A stretch of 64,000 bases of DNA from an uncultured bacterium (GTDB taxonomy: Bacteria > Babelota > Babeliae > Babelales > Babelaceae), in contig CAVRKK010000002.1 in NCBI GenBank assembly GCA_963722385.1, positions 96,001-160,000 on the forward strand, written 5' to 3'. Position 1 is the stretch's first letter. Each line of letters starts with the position of its first letter. Under the pieces are notes generated by a model that made no database searches, had not been told where the DNA came from, and worked only from the letters and a program-made list of their open reading frames with translations. The position numbers and the translations under genes were made by a program. This document shows positions 1 through 64,000 of the stretch, piece by piece.

Positions 1-160
1 CCTCTTCGGCCATTTTCTTAAGTGCAAAATAAATTGAGCCATACCCTACATTTGCCCATTTCTCTACATTCCAAGACTCCAAGACTTGCTTGATTTCATA
101 GCCATGTCTCGGCTTTCCGTCATTAAGTATTCCTAAAATTAAAATACGAGCTGCTGACAT
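1..160 (-). CDS. PadR-family transcriptional regulator (5' part, runs off window)
   Basis: Manual translation from ATG at 160: MSAARILILGILNDGKPRHGYEIKQ...GSIYFALKKMAEE, with the PadR motifs HGYEI and GSIYxxL. Not in the ORF track. Confidence 0.85.
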   Translation of the reverse strand, partial: MSAARILILGILNDGKPRHGYEIKQVLESWNVEKWANVGYGSIYFALKKMAEE

Positions 161-335
161 TGTGCCCTCTATTTAGCATTCAAATTTATATAATATTTAT
201 TATATATGTGCTCGTGCTTTTGTAAAGCATTTTGTTTGGTGATTAACTTTATCGCCGGCTCAACGAAATATAAGCAAGCGTGCATTTTGCTTGATGCCAT
301 GGTACAGTGATCGTTGCCAAGTAAAGGAGATAGTT

Positions 336-2033
336 ATGTTTGGCAGTGATTTGGCTAAAAGGACGCTCAAGACGAAATGGCTTAATGCCTATAGGCTTTT
401 AGAATTATTTTTCAAGATCATGCTCATCTGTGTTTATTCTTGTTTGTACGCCATGGAGCCTCCCAGCAAGCATGAAGAAATAGAACCGGCAAGCGATTTT
501 TTAGAAGGCTTTGTTGTAATTCAGCAACCTGAAAGCATGTCTGGGGTCGTGCAATCCGAGATTGTTCTACGTGTTGATGATCAGATAATGAGCGGGTTGA
601 TAGACACGATTAGGGCTGGGCAATTGCCAACCGTCAAAGAACTTCTTGCTGCTGGGGCTTTGGCAAATTTTGATGGTGGGCACCTACCGCTTATCGAAGC
701 GGTCAAACAAGACACCGGTGAAAATAACAGAATGCTCATAATATATGAACTCTTAGAGTGGCTAGATTCTGATGACATCAACAAGCCTGATTATCTTGGG
801 AGAACGGCGCTCTATTACGCTATCCTGAAAGGAAAAGATGAGGTGGCAAACGCCTTGCGGTTACATGGTGCTTTTGGCAACACAAAAGCTATGTGGCAAG
901 AGGGTCTCAATGACCGGCTATTTCAGGCTGTTCACCGTACTGGACAAAATCTTGTGCAAATCAGCGATCTTCTTAATATGGGAGCTTGTCCAGATTTTGT
1001 AGACCCAGAAACAGGCTATACGACGCTCACCTTAGCAATTATGTACCGACACCCTGCCATTCCGTTATTGCTAAAGCATGGCGCTGATCCTAATCGCCTT
1101 GATAATCAGGGGTATCCACCCTTACAATTGGCTATAATTCTTGCAGCATTTGATAATGACGAATATATGGCAGGTATTGTGCATCTATTGCTTACCAACC
1201 AACTTCCCGCATGCGTCAATGTTCTCTATAATGGTTTGGCACCGCTCCACTATGCAATTTTGGGCAAACAGACGGAGCTTGTTGCTCAACTACTTCAGGC
1301 AGGAGCAGATCCTGCTCTCAAGTCCGCTCAAGGCGTAACACCAAGCGATCTTGCTCTTCATACGCAGCAGCTAGCTATTCTAAAGCTGCTCAAGGAAGTG
1401 AGCCCTCGTGAATGCACGGTTTCGTCAGTTTCGTCAGGCATGATACAGTTTTTGAGCGAGCGAATGAAGCCGGCTATTATTGACAACAATCGAGATGCTT
1501 TAGAGCAATTGCTCGATTTTGGCGCTGTTCCTTATAGTAGTGATCTCGGTATTGCAATAGACCTAAACCGCGTTGATCACTTTAGATTGCTTCTTAAGTA
1601 TGGTGCTGATCCGCTTGTCCCTCTCGCAAATGGATTTACACCATTACTATGGGTAATTCGTTCAAACAGGCCAGAGATGTTCAAGCAGCTTCTAACAGCT
1701 CATCCTGGTCTCGTGAACTATACGGATGAAAACGGTTATACTCTGCTACATTGGGCGGTGATATACGAATGCCCAGCAATAGTAATCGCGCTTTTGGGCC
1801 ACGACGCGAGCTGTTTAGCCCAAACAGCAAAGGGGCTATCAGCTGTTGATCTTGCGCGCAAAAAAAACAATAAAGAGATTTTAGCGTTGATTGAGCCAAT
1901 GGCACGGCTCCAGGCTGCGAGCCTATCTACCGGCGACGCTTTATGGGGGCCGAACTGTACCTCTACGCCTTTTTCGCCATCTATCACACTGGTAATGCCA
2001 GCTGTACCTGAAAGTTCTTCTCAAAGGAGCTAG
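336..2033 (+). CDS. Ankyrin-repeat protein, putative secreted effector
   Basis: Multiple ankyrin motifs (GRTALYYA, GYPPLQLA, GLAPLHYA, GFTPLLWV, GYTLLHWA). AAGGAG RBS before ATG 336. Hydrophobic N-terminus ending CLYAMEP. Confidence 0.92.
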   Translation: MFGSDLAKRTLKTKWLNAYRLLELFFKIMLICVYSCLYAMEPPSKHEEIEPASDFLEGFVVIQQPESMSGVVQSEIVLRVDDQIMSGLIDTIRAGQLPTVKELLAAGALANFDGGHLPLIEAVKQDTGENNRMLIIYELLEWLDSDDINKPDYLGRTALYYAILKGKDEVANALRLHGAFGNTKAMWQEGLNDRLFQAVHRTGQNLVQISDLLNMGACPDFVDPETGYTTLTLAIMYRHPAIPLLLKHGADPNRLDNQGYPPLQLAIILAAFDNDEYMAGIVHLLLTNQLPACVNVLYNGLAPLHYAILGKQTELVAQLLQAGADPALKSAQGVTPSDLALHTQQLAILKLLKEVSPRECTVSSVSSGMIQFLSERMKPAIIDNNRDALEQLLDFGAVPYSSDLGIAIDLNRVDHFRLLLKYGADPLVPLANGFTPLLWVIRSNRPEMFKQLLTAHPGLVNYTDENGYTLLHWAVIYECPAIVIALLGHDASCLAQTAKGLSAVDLARKKNNKEILALIEPMARLQAASLSTGDALWGPNCTSTPFSPSITLVMPAVPESSSQRS

Positions 2034-2137
2034 TGTGTTTGCAAGAGATTAAGTGATTTTTTAGCTATGAGCACAATTTAAATATTGATAGCAATTTGAT
2101 AATATGGTAGCACATATAGAAATTCAGGAGATTTTTC

Positions 2138-3316
2138 GTGCTATTATTCTTATTGCTTTTGTGTGGTTATTGCTTTGAAAGTCTTGCTCACTTTAAAAAA
2201 GTCATGCGTGACGACCCGAGATTTGTTTTAGCTGGACAACTTGCGCCAAGCGCAAAAAGGTATGTCTCGTTAGATAAAAAACAGCAATTTTCCTGCCGTG
2301 CTTTTCCTCTAGAACGGGAAAGCTTGTGTGAAGGGAAACAGCCGCCTCAAATTGAACATGTTTTGCCAGAAACTTTTGTTCTGGAATTGGAAAATGCAAA
2401 AGTATCCGGTAACAATGGTTATATTATTGTTACTCTCCCTGATGGAGAAAAAAAATTTTTACTCGATACGGTTTGGGATTGGGAAGATGTTGATAATTTT
2501 GCTTTTCAGGAAAATTTTAATCGTGAGCAAACGGTAAAAAAAATTCAGGGGCGCGTTGCCGTGATAGCCCAATCGGGTTCATATAACTATTATCACTGGG
2601 TGACAGAAGTTTTGCCACGGATTGAACTTCTTAAAAGAGCAGACGCGGAATATGATTATCTCTATGTGCCAATACTCAACTATGCATTCCAGAAGGATAG
2701 CTTGCTTGCACTTGGTATCGATATTTCCCGGATTATAGAAGGAAATGATAGCACGGTAATTGAAGCTGACTTGTTAGTGATTCCCTCTTCGCCTTCGTAT
2801 TCGACGATTTCGCCATCCTGGGCAATTGATTTTATAAAAAAGTCACTTCTTGGCAAAGAGTGCCAAAAAACTGATTACTCTAGAAGAATCTTTATTTCGC
2901 GAAAAAATGCTCTCTATCGGTTCCTTCCCAATGAGAATGAATTGCTTGATTTTCTAACAGGTGTCTTTAATGTGCGACCCGTTTATCCAGAAGATTGGTC
3001 AATCGAGGAGCAAGCATGTATTTTTTCGCAAGCAGAAGTGATTATTGCTCTTCATGGTGCAGAGCTCACCAACCTTATATTTGCACGTCCGGAAACAGTC
3101 GTTATTGAAATATTCCAATATCATTTGGATGAAACTTTCTGGATACTAAGCCAACAATTAGGGTTAAGGCACTACTGCTTACTCGGTTTACATCAAAAAT
3201 CGATTGAAAAATTAAAAGACTACGTATTCGCCGACACGGAAGGAAGATATGCAAACGAAGCAGTGGATCTAGAAAAAATCAGAACAGAGCTCTCAAGGCT
3301 TCCTATTATCATGTAA
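2138..3316 (+). CDS. Glycosyltransferase family 61 (DUF563-like) protein with signal peptide
   Basis: NYYHW..E.LPR, RIFISRK, EQA..FSQA and ALHGA.LTN..F motifs. CAGGAG RBS. Confidence 0.85.
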   Translation: MLLFLLLLCGYCFESLAHFKKVMRDDPRFVLAGQLAPSAKRYVSLDKKQQFSCRAFPLERESLCEGKQPPQIEHVLPETFVLELENAKVSGNNGYIIVTLPDGEKKFLLDTVWDWEDVDNFAFQENFNREQTVKKIQGRVAVIAQSGSYNYYHWVTEVLPRIELLKRADAEYDYLYVPILNYAFQKDSLLALGIDISRIIEGNDSTVIEADLLVIPSSPSYSTISPSWAIDFIKKSLLGKECQKTDYSRRIFISRKNALYRFLPNENELLDFLTGVFNVRPVYPEDWSIEEQACIFSQAEVIIALHGAELTNLIFARPETVVIEIFQYHLDETFWILSQQLGLRHYCLLGLHQKSIEKLKDYVFADTEGRYANEAVDLEKIRTELSRLPIIM

Positions 3317-3352
3317 TGCTTAAGAGTTTATCGTGAATAAAAGCTTTCTGGG

Positions 3353-3557
3353 TTTCAGTTGCGTAAATATTTAATTATTTCTAGATTAACGCAATAGAGT
3401 TTAATAAGGTGCATAGCTTGCTGGGGCATCGTATTTTTTTCGATAGCCATCATGCTGGTTTCTATCGTTTTTTCCAAAATTCATAGGCACGACTTTCAGA
3501 ATCGCCCCGTAGTTCAAACGCAATAAGAAACATTAAAGTAAATCTTGAAATATTCAT
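3353..3557 (-). pseudogene. Decayed signal-peptide gene fragment
   Basis: Reads MNISRFTLMFLIAFELRGDSESRAYEFWKK, then a frameshift at an A-run. AT-rich promoter-like region upstream. Confidence 0.3.
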
Positions 3558-3726
3558 AATTCTCGAACATATTGTTTATTTTTAAAATATCATTTTTTGA
3601 AATAAAAATGTCAATTGATTAATTGAAGGGACGAAAATTCTTGTACTTTATTTTATGAAAAGATCTTTAACTGTTCCGGGAGCCTTAAGTGAGAGAATAT
3701 TGCTCATTGTAGACAATTTGGCTCGC

Positions 3727-3942
3727 TTAGCAGTTAAACCAGTGTGCAAGAAGTGGAAAAACGACCCTTTTCGATAGCAGAATACCCATAAAAACGCTCG
3801 CAAAAATTATGAAAAATCGCTTCTTTTTTGCTTGCTCAATGGATTGCTCAAATGCGGCCCTCAACAAAATAGTGAGTGCGAGATTAATACTTATTATGCA
3901 TAATACGTCAGAAAGGAATGATACAATGGTGGAACAGGTCAT
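3727..3942 (-). CDS. Small two-TM membrane protein
   Basis: AGGA RBS before ATG. Two hydrophobic stretches separated by KKKR. Confidence 0.45.
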   Translation of the reverse strand: MTCSTIVSFLSDVLCIISINLALTILLRAAFEQSIEQAKKKRFFIIFASVFMGILLSKRVVFPLLAHWFNC

Positions 3943-4045
3943 GTTTTCCTTTTTTCGCTATTAAGGCTCTTCAGATAAAATCGCATTAAGAGTATAGGCC
4001 AATAATAAGCTATGGTTCAAGAATTTTTTCCTGCAGGCTTTCTAT

Positions 4046-4102
4046 TTATTCAAATATCAAAGTCTTGATATTACGTGCGGTTAAAACCTTTTTTTCTAAA
4101 GC
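4046..4102 (-). pseudogene. Orphan copy of the 3' end of the FtsH-like gene (7032-9266)
   Basis: 4055-4096 matches 7041-7082 at 40/42 nt. Reads ALEKKVLTARNIKTLIFE* versus ALQEKKVLTARDIKTLIPK*. Confidence 0.85.
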
Positions 4103-4408
4103 TAAAAAATGCAAGACGCCTGCATTTGAACATTTTTAGTCATTAGTATGATAACATGTATGATTTTTTTGGGTTTGTGTGGCATTCGTAAGTTGGGTAA
4201 TTTGACAAGTTCGAGAGAAGTATAATAAGCTGACAATGTTTATAAGGAGAAGCTCGAGTCAGCGATTTAAGCAAAATAACTCCAAAATGACATATTGCGA
4301 TATTTGTCGCCAGCATTACAGGCAACCACAAAAGTAAGTGAATTTGCAAAGCGATGGATGCAAAGGGGCTAAACATCTCTTGCTACGGCTTTCGGACAAA
4401 TCGCGCAA

Positions 4409-6769
4409 TCAACTATGGCTAGAACGTTGCCATAAAGCATTCATTATCGCAAGCATTGCTGGTAAGAGCTCCGGAAAAATATGATAGTTTATATTAACTA
4501 AAAAGTTACTAAAATTGCCATAAAGTCTACTGCTTCCAGGTTCTTCTCGCATACGGTCAAGTAATGCGGTAAGCTCGTGGCTAAAATGCTTCATCTCAGG
4601 AGTTGATGTGGAAGGCACGAATGACGGTAAACGATCAATAGCTCTATTAATAACTTCTACAGGCAATGTTCTTATTAAATGATTGGTGATGACCAAGTCA
4701 TTATGAAGAATAGCACGATTAAGCGCTGTTAAAACTGCTTCATGCCAATCTGATGCTCCCGCTTGAATAGCTGCTTGAGCATAGTGTGTAATTGTTTCAA
4801 CTGCTTCACTGTTACCGCGTGTAGCAGCAGTAATCAATGCCTGCTGCAAAGTAGGATCAAAAAGATTACGTCCCTGAATACCCATAATCATTTTGTACAA
4901 ACTATTATTTTGGGCTACCGCTAGTATAAATGCATGATTAATTAACTTTGCATCATTTAGGCTAAAACTATCCCCTAATTTTTTTTGAATTAACGATTTA
5001 ATGATGAAATGTGCTTTTTGTTGCTCGTCAGCCTCGTGCGGGTTGCCTAATCGAGCTAAAGCAATTGCCCGTAATAATGGTTGATCTGGATAAGCAGCTT
5101 TTATTTGTTCAACGACCCTCTGCCATTTTTGCCTAGCAGAGAAAGCGTCTGGCACAAAAGTAACTCCATGTTCGAGCAACCATCTAATAATTTCCGGCTG
5201 AGAACGAGAAGCCGACGAAATAACAGAATACCCAGCAGTATTACGTTGATTGAGATCAACACCGTATGTATTAAGCCATTCTAACCCCTCAATAATCTTA
5301 TTAGTCTGAGACTTAGATTTATCATGAGCAGCAGCTTGAACAAATCCCCATACTAGATTACCTCCTGGCATCCAACCAGATAGATTTACTTCTTTAGAAT
5401 AGCTATCATTAGTCGGCTCAAAGCGCACATTAAGTGAAGTGCCATAGCTGAATAGAAGCTTAATTAGCTCAAGATCAGCCTGTGTTGAAGCACGTATAAG
5501 CGCCCTTTGGGCAGCATCGCTATTAGGATTAGCTCCTTGCATAAGCAATGCCCGAATCTCTTCTATGTCGCGAGCTGCTAGCGCTTTTGCAAGCTGTTTG
5601 CTAAGCTCATCGGGCCTTTTTTCTGAGGGAGCACTTTCTGTTTCTTTTTCTTTTTCCTTCTCTTTTTCTTTTCTCGCGCCTGATGTTCCTCCAGTTTCTG
5701 TCTGAATGGGTTGAGGCTGAGGCCGTATCGATTCTAGAACATCATTAAAGTTGATATCGAGCTTGAACTCATCATTTACTGCACGGAAATACTCAACAAC
5801 ATCACTCTGTCCTTGAGCGTAGGCATAGCGAAGGAAATTTTTAATATATCCTGTTATTTTTTCTCTTGATAAGCCCTGTGCAAGAAGAGTGCGAAAACTC
5901 CCTGGTGCTTCATAGAGCATTTTAATACCATCAAGATACCCTACAAGGGCTGCTTTGCTCAATGCTTTCATAAAATCATGTAATGAAAGTTGAGCTACCA
6001 AGGTTTCTTGTTCTAAAATATAGCGTAAAGCTGGGCTATGCTGAGCAGCTGCAAGAATAAAAGCATAACGGAGCTCACTTTTTTTCTCTTCGGTAAGACT
6101 CTTTTGACTTGCCATGTTTTTCAAAAGGTAACGTGGATCGTGATTAAGTATAATTGCTTGCACCAAAGGTCGACGGATATACGTATTTTGTATCAAACGA
6201 ATAACATCTCTTTGAGCTATATTAGCATGCCTTATGCTAAAGCCATGTGCAAAAAGCCATTGCCATATGAAGTAATTTCTATCGAAGAGACTAACAAGCT
6301 CCGATAGGGGTTGTGTATTTAAACGAGCACCATGCCGCAACAGCCACCTACCCACCTCATCAAGAGTCGAACTTTCTGGGTGACTTGCCAAGTAGCCAAA
6401 AATAACACTTGTTGGTAGCCAATCTGTCCCCCTCTGCTCACGTGGCTCCTCAGAATTAATATTTGCTCTGTGGTTATACAGAAGCTTTATAAGGTAAAAA
6501 TTGCCTATCCTTGCTGCGGCATTTATCATTGGTATATTATGCGTACCACCAGGTGCAGAAAACTCCATTAAAGCATTAACGTCAGCACCTTGTGCAATTG
6601 CTTGTGTTGCCTCGGCTAACGCCCTTTCTTGATCTTTTACCGATGTTCCTGAATTTTCTATTGCTTGCGCAAGCTTCTTGGTTGCTTGAGAGCTAGGCTC
6701 CTGCATAGCATGCCCACTATAAAAAAATAAGCCCGTACCCATATAGACCAGAAGAATATATATCTTCAT
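4409..6769 (-). CDS. Secreted degenerate ankyrin-repeat protein with two internally duplicated halves
   Basis: Signal peptide ending GHAMQ. Halves both contain KxLAxA...QGA(D/N)xN, LIKLL, WLP/WMP, WLxxHG and AFILAxAQ. They are joined by a KEKEKEKE linker. Confidence 0.8.
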   Translation of the reverse strand: MKIYILLVYMGTGLFFYSGHAMQEPSSQATKKLAQAIENSGTSVKDQERALAEATQAIAQGADVNALMEFSAPGGTHNIPMINAAARIGNFYLIKLLYNHRANINSEEPREQRGTDWLPTSVIFGYLASHPESSTLDEVGRWLLRHGARLNTQPLSELVSLFDRNYFIWQWLFAHGFSIRHANIAQRDVIRLIQNTYIRRPLVQAIILNHDPRYLLKNMASQKSLTEEKKSELRYAFILAAAQHSPALRYILEQETLVAQLSLHDFMKALSKAALVGYLDGIKMLYEAPGSFRTLLAQGLSREKITGYIKNFLRYAYAQGQSDVVEYFRAVNDEFKLDINFNDVLESIRPQPQPIQTETGGTSGARKEKEKEKEKETESAPSEKRPDELSKQLAKALAARDIEEIRALLMQGANPNSDAAQRALIRASTQADLELIKLLFSYGTSLNVRFEPTNDSYSKEVNLSGWMPGGNLVWGFVQAAAHDKSKSQTNKIIEGLEWLNTYGVDLNQRNTAGYSVISSASRSQPEIIRWLLEHGVTFVPDAFSARQKWQRVVEQIKAAYPDQPLLRAIALARLGNPHEADEQQKAHFIIKSLIQKKLGDSFSLNDAKLINHAFILAVAQNNSLYKMIMGIQGRNLFDPTLQQALITAATRGNSEAVETITHYAQAAIQAGASDWHEAVLTALNRAILHNDLVITNHLIRTLPVEVINRAIDRLPSFVPSTSTPEMKHFSHELTALLDRMREEPGSSRLYGNFSNFLVNINYHIFPELLPAMLAIMNALWQRSSHS

Positions 6770-7031
6770 GTAGTTCCTCGCAAGTATATTATTTATATTT
6801 ATTTATATTATATAAAATTATAGTAATAAAGGTCAAGATTGCTTATTATGCGCAATAGATGCTTTTGCAAACTTTTAAGCATGTAATACAGCCTAACAAG
6901 GCATAGGCCTCTTGCCTCTTTTTATGCGAATCTGTTATTTATTATCGCTAGTTTTGCAAGAAAATGATTATAGAGAATTGAATGAATCTTAAGCAGCAAA
7001 TATTCGTTTATTCCAATAAGCACGTCCTTCT

Positions 7032-9266
7032 TCATTTAGGTATCAAAGTCTTGATATCACGTGCTGTTAAAACCTTTTTTTCTTGTAAGGCACTGGCTAA
7101 TAGTGCCAGGGTACTTTTATGATTTAAGAGGAGCTGCTTGGTCTCTGCTTTGAGCATATTGATCATGGTATCAAGTTTTTCTTGAGACTTGCTGAACAAA
7201 GAGCATTGGTCCGAAGTCCTCTGATCGTCATGACTATTGGTACATTTACGTTTGAGCGCGTCAAAATAGATTTTGGCATGCTCGAGTGCTCTTTTTTCAT
7301 CATCGACGTGATATGCTGCAATAGAATCATGCACGAGAATATCTTCAGCAAGAGGACCCGCAAAAAGTACTTGGGCAAGCTTTTTATGACCTTCAATGTT
7401 TATCGACTCCCGTTCCTGGCTAGGTCCAAATTTTACGATTTTCCCACATTTATTATCATCTTTTTCCTTGATCGAAAGCTTGCCAAGGGTAACAAACTCA
7501 AATTCGAAAGGTGACTTTAGCACATGGTGTACTAAGACTTGGCCAGCAAGATAAGCAGCAATAAGTTTCTGATGATCTTGGGGAAGATCACAGTCTCCTA
7601 TAATAGCGTGAGTTAACAAATTGATCTGTTCCTGGATTCGCTCATTCAATGTTTTTCGTTCAATTTTGCGAAGAGCATTTCTAATAATTTCTTCGAGCTG
7701 TGCATAATTAAGGCCCTCGGTTTGTTGTGCAAAGGACTTAACATGGATTTCGTCGAGCGTAAGTTTATATTTATCAGTAATCTCTCGTTTAAAAAAGAGG
7801 TAGCGCTGCTTATAGTTGGGTAACGTAAACGATATTTCTTTGGTAAAAAGATTCCTTAAGTCATCATCAACGCGCAAGGCCTCAACGGTCGACCCGATGA
7901 TAAAGACGTGAATGCTTGGGTAATTTTTGAGCTCATCCTCAATGTGCTGAAAGTTTCTAAAAATTGCTTTCCCTTTTTTGGGTTCATAGAGATGAAGGTC
8001 ATCAATATACAAAATGCTCGGCTCGTAAAACTTTGCTTCTTTATAAGCCTCAAGTAATCCAGTCTCACTAAGGAGGTCAGCTAATTTAACCTCTATAAAG
8101 CGTAAGCGAGTATTGTCATGGGCTATCTTATAATTTTTATTGATCGTGCCAGCGAGTGCGCGTGCGATAAGCGATTTTCCCGTTTTGGGAGGGCCAGAAA
8201 AAAGAATGAGTTTATTGGGCGTTTGATGCCGTAAATCAAACATCTCGGGGTTGGTTAGGTATTCTACAACATCTGAGAGTTGTTTCTTTTGTTCTTCAAA
8301 GCCGATTGTTGCTGGATCATCAAAGGTAACATCCTCGATAACTTTATACTTTTCGGGAGGTGGCACTTTTCTTTGCAGGGACAGCCAAGAAGCGTGGAGC
8401 CACTCAACGAGGTTATCCCAGGGGCGTGCTATTCCGAATTGATTGATAATGGTTTTTGGTACCGTCAAAAGGTTATCAAGTAAAAAGCGCAACATGTCCA
8501 AGGTGAAGTACGTTATACCAGCAAGAGATATAAAGCCTGCAGGCGACCATTCGAGGAGTGGGGTCCTGCCGTGTAGTCGAGCCGCAATACCTTTAATCTG
8601 AGCGGGATTCTCATGATAGAGGCGATATAAAGCGAGAGGCACAACGGCGCTTAAAAGAGGAGGCATATATGTTTTTAATGAGTTAAGAGCAGAATCGAGC
8701 AACCGAAAGAACTTTTGAGAAGCTGTTAAGTGCATGAGTTCACTTATGATATCGTCAAATTGATCCTCGAATTGGTCCATCTTGTCGTTGGTTTCATGGA
8801 GCAAGGCGATGCTGGATTTACAGGAAGGGCTTGTTATAAGCGGTGCTTCTATGAACGAGTGCCGCATCATTTCTGCTACATAGCCAATAAAGAAATTAAG
8901 ATCATAGAGCGTGAAATAAAGCTTATCGCGTTGCTCGGGGAGAGAATCGCGCGTTGTGCGCAATGCCCGCTGCGTCGCTGCGATCCACTCTTGGACCTCT
9001 TGCGAACCGCCAGGGCCTCTTTCCACCGTATACGTCTTATTTTGAATATGGTGTGCTAACATTGCTAATCGTTCAATGAGCCGCTGGATAATATGCTGAA
9101 TTTGATGAACTTCCTCAAGTGAAAATTGCCCCTCAGGATGGGGACACCGCTGCTTCGGCCGTTCGATGGTAAAAAGCGGCTGGGCCTGTTGAGCAAGAGA
9201 TAATTCAGCAATGCCAAATATGGCGCAGCATGCGAGAAAGCGACCAAGGGAAAAAATAATACTCAT
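7032..9266 (-). CDS. FtsH-like AAA+ ATPase with degenerate M41 protease domain
   Basis: VTFDD..IGFEEQK, Walker A GPPKTGKS, ARALAG, altered Walker B (ILYIDDLH). The HExxH position reads YLAGQ. Confidence 0.8.
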   Translation of the reverse strand: MSIIFSLGRFLACCAIFGIAELSLAQQAQPLFTIERPKQRCPHPEGQFSLEEVHQIQHIIQRLIERLAMLAHHIQNKTYTVERGPGGSQEVQEWIAATQRALRTTRDSLPEQRDKLYFTLYDLNFFIGYVAEMMRHSFIEAPLITSPSCKSSIALLHETNDKMDQFEDQFDDIISELMHLTASQKFFRLLDSALNSLKTYMPPLLSAVVPLALYRLYHENPAQIKGIAARLHGRTPLLEWSPAGFISLAGITYFTLDMLRFLLDNLLTVPKTIINQFGIARPWDNLVEWLHASWLSLQRKVPPPEKYKVIEDVTFDDPATIGFEEQKKQLSDVVEYLTNPEMFDLRHQTPNKLILFSGPPKTGKSLIARALAGTINKNYKIAHDNTRLRFIEVKLADLLSETGLLEAYKEAKFYEPSILYIDDLHLYEPKKGKAIFRNFQHIEDELKNYPSIHVFIIGSTVEALRVDDDLRNLFTKEISFTLPNYKQRYLFFKREITDKYKLTLDEIHVKSFAQQTEGLNYAQLEEIIRNALRKIERKTLNERIQEQINLLTHAIIGDCDLPQDHQKLIAAYLAGQVLVHHVLKSPFEFEFVTLGKLSIKEKDDNKCGKIVKFGPSQERESINIEGHKKLAQVLFAGPLAEDILVHDSIAAYHVDDEKRALEHAKIYFDALKRKCTNSHDDQRTSDQCSLFSKSQEKLDTMINMLKAETKQLLLNHKSTLALLASALQEKKVLTARDIKTLIPK

Positions 9267-9555
9267 ACCGCCATGACCTCGTTTTTATAAATTATATACT
9301 TCTAATATAAATTTATCTGTTTGTTTGTGTCAATGCTAAGAGTGAGTTTTGTTAATTTCATATTGAATTTTTTTCACAGCATGCTAGAATGAAAAGCATG
9401 TGATGTTAGGTTTTTGACAGAGCCCTACTTCTGAGGTAGGTGAAGTGAAAGAATTTATGAGCATTTTTTACCGTGACCCTAGAGCTGACAGGGAATAACT
9501 TATTTCGCATTATAAATAAAAATAGAGCAAAGCTTTATCTAATAAAAAGGAAACT

Positions 9556-11637
9556 ATGAACACTGTATATTTAGTGCTGATCTTAGTGCTTGGTATTTTT
9601 TCCCCGAGGAGTTTTGCTGGCGGTGAAAATTGGGAGCAAGCATTAGCATCGATGAGAATTGCTTTGGAACCTACCGAGGAAGATGAGAAAAAGCAACAAA
9701 TTCCTTTGGATGAAAAAACCCTTCAGGCAATGTTAGTAAGCTTGGGGATTCAGCAACCTCAAAGACAAGAAATTCATGATGCCTATGATCCCGTGTTGTT
9801 ACAGGCACAGCTTGATATTAGTAGGTCATTCATGAGGGATCATATAAATGCGAAGGATGACGAACTGAGCAACATAGAAGCACTGCAAGGAAGAAGTAGT
9901 AGATTTATCGAAAGCAGGACCTCACCGTCTGTTAGAGATTTGAGTGCGGTTAATATTGCTCAAGAGAATACGGTTTTTAATGAGCTTGGTGATGCCATAG
10001 AAAATATCGAGTGTAGGTCAATGGCTCAAGCTTCTGGGGAAGATACGATAACGATAAATGAATTAACAGATGAAGACTTTGTGTATTTGAATGTTCCCTA
10101 TGATGAAGCCCGGCGACTCCTTACATTTGATATAGGCATGACCATTTTCGAACACAGGGATGGCCATATTATGCTGTGCGGGAGCTGTGATGATCATGAG
10201 TCTTTAAGAGAAAATAAAAACACCAATATTTTTGCTCGACTCTTGAAAGATAACCTAGGTGTTGATGCAGATAATGTTTGTTATAAGGTGCTGTCTCATT
10301 GCCGTTTGCCAAGCCTTTCGACCATTTTTACCGCTATTTCCCAAATCGTAGAGTTGCTTGATAAAAGCAATGACATTCTTGAGAAAGAGATTAAAAGACA
10401 ATGTCAGCTAACACGCAGTCAGACGCGGCTGATCGTTCTCAATAAGCTTCTTAATGATATGCAAAATGATAGAAGACGTTGGCGAAATCTTCAGAATGTT
10501 GTGTTACTTCATCCCAATCTAGCGAATGCCTTTGTAGTTCATAGCATATTGTTGCATCTTATGGATGAGGTTGCTTCTCCTTATAGCAGTCCTATGCTTT
10601 TGTCGCTTAAAGACAAGTCATTTTATGAAAAAATGCTTGGACGTTTAGTTAGTGAGAAGATGTTGTCTATAGCAAAAAAGGAAGGTTACTTTCTCAGGTT
10701 CATGATGGTAATACTGAGGCCGTATGCCAATGTACTGCTATCGCTTTATGAAGTTGAAGACCCCCCATCGAGAGAAGAGCGCATTGACGGCGGTATGGAT
10801 GGCATTATAGAGGAAAATAGACGTCATTTTAGAAATATAGCCATCCAAAGGGAGCGTGAATACGCTGAACAGCTTGAGCGCAATGAACGTGCCAAAAATC
10901 GTGAAAAAGAAAAAGAGAAAGAACGCGAGGATTCTGTTGAGCTCGTAGAATCTTCTTCTGTTCTTACTGATGAGGTTATTGAACGGGTACGTCAACGGCA
11001 AGAAGAGCGAGCACCGAGATCTGTTGGTGATGCCGAGACGTTATCATCAAACAATTGGAAAGAGCATACGAAAGAAAAGCGAGAAAAGCGAGAAAAAGGG
11101 AAAGAAAAAGAACGCAAAAAGGTTGTTCAGGAATTTAAAAAAGAAAATACTAAAAAGAAAGAAAAAAAATTGGCCGCGCAGGATCGAGCGAGCCAACCTA
11201 TACAGGCCCTTTGGCCAACGGAACGCGACCAATTTCAGGAATTTGTGAGGGAAGTAGGCCTTGCTGATCATCCGATCTACCGAGTTCTTGTGGACCCGCG
11301 AGATAGGACTGGCGTTGTTACGCATCGTGATTTAAATATTTTTTTCCAAAAGCTCACTGAGCTTTTAAGAAAGTTCCTGTTACAAACCGATACATATGGT
11401 GCATTACAAATAGATATGTTTGTTCACGAAGTGCTCAACGATTTGCTTGCCACCGAGCATGCGGTTCATGGGACGGGTGATGGCGATGATCTTCCAGATA
11501 ACTATATTACCCATCGGCGCGGCGCCTTAATCTATGCAGGCCTTTTTTCAGTTGATGTGATGAAGAAGGTTGGCAAAGATGGTCGTGGTTATCATCAGAA
11601 GTATCTTTTACGGCTTATGAGAAAAGCGCAAGACTAG
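9556..11637 (+). CDS. Secreted hypothetical protein with charged coiled-coil region
   Basis: 693-aa ORF, AAGGA RBS, signal peptide ending SFA, K/E/R-rich tracts. Confidence 0.8.
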   Translation: MNTVYLVLILVLGIFSPRSFAGGENWEQALASMRIALEPTEEDEKKQQIPLDEKTLQAMLVSLGIQQPQRQEIHDAYDPVLLQAQLDISRSFMRDHINAKDDELSNIEALQGRSSRFIESRTSPSVRDLSAVNIAQENTVFNELGDAIENIECRSMAQASGEDTITINELTDEDFVYLNVPYDEARRLLTFDIGMTIFEHRDGHIMLCGSCDDHESLRENKNTNIFARLLKDNLGVDADNVCYKVLSHCRLPSLSTIFTAISQIVELLDKSNDILEKEIKRQCQLTRSQTRLIVLNKLLNDMQNDRRRWRNLQNVVLLHPNLANAFVVHSILLHLMDEVASPYSSPMLLSLKDKSFYEKMLGRLVSEKMLSIAKKEGYFLRFMMVILRPYANVLLSLYEVEDPPSREERIDGGMDGIIEENRRHFRNIAIQREREYAEQLERNERAKNREKEKEKEREDSVELVESSSVLTDEVIERVRQRQEERAPRSVGDAETLSSNNWKEHTKEKREKREKGKEKERKKVVQEFKKENTKKKEKKLAAQDRASQPIQALWPTERDQFQEFVREVGLADHPIYRVLVDPRDRTGVVTHRDLNIFFQKLTELLRKFLLQTDTYGALQIDMFVHEVLNDLLATEHAVHGTGDGDDLPDNYITHRRGALIYAGLFSVDVMKKVGKDGRGYHQKYLLRLMRKAQD

Positions 11638-11938
11638 GCAACGAACTTTTATTCCTCTTTTTTAGTCCCTGAGCAAAAGAAGCTTTTCCTTGGTCGTTTA
11701 AAAGAGTACTGCGATAAATTCGGCCTAAGCATCGAGGCAGCTTAGGCTATCACCGCTCGCTAAAAAGTGAAGGTGCCAGCAATCTACGCCTTGTTTGCGC
11801 CCGGAGGTGCGAGAGAATGGGCGTTACCAGGTCATCTCTCGAGTAAACAGCAATTTGACAATTTTTATAAATAGACTTATAATTAATTTATAAATTATAA
11901 TTAACTCCAAATAGAAAATAAAACAACGGTGACTTGCT

Positions 11939-13108
11939 ATGTTTATGGGAACTAACAAATTTTTTGTTGCCTGCTTATTGCTGGGTTACAGTTGGGCTGG
12001 CTTGGCGTCTGTAGAAAGTAATCTTAAGACCATTAAAGATATAAGTTCGGTAATTTTGCATACGTCAAAGGTGTATGGGTCTACTGAAGCTACGCTCAAG
12101 AGATATAACCAGCTGCGGTTACTGCTCAAGAAACCGATTGCTGATACCATTGATGATATAGACTTTAGCTGGATAGAGGAAGTAGAACAGGAGGCCTCCC
12201 TGTTATATGAAGAGGAGAGCGCCAAGTTTATGCAAGAGCTCTGGCGGGAATATATGCCGACAGGTAACACGTATAGCTCGGTAGAGGCAGCTAATAATGC
12301 AACCAGGGCGCTTATTAATGAGGCTCGCGAGGCCTTGGGGATCAAAGAAGATCTTATTATGCTTTCGGGGCGGTCATGGGCTATCGCGTCTACGCATGAT
12401 AACAGCTCACCATCGGTTATCTCTCTTGAAATAACCGATAATATTGATAAAGCGCGATATCATGCTTATCATGAACTTTCGCACATCTTTTTCAAGCATA
12501 TGAGAATGCGCTGGGATGCTGGTGAGCATAACCGCTATTCTGTTTATCTTGAAAGGCCAGAATTTCTTAAAGCAACACAACAGGCTGAGCAATATATTAA
12601 GCTTGCCCGTCAAGCGCTTGATTCCAGTACGACCACGGGTGCAAGGATCAAAAAAAAGATAGCCGACAACCCACCTTTTTGGGTACCATCCCCCGGTCGG
12701 CCAAACTATCAAGAGAATCTTTTAAGAATTAACATCGAACGAGAGGCTGATCTCTATGCTTTTGAAAAGCTTTTTGAGCAAGGGCATATAGGCTCTATCT
12801 TATTCGTTATTGATAAATATAGTAGGTTTAAAGTTACTGATTATGGTGAGTCTGATCACCCATCGGCTCTCGAGATGGCGCTTTATGCAAGCGGGTTTTT
12901 GATACAAAAGGGCCTCGATATTAATAAAGAGCTAAAAAGTTGGGAATCGAAGAGCCAGCAAAGCAAGCCTATCGAAATAATAAAATCTAAAGGGGCAGAA
13001 GATCTGCTAAAGGCCTACCATGAGTGGCACCAACCGTCACCAGAAACAAAAAAAGTCAGCCTTGCACAACCAGTTATTGATTTTGGCCAAAAAACGGTAA
13101 TACTTTAG
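11939..13108 (+). CDS. Secreted zinc metallopeptidase (M48/M56-like motifs)
   Basis: Signal peptide; YHELSH (HExxH); EREAD; SDHPS. Confidence 0.75.
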   Translation: MFMGTNKFFVACLLLGYSWAGLASVESNLKTIKDISSVILHTSKVYGSTEATLKRYNQLRLLLKKPIADTIDDIDFSWIEEVEQEASLLYEEESAKFMQELWREYMPTGNTYSSVEAANNATRALINEAREALGIKEDLIMLSGRSWAIASTHDNSSPSVISLEITDNIDKARYHAYHELSHIFFKHMRMRWDAGEHNRYSVYLERPEFLKATQQAEQYIKLARQALDSSTTTGARIKKKIADNPPFWVPSPGRPNYQENLLRINIEREADLYAFEKLFEQGHIGSILFVIDKYSRFKVTDYGESDHPSALEMALYASGFLIQKGLDINKELKSWESKSQQSKPIEIIKSKGAEDLLKAYHEWHQPSPETKKVSLAQPVIDFGQKTVIL

Positions 13109-13184
13109 CGCCAAACCTTGGCTGGCACATCGTGAGATGCAATTGGTTGCTTATTGGCTATTGCTGCTTTGCCAAATTTCGTTA

Positions 13185-13227
13185 AGATAAGAACTGAGTG
13201 GCTGCTAAAGCCACTCAGTTCTTATCT
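13185..13227. terminator. 19-bp perfect hairpin, probable terminator
   Basis: agataagaactgagtggct-gctaa-agccactcagttcttatct downstream of the 11939-13108 gene. Confidence 0.65.
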
Positions 13228-13283
13228 ATTTTCTATGACACGAATCACTTATGCCAGAAATTACTTTATGATTGGTTGCAGAC

Positions 13284-13835
13284 ATGAAAATTGCTGATAA
13301 AAAAAATTCGGAATATCTCAAGGCGTCACGGCTCGATACACCGCTTGGTCCCATGGTAGCAGTAGCAGATGAGGAAGCGCTTTATCTTTTGGAATTTAGC
13401 GACGGGCCTGGGCTTAAGAGCGAAATTGAGCGTTTAAGACAAAAAACAACCGCAACAATCATTGCTGGTTATACGCCACCACTTCATTCAATTAAAAGCG
13501 AGCTAAGCCTCTATTTTGACGGCATGTTGACGGAGTTTAAAACACCATTGTTTCTCTCTGGCTCAGGTTTCCAGAAAAACGTTTGGGAAGAGTTAAGAAA
13601 GATCCCTTTTGGACAAACAAGACCTTACGCAGCCATAGCTGCGAGGATTGGCAAGCCTTCGGCTTTTAGGGCTGTCGCTCAGGCAAATGGTGCGAACCAG
13701 CTTGCCATTGTTATACCCTGCCATCGTGTCATAAACTCAAATGGCGGCAAGGGTGGCTATAGAGCTGGCTTGGAGCGGAAAAAATGGCTCATTAATCATG
13801 AAAAATCCACCACTCCTGTCGAGTATGTGATTTAA
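13284..13835 (+). CDS. ogt: Methylated-DNA--protein-cysteine methyltransferase
   Basis: TPLG, FQ..VW..L..IPFG, RAVA.ANG.N and the IPCHRV active site. Confidence 0.95.
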   Translation: MKIADKKNSEYLKASRLDTPLGPMVAVADEEALYLLEFSDGPGLKSEIERLRQKTTATIIAGYTPPLHSIKSELSLYFDGMLTEFKTPLFLSGSGFQKNVWEELRKIPFGQTRPYAAIAARIGKPSAFRAVAQANGANQLAIVIPCHRVINSNGGKGGYRAGLERKKWLINHEKSTTPVEYVI

Positions 13836-14015
13836 CTTCTGCGTTACACGGCTTATCTTCTCAGCAGGAGCAATTGAATTCTACCAGAATCTTGTTCCGT
13901 CGAGAGCTCAAAATTCCGCATAATGCTTCGAGCATGAATAGCGGCATTGAAACACCTGGCTTAATATTACTAAATATGCTATTTTTAGATGCTCGTTATA
14001 CAAAGGTCTTGACGT

Positions 14016-16298
14016 ATGTACGATTCAAAATGGCTTAGTCTTGTTTTTAGCGTTTGTATAGTTCCCGGTCTATTTCCTTCCTGGACAAGAGAAAAAAATC
14101 AAAATCAGCTACATCTTGAGCAAGAATATTATGCAACCTGGTCCTACGAAAATTGGAAAGAAGCTCTTCAGCAATCATGGACAACGGAAGGCATCATTAC
14201 TTTATCTGCGCAAGTATCTCATTTGGTATATCTTCTAGATTTTAACATAAGCGCTTTAAAAAAAGACGAAAATAATACATTTTATCGGAATTCAGCATGG
14301 TGTGCGTACAATGCACTAAGAGAAATGCTTGATTTTCCTTTTATATCTACCTTAGACCAAATAGACGATGACTGGGTTAATAATCAAGCTTATATATTTT
14401 GGAAAGAAGAAAAAACCAATGCCGGCAAACAACAAAATAGCAATTCCTTATCGCACCAGCGGTATGAAATCGCGTGGTTTACCGAGCACCATCTTAGTAA
14501 ATTACGCCAAGAACCCCTAAGTATATATGATCGTAGGCAAGCTCTGCATGGTTATAATTTCTTAAAAGAGCTCCAAGGCCTTCCTGGTAATGCTCAAGAT
14601 TTAGAAGATATAGATAGCCAATGGCTTGATGAGCAAGCGTATGTTTCTTGGAAAGATCACCTACAAAAAGAATGGTCCAGCAATAAGATTGACGAGTTTA
14701 CAAAACAAATAAACAATATTTTGCTACGGCGAAGTCGAGCTTTAGATGACTTAAAAAGCCCCGACAAGATGTATACTCAAAAAGTGGAATTATATAGTTA
14801 TAACTTTGTAAGAGAATTACTTCATTTGGAAGTAGCTAAAAGCTATGTGGATGTAGATCAGGACTGGCTTAAAGAGGTCCAAAATGAGACGAATCTTTAC
14901 AGCTACATTGAACGATTAAACCGTGAACTACCTACCATAAATCAAAAGGAACTTTTAGCAGAGGCGCGAGAACTATTACATTTAGAGGATGATATTATCT
15001 TATTAAGCTGTAAGGGTAAAGGCAGTTGGGCTCGAGCACCGAATTATCTTACTTTAACAACAGATCCTGATCTTAATCGACAGTATTATTACCTTTACCA
15101 TGAGCTTGGCCATATTATCTACAAAGATATTTTTCACCATGTCGATAGTAATACAAGTGAGGCAGATATCGACTCTTGGATAACTGATCCTCTCTTTACC
15201 AAAAGCTTCCAAGACATCGAGGAATATATAAAAATAGGCAAAAAGGCATTTGATAGTACAACATTCTTAGGTAAAACTATTAATGATATATTAACTCAGC
15301 AGTTGCTTTTATGGGCACCACCTGCTCGTCAAAAAATATATACGAGAACGCTCTACCTTAGAGGGTGCGAGCAGAGAGCTGACCTGTTTGCTTGCCAAAA
15401 GCTTTTAGAACAAGGAAAACTTGATTCCCTCTTAGCAACAATTTCCGAATTCGCGTTATCAAACTATATTACTGCCTATGAAAATAAAGATGATCATCCT
15501 TCACACTTCGAACGTGCGCTCTATATGTCTGGCTTTCTTGTTGTACATGGCATAGATATCAACCAAGCATTCAAAGAGTGGTATGAAAAAAAACAGGATA
15601 CTTACCCTCAGTTAGTTCCACGTAGCGCACCTTCGACCAAAAATGACGGTGCTCATGACTTTTTGAAAGCATATGATATTTGGCGCATCAACGTTGAAAA
15701 ACAAAATTACGAGCAATGGAAGTCAAATATAATGGCAAGATGGCAAACCGAGGGTATATTAGAATTTTATGAAAAAATAAGCACACTTGATGCATTTATT
15801 GTTCAACAATGCCGACTTGCTAAAGTTGAGCACGAAAAAGTTATTGAGAAACCAGGGGGACATGAGAAACAGGCTCTTTATGCTTACAATTTTTTTCGTG
15901 AGCTTCTCGAGCAAGATACGATTAAAAGCTTTGTAGATATTAATTTTGAATGGATAAAAGCGGAACAGTATAAAATTTGGAAAGGCCTTCTATTAGATAC
16001 TTTTAACCAACAAAAAATAATTACCTTATCGGCGCGAATTACGTTCTTAGTCAAAAAGCTTGATTCTCACTTTGACCAGCTTGAATACAATAATATATCA
16101 GCGTATTATCATGAGCAAGAGGCTCTCTTTTGCTATAACTTGCTGAGAGAAATCCTGCAATGTGACCAGATATGGTCAATAGATGGAGTCGATTATGACT
16201 GGCTAAGGCAGCAAAGGATGGCCTATGGTGAAAAAAGAGCTTTTCTTACAAAACTTCTCCAAAAAATCAACATCATATATCGAAAGTGGATGATTTAA
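14016..16298 (+). CDS. Secreted repeat-containing zinc metallopeptidase, paralogue of 11939-13108
   Basis: YHELGH, EQRAD, DDHPS, plus five copies of a YNxxRExL...D.D..W repeat. Confidence 0.75.
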   Translation: MYDSKWLSLVFSVCIVPGLFPSWTREKNQNQLHLEQEYYATWSYENWKEALQQSWTTEGIITLSAQVSHLVYLLDFNISALKKDENNTFYRNSAWCAYNALREMLDFPFISTLDQIDDDWVNNQAYIFWKEEKTNAGKQQNSNSLSHQRYEIAWFTEHHLSKLRQEPLSIYDRRQALHGYNFLKELQGLPGNAQDLEDIDSQWLDEQAYVSWKDHLQKEWSSNKIDEFTKQINNILLRRSRALDDLKSPDKMYTQKVELYSYNFVRELLHLEVAKSYVDVDQDWLKEVQNETNLYSYIERLNRELPTINQKELLAEARELLHLEDDIILLSCKGKGSWARAPNYLTLTTDPDLNRQYYYLYHELGHIIYKDIFHHVDSNTSEADIDSWITDPLFTKSFQDIEEYIKIGKKAFDSTTFLGKTINDILTQQLLLWAPPARQKIYTRTLYLRGCEQRADLFACQKLLEQGKLDSLLATISEFALSNYITAYENKDDHPSHFERALYMSGFLVVHGIDINQAFKEWYEKKQDTYPQLVPRSAPSTKNDGAHDFLKAYDIWRINVEKQNYEQWKSNIMARWQTEGILEFYEKISTLDAFIVQQCRLAKVEHEKVIEKPGGHEKQALYAYNFFRELLEQDTIKSFVDINFEWIKAEQYKIWKGLLLDTFNQQKIITLSARITFLVKKLDSHFDQLEYNNISAYYHEQEALFCYNLLREILQCDQIWSIDGVDYDWLRQQRMAYGEKRAFLTKLLQKINIIYRKWMI

Positions 16299-16347
16299 TA
16301 CTCTCTTGAGTAGGTTTGACCCGTCAAGATAAGCCAGCAAGGAAAAT

Positions 16348-17391
16348 ATGAAAAAGTATATCGACTTACGCAGTGATACGGTTACAAAGCCTACTTCTCC
16401 AATGCTTAATATGATGATGAGCGCTGAGGTGGGTGACGATGTTTTTGCCGATGACCCAACCGTAAATGCATTGGAAGTTATAGCTGCAGAGATACTTGGC
16501 AAAGAAACTGCCGTGCTAGCACCGAGCGGTACACAATCAAACCTTATGGGTTTTATGGCGCATTGTCAGCGTGGCGATGAATATATTGTTGGACAGCAAG
16601 CGCACACCTTCAAATGGGAAGGTGGCGGAGCAGCCGTGTTGGGAAGCATTCAGCCGCAGCCGTTAGATTTTGAGCCAGATGGCACGCTTTCACTTAAAAA
16701 AGTTAAAGAATATATCAAGCCAATCGATTATCATCATGCCAAAACGAGGCTTTTGTGCATAGAAAATACCCAGTCAGGCAAAGCTTTACCAATGAGCTAT
16801 CTGAGGGACGTGCATGACTTTTGCAAGCTTACGGGCTTATCATCACATCTTGATGGAGCGCGCTTGTTTAATGCTGCAATACATCATAACGTGGGCGCCC
16901 AAGAGATTGCTCAGCATTTTGACACGGTTTCTATTTGTCTATCAAAGGGATTAGGAGCCCTATCGGGTCGGTACTCTGCGGTCCGCGCGAGCTTATAGAG
17001 AGCGCACGCCGATGGCGCAAAGTTCTTGGTGGAGGTATGCGCCAAGCCGGCATTCTTGCTGCAGCTGGGATATATGCTCTTAAGCATAATATTCAAAGGT
17101 TGTCTGAAGACCATGCCAATGCAGCTCTCCTTGCTCAAGGGTTGCATGAGATAAGCGAAATTCAACATGTTTCCCATCACACCAATATGGTATTTATTCA
17201 ATTATCAGAATCACGTAAGGCCTTTAAAAGAGTATCTTAAAGAAAAAGGGATTATAATCTTAGCAGGCTTTGACACAAGATTAGTGACTCACTTGGATAT
17301 TGATGAAAAGGATATACGTCGTGTTATCCAAGAGTTTAAAAACTTTTGGATAACACGACGTACTAAAATTTGTGGGCTTTCTCCAAATTAA
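16348..17391 (+). pseudogene. ltaE: Low-specificity L-threonine aldolase, two frameshifts
   Basis: DLRSDTVT, HLDGARLFNA, CLSKGLGA|PIGS, GGGMRQAG and RLVTHLD are spread over three frames (shifts near 16960 and 17210). Confidence 0.9.
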
Positions 17392-17405
17392 TTCTGAGAA
17401 TGCGC

Positions 17406-18152
17406 TTATATAGTGTGTAGTGCTGGGCAAACGTTTGGCTGGATTCCAAGAGCATGCTCAATAAAATAAGCGAAATCGTGCTCTCTCCATTTTTCATGAA
17501 AAGCCTCTTCCATTTTTTCGATTTGAGTGATTAACTCTGGAAGCGCTTTTCTTGCTTTGTTAAGCAAATCTAAGAAATCCTTTGCTCTCTTTTCATCGGA
17601 CTCTACTTGCTTGAGGAGATTTTCCGCTCTCATGACATGACCCTCAGCTCTCGCAGCCTGCCATTTTCTATAGACCGCTAGGAAACAGGTCGTTAACCCA
17701 GTCGCCAGACCCAATATTTTGGTATCAAGCCTGTCATTATGTCGATACATTCCAATAACTGTTCCTATAAAACTCGTGAGCGCTGTCGCGCTGAGCAAGT
17801 AATACATATATGAAGACTGCTCGAGTATGTCATAAGATTCCCGTATTATGTCAGAAGACTCCTTACGCCCATGGGAAGCTTCTTCTATTATTTTAAAGGC
17901 CTCTTTGCTTTTTTCTGGGGATTCTTTTTCGACTTTTGCTAAAAGCTCTTGAGCTCTTTCTCGGGTTTCCTGCAAAAGATCTTTGACTTCCTTAATTTTT
18001 TCTTTATTATCTTCTTTCTTACCTTGAATTTGTTGAATTTCTTCTTGAATCATTTCCAGCTTGGTAATTAATTCATCGGATATATCTACTGCTTGCGTTA
18101 TAGCTGCGGGGAACAGTAACAAGCACATTAAATATTGTATTCCTAATTTCAT
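17406..18152 (-). CDS. Secreted/membrane coiled-coil protein with two central hydrophobic helices
   Basis: Signal peptide ending TQA, long E/K coiled coil, two TM segments, second coiled coil. Confidence 0.75.
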   Translation of the reverse strand: MKLGIQYLMCLLLFPAAITQAVDISDELITKLEMIQEEIQQIQGKKEDNKEKIKEVKDLLQETRERAQELLAKVEKESPEKSKEAFKIIEEASHGRKESSDIIRESYDILEQSSYMYYLLSATALTSFIGTVIGMYRHNDRLDTKILGLATGLTTCFLAVYRKWQAARAEGHVMRAENLLKQVESDEKRAKDFLDLLNKARKALPELITQIEKMEEAFHEKWREHDFAYFIEHALGIQPNVCPALHTI

Positions 18153-18413
18153 AGTAGTCCTTTCATTTAGCAATCAATCATAAATTATACTATATAATAA
18201 AAGTATTAAAATGCCAATGCTTTTCCTTGGCGTTTTAATACTAAAATATACCAGTTTCGGTATACCTTAGTATTATATTATTTCTAAAAGCAATTTTTCA
18301 AGGGTTTTGTTTTGAGATTTGGCGCGTCATACTGGCCTATTAAGACGCATAACGTTTATTGACCAGATTGAAAAGAGGGTAAAGTTGTATCTGTTTTGCT
18401 CACGGATCGAGTT

Positions 18414-19064
18414 TTACATGTTCAGAAATTGCCATTCATGAGCAAGATATTGCTGAGTAGAAGGATAAGCTTGATATTCCCGCGATGAATGAGCCGATTG
18501 TCCATTGTTACCAAAAGAGCCCCGTTGATTGATCTCATTGAGAAGAGTATTTAGTTGAGTTGATGCATACGAATAGTAATAGTAGGCAAAAATAGCATCT
18601 AACCAACACTTTAAGCCAAATAAACAGCACCTAGACGTTTCGCAAGGATCAGTAGTACAGCAAGGAGCATTAACGTCGATCTCTCTGACTCCAAAGGCCT
18701 CCCTATATGCCTGCTTGAGACCAATGTTGACGACAGAAATATATTTCGATAGTTTGCCTAACTCAGCTATCTTGTTAACAAGCAAATGGGCTACCTCACT
18801 CTGCTGAGCAGGGGCAGACTCGATGTCCGGCATTTGCGCTCGTATCTTTGTTATGACTTCATCAAGCTGAATACAAGCATCATCATGCCATGGTTTGGCA
18901 TTTGGTAGAAGGTTTAGTAAACTTTCTATGCTATCACTTTCAGCAAGTTGCTCGTTGTTTTCAATCGAAGGTCGAGTTCTTTGTCGGCATTCCATCAAAT
19001 ACAATGTATTGGTGAATGAAGTAACCGTTACTATAAAAAGCACATAACGCGTTAGTTGAATCAT
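18414..19064 (-). CDS. Secreted hypothetical protein with a Cys-rich patch
   Basis: GGAGG RBS before ATG 19064; signal peptide ending LYLME; PCCTTDPCETSRCC. Confidence 0.7.
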   Translation of the reverse strand: MIQLTRYVLFIVTVTSFTNTLYLMECRQRTRPSIENNEQLAESDSIESLLNLLPNAKPWHDDACIQLDEVITKIRAQMPDIESAPAQQSEVAHLLVNKIAELGKLSKYISVVNIGLKQAYREAFGVREIDVNAPCCTTDPCETSRCCLFGLKCWLDAIFAYYYYSYASTQLNTLLNEINQRGSFGNNGQSAHSSREYQAYPSTQQYLAHEWQFLNM

Positions 19065-19211
19065 TTGACAACTACCTCCCAAGTTAATTACTGCTATTGT
19101 AGCAATATCGCTCAATTATGTCACGGGAGGCGTTCTGGTACATTCACTGGACATAATCGACTTCAGGCTTGTTCTAAAATAGCCGTACTTATATCTGAAG
19201 GTAATATCTCT

Positions 19212-19709
19212 CTAAACTTTATGAATGCTGGTTTGTAAAAGATAGGGCTTTATACACAGGGATGTTTGCTCAGTAGATTGAAAAACAACGTGGAAGGGCG
19301 TTGGATTTCTTATGAGAGCACCGTAATGCTGGCCATGTGCCCATGCATCAGCTGTCTTCTGGAGAAGCGTAATAAGGACTTTTTTATCGTGTGGCGCTGC
19401 ATCAAGGACTTTATCAAAATGTTTAATAATAACCACATAGGCGGGAGCAGGAAGCCACTGTAAATCATTGAGACATTCATCAAATGCCTCCCAATTATGA
19501 CCAAAATAAGAGGGAAAGGCCATAACCGCTGCCCATTCATCAAATAAAGCGTCTTTTGTCTTACAATGTAAGCCATTAATAAGCTTTACCAGGGGTTGAA
19601 CGGGATTTTCCTTAAGAAGCCTACGAAGTTGATTGAGCTCGCGAGCACCACCTTTCAAAACATGCAGAAAGGGAGGACATAAGCAGGTAAGACATTTACT
19701 ATATTCCAC
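19212..19709 (-). CDS. Barstar-family ribonuclease inhibitor
   Basis: FPSYFGHNWEAFDECLNDLQW motif; directly downstream of an RNase gene. Confidence 0.9.
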   Translation of the reverse strand: MEYSKCLTCLCPPFLHVLKGGARELNQLRRLLKENPVQPLVKLINGLHCKTKDALFDEWAAVMAFPSYFGHNWEAFDECLNDLQWLPAPAYVVIIKHFDKVLDAAPHDKKVLITLLQKTADAWAHGQHYGALIRNPTPFHVVFQSTEQTSLCIKPYLLQTSIHKV

Positions 19710-19722
19710 AAGCGACCCCTTG

Positions 19723-19977
19723 CTATTTAAGTTTTATAAACGTTTTGTAATGGTCAAAAGTATACCAGGCGGAGCCGTCATTTGCTCGTATCAAACGTTC
19801 GGCCCCTCGATTTTTGCCAGGTACGAAAGGATGAACGTCATACTCTTGATAGCGGCCAGACGAAGGCAAGACTACATCATAGTTGCCAAAGGTTCGACCA
19901 CCTACATACCCTGGCGGTGGGGTCCCATTATGCAGTTCAATCTGATGCAAGACTGAAAAAACATATTCCGGTACCAT
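19723..19977 (-). CDS. Ribonuclease N1/Sa/barnase-family domain; upstream leader region (to ~20336) appears decayed
   Basis: GGRTFGN, YQEYDV, RGAERL and YTFDHY, so catalytic E, R and H are present. Confidence 0.9.
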   Translation of the reverse strand: MVPEYVFSVLHQIELHNGTPPPGYVGGRTFGNYDVVLPSSGRYQEYDVHPFVPGKNRGAERLIRANDGSAWYTFDHYKTFIKLK

Positions 19978-20440
19978 TTTGCTCTGGTCGTCAATCGTTA
20001 GATGATTTGCTTGCGTGCTTGGAAGACGCCACCATGACGGCCGCTTCTTATGGTGTCGCTTCTTTTTCCAAGGCTTGTTTCCAAGATGATAGCATATCTC
20101 AAGGCTACGTCAATCAAGCCGGTCGCGTGAAGGGAACATCTTTTAATTATCAAAGTATTGTGTTTCAGGTAATTTTTACGACCTTGGCGAACACATACTT
20201 AGGAAGATTTAAAATAAACGCTATTGACAACACTCTTAATTCAGCGGGGATATAGCGCACTTCTTGCCCCATAAATAACCGATCCACAGCAAGGGACAAA
20301 TAAGAACGGCGAAAACAATATGTTATACGTCTTCATAGACCTATCCTGTTTAAACTACTTCTATTATGTTATTAAATACTAATTTAGCAAAAAATTAAAT
20401 TTTCAAGCAGAGTCTTGTATTTGATAGTATGTTAAAATAA

Positions 20441-22687
20441 TCAGCTGCTTGTATATCCACAATCTTTGGATGGGCAACTCAGTATAGTATCGCCGAGCTT
20501 GCTCATGCGCTTGAGCAGATAGGGTGATTTACATTGGGGACATGCGGTTTGTTCGATATCGCTCGCTATGGTGAATTTGCAGGCAGGATAGCCTGCGCAG
20601 CCCCAAAAGATCTTCCCCTTCCATCTTCTTTTGACTACCTTTTGGGCGCAGCTAGGGCAGGCAAATGCGGCGGTCTCTGGCTGTATATATTTGCACTCGG
20701 GATACCCTGAGCAAGCTACAAATGGGCCAAACTTACCGGTAATTTGCCGGAGCTGTCGTGCACATGAAGGACATTGTTGCTCAAGTAATTTTGGTTCCTC
20801 AGCTTGTTGCAGGACAATCGCGCCATCGTCAGCACGTATAAACTTGCTCGTAAAATTACAAGCAGGATATTTATTACAACCAATAAATGAACCGCTTTTG
20901 CCAAAACGGATAACAAGGCCCCCTTCAGCACAGCGAGGACAGGCAAGCTCGGTGAGCTCGAGCACTTTTTTGGTTTTCTCGCCTGCAAAAGCCTCAACAT
21001 CTTTACTGAAATTATTATAAAAATTCTTGAGCAGACGATCACGCTCAAGCGAACCTTGGGCAACGGCGTCAAGGTGCTCTTCGAGCGTGGCGGTAAATTT
21101 TACGTTCATGATCTTAGGCAGGTGCTCAACTAAAAGCTTGGTCACGAGCGTACCCAAATCGGTCGGCACGAAGCGCTTTTTAGCATCTAAACTCGTATAT
21201 GAACGAGCTTGAATGGTTTTTAAGATGGTCGCATAGGTACTTGGGCGACCGATGCCTTCTTTTTCAAGCTCTTTAACCAATGACGCCTGGGTATACCGTG
21301 GTGGTGCCTCGGTAAAATGCTGCTTAGGCGCTAAGCGTAGCAGGCTCAGCATCATTTTTTCACGCAGATCAGCTGGTAAGGCTGTCTTCTTTTCTTGCTC
21401 ATCAGCCTCGTCAACCTCGTGATAGACCCTCAAAAAGCCGTCAAAAATAAGCGTTGATCCGGTAACCTTAAACATATAAGGGCCACCCTCGATGGTAACC
21501 TGGCGCTGGGCGTATTGGGCTGGCTTCATCTGAGAAGCAACAAAGCGTTTCCAAATAAGTTCATAGAGGCGCGCGGCATCCCGATCAAGATAAGGAACAA
21601 GCGTTTCAGGCTCAGCAAGCACGTTAATCGGCCTAATTGCTTCGTGCGCATCTTGGGCGCCCGATTTCGCGTAAGAAACACTCTTGCTGGGCAAGTAATC
21701 ATCGCCATACGTTTTATCAATATATGCTCGGACACTTTGTAATGCGCTATCAGCAATACGCAGCGAGTCGGTACGCATATAGGTTATAAGTGCAACAGGC
21801 GTTTTGGGATCATCCAAAGGAATACCTTCATAAAGCTTTTGAGCAAGCAGCATCGTCTTGTCTACCGAAAACCCAAGCTGGTTATAAGCAGCTTGCTGGA
21901 GCGTACTCGTCATAAAGGGCGCTGAGGGATTTTTGAGCCGCTTGGTATCTTTAATAGAGGCTATACTAAATTGCTGCTGGTTAATATCAGCAACAAGAGC
22001 ATCAGCTTCGGCTTGTGACGGAATCGTAAGCTTCTTCTTATTTTTGTGTGTCAAGGCAGCGGTAAGCTGACTTCCTGTATCGGTCCTAAAAGTGCCGTCT
22101 ATGCTCCAGTACTCGGTGGGTTTAAATGCCCTGATCTCCTCTTCGCGATCGCAAATCAAGCGCAAGGCTACCGACTGCACGCGGCCGGCAGAGAGCCCCT
22201 TGCTCACTTTACGCCACAAGATAGGTGATACCTCATAGCCTACCCACCGATCAAGGACCCGCCGTGCTTGCTGGGCAGCTACCTTGTTTAAGTCAATATG
22301 CTCAGGATGGGCAAGCGCAGCGTCGATTGCTTGCTTGGTAATCTCGTTAAAGGCAATACGGTAAATTGTCGGCGTAGATTTTTTAAGGTACTGCTTGATC
22401 TCCTGCTCAACATGCCAGGCAATAATCTCACCCTCACGGTCAGGGTCAGGAGCGAGAAATATCTCGCCCGCTTTGGCAGCCTCTTTACATATGTCTGCTA
22501 TGACTTTCTCTTTCTTATCCAAGGTTACATAGGTGATGTCAATCCCCTCGTTTACCGTCACCCCAAGCTCACGTGAGGGCAGGTCTTTAATGTGTCCCAT
22601 GGTCGAGACGATCTTAAAGTCTTTACCCAAAAACTTGGTAATAGTCTTAATTTTGGCAGGAGACTCCACCACCAATAGTTTTTTCAT
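20441..22687 (-). CDS. topA: DNA topoisomerase I
   Basis: LVVESPAK, DPDREGE, SAGRVQS, ITYMRTD and C-terminal Zn ribbons. Confidence 0.98.
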   Translation of the reverse strand: MKKLLVVESPAKIKTITKFLGKDFKIVSTMGHIKDLPSRELGVTVNEGIDITYVTLDKKEKVIADICKEAAKAGEIFLAPDPDREGEIIAWHVEQEIKQYLKKSTPTIYRIAFNEITKQAIDAALAHPEHIDLNKVAAQQARRVLDRWVGYEVSPILWRKVSKGLSAGRVQSVALRLICDREEEIRAFKPTEYWSIDGTFRTDTGSQLTAALTHKNKKKLTIPSQAEADALVADINQQQFSIASIKDTKRLKNPSAPFMTSTLQQAAYNQLGFSVDKTMLLAQKLYEGIPLDDPKTPVALITYMRTDSLRIADSALQSVRAYIDKTYGDDYLPSKSVSYAKSGAQDAHEAIRPINVLAEPETLVPYLDRDAARLYELIWKRFVASQMKPAQYAQRQVTIEGGPYMFKVTGSTLIFDGFLRVYHEVDEADEQEKKTALPADLREKMMLSLLRLAPKQHFTEAPPRYTQASLVKELEKEGIGRPSTYATILKTIQARSYTSLDAKKRFVPTDLGTLVTKLLVEHLPKIMNVKFTATLEEHLDAVAQGSLERDRLLKNFYNNFSKDVEAFAGEKTKKVLELTELACPRCAEGGLVIRFGKSGSFIGCNKYPACNFTSKFIRADDGAIVLQQAEEPKLLEQQCPSCARQLRQITGKFGPFVACSGYPECKYIQPETAAFACPSCAQKVVKRRWKGKIFWGCAGYPACKFTIASDIEQTACPQCKSPYLLKRMSKLGDTILSCPSKDCGYTSS

Positions 22688-22796
22688 TCCTTTACCTTGA
22701 TTTTTCAATGCTCGTCTATATTCTGTTTATTTTATAGTAAAATAGATATTTTCAAAAAGTCAAATACAACTTGGCTTCCACCAAGCAGTCTGAAGC

Positions 22797-23276
22797 GCTT
22801 ACGCAGCGAGCGCGCCTGTGCGGCGAGCACACCTACGCGGTGGGCGGCATGGCGGCGGCCCTGCACCCATTGATTTTATGCTTCACTCTACTTGCTATAT
22901 CTTTTATCTCTTCTCGTCATAACCATGCGGGGCGCATGATTATGACAACCGCAATTTTCCTGACGGAAAATAGATTTTTATCATGGAGCTGAGCGACATG
23001 ATAATGGCGTTAGTTATCGTACGCTTTGGCGGACGATAACTACTCACCAAGCTTATAAGCATTAAGCATATTGCAACGGGATCCCAAAGGACATAGCGAT
23101 GCGGAGTAGCGCAACGCTTGTCCGTAGCAGCTTTTTGTAAAAAAAGCGATCAGCGGAGGCGGGACCCCCTTTGGCGCTCGCCGCGCAGGCGATTCGATTC
23201 AATTCAATTCAATTCGCTCTGCTACGTCAGCCCCGCCCGACTTCGCCGAGGCTAGGCCGGCCAAGCAGCGATTCAA
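22797..23276 (-). repeat. Structured intergenic element, copy A (with nested REP-like modules)
   Basis: Colinear with 28659-29004 (inverted) and 30269-30675. Inverted termini 22813-22830 / 23174-23191. Serial hairpins. Strand inferred from G.U pairs. Confidence 0.9.
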
Positions 23277-23324
23277 AGCTTGTGCTATAATAAGTCTAGG
23301 TATTAACCCAACAGGAGAAACATC

Positions 23325-24041
23325 ATGCTACGATCACTGGCCGAATCATGGAAAGCCTCGATGGCCTCATTTCAGCGGCCGAATGCCCGTTACTTTTTTT
23401 TAGAATCCCTTAACGCAACCTGGGGCATATATAAAGCCTGCATATTCGGCGCCTTGTGGTTGATCGCGCTTATTATTTTGTCGTTTAAGTTTCAGCTCGG
23501 TGCCATAGGCTTGCTCCATACCATGCTCTTTTTCGTAGCCCTTTGCTCAGCACGCTCCTCTATCGGTATAAAGAATTCCACTTATTTTTTTGAAAAAATC
23601 GCTCACTACTTTTTAATCTACTGGCTTATGACGTACTTCGTCATGCAAGGCTTTATTATGGCCACTCCCTGGCTCTTACAAGCTGGAGGAGAAGTGCTCA
23701 AGCAAGCAGTCCTCATTAACTGCTCGATTTTTCTGACTCTCGCTGGCCTCTGCTTGATTGATTCGGGATTCTGGCTTAAGTCGATGCTCGAGTCCCCCCT
23801 GCGCGCACTGCGCCTGCTCGTCTATAACTACCCAGCTTTTATATGCTTGGAATTATTGAGGACAGCTGCAGGATTTTTGGTGCTCCGCGCCACATCTACG
23901 CTCATTGATACCAATGCAATCGGCTTTTTTTGGTCCAGTATGATTGATTTAGCAGCGTGGTTTGTGTATGTTCCTTTTTATATCGCGCTTGTTGCCACTC
24001 TTTATATAAGGCGAATCTATGAGCAAGGAAAATATTATTAA
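23325..24041 (+). CDS. Multi-pass membrane protein
   Basis: AGGAG RBS; about 6 hydrophobic segments; overlaps the plsC start. Confidence 0.8.
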   Translation: MLRSLAESWKASMASFQRPNARYFFLESLNATWGIYKACIFGALWLIALIILSFKFQLGAIGLLHTMLFFVALCSARSSIGIKNSTYFFEKIAHYFLIYWLMTYFVMQGFIMATPWLLQAGGEVLKQAVLINCSIFLTLAGLCLIDSGFWLKSMLESPLRALRLLVYNYPAFICLELLRTAAGFLVLRATSTLIDTNAIGFFWSSMIDLAAWFVYVPFYIALVATLYIRRIYEQGKYY

Positions 24042-24807
24042 GCAACTTTTGCTCATTGCGCGCTGCTTACTGGGGTATGTACTCATCGGGATCATTGGGC
24101 TCATTTTTTTTACGCCATGCCTGGTGCTTGTCTGCCTGCCCCCTCGCTATCGTTACGCTAACCGCCTTTTATTTTGGCTACTCAATAAAGCATATAAGGG
24201 AGTTTGCGCTTCTTTGATGATGCCCATTACGGTACAGGGCAGAGAGCACCTACCCATTAAGCCAGCCCTCTTTGTAGCAAATCATCAATCAGCGCTTGAT
24301 ATACCGCTCTTGGGGATGCTGATGAACGGCCACCCCCACCTCTGGTATGTTCTAGCCTATTATAAAGATACCTTCATCCTTGGGTTCTTCGTAAGGCGGC
24401 TGGGGATTTTTATCGACCCCAAAAACCCGCCCGATATCGCTAAATCGCTCTTACGCGGCATGCGCATCGTCAAACAAGCAGGCTCCCACACCATCGTTTT
24501 TCCCGAGGGCGCTCGTTTCATTGATGGATACGTCCATCCCTTCTTGCCTGGCTTTAGCCTGATCGCCCGCAAGTTAGCACAACCGGTAATACCAGTTTTC
24601 CTCCATAACGCGGGCGCTGTCTACCCACCCGGAGCCTTCTTAGCACACCCCCATCCTCTATCTGTTATCATAGGACCGTCATTTCATTTTTTAGAAACTG
24701 ATACGCTTGAGAGCTTTACGGGCCGAGTACACGCTTGGTTTGATGCCCAGCAACAAAAAATGGGGCGGGATGCTTACGCAAGCACACTACATCAATCTCC
24801 GCCGTAG
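24019..24807 (+). CDS. plsC: 1-acyl-sn-glycerol-3-phosphate acyltransferase
   Basis: NHQSALD (HxxxxD) and FPEG motifs. Confidence 0.9.
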   Translation: MSKENIIKQLLLIARCLLGYVLIGIIGLIFFTPCLVLVCLPPRYRYANRLLFWLLNKAYKGVCASLMMPITVQGREHLPIKPALFVANHQSALDIPLLGMLMNGHPHLWYVLAYYKDTFILGFFVRRLGIFIDPKNPPDIAKSLLRGMRIVKQAGSHTIVFPEGARFIDGYVHPFLPGFSLIARKLAQPVIPVFLHNAGAVYPPGAFLAHPHPLSVIIGPSFHFLETDTLESFTGRVHAWFDAQQQKMGRDAYASTLHQSPP

Positions 24808-24985
24808 CGAACGGTTAATTACTTTTAATGTGAAAAATTTGCTGGCCTTGCAGTTGCAAAGCTCTCTTCGCTTCGGAATCGGCGAGTTGCCCACATATTG
24901 GATCGCCCATACGAGTAATGCAATAGCGATATATCAGTTTAATGGCGTCGTTTGATTCCTTTCATGTAGTTAAGATGAGCAACTA

Positions 24986-25408
24986 TTATACTTCTTGATT
25001 TTTAATCAACCTATTAAAAATTTTATGCATCATCATACTGTAAGATGAAATATGTTGCATGATCACCTCGGCAACTTCTTCATGATAGCTATGTGAAGCC
25101 TGATTGCGATCGGCCACACAAGCTATAAGCAAGTCGAATTCATTTTTATTAATTAATCCTTCGTTAAGTGAAGTACGTAAAATTTCACGAGGCGTACCAT
25201 ATTCAACAGTAATATTTGCTATTTTTTTAAGATATGCTTTTAGAAATTTTCAGAAAGCATCGATGCTGTATTCGAAACGTTGAATTGCTGAATCTCTTAA
25301 GGTTTTATATATTTCTTGGTAGCATTGGCTATTTATAAGCTCCAAAGCCTCATTAAGTGTTGCTAAAGCTTGATTAAGAGTTTTTGTTTTTATAGCTAAT
25401 TCTTCCAC
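24986..25408 (-). pseudogene. HEPN toxin (HI0074 / nucleotidyltransferase substrate-binding family) with one in-frame TGA
   Basis: Manual translation: MEELA...RDSAIQRFEYSIDAF*KFLKAYL...DRNQASHSY...; TGA at 25250-25252 (codon 53); overlaps the MNT stop. Confidence 0.9.
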
Positions 25409-25710
25409 AACGTTCCTTCCTGCACAATCGACTCCCTCATGGCGTCAGGCGCTTTGCGAAAATCAACAATTTGTACCTTATAAGGTATATTGGTAGCCTC
25501 AAGTACGCTTTTCGCTTCGTCTACAACAACGGTAGGCAACGCTTGGCCTGCATCAAGCGCAAGATCTATATCAGACCACTGTTCATGCGTCCCCCGTGCT
25601 CTTGACCCGAACAAATAAATTTTAGCTTCTGGCACTAAAGCATGAATCAACATAATAATTTTTTGCCTGGTTTCTCGATCTATACCTTCTGTACCATTAA
25701 CACTTTTCAT
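25396..25710 (-). CDS. Minimal nucleotidyltransferase (MNT) antitoxin
   Basis: YLFGSRARG...SDIDLA motif, 104 aa. Confidence 0.92.
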   Translation of the reverse strand: MKSVNGTEGIDRETRQKIIMLIHALVPEAKIYLFGSRARGTHEQWSDIDLALDAGQALPTVVVDEAKSVLEATNIPYKVQIVDFRKAPDAMRESIVQEGTLWKN

Positions 25711-25847
25711 AAATTACCCTCTTGCAAAACCGCTATTCTATGAGCATCTTAAGACAAGTTCACTCTTTTCCAAGCAATAAGCAGCTTATCTTTAACGCAT
25801 CTATATTACCATAAATACGTCAGCATAAGATCTTAGTAATTTCTAAA

Positions 25848-26075
25848 TTATCGCTTTTTAAAGATTTTTAAACAAAAGAGCAGAAACAGTAACGCGAAAA
25901 CGGGAAAAGGGATACAGAAAGGCGCCAAGAAGAAGGCAACCGCAATTCCCGGTATAAGGCTTAAGGCTGCCAGCACGGCAACTACCAACCAGATGCCGAG
26001 CGCCAGGATCGAGCCCATTATCATACAGAGAAAACAAAAAAAGATTATAAGTAATAGAGGCAAAGAAAAAATCAT
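25848..26075 (-). CDS. Small, highly hydrophobic membrane protein
   Basis: 75-aa hydrophobic ORF ending KKR; CAGGA RBS-like sequence upstream. Confidence 0.5.
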   Translation of the reverse strand: MIFSLPLLLIIFFCFLCMIMGSILALGIWLVVAVLAALSLIPGIAVAFFLAPFCIPFPVFALLFLLFCLKIFKKR

Positions 26076-26212
26076 AGAGAGAGAATTCCTGCTATCGATT
26101 GCGCATTTTAATCATATCACAAATAAATTTTTAGTCCACAAGAAAGATGTACTTATTCTTGAAATTTCATGTATCCTTAAATCCTATAACGATTTGGCAA
26201 ACGGCGTAACCC

Positions 26213-28627
26213 ATGAAATTTATCAAATACTTTTCTGATATTACCCATACGGATACCGGCTTAGTCGGTGGTAAAAATGCTGCGTTAGGCTTTATGATAC
26301 GGCATGGTCTCGGGCACGGCATACGGGTACCTTTTGGTTTTGCAGTTACCACCGAGGCGTATTGGCACTTTATGCACGAAAACAACCTTTTAGCAGAGAT
26401 TGGGAACCTATTAAAAAAACTAAATATCAACGACGTCGCTCACGTGCACGAGATTGGCTCTGCAATACGGGCTTCAATTCTTGCAGCATCTCTACCCCAA
26501 ATTATAAGCACGGAAATATTAACGGCGTACGCTGAACTCAGCACCCAGTACGGCCAACAAGCATGTGATGTTGCCGTACGCTCATCGGCTAATGCGGAAG
26601 ATCTGCCTGAAGCCTCATTTGCAGGACAGCAGTCAACATTCCTTGGCGTTCGCACCCAACAAGGGCTCTTGGACGCATGCAAGCAATGTATAGCATCCCT
26701 TTTTAGCGACCGGGCACTCGTTTACCGCTCAAAGCACCATTTTGATCATCTGAGCAGCGCGCTTGCCATTGGTGTCCAAAAAATGGTGCGGTCAGACCTC
26801 GCAACTTCCGGCGTGGCCTTTTCGTTAGAAACAGAATCGGGCTCGCCGCAACTTATCACTATTTCAGCGGCATATGGTCTTGGCGAGCTCGTGGTGAACG
26901 GCTCCGTAACGCCTGACGAATTTTACGTGCATAAGGATCGACTTTTACAAGGCTTTAAACCAATTGTGCGCAAAATGCTGGGCACCAAACATGAAAAGCT
27001 TATTTACACAGCAATGCGTACTGAGCGCATATCAGTTGCCGAAGAAGATCAGCAAAAATTTTCACTCGTCGACAAGCAGGTTCTTGAAATTGCCCATACC
27101 GTGATGGTGCTCGAAGAGCTCTATGCCGCGATTTACCAACGCTCAACGCCTATCGATGTTGAGTGGGCGTACGACAGTGACGGCATACTTTATATACTGC
27201 AAGTACGTCCTGAAACGGTGCACAGCCAAAAAACAAGAAAGACACAACTCGTCCAGTACAGGCTTGAGCCGAGCGTGACCTGCCCGATTCTTGCACAGGG
27301 GCAGAGCGTTGGCCAAAAGATTACGCAGGGCAGAGCTCGTATTTTGAAAGATTTGCGCGATGCAGCGTCATTTCGCCCCGGCGATATTCTCGTGACTCCG
27401 ATGACTGACCCGGACTGGATGCCCATTCTTAAGCAAGCGGCGGGTATTATTACCGATCGTGGAGGCAGAACGTGTCACGCCGCGATCGTAAGCCGGGAGC
27501 TCGGTATACCGGCGTTAGTGGGTGCCCATACCGCTACGCAGACGATATCTGAGGGTCAAGAAATAACTCTTGATTGTAGCCATACCAGTCATGGTTATGC
27601 CTATCATGGCATGGTGCCCTATCACAAGTCGGTAGCTGATTTGGATGTATCGTGGGCGCTGCCAACGCAGCTTATGATTAACCTTGCCGACCCGGGACAA
27701 GCGTGCGAGTTTTCACGGTTGCCGACAGCCGGCGTTGGGCTTGCTCGCCTTGAGTTTATTATTGCCCACATAATTAAGGTGCATCCTTTAGCTATTGCAA
27801 AGCCATGGCTCGTTCCGGAGAGTGTGCGCGCCGAGATAGCTGTTCTTGCCCGTGGCTACGAAAGCCCCGAGGCTTTTTTTGTTGACAGCCTAGCTCAGGC
27901 AGTAGGGCTTATTGCAGGTGCCTTTTATCCTCGCCCGGTTATTGTCAGGCTCACTGATTTTAAGAGCAATGAATATAGCCAGTTGATCGGCGGTTCTTAT
28001 TTTGAACTGCGTGAAGAAAACCCCATGCTTGGTTTTCGAGGGGCGGCACGGTATGCGAGCTCCACGTATAGTGCTGCCTTTGAGCTTGAGTGTCGCGCGC
28101 TTAAAAAGGCTCGTGAGGAGATGGGCTTTGACACGATTATCGTTATGGTTCCCTTTGTTAGGACCGTTAAAGAAGCAGAAACGGTGCGCAACGTGCTTGC
28201 CAAGCATGGTCTTAAGCAAGGCGAGCAAAATCTGAAGCTTTACATGATGGTAGAGGTGCCTTCTAATGTGCTCTTGATTGAGCAGTTTGCTGAAATTTTT
28301 GATGGGTTTTCAATAGGCTCGAATGATCTAACGCAGCTCACGCTTGGGGTTGACCGTGATTCGGGGGTTTTAGCGAGCTCGTTTAACGAGCGTGATCCTG
28401 CAGTCACAAAGTTGCTATTAATGGCCATCGCTGGTGCTCGCCGGGCGCAGCGGCCCATTGGTATTTGCGGGCAAGCACCTTCAGATTTTCCCGAGCTTGC
28501 AGCGTTGCTCATCGATGCGGGCATTACGTCGCTATCGCTCAGCCCCGATGCTCTGGTACCATTTATACAAAACTACCAGTACGCTGGCGTTAAGTTGGGT
28601 AGCACCGTGGTTGACAATATCGGGTAA
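26213..28627 (+). CDS. ppsA: Phosphoenolpyruvate synthase
   Basis: VGGKNA, AVRSSA.AEDL..ASFAGQ, GGRTCHAAI, SIGSNDLTQ and ICGQAP. Confidence 0.97.
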   Translation: MKFIKYFSDITHTDTGLVGGKNAALGFMIRHGLGHGIRVPFGFAVTTEAYWHFMHENNLLAEIGNLLKKLNINDVAHVHEIGSAIRASILAASLPQIISTEILTAYAELSTQYGQQACDVAVRSSANAEDLPEASFAGQQSTFLGVRTQQGLLDACKQCIASLFSDRALVYRSKHHFDHLSSALAIGVQKMVRSDLATSGVAFSLETESGSPQLITISAAYGLGELVVNGSVTPDEFYVHKDRLLQGFKPIVRKMLGTKHEKLIYTAMRTERISVAEEDQQKFSLVDKQVLEIAHTVMVLEELYAAIYQRSTPIDVEWAYDSDGILYILQVRPETVHSQKTRKTQLVQYRLEPSVTCPILAQGQSVGQKITQGRARILKDLRDAASFRPGDILVTPMTDPDWMPILKQAAGIITDRGGRTCHAAIVSRELGIPALVGAHTATQTISEGQEITLDCSHTSHGYAYHGMVPYHKSVADLDVSWALPTQLMINLADPGQACEFSRLPTAGVGLARLEFIIAHIIKVHPLAIAKPWLVPESVRAEIAVLARGYESPEAFFVDSLAQAVGLIAGAFYPRPVIVRLTDFKSNEYSQLIGGSYFELREENPMLGFRGAARYASSTYSAAFELECRALKKAREEMGFDTIIVMVPFVRTVKEAETVRNVLAKHGLKQGEQNLKLYMMVEVPSNVLLIEQFAEIFDGFSIGSNDLTQLTLGVDRDSGVLASSFNERDPAVTKLLLMAIAGARRAQRPIGICGQAPSDFPELAALLIDAGITSLSLSPDALVPFIQNYQYAGVKLGSTVVDNIG

Positions 28628-28658
28628 ACACGCTACATTATGCCAGGAATTTGAGTGT

Positions 28659-29004
28659 GAATTCAATTGAATCGAATTGAATCGCCTGCGCGGCTGGCGG
28701 TTAAGGGACATCGTCCCTTAACAATCCCGATGCAATATGCTTATAAGCTTGGTGAGTAGTTGTCGTCCGCAAAAGCGTACGACAACTAATGCCATTATCA
28801 TGTGCGCTGCGCTCCATGATAAAAACATATCTTCCGTGAGAAAGATTGCGGTAGCTCTAAGCATGCGCGGCGCATGGTTATAGCATTCACACGAGTTACA
28901 AAATATAGCATACAGTAAGAAATAAAATCAATGGGTGCAGGGCCGCCGCCATGCCGCCCACTGCGTAAGTGTGCTCGCCGCATAGGCGCGCCTGCTGCGC
29001 AAGC
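28659..29004 (+). repeat. Structured intergenic element, copy B
   Basis: Near-identical reverse complement of the core of copy C. Termini cgcctgcgcggc (28683) and gccgcataggcg (ending 28988). Confidence 0.9.
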
Positions 29005-29020
29005 ACCGGAGGAAACAAGA

Positions 29021-29725
29021 ATGCTTAAAAAAACTTTACTTACCCTCGCGATTATTACTCATATACCTGCTTACGGGCAACAGCTTTATACTGAATCTGA
29101 ATGCGAATCCTTAAGCAGCTACGTGCTTGATGCCATCAAAAAAAATCATGCAGCCGTGGTTAAAGACCTTACGTCTCATTTACTAAAATGCTCGAAACTT
29201 GACCGCTTAAAGCGCGGCGTAGATTTCATAGATACTAATGCGGGACTTCTTGCTGCTTACGTTCTTGCAACTATCGGCGCAAACTTAGACAATGCCCTCC
29301 CGGCTGCAATATACTGGCACAATATACCGACCGCAAAATACCTGCTTGAAAATGGCGCCTGTGTTAACGGCTTAATTGACGTAGCTCCTGATATGTCCCC
29401 AGAGGAGCTGATCCCGCTCATGCATTACGCTATTCAGAAGGGCTATAGCGAAGAAGTTGAACTGTTAGTGCGTTACGGGTATGACCTGAATAGCTTTTTT
29501 GGGGATATGACGCCGCTTATGACTGCAGCATGGTATGGCCAAAACGACATCGTGAAAATTCTACTCGAACGCGGGGCTGACGCGCGAATACGCAATAAGG
29601 ACGAGTACACCGCCCTGGATTATGCCTTTAGATGGCCAAGCGCCTTAGGCTGGTCATGCCTTAACCCAGCTACTCTTAGATTACTCGAGCAAGCAACTGC
29701 CAACCAAGAGGGCTGTCGTTTTTAA
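29021..29725 (+). CDS. Secreted ankyrin-repeat protein
   Basis: GGAGG RBS; MLKK signal peptide; TPLMTAAWYG and GADARIRNKDEYTALDYA. Confidence 0.9.
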   Translation: MLKKTLLTLAIITHIPAYGQQLYTESECESLSSYVLDAIKKNHAAVVKDLTSHLLKCSKLDRLKRGVDFIDTNAGLLAAYVLATIGANLDNALPAAIYWHNIPTAKYLLENGACVNGLIDVAPDMSPEELIPLMHYAIQKGYSEEVELLVRYGYDLNSFFGDMTPLMTAAWYGQNDIVKILLERGADARIRNKDEYTALDYAFRWPSALGWSCLNPATLRLLEQATANQEGCRF

Positions 29726-29934
29726 GAATATTCTGTTGGCTTACGATAATGGCTACAACGCGAGCAGGCGCCAAATTCTGATTGCGGATAAGGCTCACAA
29801 GGGCACGAACAATCAATACTGCGTAAAAGCCCCCAGTAACCCCGCTGCCTCGTATCCATGCAACCAGGACTAGCCTCAGCTTTACTCATTGCCATTAGTA
29901 AGGCTGCCATCCCGATTATTTGTATTATCTTCAT
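29722..29934 (-). CDS. Small secreted Cys-rich protein
   Basis: GGGG RBS; signal peptide ending AEA; C...CxCxC...CxxCxH pattern. Confidence 0.65.
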   Translation of the reverse strand: MKIIQIIGMAALLMAMSKAEASPGCMDTRQRGYWGLLRSIDCSCPCEPYPQSEFGACSRCSHYRKPTEYS

Positions 29935-30112
29935 CGCTTTCCCCCTCTGTAAGCTTAAAGACACTCGACCTTAACGGGCACTTCAACAAGAATAAAGGCG
30001 GTTTATAAAAGATGGTAAATCGCTGGGGATACGTCCCCGGCCGCGTCACCAAGGTAGGACAGCCCTGGATACCACCAAAAATAACAAGAATCATAATCAT
30101 AATGCGTTTCAT
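29882..30112 (-). CDS. Small hypothetical secreted protein
   Basis: MKRIMIMILVIFGGIQGC signal-like start; overlaps the next gene. Confidence 0.4.
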   Translation of the reverse strand: MKRIMIMILVIFGGIQGCPTLVTRPGTYPQRFTIFYKPPLFLLKCPLRSSVFKLTEGESDEDNTNNRDGSLTNGNE

Positions 30113-30268
30113 AAAGCCCCTTGTCCCATTATGCCCTGTGATCATCTTAATTGATTGCTGTTCAAATATGCAATAATATTGTTAGACTGAATTAATAATT
30201 AATTACTTATTGCGTTTATTGAACATGTGCTTGAAATGGCCATAAATTTTGCACGTGCTCCTACGCAG

Positions 30269-30675
30269 CCGACTTCGCCAAGACCACGACGGGAACGCTT
30301 ACGCAGCGGGCGGCATGGTCGCGGCGGCCCTGCACCCATTGATTTTATTTCTTGCTGTATATGCTCATTTTTGTAACTTGTGTGAATGCTCTAACCATGC
30401 GCGACGCATGCTTAGAGCTACCGCAATCTTCCTCACGGAAGATATGATTTTATCATGGAGCTTAGCGACATGATAATGGCATTAGTTGTCGTACGCTTTT
30501 GCGGACGACAACTACTCACCAAGCTTATAAGCATATTGCATCGGGATTGTTAAGGGACGATGTCCCTTAACCGCCAGCCGCGCAGGCGATTCGATTCAAT
30601 TCAATTCGCTCTGCTACGTCAGTCCGCGCCCGACTTCGCCGCGGCTACGTCGGCCAAGCAGGCGATTCAATTCGC
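30269..30675 (-). repeat. Structured intergenic element, copy C (REP-like units at both ends)
   Basis: Colinear with copy A. One terminal repeat is lost by a deletion between short direct repeats. Confidence 0.9.
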
Positions 30676-30753
30676 CAAGTTGCCCAAATCCACACGCGAA
30701 GTTCCTACCACTTGGTTTTAAGCACATTTTGGTGTATAATTATAATTATATAA

Positions 30754-33201
<2,448 letters not shown>

Positions 33202-33207
33202 AACATT

Positions 33208-34212
33208 ATGTGCGCCCGCGATGCTCTCATTGATAATACCGTAATCGAACAGGTATACGAATTCATTGAGCAGAACGTGCTTATACGCCAGCGTGATACG
33301 CTCGTGATTGGACTATCAGGGGGGCCTGACTCAGTATTTTTACTCCACGCGCTTGTTGCGCTCAGGCCGTCCTACAACCTCACGCTGATCGCTGCGCACC
33401 TTGATCATGGCTGGCGCCCCGAATCGGCCCAAGATGCGCTTTTTTGCAAGGAGCTTGCGGAATCATTGGGCATTACCTACGTTGGCAAGCATGCACAAGC
33501 GTTGGCTTTGCCCCCATGGACGGGTTCTCGTGAAGAACTTGGCCGCACGTTGCGTAGAACTTTCTTAGAAAACGTGGCGCATGAATACTCGGCGCAGGCC
33601 ATTGTGCTCGGCCATCACAAGGACGATCAAATCGAGACATTCTTTGTACGCCTCATGCGCGGAGCGGGACTTGCAGGGCTTTCTGGCATGCGGCCACGAT
33701 CAGGGCTTTATATTCGGCCACTGCTTGGGGTTTTCAAGGAGCAGATTCTCGAGTACTTGCACGAGAAAGGATTTGCGTATCGGCAGGACTACACTAATGA
33801 GAGCCCTTTATACTTGCGCAACCGACTCCGTAACCTGGTGATACCAGAGCTTAAAAAGAGCGATCCACGCTTTGCCAATAACTGTATCAGAAGCATTGGT
33901 CATCTCCAAGAAGCTGCTGACTTTCTTGAGCAGCTAACGGAAACGACATTTGACACGGTGGCCTCCTACCAAGACGATCGCTATGTCATCGATTTAAAGA
34001 GCTTTCGCCTGCTTGATCCCTTTATGCAAAAACAGATACTACTTGCCTGGCTTTGCCGCGAGAAATTACCCTTCACCCCCACGAGCGCATTCTTTGACGA
34101 AGCCCTACGCTTTTTAAATACCCAGCGCGGCGGCTCACATACGCTTCACCCTACCTGGCACCTGATAAAGCAAGGGAATCTGGCATTCGTCCAAAAAATT
34201 GGCGAATTTTAA
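33208..34212 (+). CDS. tilS: tRNA(Ile)-lysidine synthetase
   Basis: SGGPDS PP-loop, HHKDDQIET, IRPLL and YLRNRLR. Confidence 0.95.
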   Translation: MCARDALIDNTVIEQVYEFIEQNVLIRQRDTLVIGLSGGPDSVFLLHALVALRPSYNLTLIAAHLDHGWRPESAQDALFCKELAESLGITYVGKHAQALALPPWTGSREELGRTLRRTFLENVAHEYSAQAIVLGHHKDDQIETFFVRLMRGAGLAGLSGMRPRSGLYIRPLLGVFKEQILEYLHEKGFAYRQDYTNESPLYLRNRLRNLVIPELKKSDPRFANNCIRSIGHLQEAADFLEQLTETTFDTVASYQDDRYVIDLKSFRLLDPFMQKQILLAWLCREKLPFTPTSAFFDEALRFLNTQRGGSHTLHPTWHLIKQGNLAFVQKIGEF

Positions 34213-35456
34213 ACAAGGTTTAGCTGTCCAGCTGTTCCAAACCGCCTAAGGTAGCTAAGTGCTTGCTGTTCAGCAGCTCCGATTCGCTCGATCGCTCCAC
34301 GCGTTACGGATCCGCTGGTCTTTAATTTTGTCGCAATTTCATTCCTGAAAGCTTCTGCCTGCTTCGGCGTTAGGTAGTCTCTTTCCTCATCGCTCATACC
34401 CGTACCAACCAAGGCAAGCATTTGCTGCAGAGCATATGCCTGAACATCTTCCATAGTTGGATTTTTTTCCATAACAAGGCCGAGCTCACCAAATGCTGCT
34501 GCATAATTAGGCTTCAGGCGGAACCGTTCTACTGCTTTTAATAATGATATCAGCGCACTACGTGCAAGAGCACCGCCACTCCTCAAGGCTTTTTGAATCA
34601 CCTCGATAAATTTATCCAATGCTCCCTGGAGTGATTTACGCTCCTCTTCAGGCAAGGTATCAATTTGTTCCGTGGACAACCGCTGATTCAAAGCGTTAAC
34701 CGTAGTTTCAGTTTTTTGCACCGCATTAGTGTTCGATCCATCGAGGCTTTTTGACGAATCATTAAGCGTAGTTACAACAAACGCAGCAGGGACTGTTTGG
34801 GGTAATTGTTGGGACACCCATTGCACCTGGTCGGTTGTCATTTTCGCTTGCATTTCAGGCGTGAGCAAGAAATTTATTTGGTCATCAGCCAGCTTGTATA
34901 TGACATTTCTATCTAACAATGCATTTAATTGTTCGCTTGACAATTTTCCTATATCTTCTGCCGTTAACGATCTTAGTTCTTTTCTCGACAACTTCTTTAT
35001 TTCCTCGGGAGTCCGTTCGGCAACAGGCACGGTGGTGACCACAGGCTCGTTTGATCCTCCGCCGGTGATGACGGGAACACCGCCCGCGGCTTCTGCCGCG
35101 AATTTCTTCAGATATTCCTTAACTTTATCGGTCAACATAGCATCCTTTTGAGCTTCTGATAAGCCGCTTAGTATACCTGACGTCCACTGCCTCGCTACGT
35201 ATTGAGGATCCTTGTCTGCCAGTGCTGTTATCTCTTCAGGCGTTAAATCACGGAGTGGCTTGAACGCCGGCGGGGTCACGGGTGGAGTACCAGGTACAGA
35301 TATTGGTGGCGTCGGTTGTCCCGTAGGCTCACCTGGCGGCCCTTCGTGTTCCCCAGGTTGTTCTTCGGGTGGACGATACCCCACGTCCATGGCGCTCAGA
35401 AACGAAGCGGTTAAAAGAGCGCTTAATATTACCATTTTTCGATTGTTCAAGCTCAT
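34209..35456 (-). CDS. Secreted protein with Pro-rich N-terminus and short L(T/S)xE(E/Q)I repeats
   Basis: Signal peptide ending LSAMD; P/G/T-rich tract; repeats LTPEEI, TPEEIKKL, LTAEDI, LSSEQL. Confidence 0.8.
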   Translation of the reverse strand: MSLNNRKMVILSALLTASFLSAMDVGYRPPEEQPGEHEGPPGEPTGQPTPPISVPGTPPVTPPAFKPLRDLTPEEITALADKDPQYVARQWTSGILSGLSEAQKDAMLTDKVKEYLKKFAAEAAGGVPVITGGGSNEPVVTTVPVAERTPEEIKKLSRKELRSLTAEDIGKLSSEQLNALLDRNVIYKLADDQINFLLTPEMQAKMTTDQVQWVSQQLPQTVPAAFVVTTLNDSSKSLDGSNTNAVQKTETTVNALNQRLSTEQIDTLPEEERKSLQGALDKFIEVIQKALRSGGALARSALISLLKAVERFRLKPNYAAAFGELGLVMEKNPTMEDVQAYALQQMLALVGTGMSDEERDYLTPKQAEAFRNEIATKLKTSGSVTRGAIERIGAAEQQALSYLRRFGTAGQLNLV

Positions 35457-35638
35457 GACACTTCCTTTTTGAAAATATTTTAATATAGTTTTTTATTTTA
35501 AAATAACAAATTATATTTACCAAAATCAATATTATTATTACATATAGCTTGATATTACAAAAATGGTCTTTGAGCTTTGCAGCGATGAGATCAAAAAAAA
35601 ATGAGCAGAGATTAAGAGCAGAACAAACAAAGACGGCA

Positions 35639-35672
35639 AAAGAGAGGCCGCTTATAACAGCGGCCTCTCTTT
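35639..35672. terminator. Intrinsic terminator of the 35691-36851 gene
   Basis: aaagagaggccgc...gcggcctctcttt hairpin just after the stop codon. Confidence 0.75.
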
Positions 35673-35690
35673 AAATAATCAACGTGCTAA

Positions 35691-36851
35691 TTAGAAACTA
35701 ACTGCAGCCGTCACCCATGCCAAGGCACCTTGGAATGCGTTCGATTTCGCTTCGCGGTGTGTTCTATTGAAATCATAGCCAACACCAACGCCGAGAGTTG
35801 CAGGATTGTCGCAAATAGTCGTGTTGTAAGAAGCAGCCACGTAAGGAGTTGCACCAAACTTAACTGTTTCTGGGGTCTTCAACTGTTCGCTCTTGATGCC
35901 AAACTTGTTGTCTGCATCTGCTGGCACCATAATCTCTGCGGAATTTCCCTCTTTATCTTCACCATGGAAGCCAACTTGCTTGCCAAAAGTGGCGGTAAAG
36001 GCGCTACCAAGCTCAACATTCCATGCATCATAAGCATAGTGCAGGGCTGTCCAGCCGTTAACGGTATGACCAGGGGTAAGTCTAATTTCAGCGCTTCCAG
36101 CTTTTCCGTCCTTTTCATCAGCTTTGCCACTCACGCTAAAGTAGCTGGTTGGGAAAGCATAGTGATACTGAGCATCAAACATCCATGCAAGGTGATGATC
36201 ATCACAAGCATAAACGGTGAAGCCACTATTAATACCACCACCAACACGATAGTGCTTGGTACCGAATTCTGGATTTTCAACAGCTAAGAAAGGTACTTGC
36301 TTAATTTCTGACTTCTTGTCCTTATCTTCCTCAACATGGGAACGTAAATTCCTTTTGGTTGGAAAGCCTGCCATAGCATAGATGCCAACATGGTCATCGC
36401 TATTAAAGAAGAAATCATAACCGGCCTTGACAATTATGTCATCAATGCCAAATTCTGATCTATCTTTTCTCTCTTTGTCGACCAGAGTTGCTTCGTCGCC
36501 ACGGTTTTCTTTTATATAACCAAAGATGGTATTAGCACGAACCCATAGATCGCCAAAGTTAACTTGTCCTTGAAGAAAAGAACCAACGGCATTAACGGAG
36601 CGCTTATCCTTATCTTCAGCGCCTATCGTTTGCCAATGCTTATAAAATGGATTGATGTAGAAATCAACCATTTTGATATCGCATGCTTTAGGATAATAAT
36701 GGTGATAATCACTCAATGCATGTTCAAGAACCAGGTTCCCCGGCTCTAACAGCACATCTTGCTCAGGGGCAAGCGAAATAGTTCCTCCCTGCGGATAAAC
36801 CACGGGGGCGCTTAATAAAAGTATAAGCGCAAGACGAGATAAAAATTTCAT
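35691..36851 (-). CDS. Putative outer-membrane beta-barrel protein
   Basis: AGGAG RBS, signal peptide, alternating aromatic/Gly strands, C-terminal Phe (WVTAAVSF). Confidence 0.7.
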   Translation of the reverse strand: MKFLSRLALILLLSAPVVYPQGGTISLAPEQDVLLEPGNLVLEHALSDYHHYYPKACDIKMVDFYINPFYKHWQTIGAEDKDKRSVNAVGSFLQGQVNFGDLWVRANTIFGYIKENRGDEATLVDKERKDRSEFGIDDIIVKAGYDFFFNSDDHVGIYAMAGFPTKRNLRSHVEEDKDKKSEIKQVPFLAVENPEFGTKHYRVGGGINSGFTVYACDDHHLAWMFDAQYHYAFPTSYFSVSGKADEKDGKAGSAEIRLTPGHTVNGWTALHYAYDAWNVELGSAFTATFGKQVGFHGEDKEGNSAEIMVPADADNKFGIKSEQLKTPETVKFGATPYVAASYNTTICDNPATLGVGVGYDFNRTHREAKSNAFQGALAWVTAAVSF

Positions 36852-37083
36852 AAAAAAACTCCTTGTGGGTAATTGAGCAGAAAATGTATCTACTTAAATT
36901 TTTTACCACAAAAATGCTGAAAGTAAAGCTATTTTGCACAAAATAGCAATATTCTCTATATTTAAACACTCTTTGTTATTTTTAAGATTTTAATTTATTA
37001 TTTTTATGTATAAGATTGAAAAATCAAAACTATATTAATCTCTGAGGATGATGCTATGCTTAATTTAAAAGATGAGGCGTTCG

Positions 37084-37551
37084 ATGATTGACCGTGATAT
37101 TATGTACATGCGGCAAGCGCTCGCCTTGGCGCAACGTGCTGCCACGGCTGGCGAGGTGCCTATTGGTGCTGTTGTCGTATCCGCGCATGGCGAAATCCTT
37201 GGCGCCGGCTATAACCTGGTCGAGCGCTATCAGTGTCAGCGGCATCACGCAGAAATACGCGCCATTGACAAAGCATGCAAAAAAATAAATAATTGGCGAT
37301 TAATAGGATGTACGCTTTACGTAACACTTGAACCATGCATGATGTGCGTAAGCCTCTGCGCGCTCAGCCGGTGCGAGCGGATCGTATATGGTGCCGATTC
37401 ACCGCTTTTTGGCTATCGTCTTGACAAGGAAGGCGTACTTGCTTTATATACTAAGCAGATCAAAAATATCACTGCCCATGTTTTAGCAGATGAAGCAGCT
37501 GCAATACTAAAAAAATTTTTTTCAGATAAAAGGGAGAGCTGTGATGAATGA
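37084..37551 (+). CDS. tadA: tRNA adenosine deaminase
   Basis: GEVPIGAV, HAE and TLEPCMMC. Confidence 0.92.
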   Translation: MIDRDIMYMRQALALAQRAATAGEVPIGAVVVSAHGEILGAGYNLVERYQCQRHHAEIRAIDKACKKINNWRLIGCTLYVTLEPCMMCVSLCALSRCERIVYGADSPLFGYRLDKEGVLALYTKQIKNITAHVLADEAAAILKKFFSDKRESCDE

Positions 37552-37888
37552 GAGCGCAATAGCAACAATAAAAAAAAAGTTGCTCACTCGCAAAAAAGAG
37601 CTAGAAGGCGAATTGACGCGGCTATCTCGCGAACATATACCGGACAGGCAATCGCCTGACCCCTCAGACCAAGCATCAGCCTCAACCCTTGAGGACCTCA
37701 ATATTTCGTTGCAAAATACTGAGCATGGGGAGTACCGCATGATTATCCGTGCTCTCGAAATGATCGATGAGGGAGTCTATGGTATCTGTAGCGACTGCGG
37801 ACAAGCCATTTCAGAAAAGCGCCTCCAGTTATACCCTAACGTAACACGCTGCCTTGCCTGCCAGGAAGCCGCCGAAGAACGAGGATAG
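37544..37888 (+). CDS. dksA: TraR/DksA C4 zinc-finger protein
   Basis: DPSDQA and YGICSDCG..I...RL...P....CLACQ. Confidence 0.85.
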   Translation: MNESAIATIKKKLLTRKKELEGELTRLSREHIPDRQSPDPSDQASASTLEDLNISLQNTEHGEYRMIIRALEMIDEGVYGICSDCGQAISEKRLQLYPNVTRCLACQEAAEERG

Positions 37889-37935
37889 TCACTTTGAATA
37901 GGCTGGTAAATATGCTATACTAGATGGCAAGGTCT

Positions 37936-38010
<75 letters not shown>

Positions 38011-38044
38011 GTAGTTGTTTAGTATATTTACAATAAGGTTAGTT

Positions 38045-38488
38045 ATGGAATCAGCAAAGGCTCAAAGCAAGCAAAAAGCCGCTGCAAAGGCTAAAAAAGC
38101 TCCTCTCGCTCATGGCGTAGGCAGGCGTAAATCAGCGGTTGCACGCGTATGGCTGCGTCGTGGAGCAGGCAAGGTGCTTGTTAATGGAAAAGAATATTCT
38201 ACCTATTTTGATACAGATATCATGCGTGCGGCGGTAATAACGCCATTTAACGTAGTACCTAAAGCAGCTACCTATTATGACGCCGACGTTAACGTCCAGG
38301 GTGGTGGGCTCTGCGCCCAGGCCGATGCAGTTAAGCTCGGTTTGTCGCGAGCACTGTTTGCTGCCAATGAAGAACTCAAGCCATTATTGAGACAAAATGG
38401 TCTTTTAACGGTTGATGCGCGCGTAAAAGAACGCAAAAAGTACGGGCGCCGTGCAGCACGCCGCCGCTTCCAATTTGTAAAGCGCTAA
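38045..38488 (+). CDS. rpsI: 30S ribosomal protein S9
   Basis: GRRKSAVARV, GGG...QA.A and ERKKYG...ARRRFQFVKR. Confidence 0.98.
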   Translation: MESAKAQSKQKAAAKAKKAPLAHGVGRRKSAVARVWLRRGAGKVLVNGKEYSTYFDTDIMRAAVITPFNVVPKAATYYDADVNVQGGGLCAQADAVKLGLSRALFAANEELKPLLRQNGLLTVDARVKERKKYGRRAARRRFQFVKR

Positions 38489-38509
38489 TTACTCGCAAGC
38501 CACAGCCCG

Positions 38510-40339
38510 ATGGGTATTGTCGCTTATATTGGCGCTGGTTCAAGCCGATCCCATGTTCTCGAGGGGCTATCGCTCCTTGACCACCGAGGCTATGATGTCG
38601 CGGGCTTTGGTTGTCTCGTTGACCACAACATTGTGACATATAAAGCCGAGGGCGTTGACCGCCTTATTCAACAGCTCGATCAGTTTTCTATTGATGGCTC
38701 TCTGGGCATAGGCCATATGAGGTGGTCGACGCATGGGCTTGCCGCCGACCTTACCAACGCGCACCCCCATAGCGATTGCACACAAAGTATTTCTCTTGCG
38801 CACATCGGTATTATCGAAAATCACTATGATCTGCGTATAATGCTCAAGCAGGCGGGTCATGTCTTTTTGTCGCAGACTGATACTGAAGTTATTGTGCATC
38901 TTTTTGAATCGCTTCTTTTAGCCCATGGCATCGCACGAACCGCACTTACAGAGCTCGTTACTTATTTGGAAGGAGCGTATGCCTGCGCCTTTATCGTGCA
39001 AGGGATGCCCGATACGCTCTTACTTGTGCGCAAGCGTTCGCCGCTCTGTATCGGGCTGGGCGATAACGAAATGTTCATCGCTTCGGATCCGCTCGCATTT
39101 GCAGGCAAGACAAAAAAAGTACTTTTTATGCCTGATGAATGCTTTGCACTCGTTAAGAAAGACGGCATAGAGCTTTATAATTTTGCTAGTCAGCCGGTAC
39201 CCATTGAGACTGAAGAGCACTTTTCTCAAGTTTCTTATGTGGGCAAGAATAACTATGAGCACTTTTTGCTTAAAGAAATTTACGACCAAAAAAAGGTGAT
39301 CTACGATACCGTGAGCTTTGATCGCCAACAAACGATGCGCGTATGGGATCAGATGGGCCTTTCGGGTGAAACCGTAAGCATGCTCAACTCGATCACCTTA
39401 ATAGGTTGCGGGACTTCATGGCATGCGGCCCGGGTTGCGCAATTTTTTTTTGAAGCTATTGCTCACCTACCAACGAAAGCATACTTGGCATCAGAATTTT
39501 GTTACAGGCCCTTATTTTCTCGTGAAAATAGCATCTGCATTGGGATTTCACAATCAGGCCAAACAGCTGATACATTGCAGGCTTTACGGATCGCGCAAGC
39601 AGCAGAAATACCAACGATTGGACTTACCAACGATGCAGCGAGCACAATCGTTCGTGAAGCAACAGGTTTTTTGCTTACTCACGCGAGTCCTGAAATAGCG
39701 GTCGCCTCTACCAAAACATTTACCGCCCAATTAGCAACGCTCTTTTTGCTTGCCCACCATATTGCTCTTGCCAAAGAGCTCATCACAGCCCGCCAGCTTG
39801 AGATAGCCCATGAAGAACTATTAATCGTTGCCGAGGTGCTTGAGAATGCGCTTGAGAACTATAAGCGATCCATAATCGTTGATGCGCCATTTTATGCGAC
39901 TTTCAATCACTTTATCTTTTTAGGCCGCCATATTAGTTACCCGTTTGCGCTTGAGGCAGCCCTTAAGCTCAAAGAAATAGCCTACCTCTTTGTTGACTGC
40001 CCGCCGGCAGGCGAACTTAAGCACGGGCCTTTGGCGCTTGTTGATAATACAACGCCGGTATTTATCTTCTCCTGCCTTGATAGCGCGGTGTACCGCAAGC
40101 TCTTGGCAAATGCTCAAGAGGTTAAAGCACGGCAGGGCCATATTGTTGCTTTTGCCTTTAAAGGACAAGATGAGCTGATCGCTCTTGCTGATAAAGTTTT
40201 TATACTGCCCCCGGTTAATCCCCTCTTAGCGCCTCTTGCCATGGTCGCACTTATGCAATTTTTTATCTATCAGATCGGCCTTTCCCTAGGCCGCCCTATC
40301 GATAAGCCACGCAACTTGACCAAAATGCTCGAAGTTTAA
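38510..40339 (+). CDS. glmS: GlmS homologue (glutamine--fructose-6-phosphate aminotransferase) with degenerate glutaminase site
   Basis: RGYD.AG, RW.THG, SQTDTEV, SQSG.TADT, VASTK, ELKHGP and DKPRNL. The N-terminal Cys is absent. Confidence 0.88.
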   Translation: MGIVAYIGAGSSRSHVLEGLSLLDHRGYDVAGFGCLVDHNIVTYKAEGVDRLIQQLDQFSIDGSLGIGHMRWSTHGLAADLTNAHPHSDCTQSISLAHIGIIENHYDLRIMLKQAGHVFLSQTDTEVIVHLFESLLLAHGIARTALTELVTYLEGAYACAFIVQGMPDTLLLVRKRSPLCIGLGDNEMFIASDPLAFAGKTKKVLFMPDECFALVKKDGIELYNFASQPVPIETEEHFSQVSYVGKNNYEHFLLKEIYDQKKVIYDTVSFDRQQTMRVWDQMGLSGETVSMLNSITLIGCGTSWHAARVAQFFFEAIAHLPTKAYLASEFCYRPLFSRENSICIGISQSGQTADTLQALRIAQAAEIPTIGLTNDAASTIVREATGFLLTHASPEIAVASTKTFTAQLATLFLLAHHIALAKELITARQLEIAHEELLIVAEVLENALENYKRSIIVDAPFYATFNHFIFLGRHISYPFALEAALKLKEIAYLFVDCPPAGELKHGPLALVDNTTPVFIFSCLDSAVYRKLLANAQEVKARQGHIVAFAFKGQDELIALADKVFILPPVNPLLAPLAMVALMQFFIYQIGLSLGRPIDKPRNLTKMLEV

Positions 40340-40416
40340 GCTTCGCAGATCCCGTATGCAAGCCTCATTGCGCAGCTAAGGCGCCACCTTATTTCTAAAC
40401 ATTTTTTGCGAAACCG

Positions 40417-40529
40417 TGATTTTTATACATTTTTTTCCACATTTAACCTTGAATTTTAAACAAAAAGGCCTCTATTAATGTTTGATTTTTCTGCATAATT
40501 CTTCTATAATAAGCCTGATTTTTATACAT
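40417..40529 (+). promoter_or_regulatory. Four 14-bp direct repeats at 33-bp period overlapping a sigma70 promoter
   Basis: tgatttttatacat 40417, tgaattttaaacaa 40450, tgatttttctgcat 40483, tgatttttatacat 40516. TTGATT (40482) is 17 bp from TATAAT (40505). Confidence 0.75.
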
Positions 40530-40543
40530 GTGCAGGGGACAAC

Positions 40544-41907
40544 ATGAGAAGAATTATCGATTACTTTCTTTTGGAATGGAAAAAACGGAAGATAGGAAAC
40601 CTCTTTTACTCCGTGGGGCGCGTCAGGTAGGCAAGACATATGCAGCGCGAGTCCTCGGAAAAACATTCACTACATTGGTGGAAATTAACCTTGAATCGAA
40701 CGAGGGCGCGCGACAAATTATCGAAAAAGATCTCGATGTTCATAGAATCGTTCTACAACTTTCAGAACTTGTACAGAAAAAAATTGTACCCGGATCAACG
40801 CTCCTTTTTTTTGACGAAATTCAAAGTTGTCCGCAAGCTATTATTGCACTGCGCTACTTTTACGAGCACTTTCCAACCTTGCATATCATAGCTGCTGGGT
40901 CGTTACTCGAGTTTGCTATGGAACAGATTGGTATTCCTGTTGGACGAGTTTCTACACTGTATTTATATCCCGCGTCCTTCCTTGAGTTCCTCATAGCACT
41001 TGGCCATACAAACTGGGCAAGTACCATACTCCAGGCTCCTCCGGGATCATCCCTCAGTAGCCCTCTACATACGGCACTTCTTGATATGGCGGGGAGATAC
41101 TTGGCTATCGGTGGTATGCCTGAAGCTATTAACGAGTGGATTAAAGCGCAGTCATCACGTGATGTTAAAAGAGTTCATGCTGATCTCATTTACACCTACG
41201 AGCAGGACTTTGGCAAATATGCACGGCGCCACCAAATAAGATATTTGCATCTCATTTTTCTCAAAGCAGCTGAACAGCTCTCCCACAAATTTATGTTTTC
41301 GCGCGTTGGCGAATATCAAAAACGGGAACTTGCTCCTGCCTTAGAGTTACTCGAAAAAGCAGGACTTCTCTACAAAGTAATAAGGAGCGCAGGGCAAGGG
41401 ATACCTATCGGCGCTCAAGCTGACCTTAATTTCTTCAAAATTATTTTTTTAGATGTAGGCCTTTGCCAAGCGTTGTTAAAGCTTCCTATTGCACCCTGGT
41501 TTACCAATCCCTTAACCACCATGATCAACAAAGGTCAAATAGTAGAATCCTTCGTTGGCCAAGAATTGCTTGCCTACTCAGACCCGATGCATAAAGAATC
41601 TCTTTTCTATTGGCATAGAGAGCAGCGAGGTAGCAAAACAGAGGTCGATTATCTGATACAGCAAAAGGAACATGTTATTCCCATAGAAGTTAAGGCCGGC
41701 ATAAGCATGAGGAATAAGAGCATGCAGCTCTTTTTAGTATCACATCCATACTCGCCTTATGGGATACGTATTTGGGCCGGGCAAGCAGAACAAGAGGAAA
41801 AAGTATACTCATTCCCTCTTTACGCTATAGCCCATTTACTTATCGATGGCAATAATACTCTCCGAGATGCATTTCGGTTTCTGATAGCCGACCCTGACTC
41901 TGTTTGA
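40544..41907 (+). CDS. AAA_14/DUF4143-type ATPase with C-terminal PD-(D/E)xK-like motif; frameshift near the 5' end
   Basis: GARQVGKT, LLFFDEIQ, GGMPE and EVDY...IPIEVKAG. Natural start MRRIIDYFLLEWKK at 40544 (GGGG RBS) is out of frame at the A-run near 40580. Confidence 0.85.
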
Positions 41908-42104
41908 GCCACCAATTGATTCTATTACCTAGCCTATCGCTTTTCCAACTAAGACTGTAGACCGAAGCTCATAGCCTGCGGCATTACCTTGCATATATTT
42001 GATGCTTATCACAGTCAGCTATGGCAGAAAGGAGTTAATGCAAAAAGCTCGAGAAAACAGGTGCATACAACGGACAAGCTTTAACGTACCGCTGAGTTCC
42101 TCAT

Positions 42105-42166
42105 GCAAAAAGATGGCCATCTTTTTGCGTTTTTTTGTAAAAACATGACCATCTTTTTACAAAAAA
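42105..42166. promoter_or_regulatory. Tandem pair of related palindromes upstream of ftsB
   Basis: gcaaaaagatggccatctttttgc (perfect, 24 bp) and gtaaaaacatgaccatctttttac, 32 bp apart. Confidence 0.55.
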
Positions 42167-42227
42167 CAACATTAAATTGAAAATATCTTCACGATAATGG
42201 TATCTTTTAGGCCAAAGGAATTATCAA

Positions 42228-42569
42228 ATGGTTACCATAAAAAAACTAATTATGCCCCTGGCCTTATGTGCAGAGATCGGCCTTTTTGCATTTTTTTACT
42301 TTACCAGCCCACTTGGGTTCAAAGCCCTTACATCGCTTAAAAAAGACAATCGAGAATTACAAAATTCGCTCACGCTTATTGAAAGCAATATTGCTCAATT
42401 AAAAAATAAGATAAATGAATGGAAGAAGTACCCTTGGTACACGGAACAGGTAGCACGCCAAGAGCTCCAGATGGCATATCCAGGCGAAGAGATATTTTTG
42501 CTCGAGAGTAACACGCCAGCGCCAGCTACCGGGCCGCTGAGCGACCAAACAGCCCAATCTTCGCCTTAA
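42228..42569 (+). CDS. ftsB: Septum formation initiator FtsB/DivIC family
   Basis: One TM helix, a coiled coil, and the EQVARQELQM..PGE.IF motif. Confidence 0.85.
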   Translation: MVTIKKLIMPLALCAEIGLFAFFYFTSPLGFKALTSLKKDNRELQNSLTLIESNIAQLKNKINEWKKYPWYTEQVARQELQMAYPGEEIFLLESNTPAPATGPLSDQTAQSSP

Positions 42570-42774
42570 TTTTTAAATATTCGCCATTATTATTTGGTGG
42601 CTTGAGCGCAGTCTCGGGGGTTACCGGCTTGCCCGGCGGTTTCTCACGCGTATCAGAAAATGCCGTGGAAGAATCTAGAGGTTTTTGTACAAGGGGAACC
42701 TGTTGATAAAATGCGCTCCAGAGCATAAGGCAGGGTAAAAGAAGGGCGCTCTGACAAAAGGGGAATAGTGGCAT
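42526..42774 (-). CDS. Small hypothetical protein
   Basis: CAGGAG RBS; hydrophobic N-terminus followed by a Pro-rich tail. Confidence 0.4.
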   Translation of the reverse strand: MPLFPFCQSALLLPCLMLWSAFYQQVPLVQKPLDSSTAFSDTREKPPGKPVTPETALKPPNNNGEYLKIKAKIGLFGRSAAR

Positions 42775-42891
42775 GATTTGCTCCTGGTCGTTCGTTGATA
42801 TCAAGCATATTTTAGCATACCTGTTTGACATTCTTAGGCAAATTTATTGAGCAGGAAGACTTCCAAGCAAATTATCAAAAAAACCTACCGA

Positions 42892-42982
42892 TAAATCTCT
42901 ACGAAAAAAGCCCCGCTTGAGCCACCTATTGCCGTTGGGGAAGCAAAAATTCGCCTCGCCATCCCAGCTGTAAAGTCAGCTT
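42892..42982 (-). pseudogene. Orphan diverged copy of the 3' end of the ankyrin gene 44865-46541
   Basis: Aligns to 44858-44947. Reads ADFTAGMARRIFASPTAIGGSSG versus ADFTARMARRIFAPQTAIGGSSG. Confidence 0.9.
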
Positions 42983-43062
42983 GCCATTAATAGCTATTAT
43001 CAATCCATAAAAGAGCTTGGACTTCTTTGGCTGAACCGCCAATGCGTTCATAGCAAGGAGCC

Positions 43063-43473
43063 CTATATAAATGGATTGATAATCTCTAATGTATTTTCAA
43101 CCATATGCAAATGATGCATATCTTCTGAATAAATAATTGAGCAATTACCTATAAGCGCCGAAGCAAGCATAAGGCAGTCAAAGTAGGAATAACGATATTT
43201 ATCTGCCAGTAAGAGTGCTTTTTGAATAATAGTTTGATCAATGGTCACAACTAAAAATTGCAAAAAAAGTTCGTTAACAACTGCCGAAACTTGTATAGTA
43301 TCCAACATTTTCTTTTTTGTTGTAACGTTAACAAACTCATTGATTGTTTGAGTACTAATGATGATTACTTCGTGCTCATTCAGGATGGTGTTAACAATTT
43401 TTTGCTTTTTGGGCTCATCAACAGAGTAAGCATATATAAGAATGTTGCTATCAATAAAAACCTTATCTGGCAT
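43063..43473 (-). CDS. PIN-domain (VapC-like) toxin
   Basis: FIDSNILIYA, STQTINEF, SYFDCL and YSEDM. Confidence 0.92.
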   Translation of the reverse strand: MPDKVFIDSNILIYAYSVDEPKKQKIVNTILNEHEVIIISTQTINEFVNVTTKKKMLDTIQVSAVVNELFLQFLVVTIDQTIIQKALLLADKYRYSYFDCLMLASALIGNCSIIYSEDMHHLHMVENTLEIINPFI

Positions 43474-43678
43474 TTGCTTCATCTCTATTAAATTTGAAGC
43501 CCTTTGTTTTGATTTGTGCCGCGGTCAAAGTACGCTTCTTCCGAGACGGTTTTTTTTCGGGAACAAAAGCTTCTTGAAGAATAATAACTCTGAATTGGTC
43601 TTGCAGCTCCCCTTGATATTCTTTAGGGATTTTAATGGTTCCCTTTTCAGCTTTCGCCACAAATTCTATTGCTCGCAT
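43463..43678 (-). CDS. Putative antitoxin of the PIN toxin
   Basis: 71 aa; GTIKIPKEY; C-terminal FKFNRDEANAR overlapping the toxin start. Confidence 0.85.
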   Translation of the reverse strand: MRAIEFVAKAEKGTIKIPKEYQGELQDQFRVIILQEAFVPEKKPSRKKRTLTAAQIKTKGFKFNRDEANAR

Positions 43679-43756
43679 TTTCTCTGCTCCTATCTGTCTA
43701 ATTACTTTTTATATTATTAAGTATAACAATAATCTCGCGAGAAAGGTAATAAAAGA

Positions 43757-43948
43757 TTGACACTCCCCCCATGGATAAAATAGTGCCGAAGCACCCAGGG
43801 GACTCTTGCTTCATCGAGTGACCAATGCCATCTCTCCACAAGCATTGTCAGCAATAGCTTGCGCCATAGCTGATGTTAGGACGGACTGTCCGACCGCCCT
43901 GATATTTATTGCCGCATTCAAATCTCTATCCATCACCATGCCACACTC
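43757..43948 (-). mobile_element. tnpB: IS200/IS605 remnant: tnpB 3' end plus right end / omegaRNA scaffold
   Basis: Minus strand reads ECGMVMDRDLNAAINI (TnpB RuvC-III motif), then AAGCAAGAGTCCC...GGGGGGAGTGTCAA. Hairpins with GCAA and cTTCGg loops. Confidence 0.85.
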
Positions 43949-43949
43949 A

Positions 43950-44758
43950 AACCTTTGTAGGTCAAGTCAAACGTTTCTTTTTCCCTACCCGTAACGTCTT
44001 CTTTGACGGTTGCTTTTAAAAATTCGGTGACACTTTGCTGAATAGGCAACATGCTTGGTACGCGTAAGTGCTGAAATGCTGTATCTTTCTCACTCATGGC
44101 AAGCCATTGCTCAATCTCTTTAATAATTTCGTATAAAAGAACAAAGTCTCCTCGTTGGCCATGATAAAAAACGTAATGGTCTTTCAACGCGAGCTCTTGC
44201 CGTATCAAATTGGGAATTATCCCCAAGTACTGCGCAACGTGTTCAATGCCATATTCTTTTTCAAGCTTTTTTATCAAGCGATCAGCAAGCAGCCTCGTAG
44301 ATGCCATACTTAAATATGCCTGCGTCTGCGTAAGCACCTCACCCGATTTTTGGCTAATAACCGGAAGTCTCAAGCCTAGCTGCTTGACGGGCTTGAGCGA
44401 AACTTCTGAAACGCTCATTGGCTGAAGATTGCCAACCCCGATAGCAAGAGACAATTGGCTCAGCATATCATCAATTTGTTTGCGCAGTGCCGGCTGCAAA
44501 GGAAACCGGTGACCGTATACGTCGTAGAGAATTGATAAGCGCGTATGCAACCGACGTGCTTTCTCAGAAGATTTGGGTTTGAGTCTGACCAAGCACCAAT
44601 TTAGCTTCGTTCATGATTGACTGCAGCTTGCTTTCAAACTCCGCTTGGCTGGTAACCGCTAAATCTTTGCTCGCAATTTCTTCAGCCAGAGGAACATCAC
44701 CCCGCGTCATCCATATTATGGCAAGCATTATAGCAAAGCAAAGATAACGAAAGTTCAT
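43950..44758 (-). pseudogene. Secreted hypothetical protein (YVFYHGQ motif), frameshifted and truncated by the IS remnant
   Basis: Signal-peptide ORF from 44758 shifts frame near 44590 into ORF 43933-44592, which runs into the tnpB fragment. Confidence 0.7.
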
Positions 44759-44864
44759 AAAGCACCCATAAGTTATGCGGCTTGATGACATTATTCTAAA
44801 ATAGCTTATTTACGATTGTCAATAATCAAATAAATAGCGTACAGTCAATAAAGCTTTTAAATCT

Positions 44865-46541
44865 CTACGGAAGAACTCCGCTTGAGCCCCCAATTGCCGT
44901 TTGAGGAGCAAAAATTCGCCTCGCCATCCTAGCGGTAAAATCAGCTTCTGGCTGTGCCTGGTACATGACCTGCTGCTGCAACTCAACAGGCAAGCTTCTT
45001 AATAGGTTATGATCACTATTTTGTTGGAGCAAGAGTCGCGTATTGCGCCGCAGAATAATATGCTGAAGCAATCTTTTTCTAGCGCGTCCATACCATGTTC
45101 GCAGCTCACGATTAAGGCGCAGATCTCGTAATGCCCTTGTTACATGTAACCCAGCACGGTTAAGATCAAGGCTGAAGTTAAAATATACCCTGTCCTGAAA
45201 AAGAATATAATCGAAAACAGCAGCGTGGCCTCCTATGGTTGCTTCGTATAATGCTTGGTTAAAAGCGGCACATAGGCGGTCATCACTAAGCCAACCTGCG
45301 AGAACACGACGAAGAAGCTTGAGAACAAGCATATGCTCCAATCGTGCAGCACGTACGATTGCCTGATAGAGCGCGTTGCTGCCAAGCTCAGGAGCTAAAA
45401 GCGCCGATGCTAGAATATAATCAACAACATCGACATGCCCCTGGGCAACCGCCCTTAGAAACGCTCGCTCAATTACCCGCCCAAACGCGCTATCGTCGGT
45501 ATCAAGCGCGGGCAATAAAAGCCGAACAAGCTCAAGATTACCAATCCCCGCGGCAGCTATAAACCCATCCTGAATGGCATGTTGGTCGGCAACACGATTT
45601 AAGAGTGCTTCCACAACGGCAATTCGCGCTTGACCACAAGCAAGGCGTAGTGCTTCGCAGAGAAGATCGCATGAACCATCCTGCACCAATTGATCAATCA
45701 GCTCGATTGCCTGCTGATCATCAGCGAGCAGTAAGGCACGCCGCATGGGGTGCGATGCTATAAAAGTGAAGATCTGAGGATAATTATTAAGATCACCCGC
45801 TATCCTGCCACCATTCATAAAGAACCAGAGAATCATGGCCTTTTGTGTGGGGTATGACAGTATGCTAATGGTCGTTAAACACGTGCTCGTGGCTGGTATA
45901 ACGGGATGCGCACCATGCTCTAATAACCAGTTGACAAATTCGCAACCAATAGCTGCGGTATTAATCGGGTCGGTACCAGAAGCATTACGCACCGTTTCTG
46001 CCAAGAGTTCGTAAAGGTGGGGATATGCTCTTTGGAGCAGCGCCTTCCATTGCTGTTGTTCGGCAACAATTTTTTGGTTGAGCTTATAGAAATTAAGCCA
46101 GGTTCGGCCCTCATTATAATCACAGAAAAAAGTCTTGCCATAATCCGCATCAGCAAGCGCTCTGCCAAAAATTGTCTCTCCCGTATCAGACAAACAGTTA
46201 ATATTTGCACCTGATTCTATCATGAACAACAAGGAAGCAAAGTCGCCCCTACCCAAGAACCGAATGACTGCCAATTGAGCCAACGGCAACTTCCCATAAG
46301 TTATATCAAGATGCGCCCCCCTGCTCAATTGATGGCCAACGGCATCAAGATCAGATTGCAGTAATGCATCATGCACTAACCGGTAAAAACGTTTTTTTGC
46401 AAGCCGCTGCCTCTTGCGAGCAGGTGTTTTATTAGGCAAAGAGGTATCATCTGCCTTCCTCTTGTCCTCCATGCCAGACACGCCTGGAGAAAAAATTAAA
46501 AAAAACAGCATGAAGGCAAAAAAGATTTTTCTGTTTTCCAT
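44865..46541 (-). CDS. Secreted ankyrin-repeat protein with basic NLS-like patch and C-terminal F-box-like motif
   Basis: Signal peptide ending VSGME; PARKRQRLAKKR; ankyrin-like repeats (AAAGIGNLELVRLLL, AVAQGHVDVVDYIL); LLRSLPVELQQQVM. Confidence 0.85.
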   Translation of the reverse strand: MENRKIFFAFMLFFLIFSPGVSGMEDKRKADDTSLPNKTPARKRQRLAKKRFYRLVHDALLQSDLDAVGHQLSRGAHLDITYGKLPLAQLAVIRFLGRGDFASLLFMIESGANINCLSDTGETIFGRALADADYGKTFFCDYNEGRTWLNFYKLNQKIVAEQQQWKALLQRAYPHLYELLAETVRNASGTDPINTAAIGCEFVNWLLEHGAHPVIPATSTCLTTISILSYPTQKAMILWFFMNGGRIAGDLNNYPQIFTFIASHPMRRALLLADDQQAIELIDQLVQDGSCDLLCEALRLACGQARIAVVEALLNRVADQHAIQDGFIAAAGIGNLELVRLLLPALDTDDSAFGRVIERAFLRAVAQGHVDVVDYILASALLAPELGSNALYQAIVRAARLEHMLVLKLLRRVLAGWLSDDRLCAAFNQALYEATIGGHAAVFDYILFQDRVYFNFSLDLNRAGLHVTRALRDLRLNRELRTWYGRARKRLLQHIILRRNTRLLLQQNSDHNLLRSLPVELQQQVMYQAQPEADFTARMARRIFAPQTAIGGSSGVLP

Positions 46542-46730
46542 AGCAGCTCAATCTCGCAATTATTAGATTTCGTAATAGAATATCGACTATTTTAGTTTGC
46601 CATATTATTTAAAATAGGCAAATAAATTTCAGATTTTTTAAACTTTTAAATTCTGAAACTGTAATTTTAATAAATTTAAAGAAGGCAGAAGCTGGTCATG
46701 GCCACGTGGCCGATATGTAGTAAGCAAGGT

Positions 46731-47196
46731 AAATAAATAGAATAGAATAATATCCGCCTACGCGGCGAGCGGCTAAGGGACATCCCGCCTCCGCTGATCG
46801 CTTTTTTTACAAAAAGCTGCTGCGGACATAGCGATGCGCTACTACGCATCGCTATGTCCGCAGCAATCCTGATGCAACATGCTTAATGCCTATAAGCTCG
46901 GTGAGTAGTTATCGTAGGCTTTGCGTGCGATAACTTATGCCATTTATCAGGTACGCAGCGCCATGAGCAGATAATGCGCCCTGCTCATCGGATAAGAGGC
47001 GAAGTAATAATGGTTTACTTGGGGGTAGCGAGCGAGGATATTAATTGCCAAAGTCTAATTGAAATCGCTTCAACATAACTTATCATATAAAATAACTAAC
47101 TATTTTTTTGAATAACTTATGAAGGGAATGCGCCTACGCGGCGGCCGCCGCCCTGCCGCTCGACGCGCAGTCGCGCCCGCCGCGTAGGCGCCCGCT
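46731..47196 (+). repeat. Structured intergenic element, copy D (diverged)
   Basis: Termini 46755-46770 / 47175-47190 (15/16 complementary). Shares caatcc.gatgcaa...tataagct.ggtgagtagttatcgt with the other copies and shares the nested insert of copy A. Confidence 0.85.
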
Positions 47197-47284
47197 ATAA
47201 ACTCAGCAACTATTGACGATTGGACCCGGTATCGCTAATCTGGTGCAGTTACCAGCTACAATGCGATGTACTCGAAGAGGAAAT

Positions 47285-47887
47285 ATGTTTACGCTGCCGC
47301 CACTACCTTACCATTTTGATGCCCTTGAGCCGTACATTGATGCATTAACGATGGAAATTCATTATACAAAGCATCATAAAGGATATGTTGACCACCTCAA
47401 TGCTGCGGTGGAAAAACATCCCGAATTATTTAAGCAGACGGTAACTGATTTGGTAAGCCACCTCGATCTCGTTCCTGAAGATATACGGCTAGCGGTACGC
47501 AACCAGGGCGGTGGTCATTTTAATCATACCTTTTTTTGGCCGCTCATGAGTCACCAACCAACCCGCCTCCATGGCGGTCTCGGCAAAGAAATTGACGTAG
47601 CTTTTGGTGGCATTGAGCAATTTAAATTACTTTTTTCAAAAGCAGCCAAAGAGCGCTTTGGCTCTGGTTGGGCGTGGCTCTGCTTAGACAAAGCTGGTAA
47701 GCTTGTTATCTCATCAACGTCAAATCAGGATACGCCCCTGGCAAGTAACTTGAAACCTGTTCTGGGCCTTGATGTATGGGAACACGCATACTATCTTAAG
47801 TACCACAATCGCCGCGTTGATTATATTGATGCTTGGTGGCATGTGGTTAATTGGGAAACCGCTGAGCATAATTTTCAAACGGCGTGA
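47285..47887 (+). CDS. sodA: Superoxide dismutase (Mn/Fe, Mn-type signature)
   Basis: HYTKHH, NQGGGHFNH, FGSGWAWL and DVWEHAYY. Confidence 0.96.
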   Translation: MFTLPPLPYHFDALEPYIDALTMEIHYTKHHKGYVDHLNAAVEKHPELFKQTVTDLVSHLDLVPEDIRLAVRNQGGGHFNHTFFWPLMSHQPTRLHGGLGKEIDVAFGGIEQFKLLFSKAAKERFGSGWAWLCLDKAGKLVISSTSNQDTPLASNLKPVLGLDVWEHAYYLKYHNRRVDYIDAWWHVVNWETAEHNFQTA

Positions 47888-47889
47888 AT

Positions 47890-48390
47890 TTAGGGCATAC
47901 CACTACCGCCAGCTCCCTGGGTGGCTGTTGGACTTAAACCGGCAGCTCCGGTATCTATTGAAGCGCTGGACCATCCTACATTATCAACCGTTGCCGTCGG
48001 CCCTACCAATCCGGATGTTCCCGTGCCTACCCCTACGCCAGGGTTTATGTACTTTTTCCGCCTCGTTATGAAGCGGGTAGGTCTTTGAGGTAGCACCGTT
48101 TCAAACTCTGTTCCTGGTGCTGCTGCTTTTTCGGTCTCAGCTGCTCGTTCAGGCTCATGAGTAAAGCGGGTAATAATGGTTTTAGTTTCTTCTACGGGGG
48201 GACTTGCCTCTGATAGGGACTGCGGTTGAGGCGTTGATTCTGGAAAAACAGCTGACTCGGGTGAGGGCACCGTTACCATCTGTGGCGCTTGGCCACCAGG
48301 ACACATCCAGGCAACCATCTGTCCACAACTATCACGAGTGCTTGTACACACACTCAAAAAGATAACATAAAGAGTAACATACCTATTCAT
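47890..48390 (-). CDS. Secreted low-complexity hypothetical protein
   Basis: Signal peptide; P/E/T-rich then G-rich sequence. Confidence 0.65.
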   Translation of the reverse strand: MNRYVTLYVIFLSVCTSTRDSCGQMVAWMCPGGQAPQMVTVPSPESAVFPESTPQPQSLSEASPPVEETKTIITRFTHEPERAAETEKAAAPGTEFETVLPQRPTRFITRRKKYINPGVGVGTGTSGLVGPTATVDNVGWSSASIDTGAAGLSPTATQGAGGSGMP

Positions 48391-48406
48391 ATGGTCTCAC
48401 ACGAGT

Positions 48407-48432
48407 GAGAAAGCGGTCTATTCCGCTTTCTC
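48407..48432. terminator. Hairpin terminator
   Basis: gagaaagcgg-tctatt-ccgctttctc after the stop of 48445-48744. Confidence 0.6.
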
Positions 48433-48444
48433 ATAACTTATTCG

Positions 48445-48744
48445 TTACTTCTTTGGAGCTTCGGCGCCTTCGCCAGATACACAGGTCCATTCCATTTCAG
48501 GCGTCTTATATGCGTGACAATTTTGGAAGCACTTGTCTTCGGTCTTGACGCACGCCTGGCCACCTTCTTCGGCACCAATCCCAGCACCGGTTAATGTACA
48601 TATGGCATCACCTGATTGCATTTTATATACCTGACAAGCATCTTTGCAATTAAGAGCAGTTGGCTTTGAATCATCCCAATCCGCAGGGTGGGCAACAAAG
48701 CAGCTTCCCAACATAAGTGCAAGCGCTAAACGTTGAATAATCAT
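48445..48744 (-). CDS. Small secreted Cys-rich protein
   Basis: AAGGAG RBS; signal peptide; regularly spaced Cys (CxxxC ... CxxxC). Confidence 0.75.
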   Translation of the reverse strand: MIIQRLALALMLGSCFVAHPADWDDSKPTALNCKDACQVYKMQSGDAICTLTGAGIGAEEGGQACVKTEDKCFQNCHAYKTPEMEWTCVSGEGAEAPKK

Positions 48745-48837
48745 AGTATCTCCTTATTTTAATAATAATATATCATTATTTAATGTAACAATTTGAATTA
48801 TAAAAAATCAATACTTTTATAACTTGATAAAATAAAA

Positions 48838-49047
48838 TCAGCTATGGCTCCGACCAATCCGCGTGCGCGTGAATTCACCAGGCAAAACGCAATATGGACC
48901 CGCAAGGCCGCCAATAGGTCGACCCAATTCAGCCATGTTTATATTGCATCGTTGCGCACTTACTGCATTGGGCATAACAGGTGCTGGAAGGTAGCAATTC
49001 CACACCATTGAAACAAAAATAATTGCGTAAAAATACCAAAAGCTCAT
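48838..49047 (-). CDS. Small secreted hypothetical protein
   Basis: AAGGTG RBS; hydrophobic N-terminus; two Cys in the mature part. Confidence 0.55.
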   Translation of the reverse strand: MSFWYFYAIIFVSMVWNCYLPAPVMPNAVSAQRCNINMAELGRPIGGLAGPYCVLPGEFTRTRIGRSHS

Positions 49048-49114
49048 GGGTCACCTTACTTTTTTAATCATAAGAAAGGGTGCCACCATAGAAATGGTGC
49101 GGCACCCCTCGCTC

Positions 49115-49315
49115 TTAAATTATTTCACCTAAGGCTTCACCGATATCTTCCACAACATTACCGGCGCCCTCAATGACCTCGCCAACCATGCCAGGTTCTT
49201 CGACTAAAACTTCCTCGGAAGGCTCACCATACATGGCGTACCTATCTGCTTTGATATACGATACGCTTGATGCAGATGCCAACAATAATGCCAGCGTTAT
49301 ATACATGCTCTTCAT
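49115..49315 (-). CDS. Small secreted acidic protein
   Basis: AAGGGG RBS; signal peptide; downstream hairpin 49078-49107. Confidence 0.7.
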   Translation of the reverse strand: MKSMYITLALLLASASSVSYIKADRYAMYGEPSEEVLVEEPGMVGEVIEGAGNVVEDIGEALGEII

Positions 49316-49665
49316 GCGTTTTCCCCTTTTGATTAATAGGATTATACGATTAATTATTCAATTATAAATATCTATAATTATATATATCTAATTGACATAC
49401 AAGAATGCAATAGTTTTATTAAAAAGTCATATCTTGCCAACTTTGGCAGCATTTATAAAATAGATTTTAATGAATAAACTGCTCGTATTTTGCGTAATTG
49501 AGGCTCAGCTTCGGCACAAAAGTATATTGACAGAGCTCTTAGGCAAGAAAATAAATTTGTTGGAAAATTTAAGGGAATTTCCTAATTATAAGGCTTAAAA
49601 ATGATTTTCCGTTGCTTTTCTCTAATGTGTAGACGTGTTATAGTAGGAGCGCGCTTAAGAAAGGG

Positions 49666-50229
49666 TTGATCATGACATGGTGCAACAGATTATTTGCTAT
49701 TTTTTTGTTAAGCCTCTTTTTGCATTCGAGGACAGGGGAACAATCTTATCAAGCTGCCTATCAAGTAATAATCAAGGGCATCAGCGAGCAAGATATAGCA
49801 ACGGTAAAAAGGGCTCTCGAAGAAAATAAAAGCAAACTTAGCAGCAATCAACGAAGAAAAATAGTGGCTTATGTGGAAGAAATAAGCCAAGAGAAAGAAA
49901 ATGAAGCTTGGTTTTCTTTCGAAAGTAAAAAAAGCATATCATCTACTTTGTGCGTGATAGCGGCCATGGTAGCCTTTGGATCACTGAGCCAGCCATCCAT
50001 CGATCTCCTAAGATTAATTTTATTCTACAAACATGTGGCCCCCGCAGAGTGGAGAAACTTTCTTTTAGACCCAACGGTACAAGCACTCATAGTGATCGCT
50101 TTTGTTTCGTTCGGTATAGCCATCATAACTGGATATGACAATATAACAGGCTATTATAGTGAACCATCGCGCTATATTCAAGATCTCGTCGAACAGCATA
50201 TTCCTGGCGAAATTCGATCATTTGGTTAA
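49666..50229 (+). CDS. Hypothetical membrane protein
   Basis: Signal peptide plus two TM segments. Confidence 0.7.
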   Translation: MIMTWCNRLFAIFLLSLFLHSRTGEQSYQAAYQVIIKGISEQDIATVKRALEENKSKLSSNQRRKIVAYVEEISQEKENEAWFSFESKKSISSTLCVIAAMVAFGSLSQPSIDLLRLILFYKHVAPAEWRNFLLDPTVQALIVIAFVSFGIAIITGYDNITGYYSEPSRYIQDLVEQHIPGEIRSFG

Positions 50230-50338
50230 GCTTTTTAGAAATCTCGTGTGGGAAATTTGACGCGTCAAAACTGAAGGGGATAAGAACCTTTGCCTGCGTT
50301 AGGTCGGATAAGAAACTACTTACCCGACCTATGGATGC

Positions 50339-50644
50339 TCACATAGTCACTTTGCGTGCACTGTAGGTGACGCCATTGGTGCCTTCACGCATGGTGGCGC
50401 GCCCTGCATGTGGTTCTTCATTATGATAGTCTGGTTGATCGCGAACTGCCCAGGTTGCCCAACGTTTGTGCCGCCTTGGTATACGGCCTTTTTCGCTACT
50501 TCGTCGGGTTCGCCAGCCATTACGCCTTTTGGTTGTAATAGGCTCTTCCTCATAGCTTTCCGACCCCTTAACGGAGAGACTAGCCATGGTGAGGCCTGCT
50601 AATGCAGCACCTAAAAGAAAACTTCTGCCTAGGTATCTCTTCAT
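50339..50644 (-). CDS. Small secreted Arg-rich basic protein
   Basis: AGGAGG RBS; signal peptide; KRRNGWRTRR and RIPRRHKR; downstream hairpin ~50300-50331. Confidence 0.75.
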   Translation of the reverse strand: MKRYLGRSFLLGAALAGLTMASLSVKGSESYEEEPITTKRRNGWRTRRSSEKGRIPRRHKRWATWAVRDQPDYHNEEPHAGRATMREGTNGVTYSARKVTM

Positions 50645-50838
50645 ATGGCCTCCTATTTAAATATGCTGACGAATAACAGGGAATTAGCTCGTTAATTTTT
50701 CATCAACCAAGGTTACCGTACCACGGATCACTCTTTATTTGCAACAGTACTACCACGTTGTTCTTGCTAAGATATCTTTATGCAAGAAGCTTGACCCCGA
50801 TGAGTATAAATCCATAAGAAAGTCGTAAAATAGAGAAT

Positions 50839-51345
50839 CTATTTTTTATTGAGTTTAATACGCATTGACGTAAGAGAGGCAAGCTCACTGCTTGAGAATT
50901 TTTGAAGAAAGTTATAGGTGTTGGGTGGAAAAGCCTGAGCGTGCCATGATAACTTATAGCCGATATAGGTGGTAAACGTTGAATTAGTCAAATCTTTGAA
51001 TGCTTGTGCAATAGGTTTATACTTTTCATCTTTTTGAAAAATGTCCGCCATCTTTTGCGCAAATTCTTGCCAGGATATGCTGGTATCATTGGCATCAACA
51101 AACTTTTTAACAAGGCTCAGCGCTTCGTCATCGATGCTCGCCTTTTTTTCAGAAGGTTGTTGCTTTACGGGGACTACAGGGGGTAATGATGATGGCTTGG
51201 GCTCAGGACTGGGTTGTAAAGGCGCTTTTGGCAATAGTTGCGATTGAGCTGCCGGTAGCGACTCTACTTTTTTTGGAGATTCACTCAATAATGGTATATT
51301 CAATAAGAAGGGATAGGTCACTAATAATAATAGTATGTTCTTCAT
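50839..51345 (-). CDS. Secreted hypothetical protein, paralogue of 51395-51799
   Basis: Signal peptide and Pro-rich linker; shared ISW..FA, AFK, IG..L and RIKLN motifs. Confidence 0.75.
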   Translation of the reverse strand: MKNILLLLVTYPFLLNIPLLSESPKKVESLPAAQSQLLPKAPLQPSPEPKPSSLPPVVPVKQQPSEKKASIDDEALSLVKKFVDANDTSISWQEFAQKMADIFQKDEKYKPIAQAFKDLTNSTFTTYIGYKLSWHAQAFPPNTYNFLQKFSSSELASLTSMRIKLNKK

Positions 51346-51394
51346 GAACTATCAAACTTAGGGCCAGAACGATAATTCTGGCCCTTGCATTAAC

Positions 51395-51799
51395 TTAAAG
51401 TTCGCTTTTTAATTTTTGACAATTTACTTGGCTATTGAGTTTAATACGCCAGTTAATCATATTTTTGAGCCAGATACGACTGTAAGCGGCAAACTCAGCA
51501 CTCGCTTGTTCAGGAAGGTCGATATTTGCCAGGGCCTCACCTATGTCAGCAGCGCTTGCCATGCCGATCGTTTTCTTAAACGCAGGAGCAAGCTTTCGAA
51601 GATTTTGCTGGCCAGAATTTTCTAATATCGTGGTCACTGCTTCAGCAAAGCATTTCCAGCTGATGTCTTTCTTGTTTTCATTAAGAAGATGCTTAGCGAG
51701 CTTTTTAATTTTCTGTTCAGCAGCCGGAGCTGAATAGATGCAGCCACCCAACAAAAGTGAGCTTGCTATAACTAATGATGTTATGGTTCGTTTCAACAT
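51395..51799 (-). CDS. Putative lipoprotein
   Basis: AAGGA RBS; lipobox-like LLLGGC. Confidence 0.75.
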   Translation of the reverse strand: MLKRTITSLVIASSLLLGGCIYSAPAAEQKIKKLAKHLLNENKKDISWKCFAEAVTTILENSGQQNLRKLAPAFKKTIGMASAADIGEALANIDLPEQASAEFAAYSRIWLKNMINWRIKLNSQVNCQKLKSEL

Positions 51800-51835
51800 G
51801 ATTGATTCCTTTATTATTGTAAATAAAAGCGTTTA

Positions 51836-51873
51836 CAAAAAAATCAGCCTTAAGCTTAAGGCTGATTTTTTTG
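51836..51873. repeat. Perfect 38-bp loopless palindrome
   Basis: caaaaaaatcagccttaag|cttaaggctgatttttttg spanning the stop codon of 51856-52080. Confidence 0.9.
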
Positions 51874-52080
51874 ATCGGGCTCATAGATTGAGCTTGAGAA
51901 GATGCTGTCAAAAACATCGTTATTGTCATGAGTGCTTGTTGTTGTCTCTGGTCGGCATTCAGGTTGCTCAGCAACAGATGACGTGCAGCCTGATGTTATT
52001 TCATTCTCGATTTTTTCTGCTGAATAAGCATTAAGTGCCATCAAGCACATGCCTACAAGCAATTTTGCGTTTGTATTCAT
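51856..52080 (-). CDS. Small secreted hypothetical protein
   Basis: Signal peptide ending AYS-A. Confidence 0.6.
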   Translation of the reverse strand: MNTNAKLLVGMCLMALNAYSAEKIENEITSGCTSSVAEQPECRPETTTSTHDNNDVFDSIFSSSIYEPDQKNQP

Positions 52081-52274
52081 AATCAAATCCCATATTTCAT
52101 TGGTTATTGCATGTTTACAAAATTAATTCTAGTTAATTTAAAAATATATGTCAAGTCGAATAAGTCTTCTCGAGGGAAAAACAACCCTTATATCGCTCTA
52201 TTTCACAAAAAATCTCTGTTTTGAAGCAATTTTCAAAAAGAACTTAAGTGCAATACATGCACATCGATCTTACG

Positions 52275-53837
52275 CTAATCTAAAAAGTAGATGCGCAGAC
52301 GAAACAGCTTGCGCGTTAGGAGAAGAAGCCCGGCTAAAGCGGCACACAAAGGGCCGACCCATAACCAAAACCCATAGCTGTCGAGAAAAAAATGGGACCA
52401 ACCTGCTGGCAACATTGCGATTGCTCGATAAAGCGCATAATAGGCGCTTAAAAAAAGAGCGCTTCCGAAGAAAAGCTGAAAAATAACGCGTAATAAGAAC
52501 ACGCCAAACGTACGTATATACAAAGAAATGCCATGCCAATAATGGAGCATCCCTAAAAACAAGATTGTCTGGAATGCTCCAGCAAAACTCGTCGCCAGCG
52601 CAATACCAACAGCACCCCAATACCGCATAAAAATAACGTTAAGAACAGTATTACACACCGCCCCGGCGAGCGTTATCACCGTGGGTCCGAGAGAATTGTG
52701 AAGTGCGTAAAAAATGTTTGTCAAAATTTTGTTTAAGGCGAAAAAAAAGAGCCCTGTTGCAAAAGCAATAAATATACGCGATGCCTGCTCAACACTTTCA
52801 AGCGTAAAGGAATTAGACAATAAGAGTGTGTAAAAAATCTTATAGGAAAAAACCATCATCAACAGCATACTAGGCAGCATAACCCATGCTACAAGCTTCG
52901 AGGACTCAAGTAAATAATAGCCTAGCCGCTTGGGAGCGTAGGCGCCGATGTTGGTCATGCGTGAGAGCAATATCGTTGCAAAGCCCGCAACCAAAACGCC
53001 CAAAGGCACCCGCAAAAAAGCAGAGGTGTACGATAGCAAGGCGATAGAGCCGCTCGGTAAATATGACGCTAAAATGCGATCAATCACAAGACTTATTTCC
53101 ATGCTACCAGCGGTGATCAGGCAAGGCAGAAACTTTTTCATCACCAGCCGGAACCAAGCAAACGTGGTACGTGTTGGCCAGGCAAAAGAAAGGCCGGCAT
53201 AACGATAGCCCATAAGGTGGAAAAGAAGTAAGACGAAACCATCAAATACGATAGCATAGGCAAACCAGCTCAAGGATAGCTTGAAGTGAAGGCACATGAG
53301 CAACTGGACGATCCACAAAATATTATTGAGCAAGGGACTATTGGCAGGCACCAGAAAGCGGTGGGCTGCCTGGAGAGCACTCGCAAGAACTGCCGAGCTC
53401 GATATAAAGAGTATAAAAAAGGCCAATATGCGCGCAAGCTGTCCGCCCAACGCCACCTGATCACTCGTAAAGCCCGGTGCACTTAAGCGTATGATACCCG
53501 GTGCACATACACTCATGCCTATACAGAGCACGAGTAAGCAACTCTGCGATACCAGCAATGTCAACGTCACAAGAGCGTTGCCCTCGCCATGCCCTTCTTT
53601 CCGTTCTGCAGCAATCAGCGTCGGCCCAAGGGCCGCACTTAATGCCCCTTCAGCGAATACTTTACGCAACGTATTGGGAATCATAAAGGCCGTGTGAAAC
53701 GCGTCTGCCAGGGCGCCAGCTCCCAAAAAACGGGCTAGGAGCACCTCCCTAAAAAAACCAAAAAAGCGACTAAGCAGCGTCGCTGCCCCCAAGTGGAGCG
53801 TCTTCACGATGATTGATTTTCTGCCAATCATCATCAA
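52275..53837 (-). CDS. murJ: Lipid II flippase
   Basis: SRFFGFFRE, AF.IPN.LR..FAEGALS and many TM segments. Confidence 0.95.
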   Translation of the reverse strand: MMMIGRKSIIVKTLHLGAATLLSRFFGFFREVLLARFLGAGALADAFHTAFMIPNTLRKVFAEGALSAALGPTLIAAERKEGHGEGNALVTLTLLVSQSCLLVLCIGMSVCAPGIIRLSAPGFTSDQVALGGQLARILAFFILFISSSAVLASALQAAHRFLVPANSPLLNNILWIVQLLMCLHFKLSLSWFAYAIVFDGFVLLLFHLMGYRYAGLSFAWPTRTTFAWFRLVMKKFLPCLITAGSMEISLVIDRILASYLPSGSIALLSYTSAFLRVPLGVLVAGFATILLSRMTNIGAYAPKRLGYYLLESSKLVAWVMLPSMLLMMVFSYKIFYTLLLSNSFTLESVEQASRIFIAFATGLFFFALNKILTNIFYALHNSLGPTVITLAGAVCNTVLNVIFMRYWGAVGIALATSFAGAFQTILFLGMLHYWHGISLYIRTFGVFLLRVIFQLFFGSALFLSAYYALYRAIAMLPAGWSHFFLDSYGFWLWVGPLCAALAGLLLLTRKLFRLRIYFLD

Positions 53838-54529
53838 GCCTCAGGGCTCTTGCTGCCTTGTACCACCAAGCGACCATCCTGTAAGGCATATTGTATATCC
53901 ATACGCTCGGCAACACGTGAATCGTGGCAACTAATAATAAGCCCCATGGATAGGCGCTTCTGGTAATCACCTAAGAGGTCCATTATTAAGGATTTATTGA
54001 CGTCATCAAGATGCGCCGTTGGCTCATCTGCCAGAAGAAAATCTGGATCCAAAAAAAGGGCCCTGATGATCGCTACGCGCTGCTGCTCGCCTCCGGATAA
54101 CTGAGCAGGAAACAGTGACGCTTTATGCTCAAGCCCAACTTTCTGCAAAAGATCATTGCCACGCTTTACGCATTCATGAACAAGCTGGCCAGCCCGCAGC
54201 CCCTTGAGCATGACATTCTCGAGCACCGTCAGCTCAGGCACCAGCCATGCCGATTGAAATACCATGCCAATGCGCCGGTGAAAGAAATCGCGATAGCCGC
54301 TTGCGATAACTGATTCAAGAGAGCGGCTATCCAAAAGCACTTGACCACTGCTCGGTTTTTCAAGCCCGCTCATGATAAAAAGCAATGTCGATTTACCAGA
54401 GCCGGAGATCCCCGTTATACCATAAGAAACACCCTGGTGAAATTGTGTCGACAGCCCATTCAGCACAGGGCATGGTTGCCCAGCCTGGTCAAACACCTTG
54501 GTCACGTTACAAAGCGCGAGCGTGCTCAT
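53834..54529 (-). CDS. ABC transporter ATP-binding protein (LolD-like)
   Basis: GISGSGKST, LSGGEQQRVA and LLADEPT. Confidence 0.9.
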   Translation of the reverse strand: MSTLALCNVTKVFDQAGQPCPVLNGLSTQFHQGVSYGITGISGSGKSTLLFIMSGLEKPSSGQVLLDSRSLESVIASGYRDFFHRRIGMVFQSAWLVPELTVLENVMLKGLRAGQLVHECVKRGNDLLQKVGLEHKASLFPAQLSGGEQQRVAIIRALFLDPDFLLADEPTAHLDDVNKSLIMDLLGDYQKRLSMGLIISCHDSRVAERMDIQYALQDGRLVVQGSKSPEA

Positions 54530-55205
54530 CATGAACCACTCCGCTGGGTTGAGCATACGTTTGAATAAAGTCTTGGACAGCGTTAGCTAACGAGGAAAAA
54601 TAAGCAGGATCATGCTCAAATTCTTGATCAGCGTTTAGCACAAGCACCGGAACATCGCTCAGCTCAGGCAATCCTTGCTTGTGTATTAAAAAGCGCTCAT
54701 GGCACTCATGTAATTGCTCCAGGTAATGAAGCGGAATGCTACCTTCGGCTGCACGGGCGCGTGCGTTAACGCGCTCAAGCGCTTTTTCAGGCGAAACTTG
54801 CAGATAAATAAAGCCCTGAGGGGGACGGCAGGTATGCGCCGTTAAGAACGTAAACCATCGCGTGTACATATCCCACTCAAGGTCTGACATAAATCCTGCC
54901 TGATAGCTATTACGCGCAAAGCAAAGGTGCCCGGAATAAATAGAACGCTCCATGATACGGCTCTGGTCAGTGTTATTTTGCTCACCCATATGCTCCTGGA
55001 CTCGCCAAAGGAGCGTAAATGTTTCCATCGAATAAGCCCACCGATGAGGATCCTGGTAAAAGTTGGCCAGAAGGGACTGCCCCTCTACGTGCTTCTGCCA
55101 TTGATCCAATGGCTCATATCTCACCCGTAACTGCGGCACTCTCTGAGCAATAAGCTTCAAGAGCGTTGATTTGCCAGCCCCAATATTTCCTTCAAGAATG
55201 TACAT
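54507..55205 (-). CDS. Deoxynucleoside kinase
   Basis: LEGNIGAGKST, EP...W and MERSIYS. Confidence 0.92.
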   Translation of the reverse strand: MYILEGNIGAGKSTLLKLIAQRVPQLRVRYEPLDQWQKHVEGQSLLANFYQDPHRWAYSMETFTLLWRVQEHMGEQNNTDQSRIMERSIYSGHLCFARNSYQAGFMSDLEWDMYTRWFTFLTAHTCRPPQGFIYLQVSPEKALERVNARARAAEGSIPLHYLEQLHECHERFLIHKQGLPELSDVPVLVLNADQEFEHDPAYFSSLANAVQDFIQTYAQPSGVVHDEHARAL

Positions 55206-55441
55206 AGCCTAAAACCTCATAGAGCCTACCAAAAACCTCGCCCATAACCTGTCGCGCAAGCTAAAAAGCATCAAGCACAACATCATTATAAGTATACGTC
55301 GTATAGGCCACTTTGTGAATCTATATAGATTTCTATTAATAGAGTATTATTTTTTATTACAAGAACAATTTATTGCAATTTTAGTTTGCAATGTGATAGC
55401 TTTATTTTATTAAATCTTAATCTAAAAAAAAGGAATATGTT

Positions 55442-55891
55442 ATGGCTTTGCTCAGAAAACACATATTTGAGAGCCCTGAGGAACTTTTTGAGGATCTTCA
55501 CCTTGCTGTTTCCTCCCAGGGCGATTTTGCAACCGATATCTATCAGGACAAAAACTCAGTTATCGTAAAAATGCACGCTCCGGGAATCGACAAAGACACT
55601 ATTGATATAACGGTCGACGAAGACCGCTTGACCATCGCGGCTTCACGTGAGACAAAAGAGGAAATGAAAGGCAAAAATTTCTTCAGGCGAGAAATACGGT
55701 ACGGAAGCTTTATGCGCACATTATCGTTGCCTTGCGCTGTTGAAAAAGACCAGGCAGTTGCTGAATATGACGACGGGGTGCTCACCATTACGTTGCCCAA
55801 GAAAAAAAGCGCTGAGCCGAGCAAGATTAAAGTAACCTCGAAAAGCGCATCAACAAACCAAACTACGGTTACACCGCCACGAGGCGCTTGA
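55442..55891 (+). CDS. Hsp20 / alpha-crystallin small heat-shock protein
   Basis: PGIDK, E..YGSF.R...LP and AEYDDGVLTITLPK. Confidence 0.95.
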   Translation: MALLRKHIFESPEELFEDLHLAVSSQGDFATDIYQDKNSVIVKMHAPGIDKDTIDITVDEDRLTIAASRETKEEMKGKNFFRREIRYGSFMRTLSLPCAVEKDQAVAEYDDGVLTITLPKKKSAEPSKIKVTSKSASTNQTTVTPPRGA

Positions 55892-57077
55892 TAGTAGGGT
55901 TTATGCGCGTCAGAATCTCATTGTTAATCATACCTGCCTGTAAGGCAAGCTCGTTAACGGTAATGCCAGGCTGATCTCCCATCAACATAACAGCAGAACC
56001 GCGATGAGCTGATGGGATATCGGTCACATCGGCAGTAATAACGTTCATGCTGACTCGGCCGACCAGGGGAGCATGCTTGCCTTCAATAATCAGCGAGGCT
56101 TTTTGCAAGCTGCGCGGATAGCCATCGGCGTACCCCAGAGGTATGCAGGCGATGCGTGAGGGACGGGTGGTAACGAATGTATGCCCGTAACCGATCGGTG
56201 TCCCTGTAGGCACCTCGCGGACATCAACAATACGTGCTTTCCACGCAAGCACAGGATTTAGTTGGATGCTCGCTCCATGGGCAAGAACGCGTTGTTTTTG
56301 GCGCTCAGATTTCCAGAGGCCGTATACATGAGTGCCAAGTCGGCACAGATCGTACTGGTAAGGACCGCGCCCTGACTCGTTAACCAATGAATGGGGAAAT
56401 GCCGTTAAGACGCCTGATGAAAGAGCATGCGTTAGACCAATTGTTATGCCGCTCTTGCACATTTCGTCAAGCACACTATTAAAAACGTCAAGCTGCTCAC
56501 ACATTAACTCCCGGTCACCACTGCTCGCATCCGAGACGTGAGCGCCAATGCCCACGAGCTCGATAGCAGGATACCGAGACAACATAAGTTGAGCGAAACC
56601 AGCTACCGCGTCCGGTGGTATGCCCCGGCGCGAAAGCCCGATGTCAACCTTAAGGTGAACACGCGCCTTCGATTGCATACTTGCGGCCGCGCTTTGTAAT
56701 TCGCTAAGAATATCCTTATCATCAACCATTATGTCGATTTTTTGCTCAATTGCCTCACGGGATACGCCGTCATTATAGGCCATAACGAGAAGATTCTTCC
56801 TGCAGCCATCGGCCCGCAATGAGAGAGCTTCATCAATGCTGGCGGTGCAGAGCCACGAGACGGCAGGCTCGTTTTCGAGGAGGGAGGCAATGAGTCGCAT
56901 ATCGTGACCATATGCGTTACTTTTGACAACAACGCCAAGCTGTCCTGGGCCTTGGAGATGCTTAAGTTGCTCAATGTTAGCAAGCAGAGCTGATTGACTG
57001 ATTTCTATCCATGTTGGTAACATATTTGACGGGGCTAGAAAATGGGTAAGGGATGGTTGTATGCCAACCATCCCCAT
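55869..57077 (-). CDS. alr: Alanine racemase (start may be 57023)
   Basis: VVKSNAYGH, VHLKVDIG, IGYG, GYADG and GRVSMN. Confidence 0.93.
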   Translation of the reverse strand: MGMVGIQPSLTHFLAPSNMLPTWIEISQSALLANIEQLKHLQGPGQLGVVVKSNAYGHDMRLIASLLENEPAVSWLCTASIDEALSLRADGCRKNLLVMAYNDGVSREAIEQKIDIMVDDKDILSELQSAAASMQSKARVHLKVDIGLSRRGIPPDAVAGFAQLMLSRYPAIELVGIGAHVSDASSGDRELMCEQLDVFNSVLDEMCKSGITIGLTHALSSGVLTAFPHSLVNESGRGPYQYDLCRLGTHVYGLWKSERQKQRVLAHGASIQLNPVLAWKARIVDVREVPTGTPIGYGHTFVTTRPSRIACIPLGYADGYPRSLQKASLIIEGKHAPLVGRVSMNVITADVTDIPSAHRGSAVMLMGDQPGITVNELALQAGMINNEILTRINPTIKRLVAV

Positions 57078-57083
57078 GATAGC

Positions 57084-57728
57084 TTACTTGAGTGGTAATG
57101 CGCGTTTTGTCTGTCGGGAGCCGAGTTTCAATGTCAGCGTGCCATTTTTGTACTCAGGCTGAGTGGTCGAGATGGCGACGCGATAGGGAAATGACTTCAC
57201 GTAATCATTACGAGCAACGTAGCTTGAGCTGCTGAGAATGGTGCCTTTTTCATCCTTCTTTTCATGGATGATCTTCTTCTCAACTTCAAGTGCCAGCGCT
57301 GTTGGGAATATACGCATCAGAACCTTACTTTCCTGATATGGGAACGTAATATCAGCGTATCCTTCGTCTTCGTCGATTTCGATCTTGATATCCTCTTTTT
57401 TTGCCGTTAGATCTTTAACCTCAAGCACTAAAGATCGGCCATCTTTATTCGGGTTAATGGCGACCTCGGGAATCTTCACCGCCTGATTGTCAAAGACAGG
57501 AAACTCTTCTTTAGCACCAACCATAGGCCTCTCAAAGGCCATATTAAAGCGATGCCACATGTCATCAAATGATTGCGCAATGCTCTTAAAAGCGTTCCTC
57601 CTACAGTGGCCACATCTCACTTCTTCTTTGGCTTTTTGCTCCGCCGCACCAACTGCATTAAAGCCAGCTAATGATGCGAGTGCAAATGGCACCAAAACCA
57701 ATAGGGTTTTCTTCATGAGTTTGTTCAT
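57084..57728 (-). CDS. Signal-peptide protein with Hsp20-like C-terminal domain
   Basis: AAGGAG RBS; signal peptide; KEDIKIEID and PEYKNGTLTLKL. Confidence 0.7.
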   Translation of the reverse strand: MNKLMKKTLLVLVPFALASLAGFNAVGAAEQKAKEEVRCGHCRRNAFKSIAQSFDDMWHRFNMAFERPMVGAKEEFPVFDNQAVKIPEVAINPNKDGRSLVLEVKDLTAKKEDIKIEIDEDEGYADITFPYQESKVLMRIFPTALALEVEKKIIHEKKDEKGTILSSSSYVARNDYVKSFPYRVAISTTQPEYKNGTLTLKLGSRQTKRALPLK

Positions 57729-57888
57729 AAGAGAGACTCCTTAGTTATCTCGTTTACTAGAACCAAGTCCTTCTCTAGCTTAAGCAAAATCAGAAATTTT
57801 TCAACCCGGCACGATTGAGTTCTCATATCTTTGCTTAGCTCGTGAGTATCTTTTTTGGTATAATATAAAAAGTTCTTAAAGAGAAAAA

Positions 57889-58183
57889 ATGAGAAATAAA
57901 TATCTTGGACCAAGCTTTGATTCTTTTTTGAAGAAGAAGGCATTTTGGAAGAGGTAACACTCGGTGCCATAAAGAAAGTTATTGCTTGTGCCCTCATTGA
58001 AGCCATGAAAAAAGAAAATATTACAAAAACGGAGCTAGCTAACAAGCTTGGCACCAGCAGAGCTGCGTTACAGCGCCTGCTGGATCCTCTACCTTGCTCA
58101 CTCTGCATAAAGCCGCTCAAATAGCCGGTAAGCAATTGGAAATTACGTTATCTGGGCCAGGCAGTCTTAATAATAAGAGGTAA
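57889..58183 (+). pseudogene. XRE/HTH antitoxin-like gene, frameshifted and internally deleted
   Basis: MRNKYLGPSFDSFL|EEEGILEEV...ITKTELANKLGTSRAALQRLLDP|TLLTLHKAAQIAGKQLEI spread over three frames. Confidence 0.8.
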
Positions 58184-58243
58184 TTTTCAGAATTTTATAG
58201 GACTGCTAACTATCTCTTAATCACCCTTAATTTGAAATGAAAA

Positions 58244-58974
58244 ATGAATATAAATAAAAATGAGCGAATAATCTTAGCATCTCAATCGAAAATTCGAAAA
58301 CGCGCTCTGGAAATTTTAGGAATATCTTATGAATGCATTCCGGCAAATATTGACGAAAAAGCTATGCGGGATGCAAATCCAATAACGATGGCAATAATGA
58401 TTTCTGAGGCTAAAGCCCATGCAGTTAGCAGCAAAGAAGATGGTATTATTATCGCTTCTGATGCATTTTGGTTTTTGATGAAAAAATTCTCGAAAAACCT
58501 AACTCTTTAGGTGAGGCATATAAAATGCTCAAAGCTCTTTCAGGCAATAAACATACGTTTATCACGGGACTGGCTGTTTACGATTCGCAAACAGGCAAAA
58601 TGCGTTCTAGAGCTTCTACCTGCAACATATATTTTCGATCCCTCTCTGATGATGAGATTAAGGATTATTGTAACCGGTACCCAGTTCTTACATTTGCTGG
58701 TTCACTTGAAATAGATGGGGTCATTAGGTTTTCCGAAAAAATCGAAGGTAATTGTAATTTTGTAACTGCAATGCCTCTGCAGCACTTGGTTCAGTTTTTA
58801 CGAGAAATAGAGCAGGATAGGGAAGAGCGTTTTCACTTGATGTTCTTTAGAGGAAGGTCTTCAAAACAAAGCTTACCTCTCACTAACCGCACTAAAGCAA
58901 GCGACCATAAACATTCAGGCTTAAAATCGTGTGCCAATCTACGATTCGCACACGATTTAACAATTAATCGCTAA
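58244..58974 (+). pseudogene. maf: Maf-family nucleotide pyrophosphatase, frameshifted
   Basis: IILASQS..R, IDEK, AKA, IIASD | ILEKP...A..ML..LSG..H; shift near 58470. Confidence 0.85.
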
Positions 58975-59032
58975 TCAAGCGGCAGCTTCGGCTTCTGGGG
59001 CTCTTTTAAGCGAGAAACTTTTGCAGGTTACC

Positions 59033-59572
59033 TCAGAGCCTCTTTTTTATGTCTTGATAATCTTTATCTACTATTTTTTTGCGGTCTTCAAGAAAATCCA
59101 AGGCGGTCCAGCCTCGGGGGTCTTTCATGGAAGGATCAGCACCGGCATCAAGAAGTAATGCTATCGTGCGCCTATTTAATCGCCAAGCAGCGGCCATAAG
59201 AGGCGTCAATCCATCAGCATCTGCATTCGGGTTAGCACCCGCTTTTAGCAATTTCTCCACGACAACAGGGTGCTTATGCCAGCTAGCAGCAAAGAGCGGC
59301 GTGCCGCCGCTATCATCAGCAAGGTTAACGTTGGCACCCGAATCTATTAAGTATTGGACGAGATGCCAATCACCATTAGACGCCGCAACAATTAATGGCG
59401 TCCAACCAAAAAGGGGGCTTTTCTCATCAACATCGATTACTTTTTTCTCAAACACCTCTTTTGTTAAAGCTAGAGGCATTCCTTCGCGAGGACTAAATTT
59501 GAAATCCCTTGCTTGAGCAAGCTCAGCACCTATCACCATGACAATGCTCAAAATTTTTAACGATTTATACAT
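59033..59572 (-). CDS. Secreted ankyrin-repeat protein
   Basis: GWTPLIVAA, GGTPLFAA, GLTPLMAAA and GWTALD. Confidence 0.93.
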   Translation of the reverse strand: MYKSLKILSIVMVIGAELAQARDFKFSPREGMPLALTKEVFEKKVIDVDEKSPLFGWTPLIVAASNGDWHLVQYLIDSGANVNLADDSGGTPLFAASWHKHPVVVEKLLKAGANPNADADGLTPLMAAAWRLNRRTIALLLDAGADPSMKDPRGWTALDFLEDRKKIVDKDYQDIKKRL

Positions 59573-59716
59573 TTTATCTCCTTTTTGTTTTATATCGTAT
59601 TAGCATTATAGTCAATTTTTTTCAGGAAAAGCAAGAGTCCAAGGTGATTTCCTTGGTAGATTAAGATCATCAAGAGCGCTTCAAGTCGCGAAATTCTACG
59701 ATGAAAAAACTTACTA

Positions 59717-59745
59717 TTGACTATAGTGACATTTAGTGTCACTAT
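59717..59745 (+). promoter_or_regulatory. Palindromic operator in the hicAB promoter
   Basis: atagtgaca-tttag-tgtcactat immediately after TTGACT (-35-like). Confidence 0.7.
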
Positions 59746-59805
59746 TAAAAAAGATCCTGCTTCATTATCACTCAACGGCAAGAAAGGCGGTAGGAATGGA
59801 GCTAC

Positions 59806-60057
59806 ATGAACAATAAACATAAAAAGACAATTGATGCGATTTTCACGCTTCCTCCTTCTGCTAATATAAAATGGGATGATATTGAATCACTTTTTATACA
59901 TCTTGGCGCCGATGTCATCGAAGCAGCAGGCTCTCGAGTTTGTATCGTGCTAAACGGAAAGCGGTCCGTTTTTCATAGACCTCATCCAAAACGTGAAGCA
60001 GGCAAGGGAATGGTAAAGTCTGTACGCATTTTTTTGAATAATGCAGGAGTAATATAA
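59806..60057 (+). CDS. hicA: HicA toxin
   Basis: IKWDDIESL, GSRV and FHRPHP. Confidence 0.93.
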   Translation: MNNKHKKTIDAIFTLPPSANIKWDDIESLFIHLGADVIEAAGSRVCIVLNGKRSVFHRPHPKREAGKGMVKSVRIFLNNAGVI

Positions 60058-60059
60058 AG

Positions 60060-60371
60060 ATGAAGTATAAAGGATATATAGGCCACGTTACCTATGATGA
60101 CGAGCTCAAAATCTTACACGGAGACGTAATCGGCTTAAAAGACGTGATCACTTTTGAGGGAACGAGTGTTGAAGAAGTAGAAAATGCATTTCGTGATTCC
60201 ATTGACGTGTACTTAGATCTCTGCAAAAAACGGGGCGAAAAACCAGAAAAAACATTTTCAGGAGATTTGCGCGTCAGAATTGCCCCTGACTTACATGCAC
60301 GCCTTACACAAGAAGCTGCGATGAGTGGACTTAGCCTTAATTCGTTCATTGCTGAAAAGTTAAGAAAGTAA
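60060..60371 (+). CDS. hicB: HicB antitoxin
   Basis: MKYKGY, DVITFEG, PEKTFSG...RI.P.LH and SLN (RHH domain). Confidence 0.93.
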   Translation: MKYKGYIGHVTYDDELKILHGDVIGLKDVITFEGTSVEEVENAFRDSIDVYLDLCKKRGEKPEKTFSGDLRVRIAPDLHARLTQEAAMSGLSLNSFIAEKLRK

Positions 60372-60454
60372 ATGGCGTACCAGAAGGGGTATCAGCCAAG
60401 AAAATCCGTAAAACGTACCTTTATTAAGTATTGGACGAGATACCAATCACCATT
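60371..60454 (-). pseudogene. Remnant of an ankyrin paralogue of 59033-59572
   Basis: 60422-60454 matches 59345-59377 at 32/33 nt (NGDWYLVQYLI). Confidence 0.75.
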
Positions 60455-60757
60455 GCCTTGTAGTGGTGATATTTAAATCATTCCAGGCGATTATTCGAAT
60501 TCAATATATACGAGCAAGTCGCAGGCCTTCTGGTTCGAGGTTGAACGATGCGAGGGCAGGTCGATAAATTTTTTTTATCGCAAGCCATACATCAATAAAC
60601 GAAGTCTTAGAACGGCTTCTTAAACATTTGAGAAAAAAATCTGCGTTATATTGGCTTTTATCCACAGAGATCTTCTCTCGTAAATTTCGAAGGACATATT
60701 TCGCTTTTGCGAACTACCTAAAAATTTTACAAATATCAATCCGTTAAAAAGTATAGC

Positions 60758-60785
60758 AGCCCCTAGCATTCAGTGCTAGGGGCTT
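60758..60785. terminator. Hairpin terminator
   Basis: agcccctagca-ttcag-tgctaggggct downstream of 60826-61215. Confidence 0.65.
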
Positions 60786-60825
60786 TATAGCCTCTGATGG
60801 CTTTTTTATAAGCCTCTCTATTGTT

Positions 60826-61215
60826 TTATTTTACAGGTCGAATTTGAGTACCGTCGTAAATTAGATTTTCACATCCTGTTTCTTGTGAAGATTCTACACC
60901 TCTAAGCATATAATAAACTACCTTTGGGCTAGAAATTATGATTTCAGCTTGCTCGTTTATAGCCATTGGGCCTGACAGTGAATTTGTTTGCCCTGGCTCA
61001 ATAAAAAAGCTTCCTGTTAAATGTTCTCCTCCTGCTCTACCTACTTGAATTGAGCCGGCGACTCTTTCGTGAGTATCATTGAGCAATACCACGCAATAAT
61101 TTTTCCATTCATGATGGGGGGCATATTCACCGCCAAATTGATTGAAAAGGGCATTGGTTGATATAAGTAAGCCTGCTAAGACAAAACTTTGTAAAAATGA
61201 ATTATTAAATTTCAT
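60826..61215 (-). CDS. Secreted hypothetical protein
   Basis: AAGGAG RBS and signal peptide. Confidence 0.75.
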   Translation of the reverse strand: MKFNNSFLQSFVLAGLLISTNALFNQFGGEYAPHHEWKNYCVVLLNDTHERVAGSIQVGRAGGEHLTGSFFIEPGQTNSLSGPMAINEQAEIIISSPKVVYYMLRGVESSQETGCENLIYDGTQIRPVK

Positions 61216-61396
61216 GGTATACTCCTTTGTATGGTTTAAAAAATATTTAAAAAAAGATTATAAAATACTTATAGCTTATTTTTTCAATAAAAGTCAGCAC
61301 TTTTGATCCCTTGGCCTATGGTGCCAGCGGCAGGTATACTTGCGTAAGCACCATCAAGGCTATTGGAGTAAGTATACCGTACCTGAAGGAAAATTT

Positions 61397-62731
61397 ATGC
61401 GAAGCGCTGTAATCAGTCCCGTCAAGCTCATAATATTCTTGCTCTTAGATTTTAGCACTCTGTATGGCACTTCATCAAGCGTTAAGGCTTTGATAGAAGC
61501 AGTGCGTGAAGGTAATCTAAATAAAATTAAAAAACTTGTTAATAAAAGTAATCGCGTAAATGAAAGAGATGCTACTGGCTATACCCCTTTGGGAGCTGCA
61601 GTTGCCAATGGCGACAATGATATAGTTGCTTACCTTTTAAGTAAAGGAGCATCACCTGATAAAGAGACAGCGGCTTATATCTCACAGCCTGAGGTGCCAG
61701 ATTCCGTTATAATAACATATTCGCTTATTATAGCGGCAAGTACCGCAAATGATAAAGCTGTATCGCTCTTATTATCTTATGATGCTGATCCAAATATCAT
61801 GAGTAAAATGGCGGTAGTTCCTGGTCATGAAAAGACAGGTGGTGTACGCTATACTCCTCTTATGTTTGCGGCTATTCATTGTAAACGCTCTATGGCTCAC
61901 GTACTTATTAAAGCTGGAGCTCGTGTTGATGCTCAGGATTATAAGTGGAGAACTGCCTTGCATTGGGTAGCAGAAAATAACTGCCTTCCCATTGCTCAAG
62001 ATATTCTCAAGAAGGACCCGAGAACCAGTACGGCTGTAAGTTGGTCTATGACACGTAAAAAAGGGAAGATCCCCTATGAAATTGCACAAGAATGGAGCAA
62101 TAAAGAGATGATGATGCTCTTGTATCCTTATTTAAAAGCTAGTCTTTTAGTGCAAGCCGTACAAATAGGTGATCTTGATAAGGTAAGAGCGTTTATCCAA
62201 AAAGGTGGTAATCTCGATTGGGTTGATAGTGATGGTAATACGGCCCTGGGAGCAGCAATTATTGCTGGGCACAATACTATAGTAGCTGAGCTGCTCCAAG
62301 CTGGAGCTTCACCAGATGTGCCAACAGCTATTTCATATGGATCAAGCGATCGACAACCACCGCTTTTTCTCGCAATACAGCATTCTAATGAAGAAGCCCT
62401 AGCATTATTATTAGACTACCATGCAAAGGTAAATATGATACCGCCAACGAGCTCCACCCCATTAGGCGAAGCTGCTGTTTATTGCAAAACAAGTATGGCT
62501 AAAAGACTTCTGGCAGCTGGCGCTAACCCCGCCGAGGGCGATTATTGGCAAACAAATGCATTACATCAAGCAATTGGCCATAACTGCATCGCCGTTGCAT
62601 ACATAATTCTCGATTTTAAAGCTTCTCTCATGTATGTTCGAGACAGTTTCAAGCGAAGACCATTAGATCTCGTGCAGAGCGACGAGATGAAATTATTATT
62701 AGATTCTTATAGAAAACCGCTTGCTCGTTGA
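61397..62731 (+). CDS. Secreted ankyrin-repeat protein (two duplicated halves)
   Basis: GYTPLGAAV / GNTALGAAI, GASPD twice, DYKWRTALH / DYWQTNALH. Confidence 0.93.
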   Translation: MRSAVISPVKLIIFLLLDFSTLYGTSSSVKALIEAVREGNLNKIKKLVNKSNRVNERDATGYTPLGAAVANGDNDIVAYLLSKGASPDKETAAYISQPEVPDSVIITYSLIIAASTANDKAVSLLLSYDADPNIMSKMAVVPGHEKTGGVRYTPLMFAAIHCKRSMAHVLIKAGARVDAQDYKWRTALHWVAENNCLPIAQDILKKDPRTSTAVSWSMTRKKGKIPYEIAQEWSNKEMMMLLYPYLKASLLVQAVQIGDLDKVRAFIQKGGNLDWVDSDGNTALGAAIIAGHNTIVAELLQAGASPDVPTAISYGSSDRQPPLFLAIQHSNEEALALLLDYHAKVNMIPPTSSTPLGEAAVYCKTSMAKRLLAAGANPAEGDYWQTNALHQAIGHNCIAVAYIILDFKASLMYVRDSFKRRPLDLVQSDEMKLLLDSYRKPLAR

Positions 62732-62750
62732 TAGGCGAGTATAGCCTCGA

Positions 62751-63578
62751 TCATAGAGCGCTATTACTTAGCAGAATACCGATGAGTATTGTCCCTTGGT
62801 TGCTTGCAGAGAAATCTCTTCTGCTATCAACAAAGCGGCTGTCTTCATATGCAAATTTCCTTTTTTCGATTTGCTCATTCGTGAAAGACTTTACAACTCT
62901 AATTCCTGCAAGAGTATCTTCGACTTGTGAATTGATATCTCCAATCCTATCTTTGCTTTTTCTTAAAGCTATGTTCATTCTTTTATTAAAATAAAACGCA
63001 TAAACAATCATGATTGGCAAAAAAAGTATGATGATTAATGTAAGTTTAACATTAATATTTATTAATATAATGAACGCGCCGATAAAATTCAATAATGAAA
63101 TAACAATGTCTTCAGGACCATGGTGATATAATTCGGCAAGCGCCAGCGAATCGTTTGTTAGCCGCGACATTAACTGACCTATTTTCTGTTCATCATAAAA
63201 ATTAAATGATAATTTTTGATAATGATCAAATAACTCACTCCGCATATCTCTTTCCATGAGGGCGCCCATGACATGACCCCGATATGAAACAAACACATTA
63301 CATATTGTATGCACTATAACTAATGCAAACAATATAGCGCTCATTGCATATATTTGATTGAGCGCATCAGGCATATTTCCTGCTAATATATTTTTGGTTA
63401 TGTAGCTTATACATAATGGCAATGCCAATGTGGTTGCCGATAAAATGAATGCACATCCCATATCTGTAAAAAACAACCCTAAATAAGGTTTGTAATAGGA
63501 TGAAAATTTCTTTATTCGATAATATCGAGTAGGATACTTAGTCATTTTTTGAACAATCAATCTATAAGCGTTTAGCAA
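62751..63578 (-). pseudogene. ABC exporter transmembrane domain, truncated (no nucleotide-binding domain)
   Basis: HYQKLSFNFYD...GQLMSRLTND and GIRVVKSFTNE; the ORF ends before the last TMs and the ATPase domain. Confidence 0.8.
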
Positions 63579-63829
63579 TTTGGAAAAAAATTTATTTTGA
63601 TAAAATTTTAGCCTTACTGATTACAATGTCAAATCGGCTACACCATACTGACTGATCCAATCGCTTCCAGCGGTCGAAGGTTTTTTCACCTATTTCTTTA
63701 ATGATCTGTTGAGCAATTCTTCCCACGACTGAAAGTCATCGGCTTCCTTGCTCCTTTTCTCGTGAATTTAAATCACGATCTGGTAGAAACCCATATACCA
63801 TAAGGGCAAAAAAGAAAGAGGTTATGAAA

Positions 63830-64000
63830 ATTTTTCTCCGGCAGGAGAAATGCTAAAGTGCCTAGCCATGTGCCCCACATGGGTATGGCATTCGTAGGTA
63901 TTGAGCTACAGCAAGATAAAGCACTTAAACAAAAGAACCATTACAATGGGTGCAGGGCCGCTGCCCTGCTGCTCGCCGCATGGGCGCGCCCGCTGCGCAA
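63830..64000 (+). repeat. Structured intergenic element, copy E (diverged 3' half, reaches window end)
   Basis: caatgggtgcagggccgc...gctcgccgcatgggcgcgcc.gctgcgcaa matches the 3' end of copy B. It is preceded by two hairpins in the same order with compensatory changes. Confidence 0.8.

What the first reader, a model, noticed from the sequence alone, without database searches (positions are those of the whole stretch)
22797..64000. Dispersed family of ~350-480 bp non-coding elements with a conserved multi-hairpin fold (5 copies in 64 kb): candidate undescribed mobile structured RNA/ssDNA element
Seen: copies A 22797-23276, B 28659-29004, C 30269-30675, D 46731-47196 and E 63830-64000, in both orientations and all intergenic. 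Read in the orientation of B, the order is: (GAATY)n tail, terminal repeat CGCCTRCGCGGC, GGGAC..GTCC hairpin, CAATCCYGATGCAA, TATAAGCT, long TAGTTRTCGT hairpin, TTATCATG hairpin, tetraloop hairpin, CATGCG hairpin, variable A-rich segment, CAATGGGTGCAGGGCCGC, complementary terminal repeat. The termini pair with each other (A 22813-22830/23174-23191; D 46755-46770/47175-47190). There is no conserved ORF and no transposase or RT in the window. Copies range from near-identical (B versus C) to very diverged (D, E), which implies long-running amplification. Inference: a non-autonomous element mobilised in trans, or a multicopy large ncRNA. It is much longer and more ordered than a classical REP/BIME, and I do not recognise it as a known family.
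Basis: partly seen in the sequence, partly recalled or inferred. Interest (0 to 1): 0.92.

Follow-up and report, generated by a model that had tools for sequence, protein, structure and literature searches.

The report
Mosaic hairpin DNA repeat, replication-linked
The five structured stretches are copies of an uncatalogued mobile DNA repeat built from hairpin modules, not a single RNA gene; its end module also occurs in unrelated bacteria and shares a hairpin with the E. coli sequences that stall DNA copying, and a sister family points one way relative to chromosome replication.

Summary
The repeats are real: 50 loci in this 1.6-Mb genome, 0 in a reversed control, with strongly covarying hairpins and no Rfam match. 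They behave like a gene-less mobile DNA element of the REP/BIME kind. All 12 testable sites are empty in a same-genus genome. Both ends carry the same hairpin module in inverted orientation, with GNNNA loops on opposite strands, and loops flip between copies; this argues against one RNA. The end module recurs in several other phyla, and its first hairpin matches only the two RRS replication-gap elements in E. coli K-12, although RRS does not fit the family model. The same-genus genome has 21 sister copies wrapped in IS5-type ends. Their core lies either way inside that shell, yet points one way relative to GC skew in 19 of 21 (p=2e-4). Here the bias is weak (32 of 50, p=0.065). No mobilising enzyme, target duplication or RNA data was found. 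This scan already noted the family elsewhere in this genome; the cross-phylum module, RRS link, IS5 shell and polarity are added here.

The parts
22788..23276 (-). Copy A: full copy with an 80-nt inserted hairpin module in the left arm and a second repeat module outside the left end
28648..29007 (+). Copy B: full copy, reference orientation ('B strand')
28659..28682 (+). B: (GAATY)n tail outside the left terminus
28683..28728 (-). B: left terminal module, read on the minus strand as GGG + hairpin H1 (28700-28722) + GNNNA-loop hairpin H2 (28683-28694); inverted homologue of the right module
28757..28822 (+). B: two inner hairpins of subfamily 1 (TAGTT hairpin 28757-28788; ATCATG hairpin 28795-28822)
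28829..28884 (+). B: shared core, a GNNA-tetraloop hairpin (28829-28846) and the CATGCG hairpin (28854-28884)
28885..28932 (+). B: unstructured A-rich spacer, variable in sequence, narrow in length (median 49 nt; 30 of 41 copies 44-52 nt; 47% A)
28933..29005 (+). B: right terminal module, GGGTGCAGG hairpin H1 (28933-28954) plus three tandem GNNNA-loop hairpins; this module recurs across phyla
30252..30679 (-). Copy C: full copy, inverted relative to B, upstream of gyrB
46679..47196 (+). Copy D: mosaic copy with left arm and terminal H2 hairpins kept and the shared core replaced
63815..64000 (+). Copy E: right half only (diverged variant), ending about 40 bp beyond the window

Best explanation
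A gene-less mobile DNA repeat of the REP-doublet/BIME type. SHOWN: two inverted, outward-reading terminal modules (a GGGTGCAGG hairpin plus 1-4 GNNNA-loop hairpins) enclose exchangeable inner hairpins and a fixed-length spacer; copies were inserted lineage-specifically at gene junctions and reassort modules. INFERRED: it folds as single-stranded DNA exposed at the replication fork; the terminal module is the handle for a trans-acting enzyme not identified here (an HUH/Y1-type nuclease by analogy; an IS5-type DDE transposase for the shelled sister family in G001); template switching or gene conversion flips loops and cores and homogenises copies. The orientation bias then comes from strand-specific insertion, flipping or survival at the fork.
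For: 50 loci, 0 in the control. 12 of 12 syntenic sites are empty in G001, e.g. a gap of 5 bp against 479 bp here. GNNNA hairpins number 69 on the B strand at the right end, 15 on the opposite strand at the left end and 3 crosswise. 97.8% of cells are paired, with 99 two-sided changes and 27 G-T cells among 1224. Loops appear in both orientations, e.g. CCC/GGG, CCA/TGG, AAAA/TTTT. Left-arm types combine with every right-end type. The same outward doublet occurs in G001, G051, G052 and Binatota genomes. The G001 shell matches the left end of an IS5-type element of this genome at 22 of 25 and 20 of 25 bases. G001 core polarity is 19 of 21.
Against: No partner enzyme was found. The Y1 genes here are IS200-like with unrelated ends; G001 has none; none of 111 ORFs beside the module in other phyla hit a transposase or HUH family. 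No consistent target duplication and ragged ends here. Polarity in this genome is not significant (32 of 50, p=0.065), and 70 module copies in a Binatota chromosome (33 +, 37 -) show no block pattern. Nearest-neighbour energies do not favour the minus strand for the left half (14 of 28), and with RNA parameters they favour the B strand for the right half (23 of 28). A GTGG tag before H1 is present in only 13 of 50 loci.
Confidence: 0.62

Rival explanations
1. RRS-like functional element: the copies are kept or oriented because their folded single strand stalls lagging-strand synthesis and makes programmed gaps, and E. coli RRS is a domesticated member of the same cross-phylum class.
For: The H1 pattern hits only the two RRS copies in E. 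coli K-12, control 0. RRS also carries an H2-like hairpin followed by an AT-rich tail, and inverted ends resembling this element's (read by eye). G001 cores are polarised 19 of 21 while their shells are 13 of 21, and two cores without a mismatch over about 185 aligned bases (one 20-nt and one 1-nt gap) sit in opposite shell orientations. Four-run G motifs occur only on the strand that lies on the G-rich side.
Against: The family model does not detect RRS (best overlap 4.0 bits, E 2.1). The H1-bearing B strand lies mostly on the C-rich strand, opposite to RRS. A four-run G motif occurs in only 3 of 50 and 3 of 21 copies. The core-versus-shell difference is not significant (Fisher p=0.067). Copy positions are not conserved between congeners, whereas RRS position is reported as conserved. 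Polarity is also produced by mobile elements with no host function (PMC3971601, PMC5371416, passages).
Confidence: 0.15
2. A multicopy structured non-coding RNA or mRNA-end element transcribed from the B strand.
For: The right half folds better on the B strand with RNA parameters (23 of 28). It has G..A tetraloops and T-G wobbles on that strand, and a constrained spacer length. One 10/12 promoter-like site lies just upstream of B. Many REPs are thought to act in transcripts (PMC3733652, passages).
Against: No Rfam match in the window or in 20 loci at E up to 5. The left-end loops read on the opposite strand. All four gene-context classes are filled (15, 15, 11, 9 of 50). Most tetraloops have a pyrimidine at position 3, so they are not GNRA. 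Inner sequence is wholly replaced in the congener while the ends are kept. Promoter-like and terminator-like sites are at background level.
Confidence: 0.12
3. A classical MITE moved by a DDE transposase through its own terminal inverted repeats, the hairpins being passengers.
For: True for the G001 sister family: two different IS5-like ends with CTAG/CTAA termini surround the core in 19 of 21 copies with both tails assignable, never two of a kind. This genome holds many IS-size repeats.
Against: Copies in this genome lack that shell; the IS5-end profile hits only the IS itself. Ends are ragged tandem hairpins without a shared duplication. G001 has no tblastn match to the IS5 transposase.
Confidence: 0.11

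Closest known systems
REP / BIME / REPIN doublets with RAYT (TnpA-REP) (PMC6006769, PMC3733652; passages read)
   Same: Intergenic, about 1% of the genome, inverted doublets and tandem clusters of short GC-rich hairpins, structured spacers; dimers nested in outer palindromic shells are described for two species.
   Different: 330-600 bp with up to ten helices; the GTAG/GTGG tag is in a minority of copies; no REPtron found; the end module is shared across phyla rather than being species-specific.
E. coli RRS / TRIP1 replication risk sequences (10.1101/2023.10.01.560376; PMC10287960; PMC13308219; passages read)
   Same: The same GGGTGCAGG hairpin; multi-hairpin, intergenic, a few hundred bp; orientation tied to replication (shown for RRS; 19 of 21 in G001).
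   Different: RRS has two position-conserved copies with a G4 on the lagging template; here there are 21-50 mobile copies, a G4 motif in a minority, and no profile-level match.
IS5-family MITEs (DUF4096 + DDE_Tnp_1 elements; the subgroup label IS427 is recalled)
   Same: The G001 sister family has two imperfect IS5-type ends finishing in CTAG.
   Different: The copies in this genome have no such ends; the G001 core lies in either orientation inside the shell.
IS200/IS605 ends and integron attC sites (PMC3971601, PMC5371416; passages read)
   Same: Folded single-stranded DNA substrates whose orientation tracks the replication fork.
   Different: IS200/IS605 ends are direct, same-strand hairpins around a transposase; attC sites sit in cassette arrays with an integrase. 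Neither arrangement is seen.

Membership tests
REP/BIME/REPIN | Many intergenic copies of short GC-rich hairpins, as inverted doublets or clusters | tested here: met
REP/BIME/REPIN | GTAG or GTGG tetranucleotide 0-2 nt 5' of the hairpin | tested here: inconclusive
   GTGG two bases before H1 in 13 of 50 loci; other variants lack it (definition from PMC6006769)
REP/BIME/REPIN | A RAYT gene flanked by the repeat (REPtron) | tested here: not met
   Y1 genes in this genome, in 40 family genomes and in 5 distant genomes: none of the loci read carries the module within 1.5 kb; G001 has no Y1 match
IS5-family MITE | Terminal inverted repeats matching an IS5-family element | tested here: not met
   Not met for the window's family. 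Met for the G001 sister family: 22 of 25 and 20 of 25 bases
IS5-family MITE | Fixed target-site duplication | tested here: inconclusive
   No shared direct repeat at 50 boundaries; an AT follows many ends and could be part of the repeat; no close-strain empty site available
RRS/TRIP1 | Sequence similarity over the 222-bp element | tested here: not met
   Model R1 gives 4.0 bits, E 2.1; only the H1 hairpin pattern is shared
RRS/TRIP1 | G4-forming motif on the lagging-strand template | tested here: inconclusive
   Four-run motif in 3 of 50 and 3 of 21 copies, all on the B-minus strand; none in the five window copies
RRS/TRIP1 | Conserved pair flanking the terminus region | tested here: not met
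   Dispersed copies; 0 of 12 sites shared with the congener
RRS/TRIP1 | Triggers post-replication single-strand gaps | not testable with these tools
   needs ssGap-seq or primer extension
Known structured RNA (Rfam 15) | Match at the gathering score | tested here: not met
Known structured RNA (Rfam 15) | Discrete transcript | not testable with these tools
   no RNA holder listed

The most novel reading that the evidence does not exclude
These elements belong to an undescribed cross-phylum class of mobile single-stranded-DNA hairpin cassettes that are oriented by the replication fork and can flip inside a transposon shell; the E. coli RRS gap-forming elements are a domesticated member of that class. 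That would give RRS an origin and supply dozens of natural variants for testing programmed gap formation.
Probability: 0.18. Interest if true: 0.85.

Novelty: new variant of a known kind. Interest (0 to 1): 0.55.

Why it matters
As it stands, this is an uncatalogued composite repeat that fills about 1% of a small host-associated genome and splits operon junctions. It shows an invertible hairpin core carried by IS5 ends, and its end module is shared by distant phyla with no known enzyme. The RRS authors state that only two gap-triggering genomic elements are known in bacteria (PMC13308219, passages). A shared hairpin and a replication-polarised sister family make this a ready candidate for their assay, and finding the enzyme would explain a widespread orphan repeat.

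Tried and rejected
Viral contigs: 0 hits with three patterns. A subfamily-specific inner pattern: 0 hits in metagenomes. BLAST of copy B: 2 of 41 genomes including this one, the other a 30-bp hairpin match. In-genome mobilisers: two intact IS200-like genes and broken Y1, GIY-YIG and RT pieces, none flanked by the element. Half-copies flanking a common gene: not seen. Clustering ORFs from 251 module loci gave no recurrent enzyme; Pfam on 111 ORFs drawn from the 81 non-Binatota loci gave none. A hammerhead reading of a CTGATGA motif in subfamily 2 was dropped because the motif is not conserved and no matching GAAA follows (read by eye). Sequencing runs: no RNA holder listed; contigs of 4 of 7 DNA runs showed no joint that skips a whole copy and are uninformative. 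The tree of G001 cores (20 of 21; one half-copy left out) was unresolved, so the number of flips is unknown. Replichore test in a Binatota chromosome: skew too noisy in 20 sampled stretches. Literature searches that found no description of this family. Figures and supplements of the REP and RRS papers were not seen, so the module could be one of the GTAG or TIR families drawn there.

Full report
Observation. The five copies are at the stated coordinates and align as described, with two exceptions: D has lost the shared core, and E is a half-copy in the genome itself. Terminal pairing in A and D is confirmed. An iterated profile finds 50 loci in the 1.6-Mb genome and none in the reversed genome; they cover 16,817 bp. 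With shared extensions the median length is 416 bp and 38 of 50 reach 320 bp. Rfam gives nothing. The phylum label Dependentiae comes from earlier scan notes and was not tested here; the ankyrin-rich gene content fits it.

Anatomy. Two left-arm subfamilies share a core: a tetraloop hairpin, the CATGCG hairpin, an A-rich spacer of narrow length (median 49 nt; 30 of 41 copies 44-52 nt) and a right module of one GGGTGCAGG hairpin (H1) followed by one to four 4-bp hairpins with GNNNA loops (H2). On 35 of the 50 copies, 97.8% of cells pair, 16 of 35 pairs change on both sides, and no shuffle of 500 reaches this. Relatedness inflates such counts, and templated repair of palindromes can mimic covariation. 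The left end is the same module inverted: GNNNA hairpins number 69 on the B strand at the right, 15 on the opposite strand at the left and 3 crosswise. Loops occur in both orientations, and left-arm types combine with every right-end type. This is the anatomy of a DNA doublet. Against that reading, computed energies show no strand preference for the left half (14 of 28), and RNA parameters prefer the B strand for the right half (23 of 28).

Mobility. The same-genus genome G001 shares 643 reciprocal best hits at a median 56% identity. Of 50 sites, 12 could be placed between adjacent orthologues, and all 12 are empty there. Of 22 G001 sites, 7 could be placed, and 1 has a copy somewhere in the same 1.4-kb interval here. 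One junction is 5 bp in G001 and 479 bp here. No shared target duplication is visible. No partner enzyme was found in this genome or beside the module elsewhere.

Relatives. The covariance model hits 4 of 41 family genomes; an exact end pattern hits 3 of 261 phylum genomes. G001 has 21 sister copies with the same ends and layout but different inner hairpins, and G051 and G052 have outward doublets. The end module alone is widespread. The capped scans returned at least 130 stretches in genomes (80 listed; titles include Clostridia, Binataceae, Planctomycetota, Chloroflexota, Acidiferrales, Gammaproteobacteria), at least 121 in metagenomes and 0 in viral contigs. It forms outward doublets in Binatota and tandem arrays in Clostridia.

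The G001 shell. Each G001 core sits between two different 37-40 nt tails ending in CTAG-like sites. A profile of one tail hits a single place in this genome, the left end of a DUF4096/DDE_Tnp_1 insertion sequence; the two tail consensuses match it at 22 and 20 of 25 bases. The core lies one way in 13 copies and the other way in 8; in the 19 copies with both tails assignable they are always one of each kind, and no empty shell was found. Two cores without a mismatch over about 185 aligned bases sit in opposite shell orientations. So an IS5-type composite spread in G001 and its core flipped or was overwritten afterwards (inference). REP dimers inside outer palindromes have precedent (PMC3733652, passages).

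Replication polarity. In G001, 19 of 21 cores have the same orientation relative to the GC-skew halves (p=2e-4). The count is 16 of 18 when copies near the switch points are dropped, and p=0.015 by a breakpoint-free permutation. Gene direction cannot set it, since 16 of the 21 lie between convergent or divergent genes. Shell orientation is 13 of 21 (p=0.38), but the core-shell contrast is only p=0.067. This genome shows the same direction weakly, 32 of 50, p=0.065. A Binatota chromosome shows no block pattern and its skew was too noisy to test. Equating the G-rich strand with the lagging template is general knowledge; dnaA does not sit at the skew minimum in either genome, so the absolute direction is unproven. 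Fork-linked orientation is known for single-strand elements, for some IS5 groups in some chromosomes, and for attC sites (PMC3971601, PMC6006769, PMC5371416; passages).

The RRS lead. A text search for the H1 motif returned the E. coli RRS paper. I read its abstract, passages and the first third of the Results, and passages of two related papers. In E. coli K-12 the H1 hairpin pattern occurs only in the two RRS copies. The closing arm was not part of the text query, so this is more than the search itself would give. But the family model does not recognise RRS, positions are not conserved, a four-run G motif is present in only 3 of 50 and 3 of 21 copies, and the H1-bearing strand mostly lies on the side opposite to RRS. 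It is a shared module and a testable analogy, not membership.

Verdict. A real, uncatalogued composite repeat that most likely works like a REP doublet acting as folded single-stranded DNA (0.62). It is not filed as a REPIN, because no REPtron was found, nor as an RRS. The searches named under Tried and rejected found no description of it; figures and supplements of the REP and RRS papers were not seen. The scan noted this family before elsewhere in this genome. Novelty: new variant of a known kind. Interest 0.55.

Noticed in passing
window 28931-29725 (+): The ankyrin ORF can be extended upstream to an ATG inside copy B's right end, adding about 30 codons from the repeat; a GGAGG site before the ATG near 29021 suggests the real start is outside the repeat.
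   Followed up: partly
window 22788-23276 and 30252-30679; L238; L225: Copies sit directly upstream of topA and gyrB here; a G001 copy lies between uvrA and mutS and a clostridial module between topA and dprA. No enrichment test was run.
   Followed up: no
window 23227-23260 and 30600-30660: A second small repeat (GGCGAAG-centred hairpin, often with a GTAG in front) is attached outside the ends of 13 copies, always on the B strand whether left (4) or right (9).
   Followed up: partly
window 16348-17240: A beta-eliminating lyase gene is split over two overlapping frames (profile positions 1-203 and 199-287): a frameshift or assembly error.
   Followed up: no
G000:C2:228785-230034 and six other places: A 1,249-bp IS-size repeat in 7 near-identical copies; 6 of 7 have the same orientation relative to GC skew. 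Family not determined.
   Followed up: no
G000:C1:332016-332837 / C2:1-819: The end of contig C1 overlaps the start of C2 at 98% identity, so the two contigs are probably adjacent.
   Followed up: partly
G000:C2:22063; G001:C1:1293186: dnaA lies far from the cumulative GC-skew minimum in both genomes, and gene direction shows little strand bias; origin placement in this lineage is unclear.
   Followed up: partly
L520 (G001:C1:157862-157993): G001 holds one shell-less right half of this genome's type, distinct from its own 21-copy family.
   Followed up: partly
L265, L257, L284: A clostridial genome carries 250-400 bp elements of similar plan (hairpin, variable spacer, then up to eight tandem end modules).
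   Followed up: partly

What the first reader, a model, noticed from the sequence alone, without database searches (positions are those of the whole stretch)
22916..23042. Compensatory base changes and G.U asymmetry show selection on structure and define a sense strand
Seen, hairpin 1 outer stem: gtcataa/ttatgac in A (22916-22946) versus gctctaa/ttagagc in C (30388-30418), three consecutive pairs swapped. Its inner stem catgcg/cgcatg becomes catgtg/cacatg in E (63866-63882). Hairpin 2: attttcc/ggaaaat (A 22954-22971), atcttcc/ggaagat (C 30426-30443), tttctcc/ggagaaa (E 63833-63850), always with a 4-nt G-N-N-A loop in the B orientation (GTCA, GTGA, GGCA). Hairpin 3: tagttAtcgt/acgaTaacta (A 23011-23042) versus tagttGtcgt/acgaCaacta (B, C). 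Several mismatches become G.U pairs only in the B+/D+/E+ orientation. Inference: the functional molecule is single-stranded, with sense A-, B+, C-, D+, E+.
Basis: seen in the sequence. Interest (0 to 1): 0.85.

Follow-up and report, generated by a model that had tools for sequence, protein, structure and literature searches.

The report
Two-ended DNA hairpin repeat family
The paired base changes are real, but they belong to a scattered, two-ended DNA repeat whose hairpins repair and flip themselves during copying, not to an RNA with one working strand; its end hairpin turns up in many bacterial phyla and partly resembles a known replication-stalling element of E. coli.

Summary
The stems and swaps quoted are all present. 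The five copies belong to a family of about 50 intergenic loci in this 1.6-Mb genome, which the scan had already noted on other pieces of it. Covariation survives a tree-aware test: 15 same-branch double changes against 2.0 +/- 1.3. The G.U asymmetry does not: new mismatches split 6:6 between strands. The same ~45-nt module sits at both ends on opposite strands, G-A-capped loops switch strand mid-element, and loops of hairpins 1 and 3 occur reverse-complemented together with repaired stems, the mark of DNA template switching. Hairpin 2 does keep one polarity, but its loops are DNA-type (GNYA 36 of 40, three GNA triloops), not RNA GNRA. In a sister species the cassette lies in both orientations (10:6) inside IS5-type ends. 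The end module recurs in several other phyla and shares its first hairpin with E. coli RRS/TRIP1, though a model search does not support homology. Verdict: structured DNA repeat, REPIN/BIME-like, mobiliser not found.

The parts
22797..23215 (.). Copy A, whole two-ended element between topA and a 238-aa ORF; a decayed extra end follows at 23231-23275
22797..22872 (-). A left end: end module (GGGT + GC-rich hairpin + mini-hairpin with a G-x-x-x-A loop) and further mini-hairpins, read on the minus strand
   Evidence: model R1 hit 22827-22872, 46.3 bits
22916..22946 (.). A hairpin 1; free 3-nt loop, found in both orientations across copies
22954..22971 (-). A hairpin 2; C-G-closed GTCA loop on the minus strand (DNA-type cGNNAg)
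22978..23004 (+).
23011..23042 (.). A hairpin 3; inner loop inverted in 2 of 25 copies
23089..23170 (+). A optional module of two hairpins, shared with D (89% over 57 nt) and absent from B and C
23157..23194 (+). A right end module, same kind as the left end but on the plus strand
   Evidence: model R1 hit, 25.3 bits
28654..29004 (.). Copy B, inverted relative to A; end modules at 28929-28974 (+) and 28680-28732 (-); its hairpin 2 has a wobble only on the strand opposite to the proposed sense
30263..30674 (.). Copy C, upstream of gyrB; end modules at 30293-30341 (-) and 30539-30591 (+)
46740..47192 (.). Copy D, composite: short inverted pair of end hairpins (47131-47190), unrelated AT-rich insert in place of hairpins 1-2, hairpin 3 with inverted loop, optional module, end module at 46752-46796 (-)
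63833..64000 (.). Copy E, one-ended: hairpin 2 (63833-63850), hairpin 1 variant (about 63860-63890), end module 63944-63989 (+); runs about 60 nt past the window end

Best explanation
A non-coding, modular, two-ended DNA repeat that works like a REPIN/BIME. One ~45-nt hairpin module stands at each end in inverted orientation, and the interior is a shuffled set of hairpins. The structured form that matters is single-stranded DNA, on either strand. Shown: stems stay paired, loops invert, modules are exchanged, the ends are twofold symmetric. Inferred: (1) hairpins extrude when DNA is unwound at the fork, and template switching copies one arm onto the other, which gives block swaps and double changes in one step; (2) recombination and gene conversion between copies shuffle modules; (3) the conserved end module and the G-A-capped loops (cGNAg, cGNNAg) are kept because a trans-acting DNA-processing enzyme recognises the folded ends and spreads the element. 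The enzyme is not identified; an HUH/Y1-type enzyme is my guess by analogy with REP systems. In the sister species the cassette also hitch-hikes inside an IS5-type MITE shell.
For: Same module at both ends on opposite strands in A, B, C, D. C-closed G(N1-3)A mini-hairpins in 22 full copies, B strand vs A strand: left end 56 vs 35, hairpins 1-2 30 vs 4, hairpins 2.5-3 0 vs 13, right end 14 vs 32. All 4 copies with a reverse-complemented hairpin-1 loop also have the junction mismatch repaired, against 3 of 38 others (Fisher p 3e-4); PMC8794818 (passages) names this pattern as the strongest sign of template switching and finds it very rare in rRNA. Transversion double changes (A-T to C-G, T-A to G-C) occur, which cannot pass through G.U. 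Hairpin-2 loops: GNYA 36 and GNRA 4 of 40 tetraloops, plus GCA, GAA, GGA triloops, C-G-closed in 44 of 45; d(GNA) with C:G closure is a very stable DNA loop (PMC3201870 abstract and passages, and the title of Nakano 2002 in its reference list). DNA fold energy is equal on both strands (-96.0/-96.0 for A; -34.8/-34.6). No fixed orientation to neighbouring genes (18/14/11/9 in the four classes, crude ORF calls). Patchy spread: 5 of 121 phylum genomes have a model hit and only this one has many. Sister genome G001: interior lies 10:6 in either orientation between outer ends X and Y; end Y matches one site only in G000, the left end of an IS5-family element (22 of 26 nt).
Against: No mobiliser found: no recurring transposase, nuclease or reverse transcriptase among 128 neighbouring ORFs, no Y1 enzyme in G001, G070, G071, no target duplication above chance in 30 two-ended G000 copies. 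Hairpin 2 never inverts (0 of 45) and the hairpin 1-2 block favours one strand, which a purely symmetric picture does not predict. The inverted-loop class was defined after seeing the data, and copies are not independent. Folding in vivo is not shown. The copies are mosaics, so the tree used is approximate and was built from the same columns.
Confidence: 0.6

Rival explanations
1. Neutral palindromes: template switching and gene conversion alone create all the covariation, nothing selects the folds, and the conserved motifs only reflect recent expansion.
For: Loop inversion with arm repair; mismatch events symmetric, with as many non-wobble mismatches as either wobble class (6:6:6); B and C 98.6% identical in one half and 89.8% in the other.
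Against: The end module keeps sequence and pairing across phyla (97.4% of cells paired, 5 pairs with changes on both sides, 0 of 500 shuffles; the set was picked by a pattern, so the sequence conservation is partly circular). Hairpin-2 loop ends change 0 and 2 times on the tree against 6-11 for hairpin-1 loop positions, and G...A survives a change of loop length. G001 keeps the order of hairpins with wholly different stems.
Confidence: 0.15
2. RRS-like chromosomal elements: the copies fold on the lagging-strand template, stall Okazaki-fragment synthesis and leave gaps, as E. coli RRS does; the gaps feed RecA-driven conversion and so maintain and spread the family without a dedicated enzyme.
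For: RRS ends in the same GGGTGCAG-stem-CTGC hairpin; of 19 pattern matches in E. coli K-12 only the two RRS copies have a perfect inner stem; 18 of 18 nt identical to the module in L108. The G4-free RRS strand also blocks in about 66% of encounters (PMC13308219, figure legend). The A strand is the lagging-strand template in 33 of 50 G000 copies (p 0.033).
Against: RRS lacks the module's second hairpin, scores 14-16 bits with model R1 and is not found in the whole-genome search. G4Hunter best 2.3 for RRS, 0 of 46 copies reach 2. No replichore bias in G001 (about half of 16) or in three Binatia genomes (19 of 40 by hand, taking dnaA as origin). About 50 scattered copies against two placed symmetrically. 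The link was found by a motif search of papers, so it is partly post hoc.
Confidence: 0.15
3. One reading: a structured RNA (ribozyme, intron remnant or sRNA) read on the B strand, with selection on RNA pairing.
For: Real covariation; fixed G...A loop of hairpin 2 on the B strand; RNA energy favours B in 35 of 46 whole copies (mean 5.6 kcal/mol, about 3%); the two wobbles that spread to many copies are both G.U on B.
Against: Event-level asymmetry absent; loops are not GNRA; loop and whole-interior inversions are tolerated; polarity flips; no Rfam match for the window at gathering score apart from a tRNA, nor at E <= 1 beyond one chance hit for 20 other copies; promoter and terminator counts unremarkable.
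Confidence: 0.1

Closest known systems
REP/BIME/REPIN elements with RAYT, and TIRtron TIR families (PMC3733652, abstract, first part and passages; bioRxiv 10.1101/2021.07.10.451892, passages)
   Same: Intergenic palindromic units found singly, in tandem or as inverted doublets with structured spacers; mosaic clusters; lineage-specific expansion; slight excess between convergent genes.
   Different: No terminal GTAG or CGTC tag; no Y1 gene flanked by the module; longer (293-507 bp) with many interior hairpins; the end module is shared across distant phyla. The TIRtron motif GGGGWSAS fits the Binatia loop but not the module in this genome (noted, not tested).
Bacterial MITEs, here IS5-family derived (IS427-like group assignment is recalled, not tested)
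   Same: In G001 the unit has imperfect outer repeats ending in CTAG that match an IS5-family element of G000 (DUF4096 + DDE_Tnp_1).
   Different: G000 copies, including the five in the window, lack that shell and show no target duplication; the cassette lies in both orientations in the shell, so it is cargo or an invertible insert.
E. coli RRS / TRIP1 (PMC10287960, PMC11194060 preprint version, PMC13308219, PMC10888264; passages, one discussion section, one supplement legend)
   Same: GC-rich multi-hairpin intergenic repeat of similar size; same GGGTGCAG-stem-CTGC end hairpin; acts as folded single-stranded DNA; copies recombine.
   Different: No strong G4; two-ended; no fixed chromosomal position or strand; no similarity outside the end hairpin; RRS was reported from enterobacteria only in what I read.
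Integron attC sites and candidate ssDNA motifs such as DUF1874, GEBRO (PMC5737381, passages)
   Same: Covarying structures that may act as single-stranded DNA; that paper states that covariation cannot tell ssDNA from RNA.
   Different: Not in cassette arrays, not plasmid- or virus-borne (0 viral contigs; only 3 weak plasmid hits).

Membership tests
Structured RNA with one sense strand | Covariation above a phylogeny-aware null | tested here: met
   15 vs 2.0 +/- 1.3, 0 of 2000
Structured RNA with one sense strand | Excess of G.U over A.C on one strand, counted as events | tested here: not met
   6:6; 6:2 and 1:4 in other helices and G001
Structured RNA with one sense strand | RNA-type loops (GNRA, UNCG, CUUG) with one polarity along the molecule | tested here: not met
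   GNRA 4 of 40; polarity flips; loops invert
Structured RNA with one sense strand | A discrete transcript | not testable with these tools
   no RNA holder listed
REP/REPIN-RAYT | Inverted doublets of a short palindromic unit, intergenic, multicopy | tested here: met
   51 of 52 loci outside ORFs of 200 aa or more
REP/REPIN-RAYT | Terminal GTAG/GTGG (or CGTC) tag before the palindrome | tested here: not met
   GTAG occurs only inside a loop; end alignment
REP/REPIN-RAYT | RAYT gene flanked by the repeat in the same genome | tested here: not met
   G000 Y1 genes are IS200-like with their own ends; none in G001, G070, G071; no module beside those of G064, G068
MITE (IS5-derived) | Terminal repeats matching a transposase-bearing IS | tested here: inconclusive
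   met for the G001 shell; not met for the G000 copies
MITE (IS5-derived) | Target-site duplication | tested here: not met
   G000: 4, 1, 1 of 30 at 3, 4, 5 nt, as in shuffles; CTAG at both ends is seen in some G001 copies
RRS/TRIP1 | Sequence homology over the 222-bp element | tested here: not met
   only 15-18 nt matches at the end hairpin; 14-16 bits, absent from the genome-wide list
RRS/TRIP1 | G4-forming strand on the lagging-strand template | tested here: not met
   G4Hunter below 2 in 46 of 46; weak or no replichore bias
RRS/TRIP1 | Triggers post-replication gaps | not testable with these tools
   needs ssGap-seq or polymerase-stop assay
Hammerhead ribozyme | CUGAUGA, stem II, GAAA, stem III, cleavage triplet | tested here: not met
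   a long subfamily has CTGATGAG but no GAAA after the stem; no Rfam ribozyme hit

The most novel reading that the evidence does not exclude
The end module marks an undescribed, cross-phylum class of DNA elements that act by folding on the unwound template. They stall lagging-strand synthesis, and the resulting gaps drive the template switching and gene conversion that keep their stems perfect and copy them about, with no transposase of their own. E. coli RRS/TRIP1 would be a domesticated member, which would give that element an origin and extend programmed gap formation far beyond enterobacteria.
Probability: 0.15. Interest if true: 0.8.

Novelty: new variant of a known kind. Interest (0 to 1): 0.4.

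Why it matters
It is a clean case in which strong covariation does not mean RNA: event counts, loop chemistry and loop inversions point to DNA. The end module links repeats in several phyla that I did not find described (two motif searches of the paper library, 30 rows listed of 43 and of 39; one search for repeats in this phylum), has no known mobiliser, and resembles the working end of E. coli RRS. That makes two open questions testable: what spreads REP-like repeats that lack a RAYT, and where RRS came from.

Tried and rejected
Rfam: window at gathering score gives only a tRNA; copy A at E <= 5 gives two chance hits; 12 and 20 other loci give nothing real. Hammerhead idea rejected. IS200 tnpA, TnpB, GIY-YIG and reverse-transcriptase loci of G000: the tnpA and TnpB loci I read have their own ends; the GIY-YIG and RT loci were not read further. 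Autonomous partner: inverted pairs in other phyla enclose housekeeping genes or nothing; neighbour scan of 128 ORFs from 70 of 80 loci gives 1 HNH, 1 IS1595 zinc ribbon, 2 RmuC, 1 Mu portal and otherwise ordinary genes. Viral contigs: 0. Metagenome pattern for hairpins 1-2: 0; a looser pattern gave 85 stretches, of which 4 (two near-identical pairs) are real inverted doublets. Expression: no RNA holder listed. Contigs of four DNA runs gave only fragmentary cover and joints between repeat copies, not usable for empty sites. A three-way junction closing hairpins 2 and 2.5 appears in A's fold but is broken in B and C, so I do not claim it. Replichore bias: nominal in G000 only. Target duplication: none. 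The alignment had wrong coordinates for four rows and was not used. Outputs were cut; the missing copies were reprinted.

Full report
Setting. The window is G000:C2:96001-160000 of a 1.60-Mb, 43% GC, two-contig genome with housekeeping genes (topA, ppsA, gyrB, glmS) and ankyrin-repeat genes. Earlier scan notes call it Dependentiae; I did not test the taxonomy.

Observation. Every stem quoted is present at its coordinates. Iterated profile searches give 52 merged loci, about 50 elements; 51 of 52 avoid ORFs of 200 aa or more in a genome that is 73% such ORFs. Two-ended copies measure 293-507 bp between outermost hairpins (30 copies). Copies are mosaics: B and C are 98.6% identical on one side and 89.8% over hairpins 1-2, A shares an optional module with D, and several subfamilies swap the whole right half.

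Covariation is real. On a tree of 41 of the 46 hairpin 1-2 copies (4 with shifted register and 1 truncated left out), 15 branches carry changes at both partners of a pair, 14 of them Watson-Crick to Watson-Crick; a null that keeps changes per branch and per column gives 2.0 +/- 1.3, maximum 8 in 2000. The tree is approximate because copies recombine and it was built from the same columns.

The G.U asymmetry is not. New single mismatches from a Watson-Crick pair split 6 G.T on the A strand, 6 G.T on the B strand and 6 neither. Distinct mismatch types in the other helices are 6 (A) to 2 (B), and in the sister genome G001 1 to 4. By copy count hairpins 1-2 give 40 (B) to 6 (A), but 35 of the 40 come from two inherited positions, and one of these is C.C in 8 copies. 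Copy B itself has a hairpin-2 pair that is a wobble only on the A strand. For copy A the whole-element energies are -167.5/-172.2 as RNA and -96.0/-96.0 as DNA; the 137-nt core gives -51.4/-53.7 and -34.8/-34.6.

The element is two-ended. A covariance model of the ~45-nt end module (42 sequences) hits both ends of A, B, C and D on opposite strands, and the single end of E. C-closed G(N1-3)A mini-hairpins lie mainly on the B strand in the left half (56:35 and 30:4) and on the A strand in the right half (13:0 and 32:14) of 22 full copies. So each end has its own working strand, read towards the outside.

Template switching leaves its mark. Hairpin-1 loops occur as reverse complements (GGG/CCC, TGG/CCA, GGA/TCC). 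All 4 copies with an inverted loop have the junction mismatch repaired, against 3 of 38 others (p 3e-4, class defined after seeing the data). Hairpin 3 has its inner part inverted in 2 of 25 copies, D among them, and both interior hairpins of G001 show loops in both orientations. PMC8794818 (passages) treats compensation plus loop inversion as the strongest sign of template switching and found it in only 6 of 9,931 cases in rRNA histories.

Hairpin 2 has a polarity, and it is DNA-like. Of 45 loops on the B strand, 40 are GNNA (GTCA 20, GTTA 13, GTGA 4, GCCA 2, GGCA 1), 3 are GNA triloops (GCA, GAA, GGA), 2 are ATNA; none is inverted and 44 are closed by C-G. Only 4 of 40 fit RNA GNRA. The third position changes 7 times on the tree, the last never. 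d(GNA) with a C:G closing pair is a very stable DNA loop (PMC3201870, abstract and passages), and d(cGNNAg) is named as a selected stable DNA tetraloop in a title in its reference list (that paper itself not seen). That the RNA triloop is much weaker is recalled. A shorter stem would also invert less often, so the absence of inversions is weaker evidence than it looks.

Relatives. G001 (same genus) has at least 16 copies with the same order of parts but different stems. There the cassette lies between two outer ends, X and Y, often ending in CTAG, in either orientation, 10:6. End Y matches a single site in G000 (22 of 26 nt), the left end of an IS5-family element; G001 has no DDE_Tnp_1, DUF4096 or Y1 hit (91% complete). 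The G000 copies lack this shell and show no target duplication. Multi-copy relatives of the end hairpin occur in G032 and G064; the model finds 5 of 121 phylum genomes, with one or two hits each outside G000. A pattern scan of the genome collection returns the module from Binatia, Planctomycetota, Clostridia, Chloroflexi and an Acidiferrales record, singly, in tandem arrays or as inverted doublets (capped, and the pattern fixes much of the sequence). No mobiliser recurs beside it.

RRS. A motif search of papers led to E. coli RRS, a 222-bp repeat that folds on the lagging-strand template and triggers gaps. The paper prints only the first arm; the genome shows that it continues into the same hairpin as the module, and these are the only 2 perfect stems among 19 pattern matches in K-12. 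Against homology: no second hairpin, 14-16 bits, not recovered genome-wide, no strong G4 in 46 copies, and no consistent replichore bias (33 of 50 in G000, p 0.033; about half of 16 in G001; 19 of 40 in three Binatia genomes). The papers and the legend of supplementary figure S25 place RRS in enterobacteria only; supplements of the other papers were not seen. The 5' half of RRS gives a below-threshold TwoAYGGAY match (31 bits against 43); this family gives none.

Conclusion. The best reading (0.6) is a two-ended DNA hairpin mosaic of the REPIN/BIME kind, kept paired by template switching, shuffled by recombination, and probably recognised as folded DNA by an enzyme not yet found. It fails the membership tests for REPIN-RAYT, for IS5 MITE (in this genome) and for RRS, so I file it as a new variant of a known kind. 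The scan had already reported the family in this genome as an ordinary mosaic repeat; new here are the event-level strand test, the DNA-type loops, the reversible nesting in an IS5 shell and the cross-phylum end module. Interest 0.4.

Noticed in passing
G000 C1:332016-332837 and C2:1-819: The two contigs overlap by about 820 bp at 98%, and GC skew has its minimum near C2:600 kb and maximum near C1:140 kb, so dnaA (C2:22 kb) lies about 580 kb from the skew-defined origin. G001 shows a similar mismatch between dnaA (1,293 kb) and its skew minimum (about 500 kb).
   Followed up: partly
G000 C2:750-800 kb: Reversed GC skew inside the right replichore, likely an inversion; family copies lie nearby at 728, 734, 741, 769 and 783 kb.
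   Followed up: no
G000 genome-wide: Many insertion sequences for a small genome: two near-identical IS200 tnpA, two TnpB elements, 19 DDE_Tnp_1 hits including a 1.25-kb family in six or more copies, and a reverse-transcriptase fragment.
   Followed up: partly
window 42906-42982 and 44871-44947; 4045-4097 and 7031-7083: Two unrelated two-copy repeats (77 nt at 86%, 53 nt at 89%) near gene ends.
   Followed up: no
window 23195-23220, 30587-30607, 28654-28680: A variable number of ATTCA/ATTCG pentamers follows the right end of many copies, and decayed extra ends lie just outside, as if copies insert next to older ones.
   Followed up: partly
window 28931-29725: The 264-aa ankyrin ORF appears to start inside copy B; the likely start is the ATG at about 29021 after a GGAGG site, so the overlap is probably an artefact.
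   Followed up: no
L303/L316 and L270/L284: Metagenome contigs with compact inverted doublets of the end module (about 110-130 bp) between ordinary genes.
   Followed up: no
L080, L081, L111, L138 (Clostridiaceae): The end module forms head-to-tail arrays with a period of about 41 nt.
   Followed up: no
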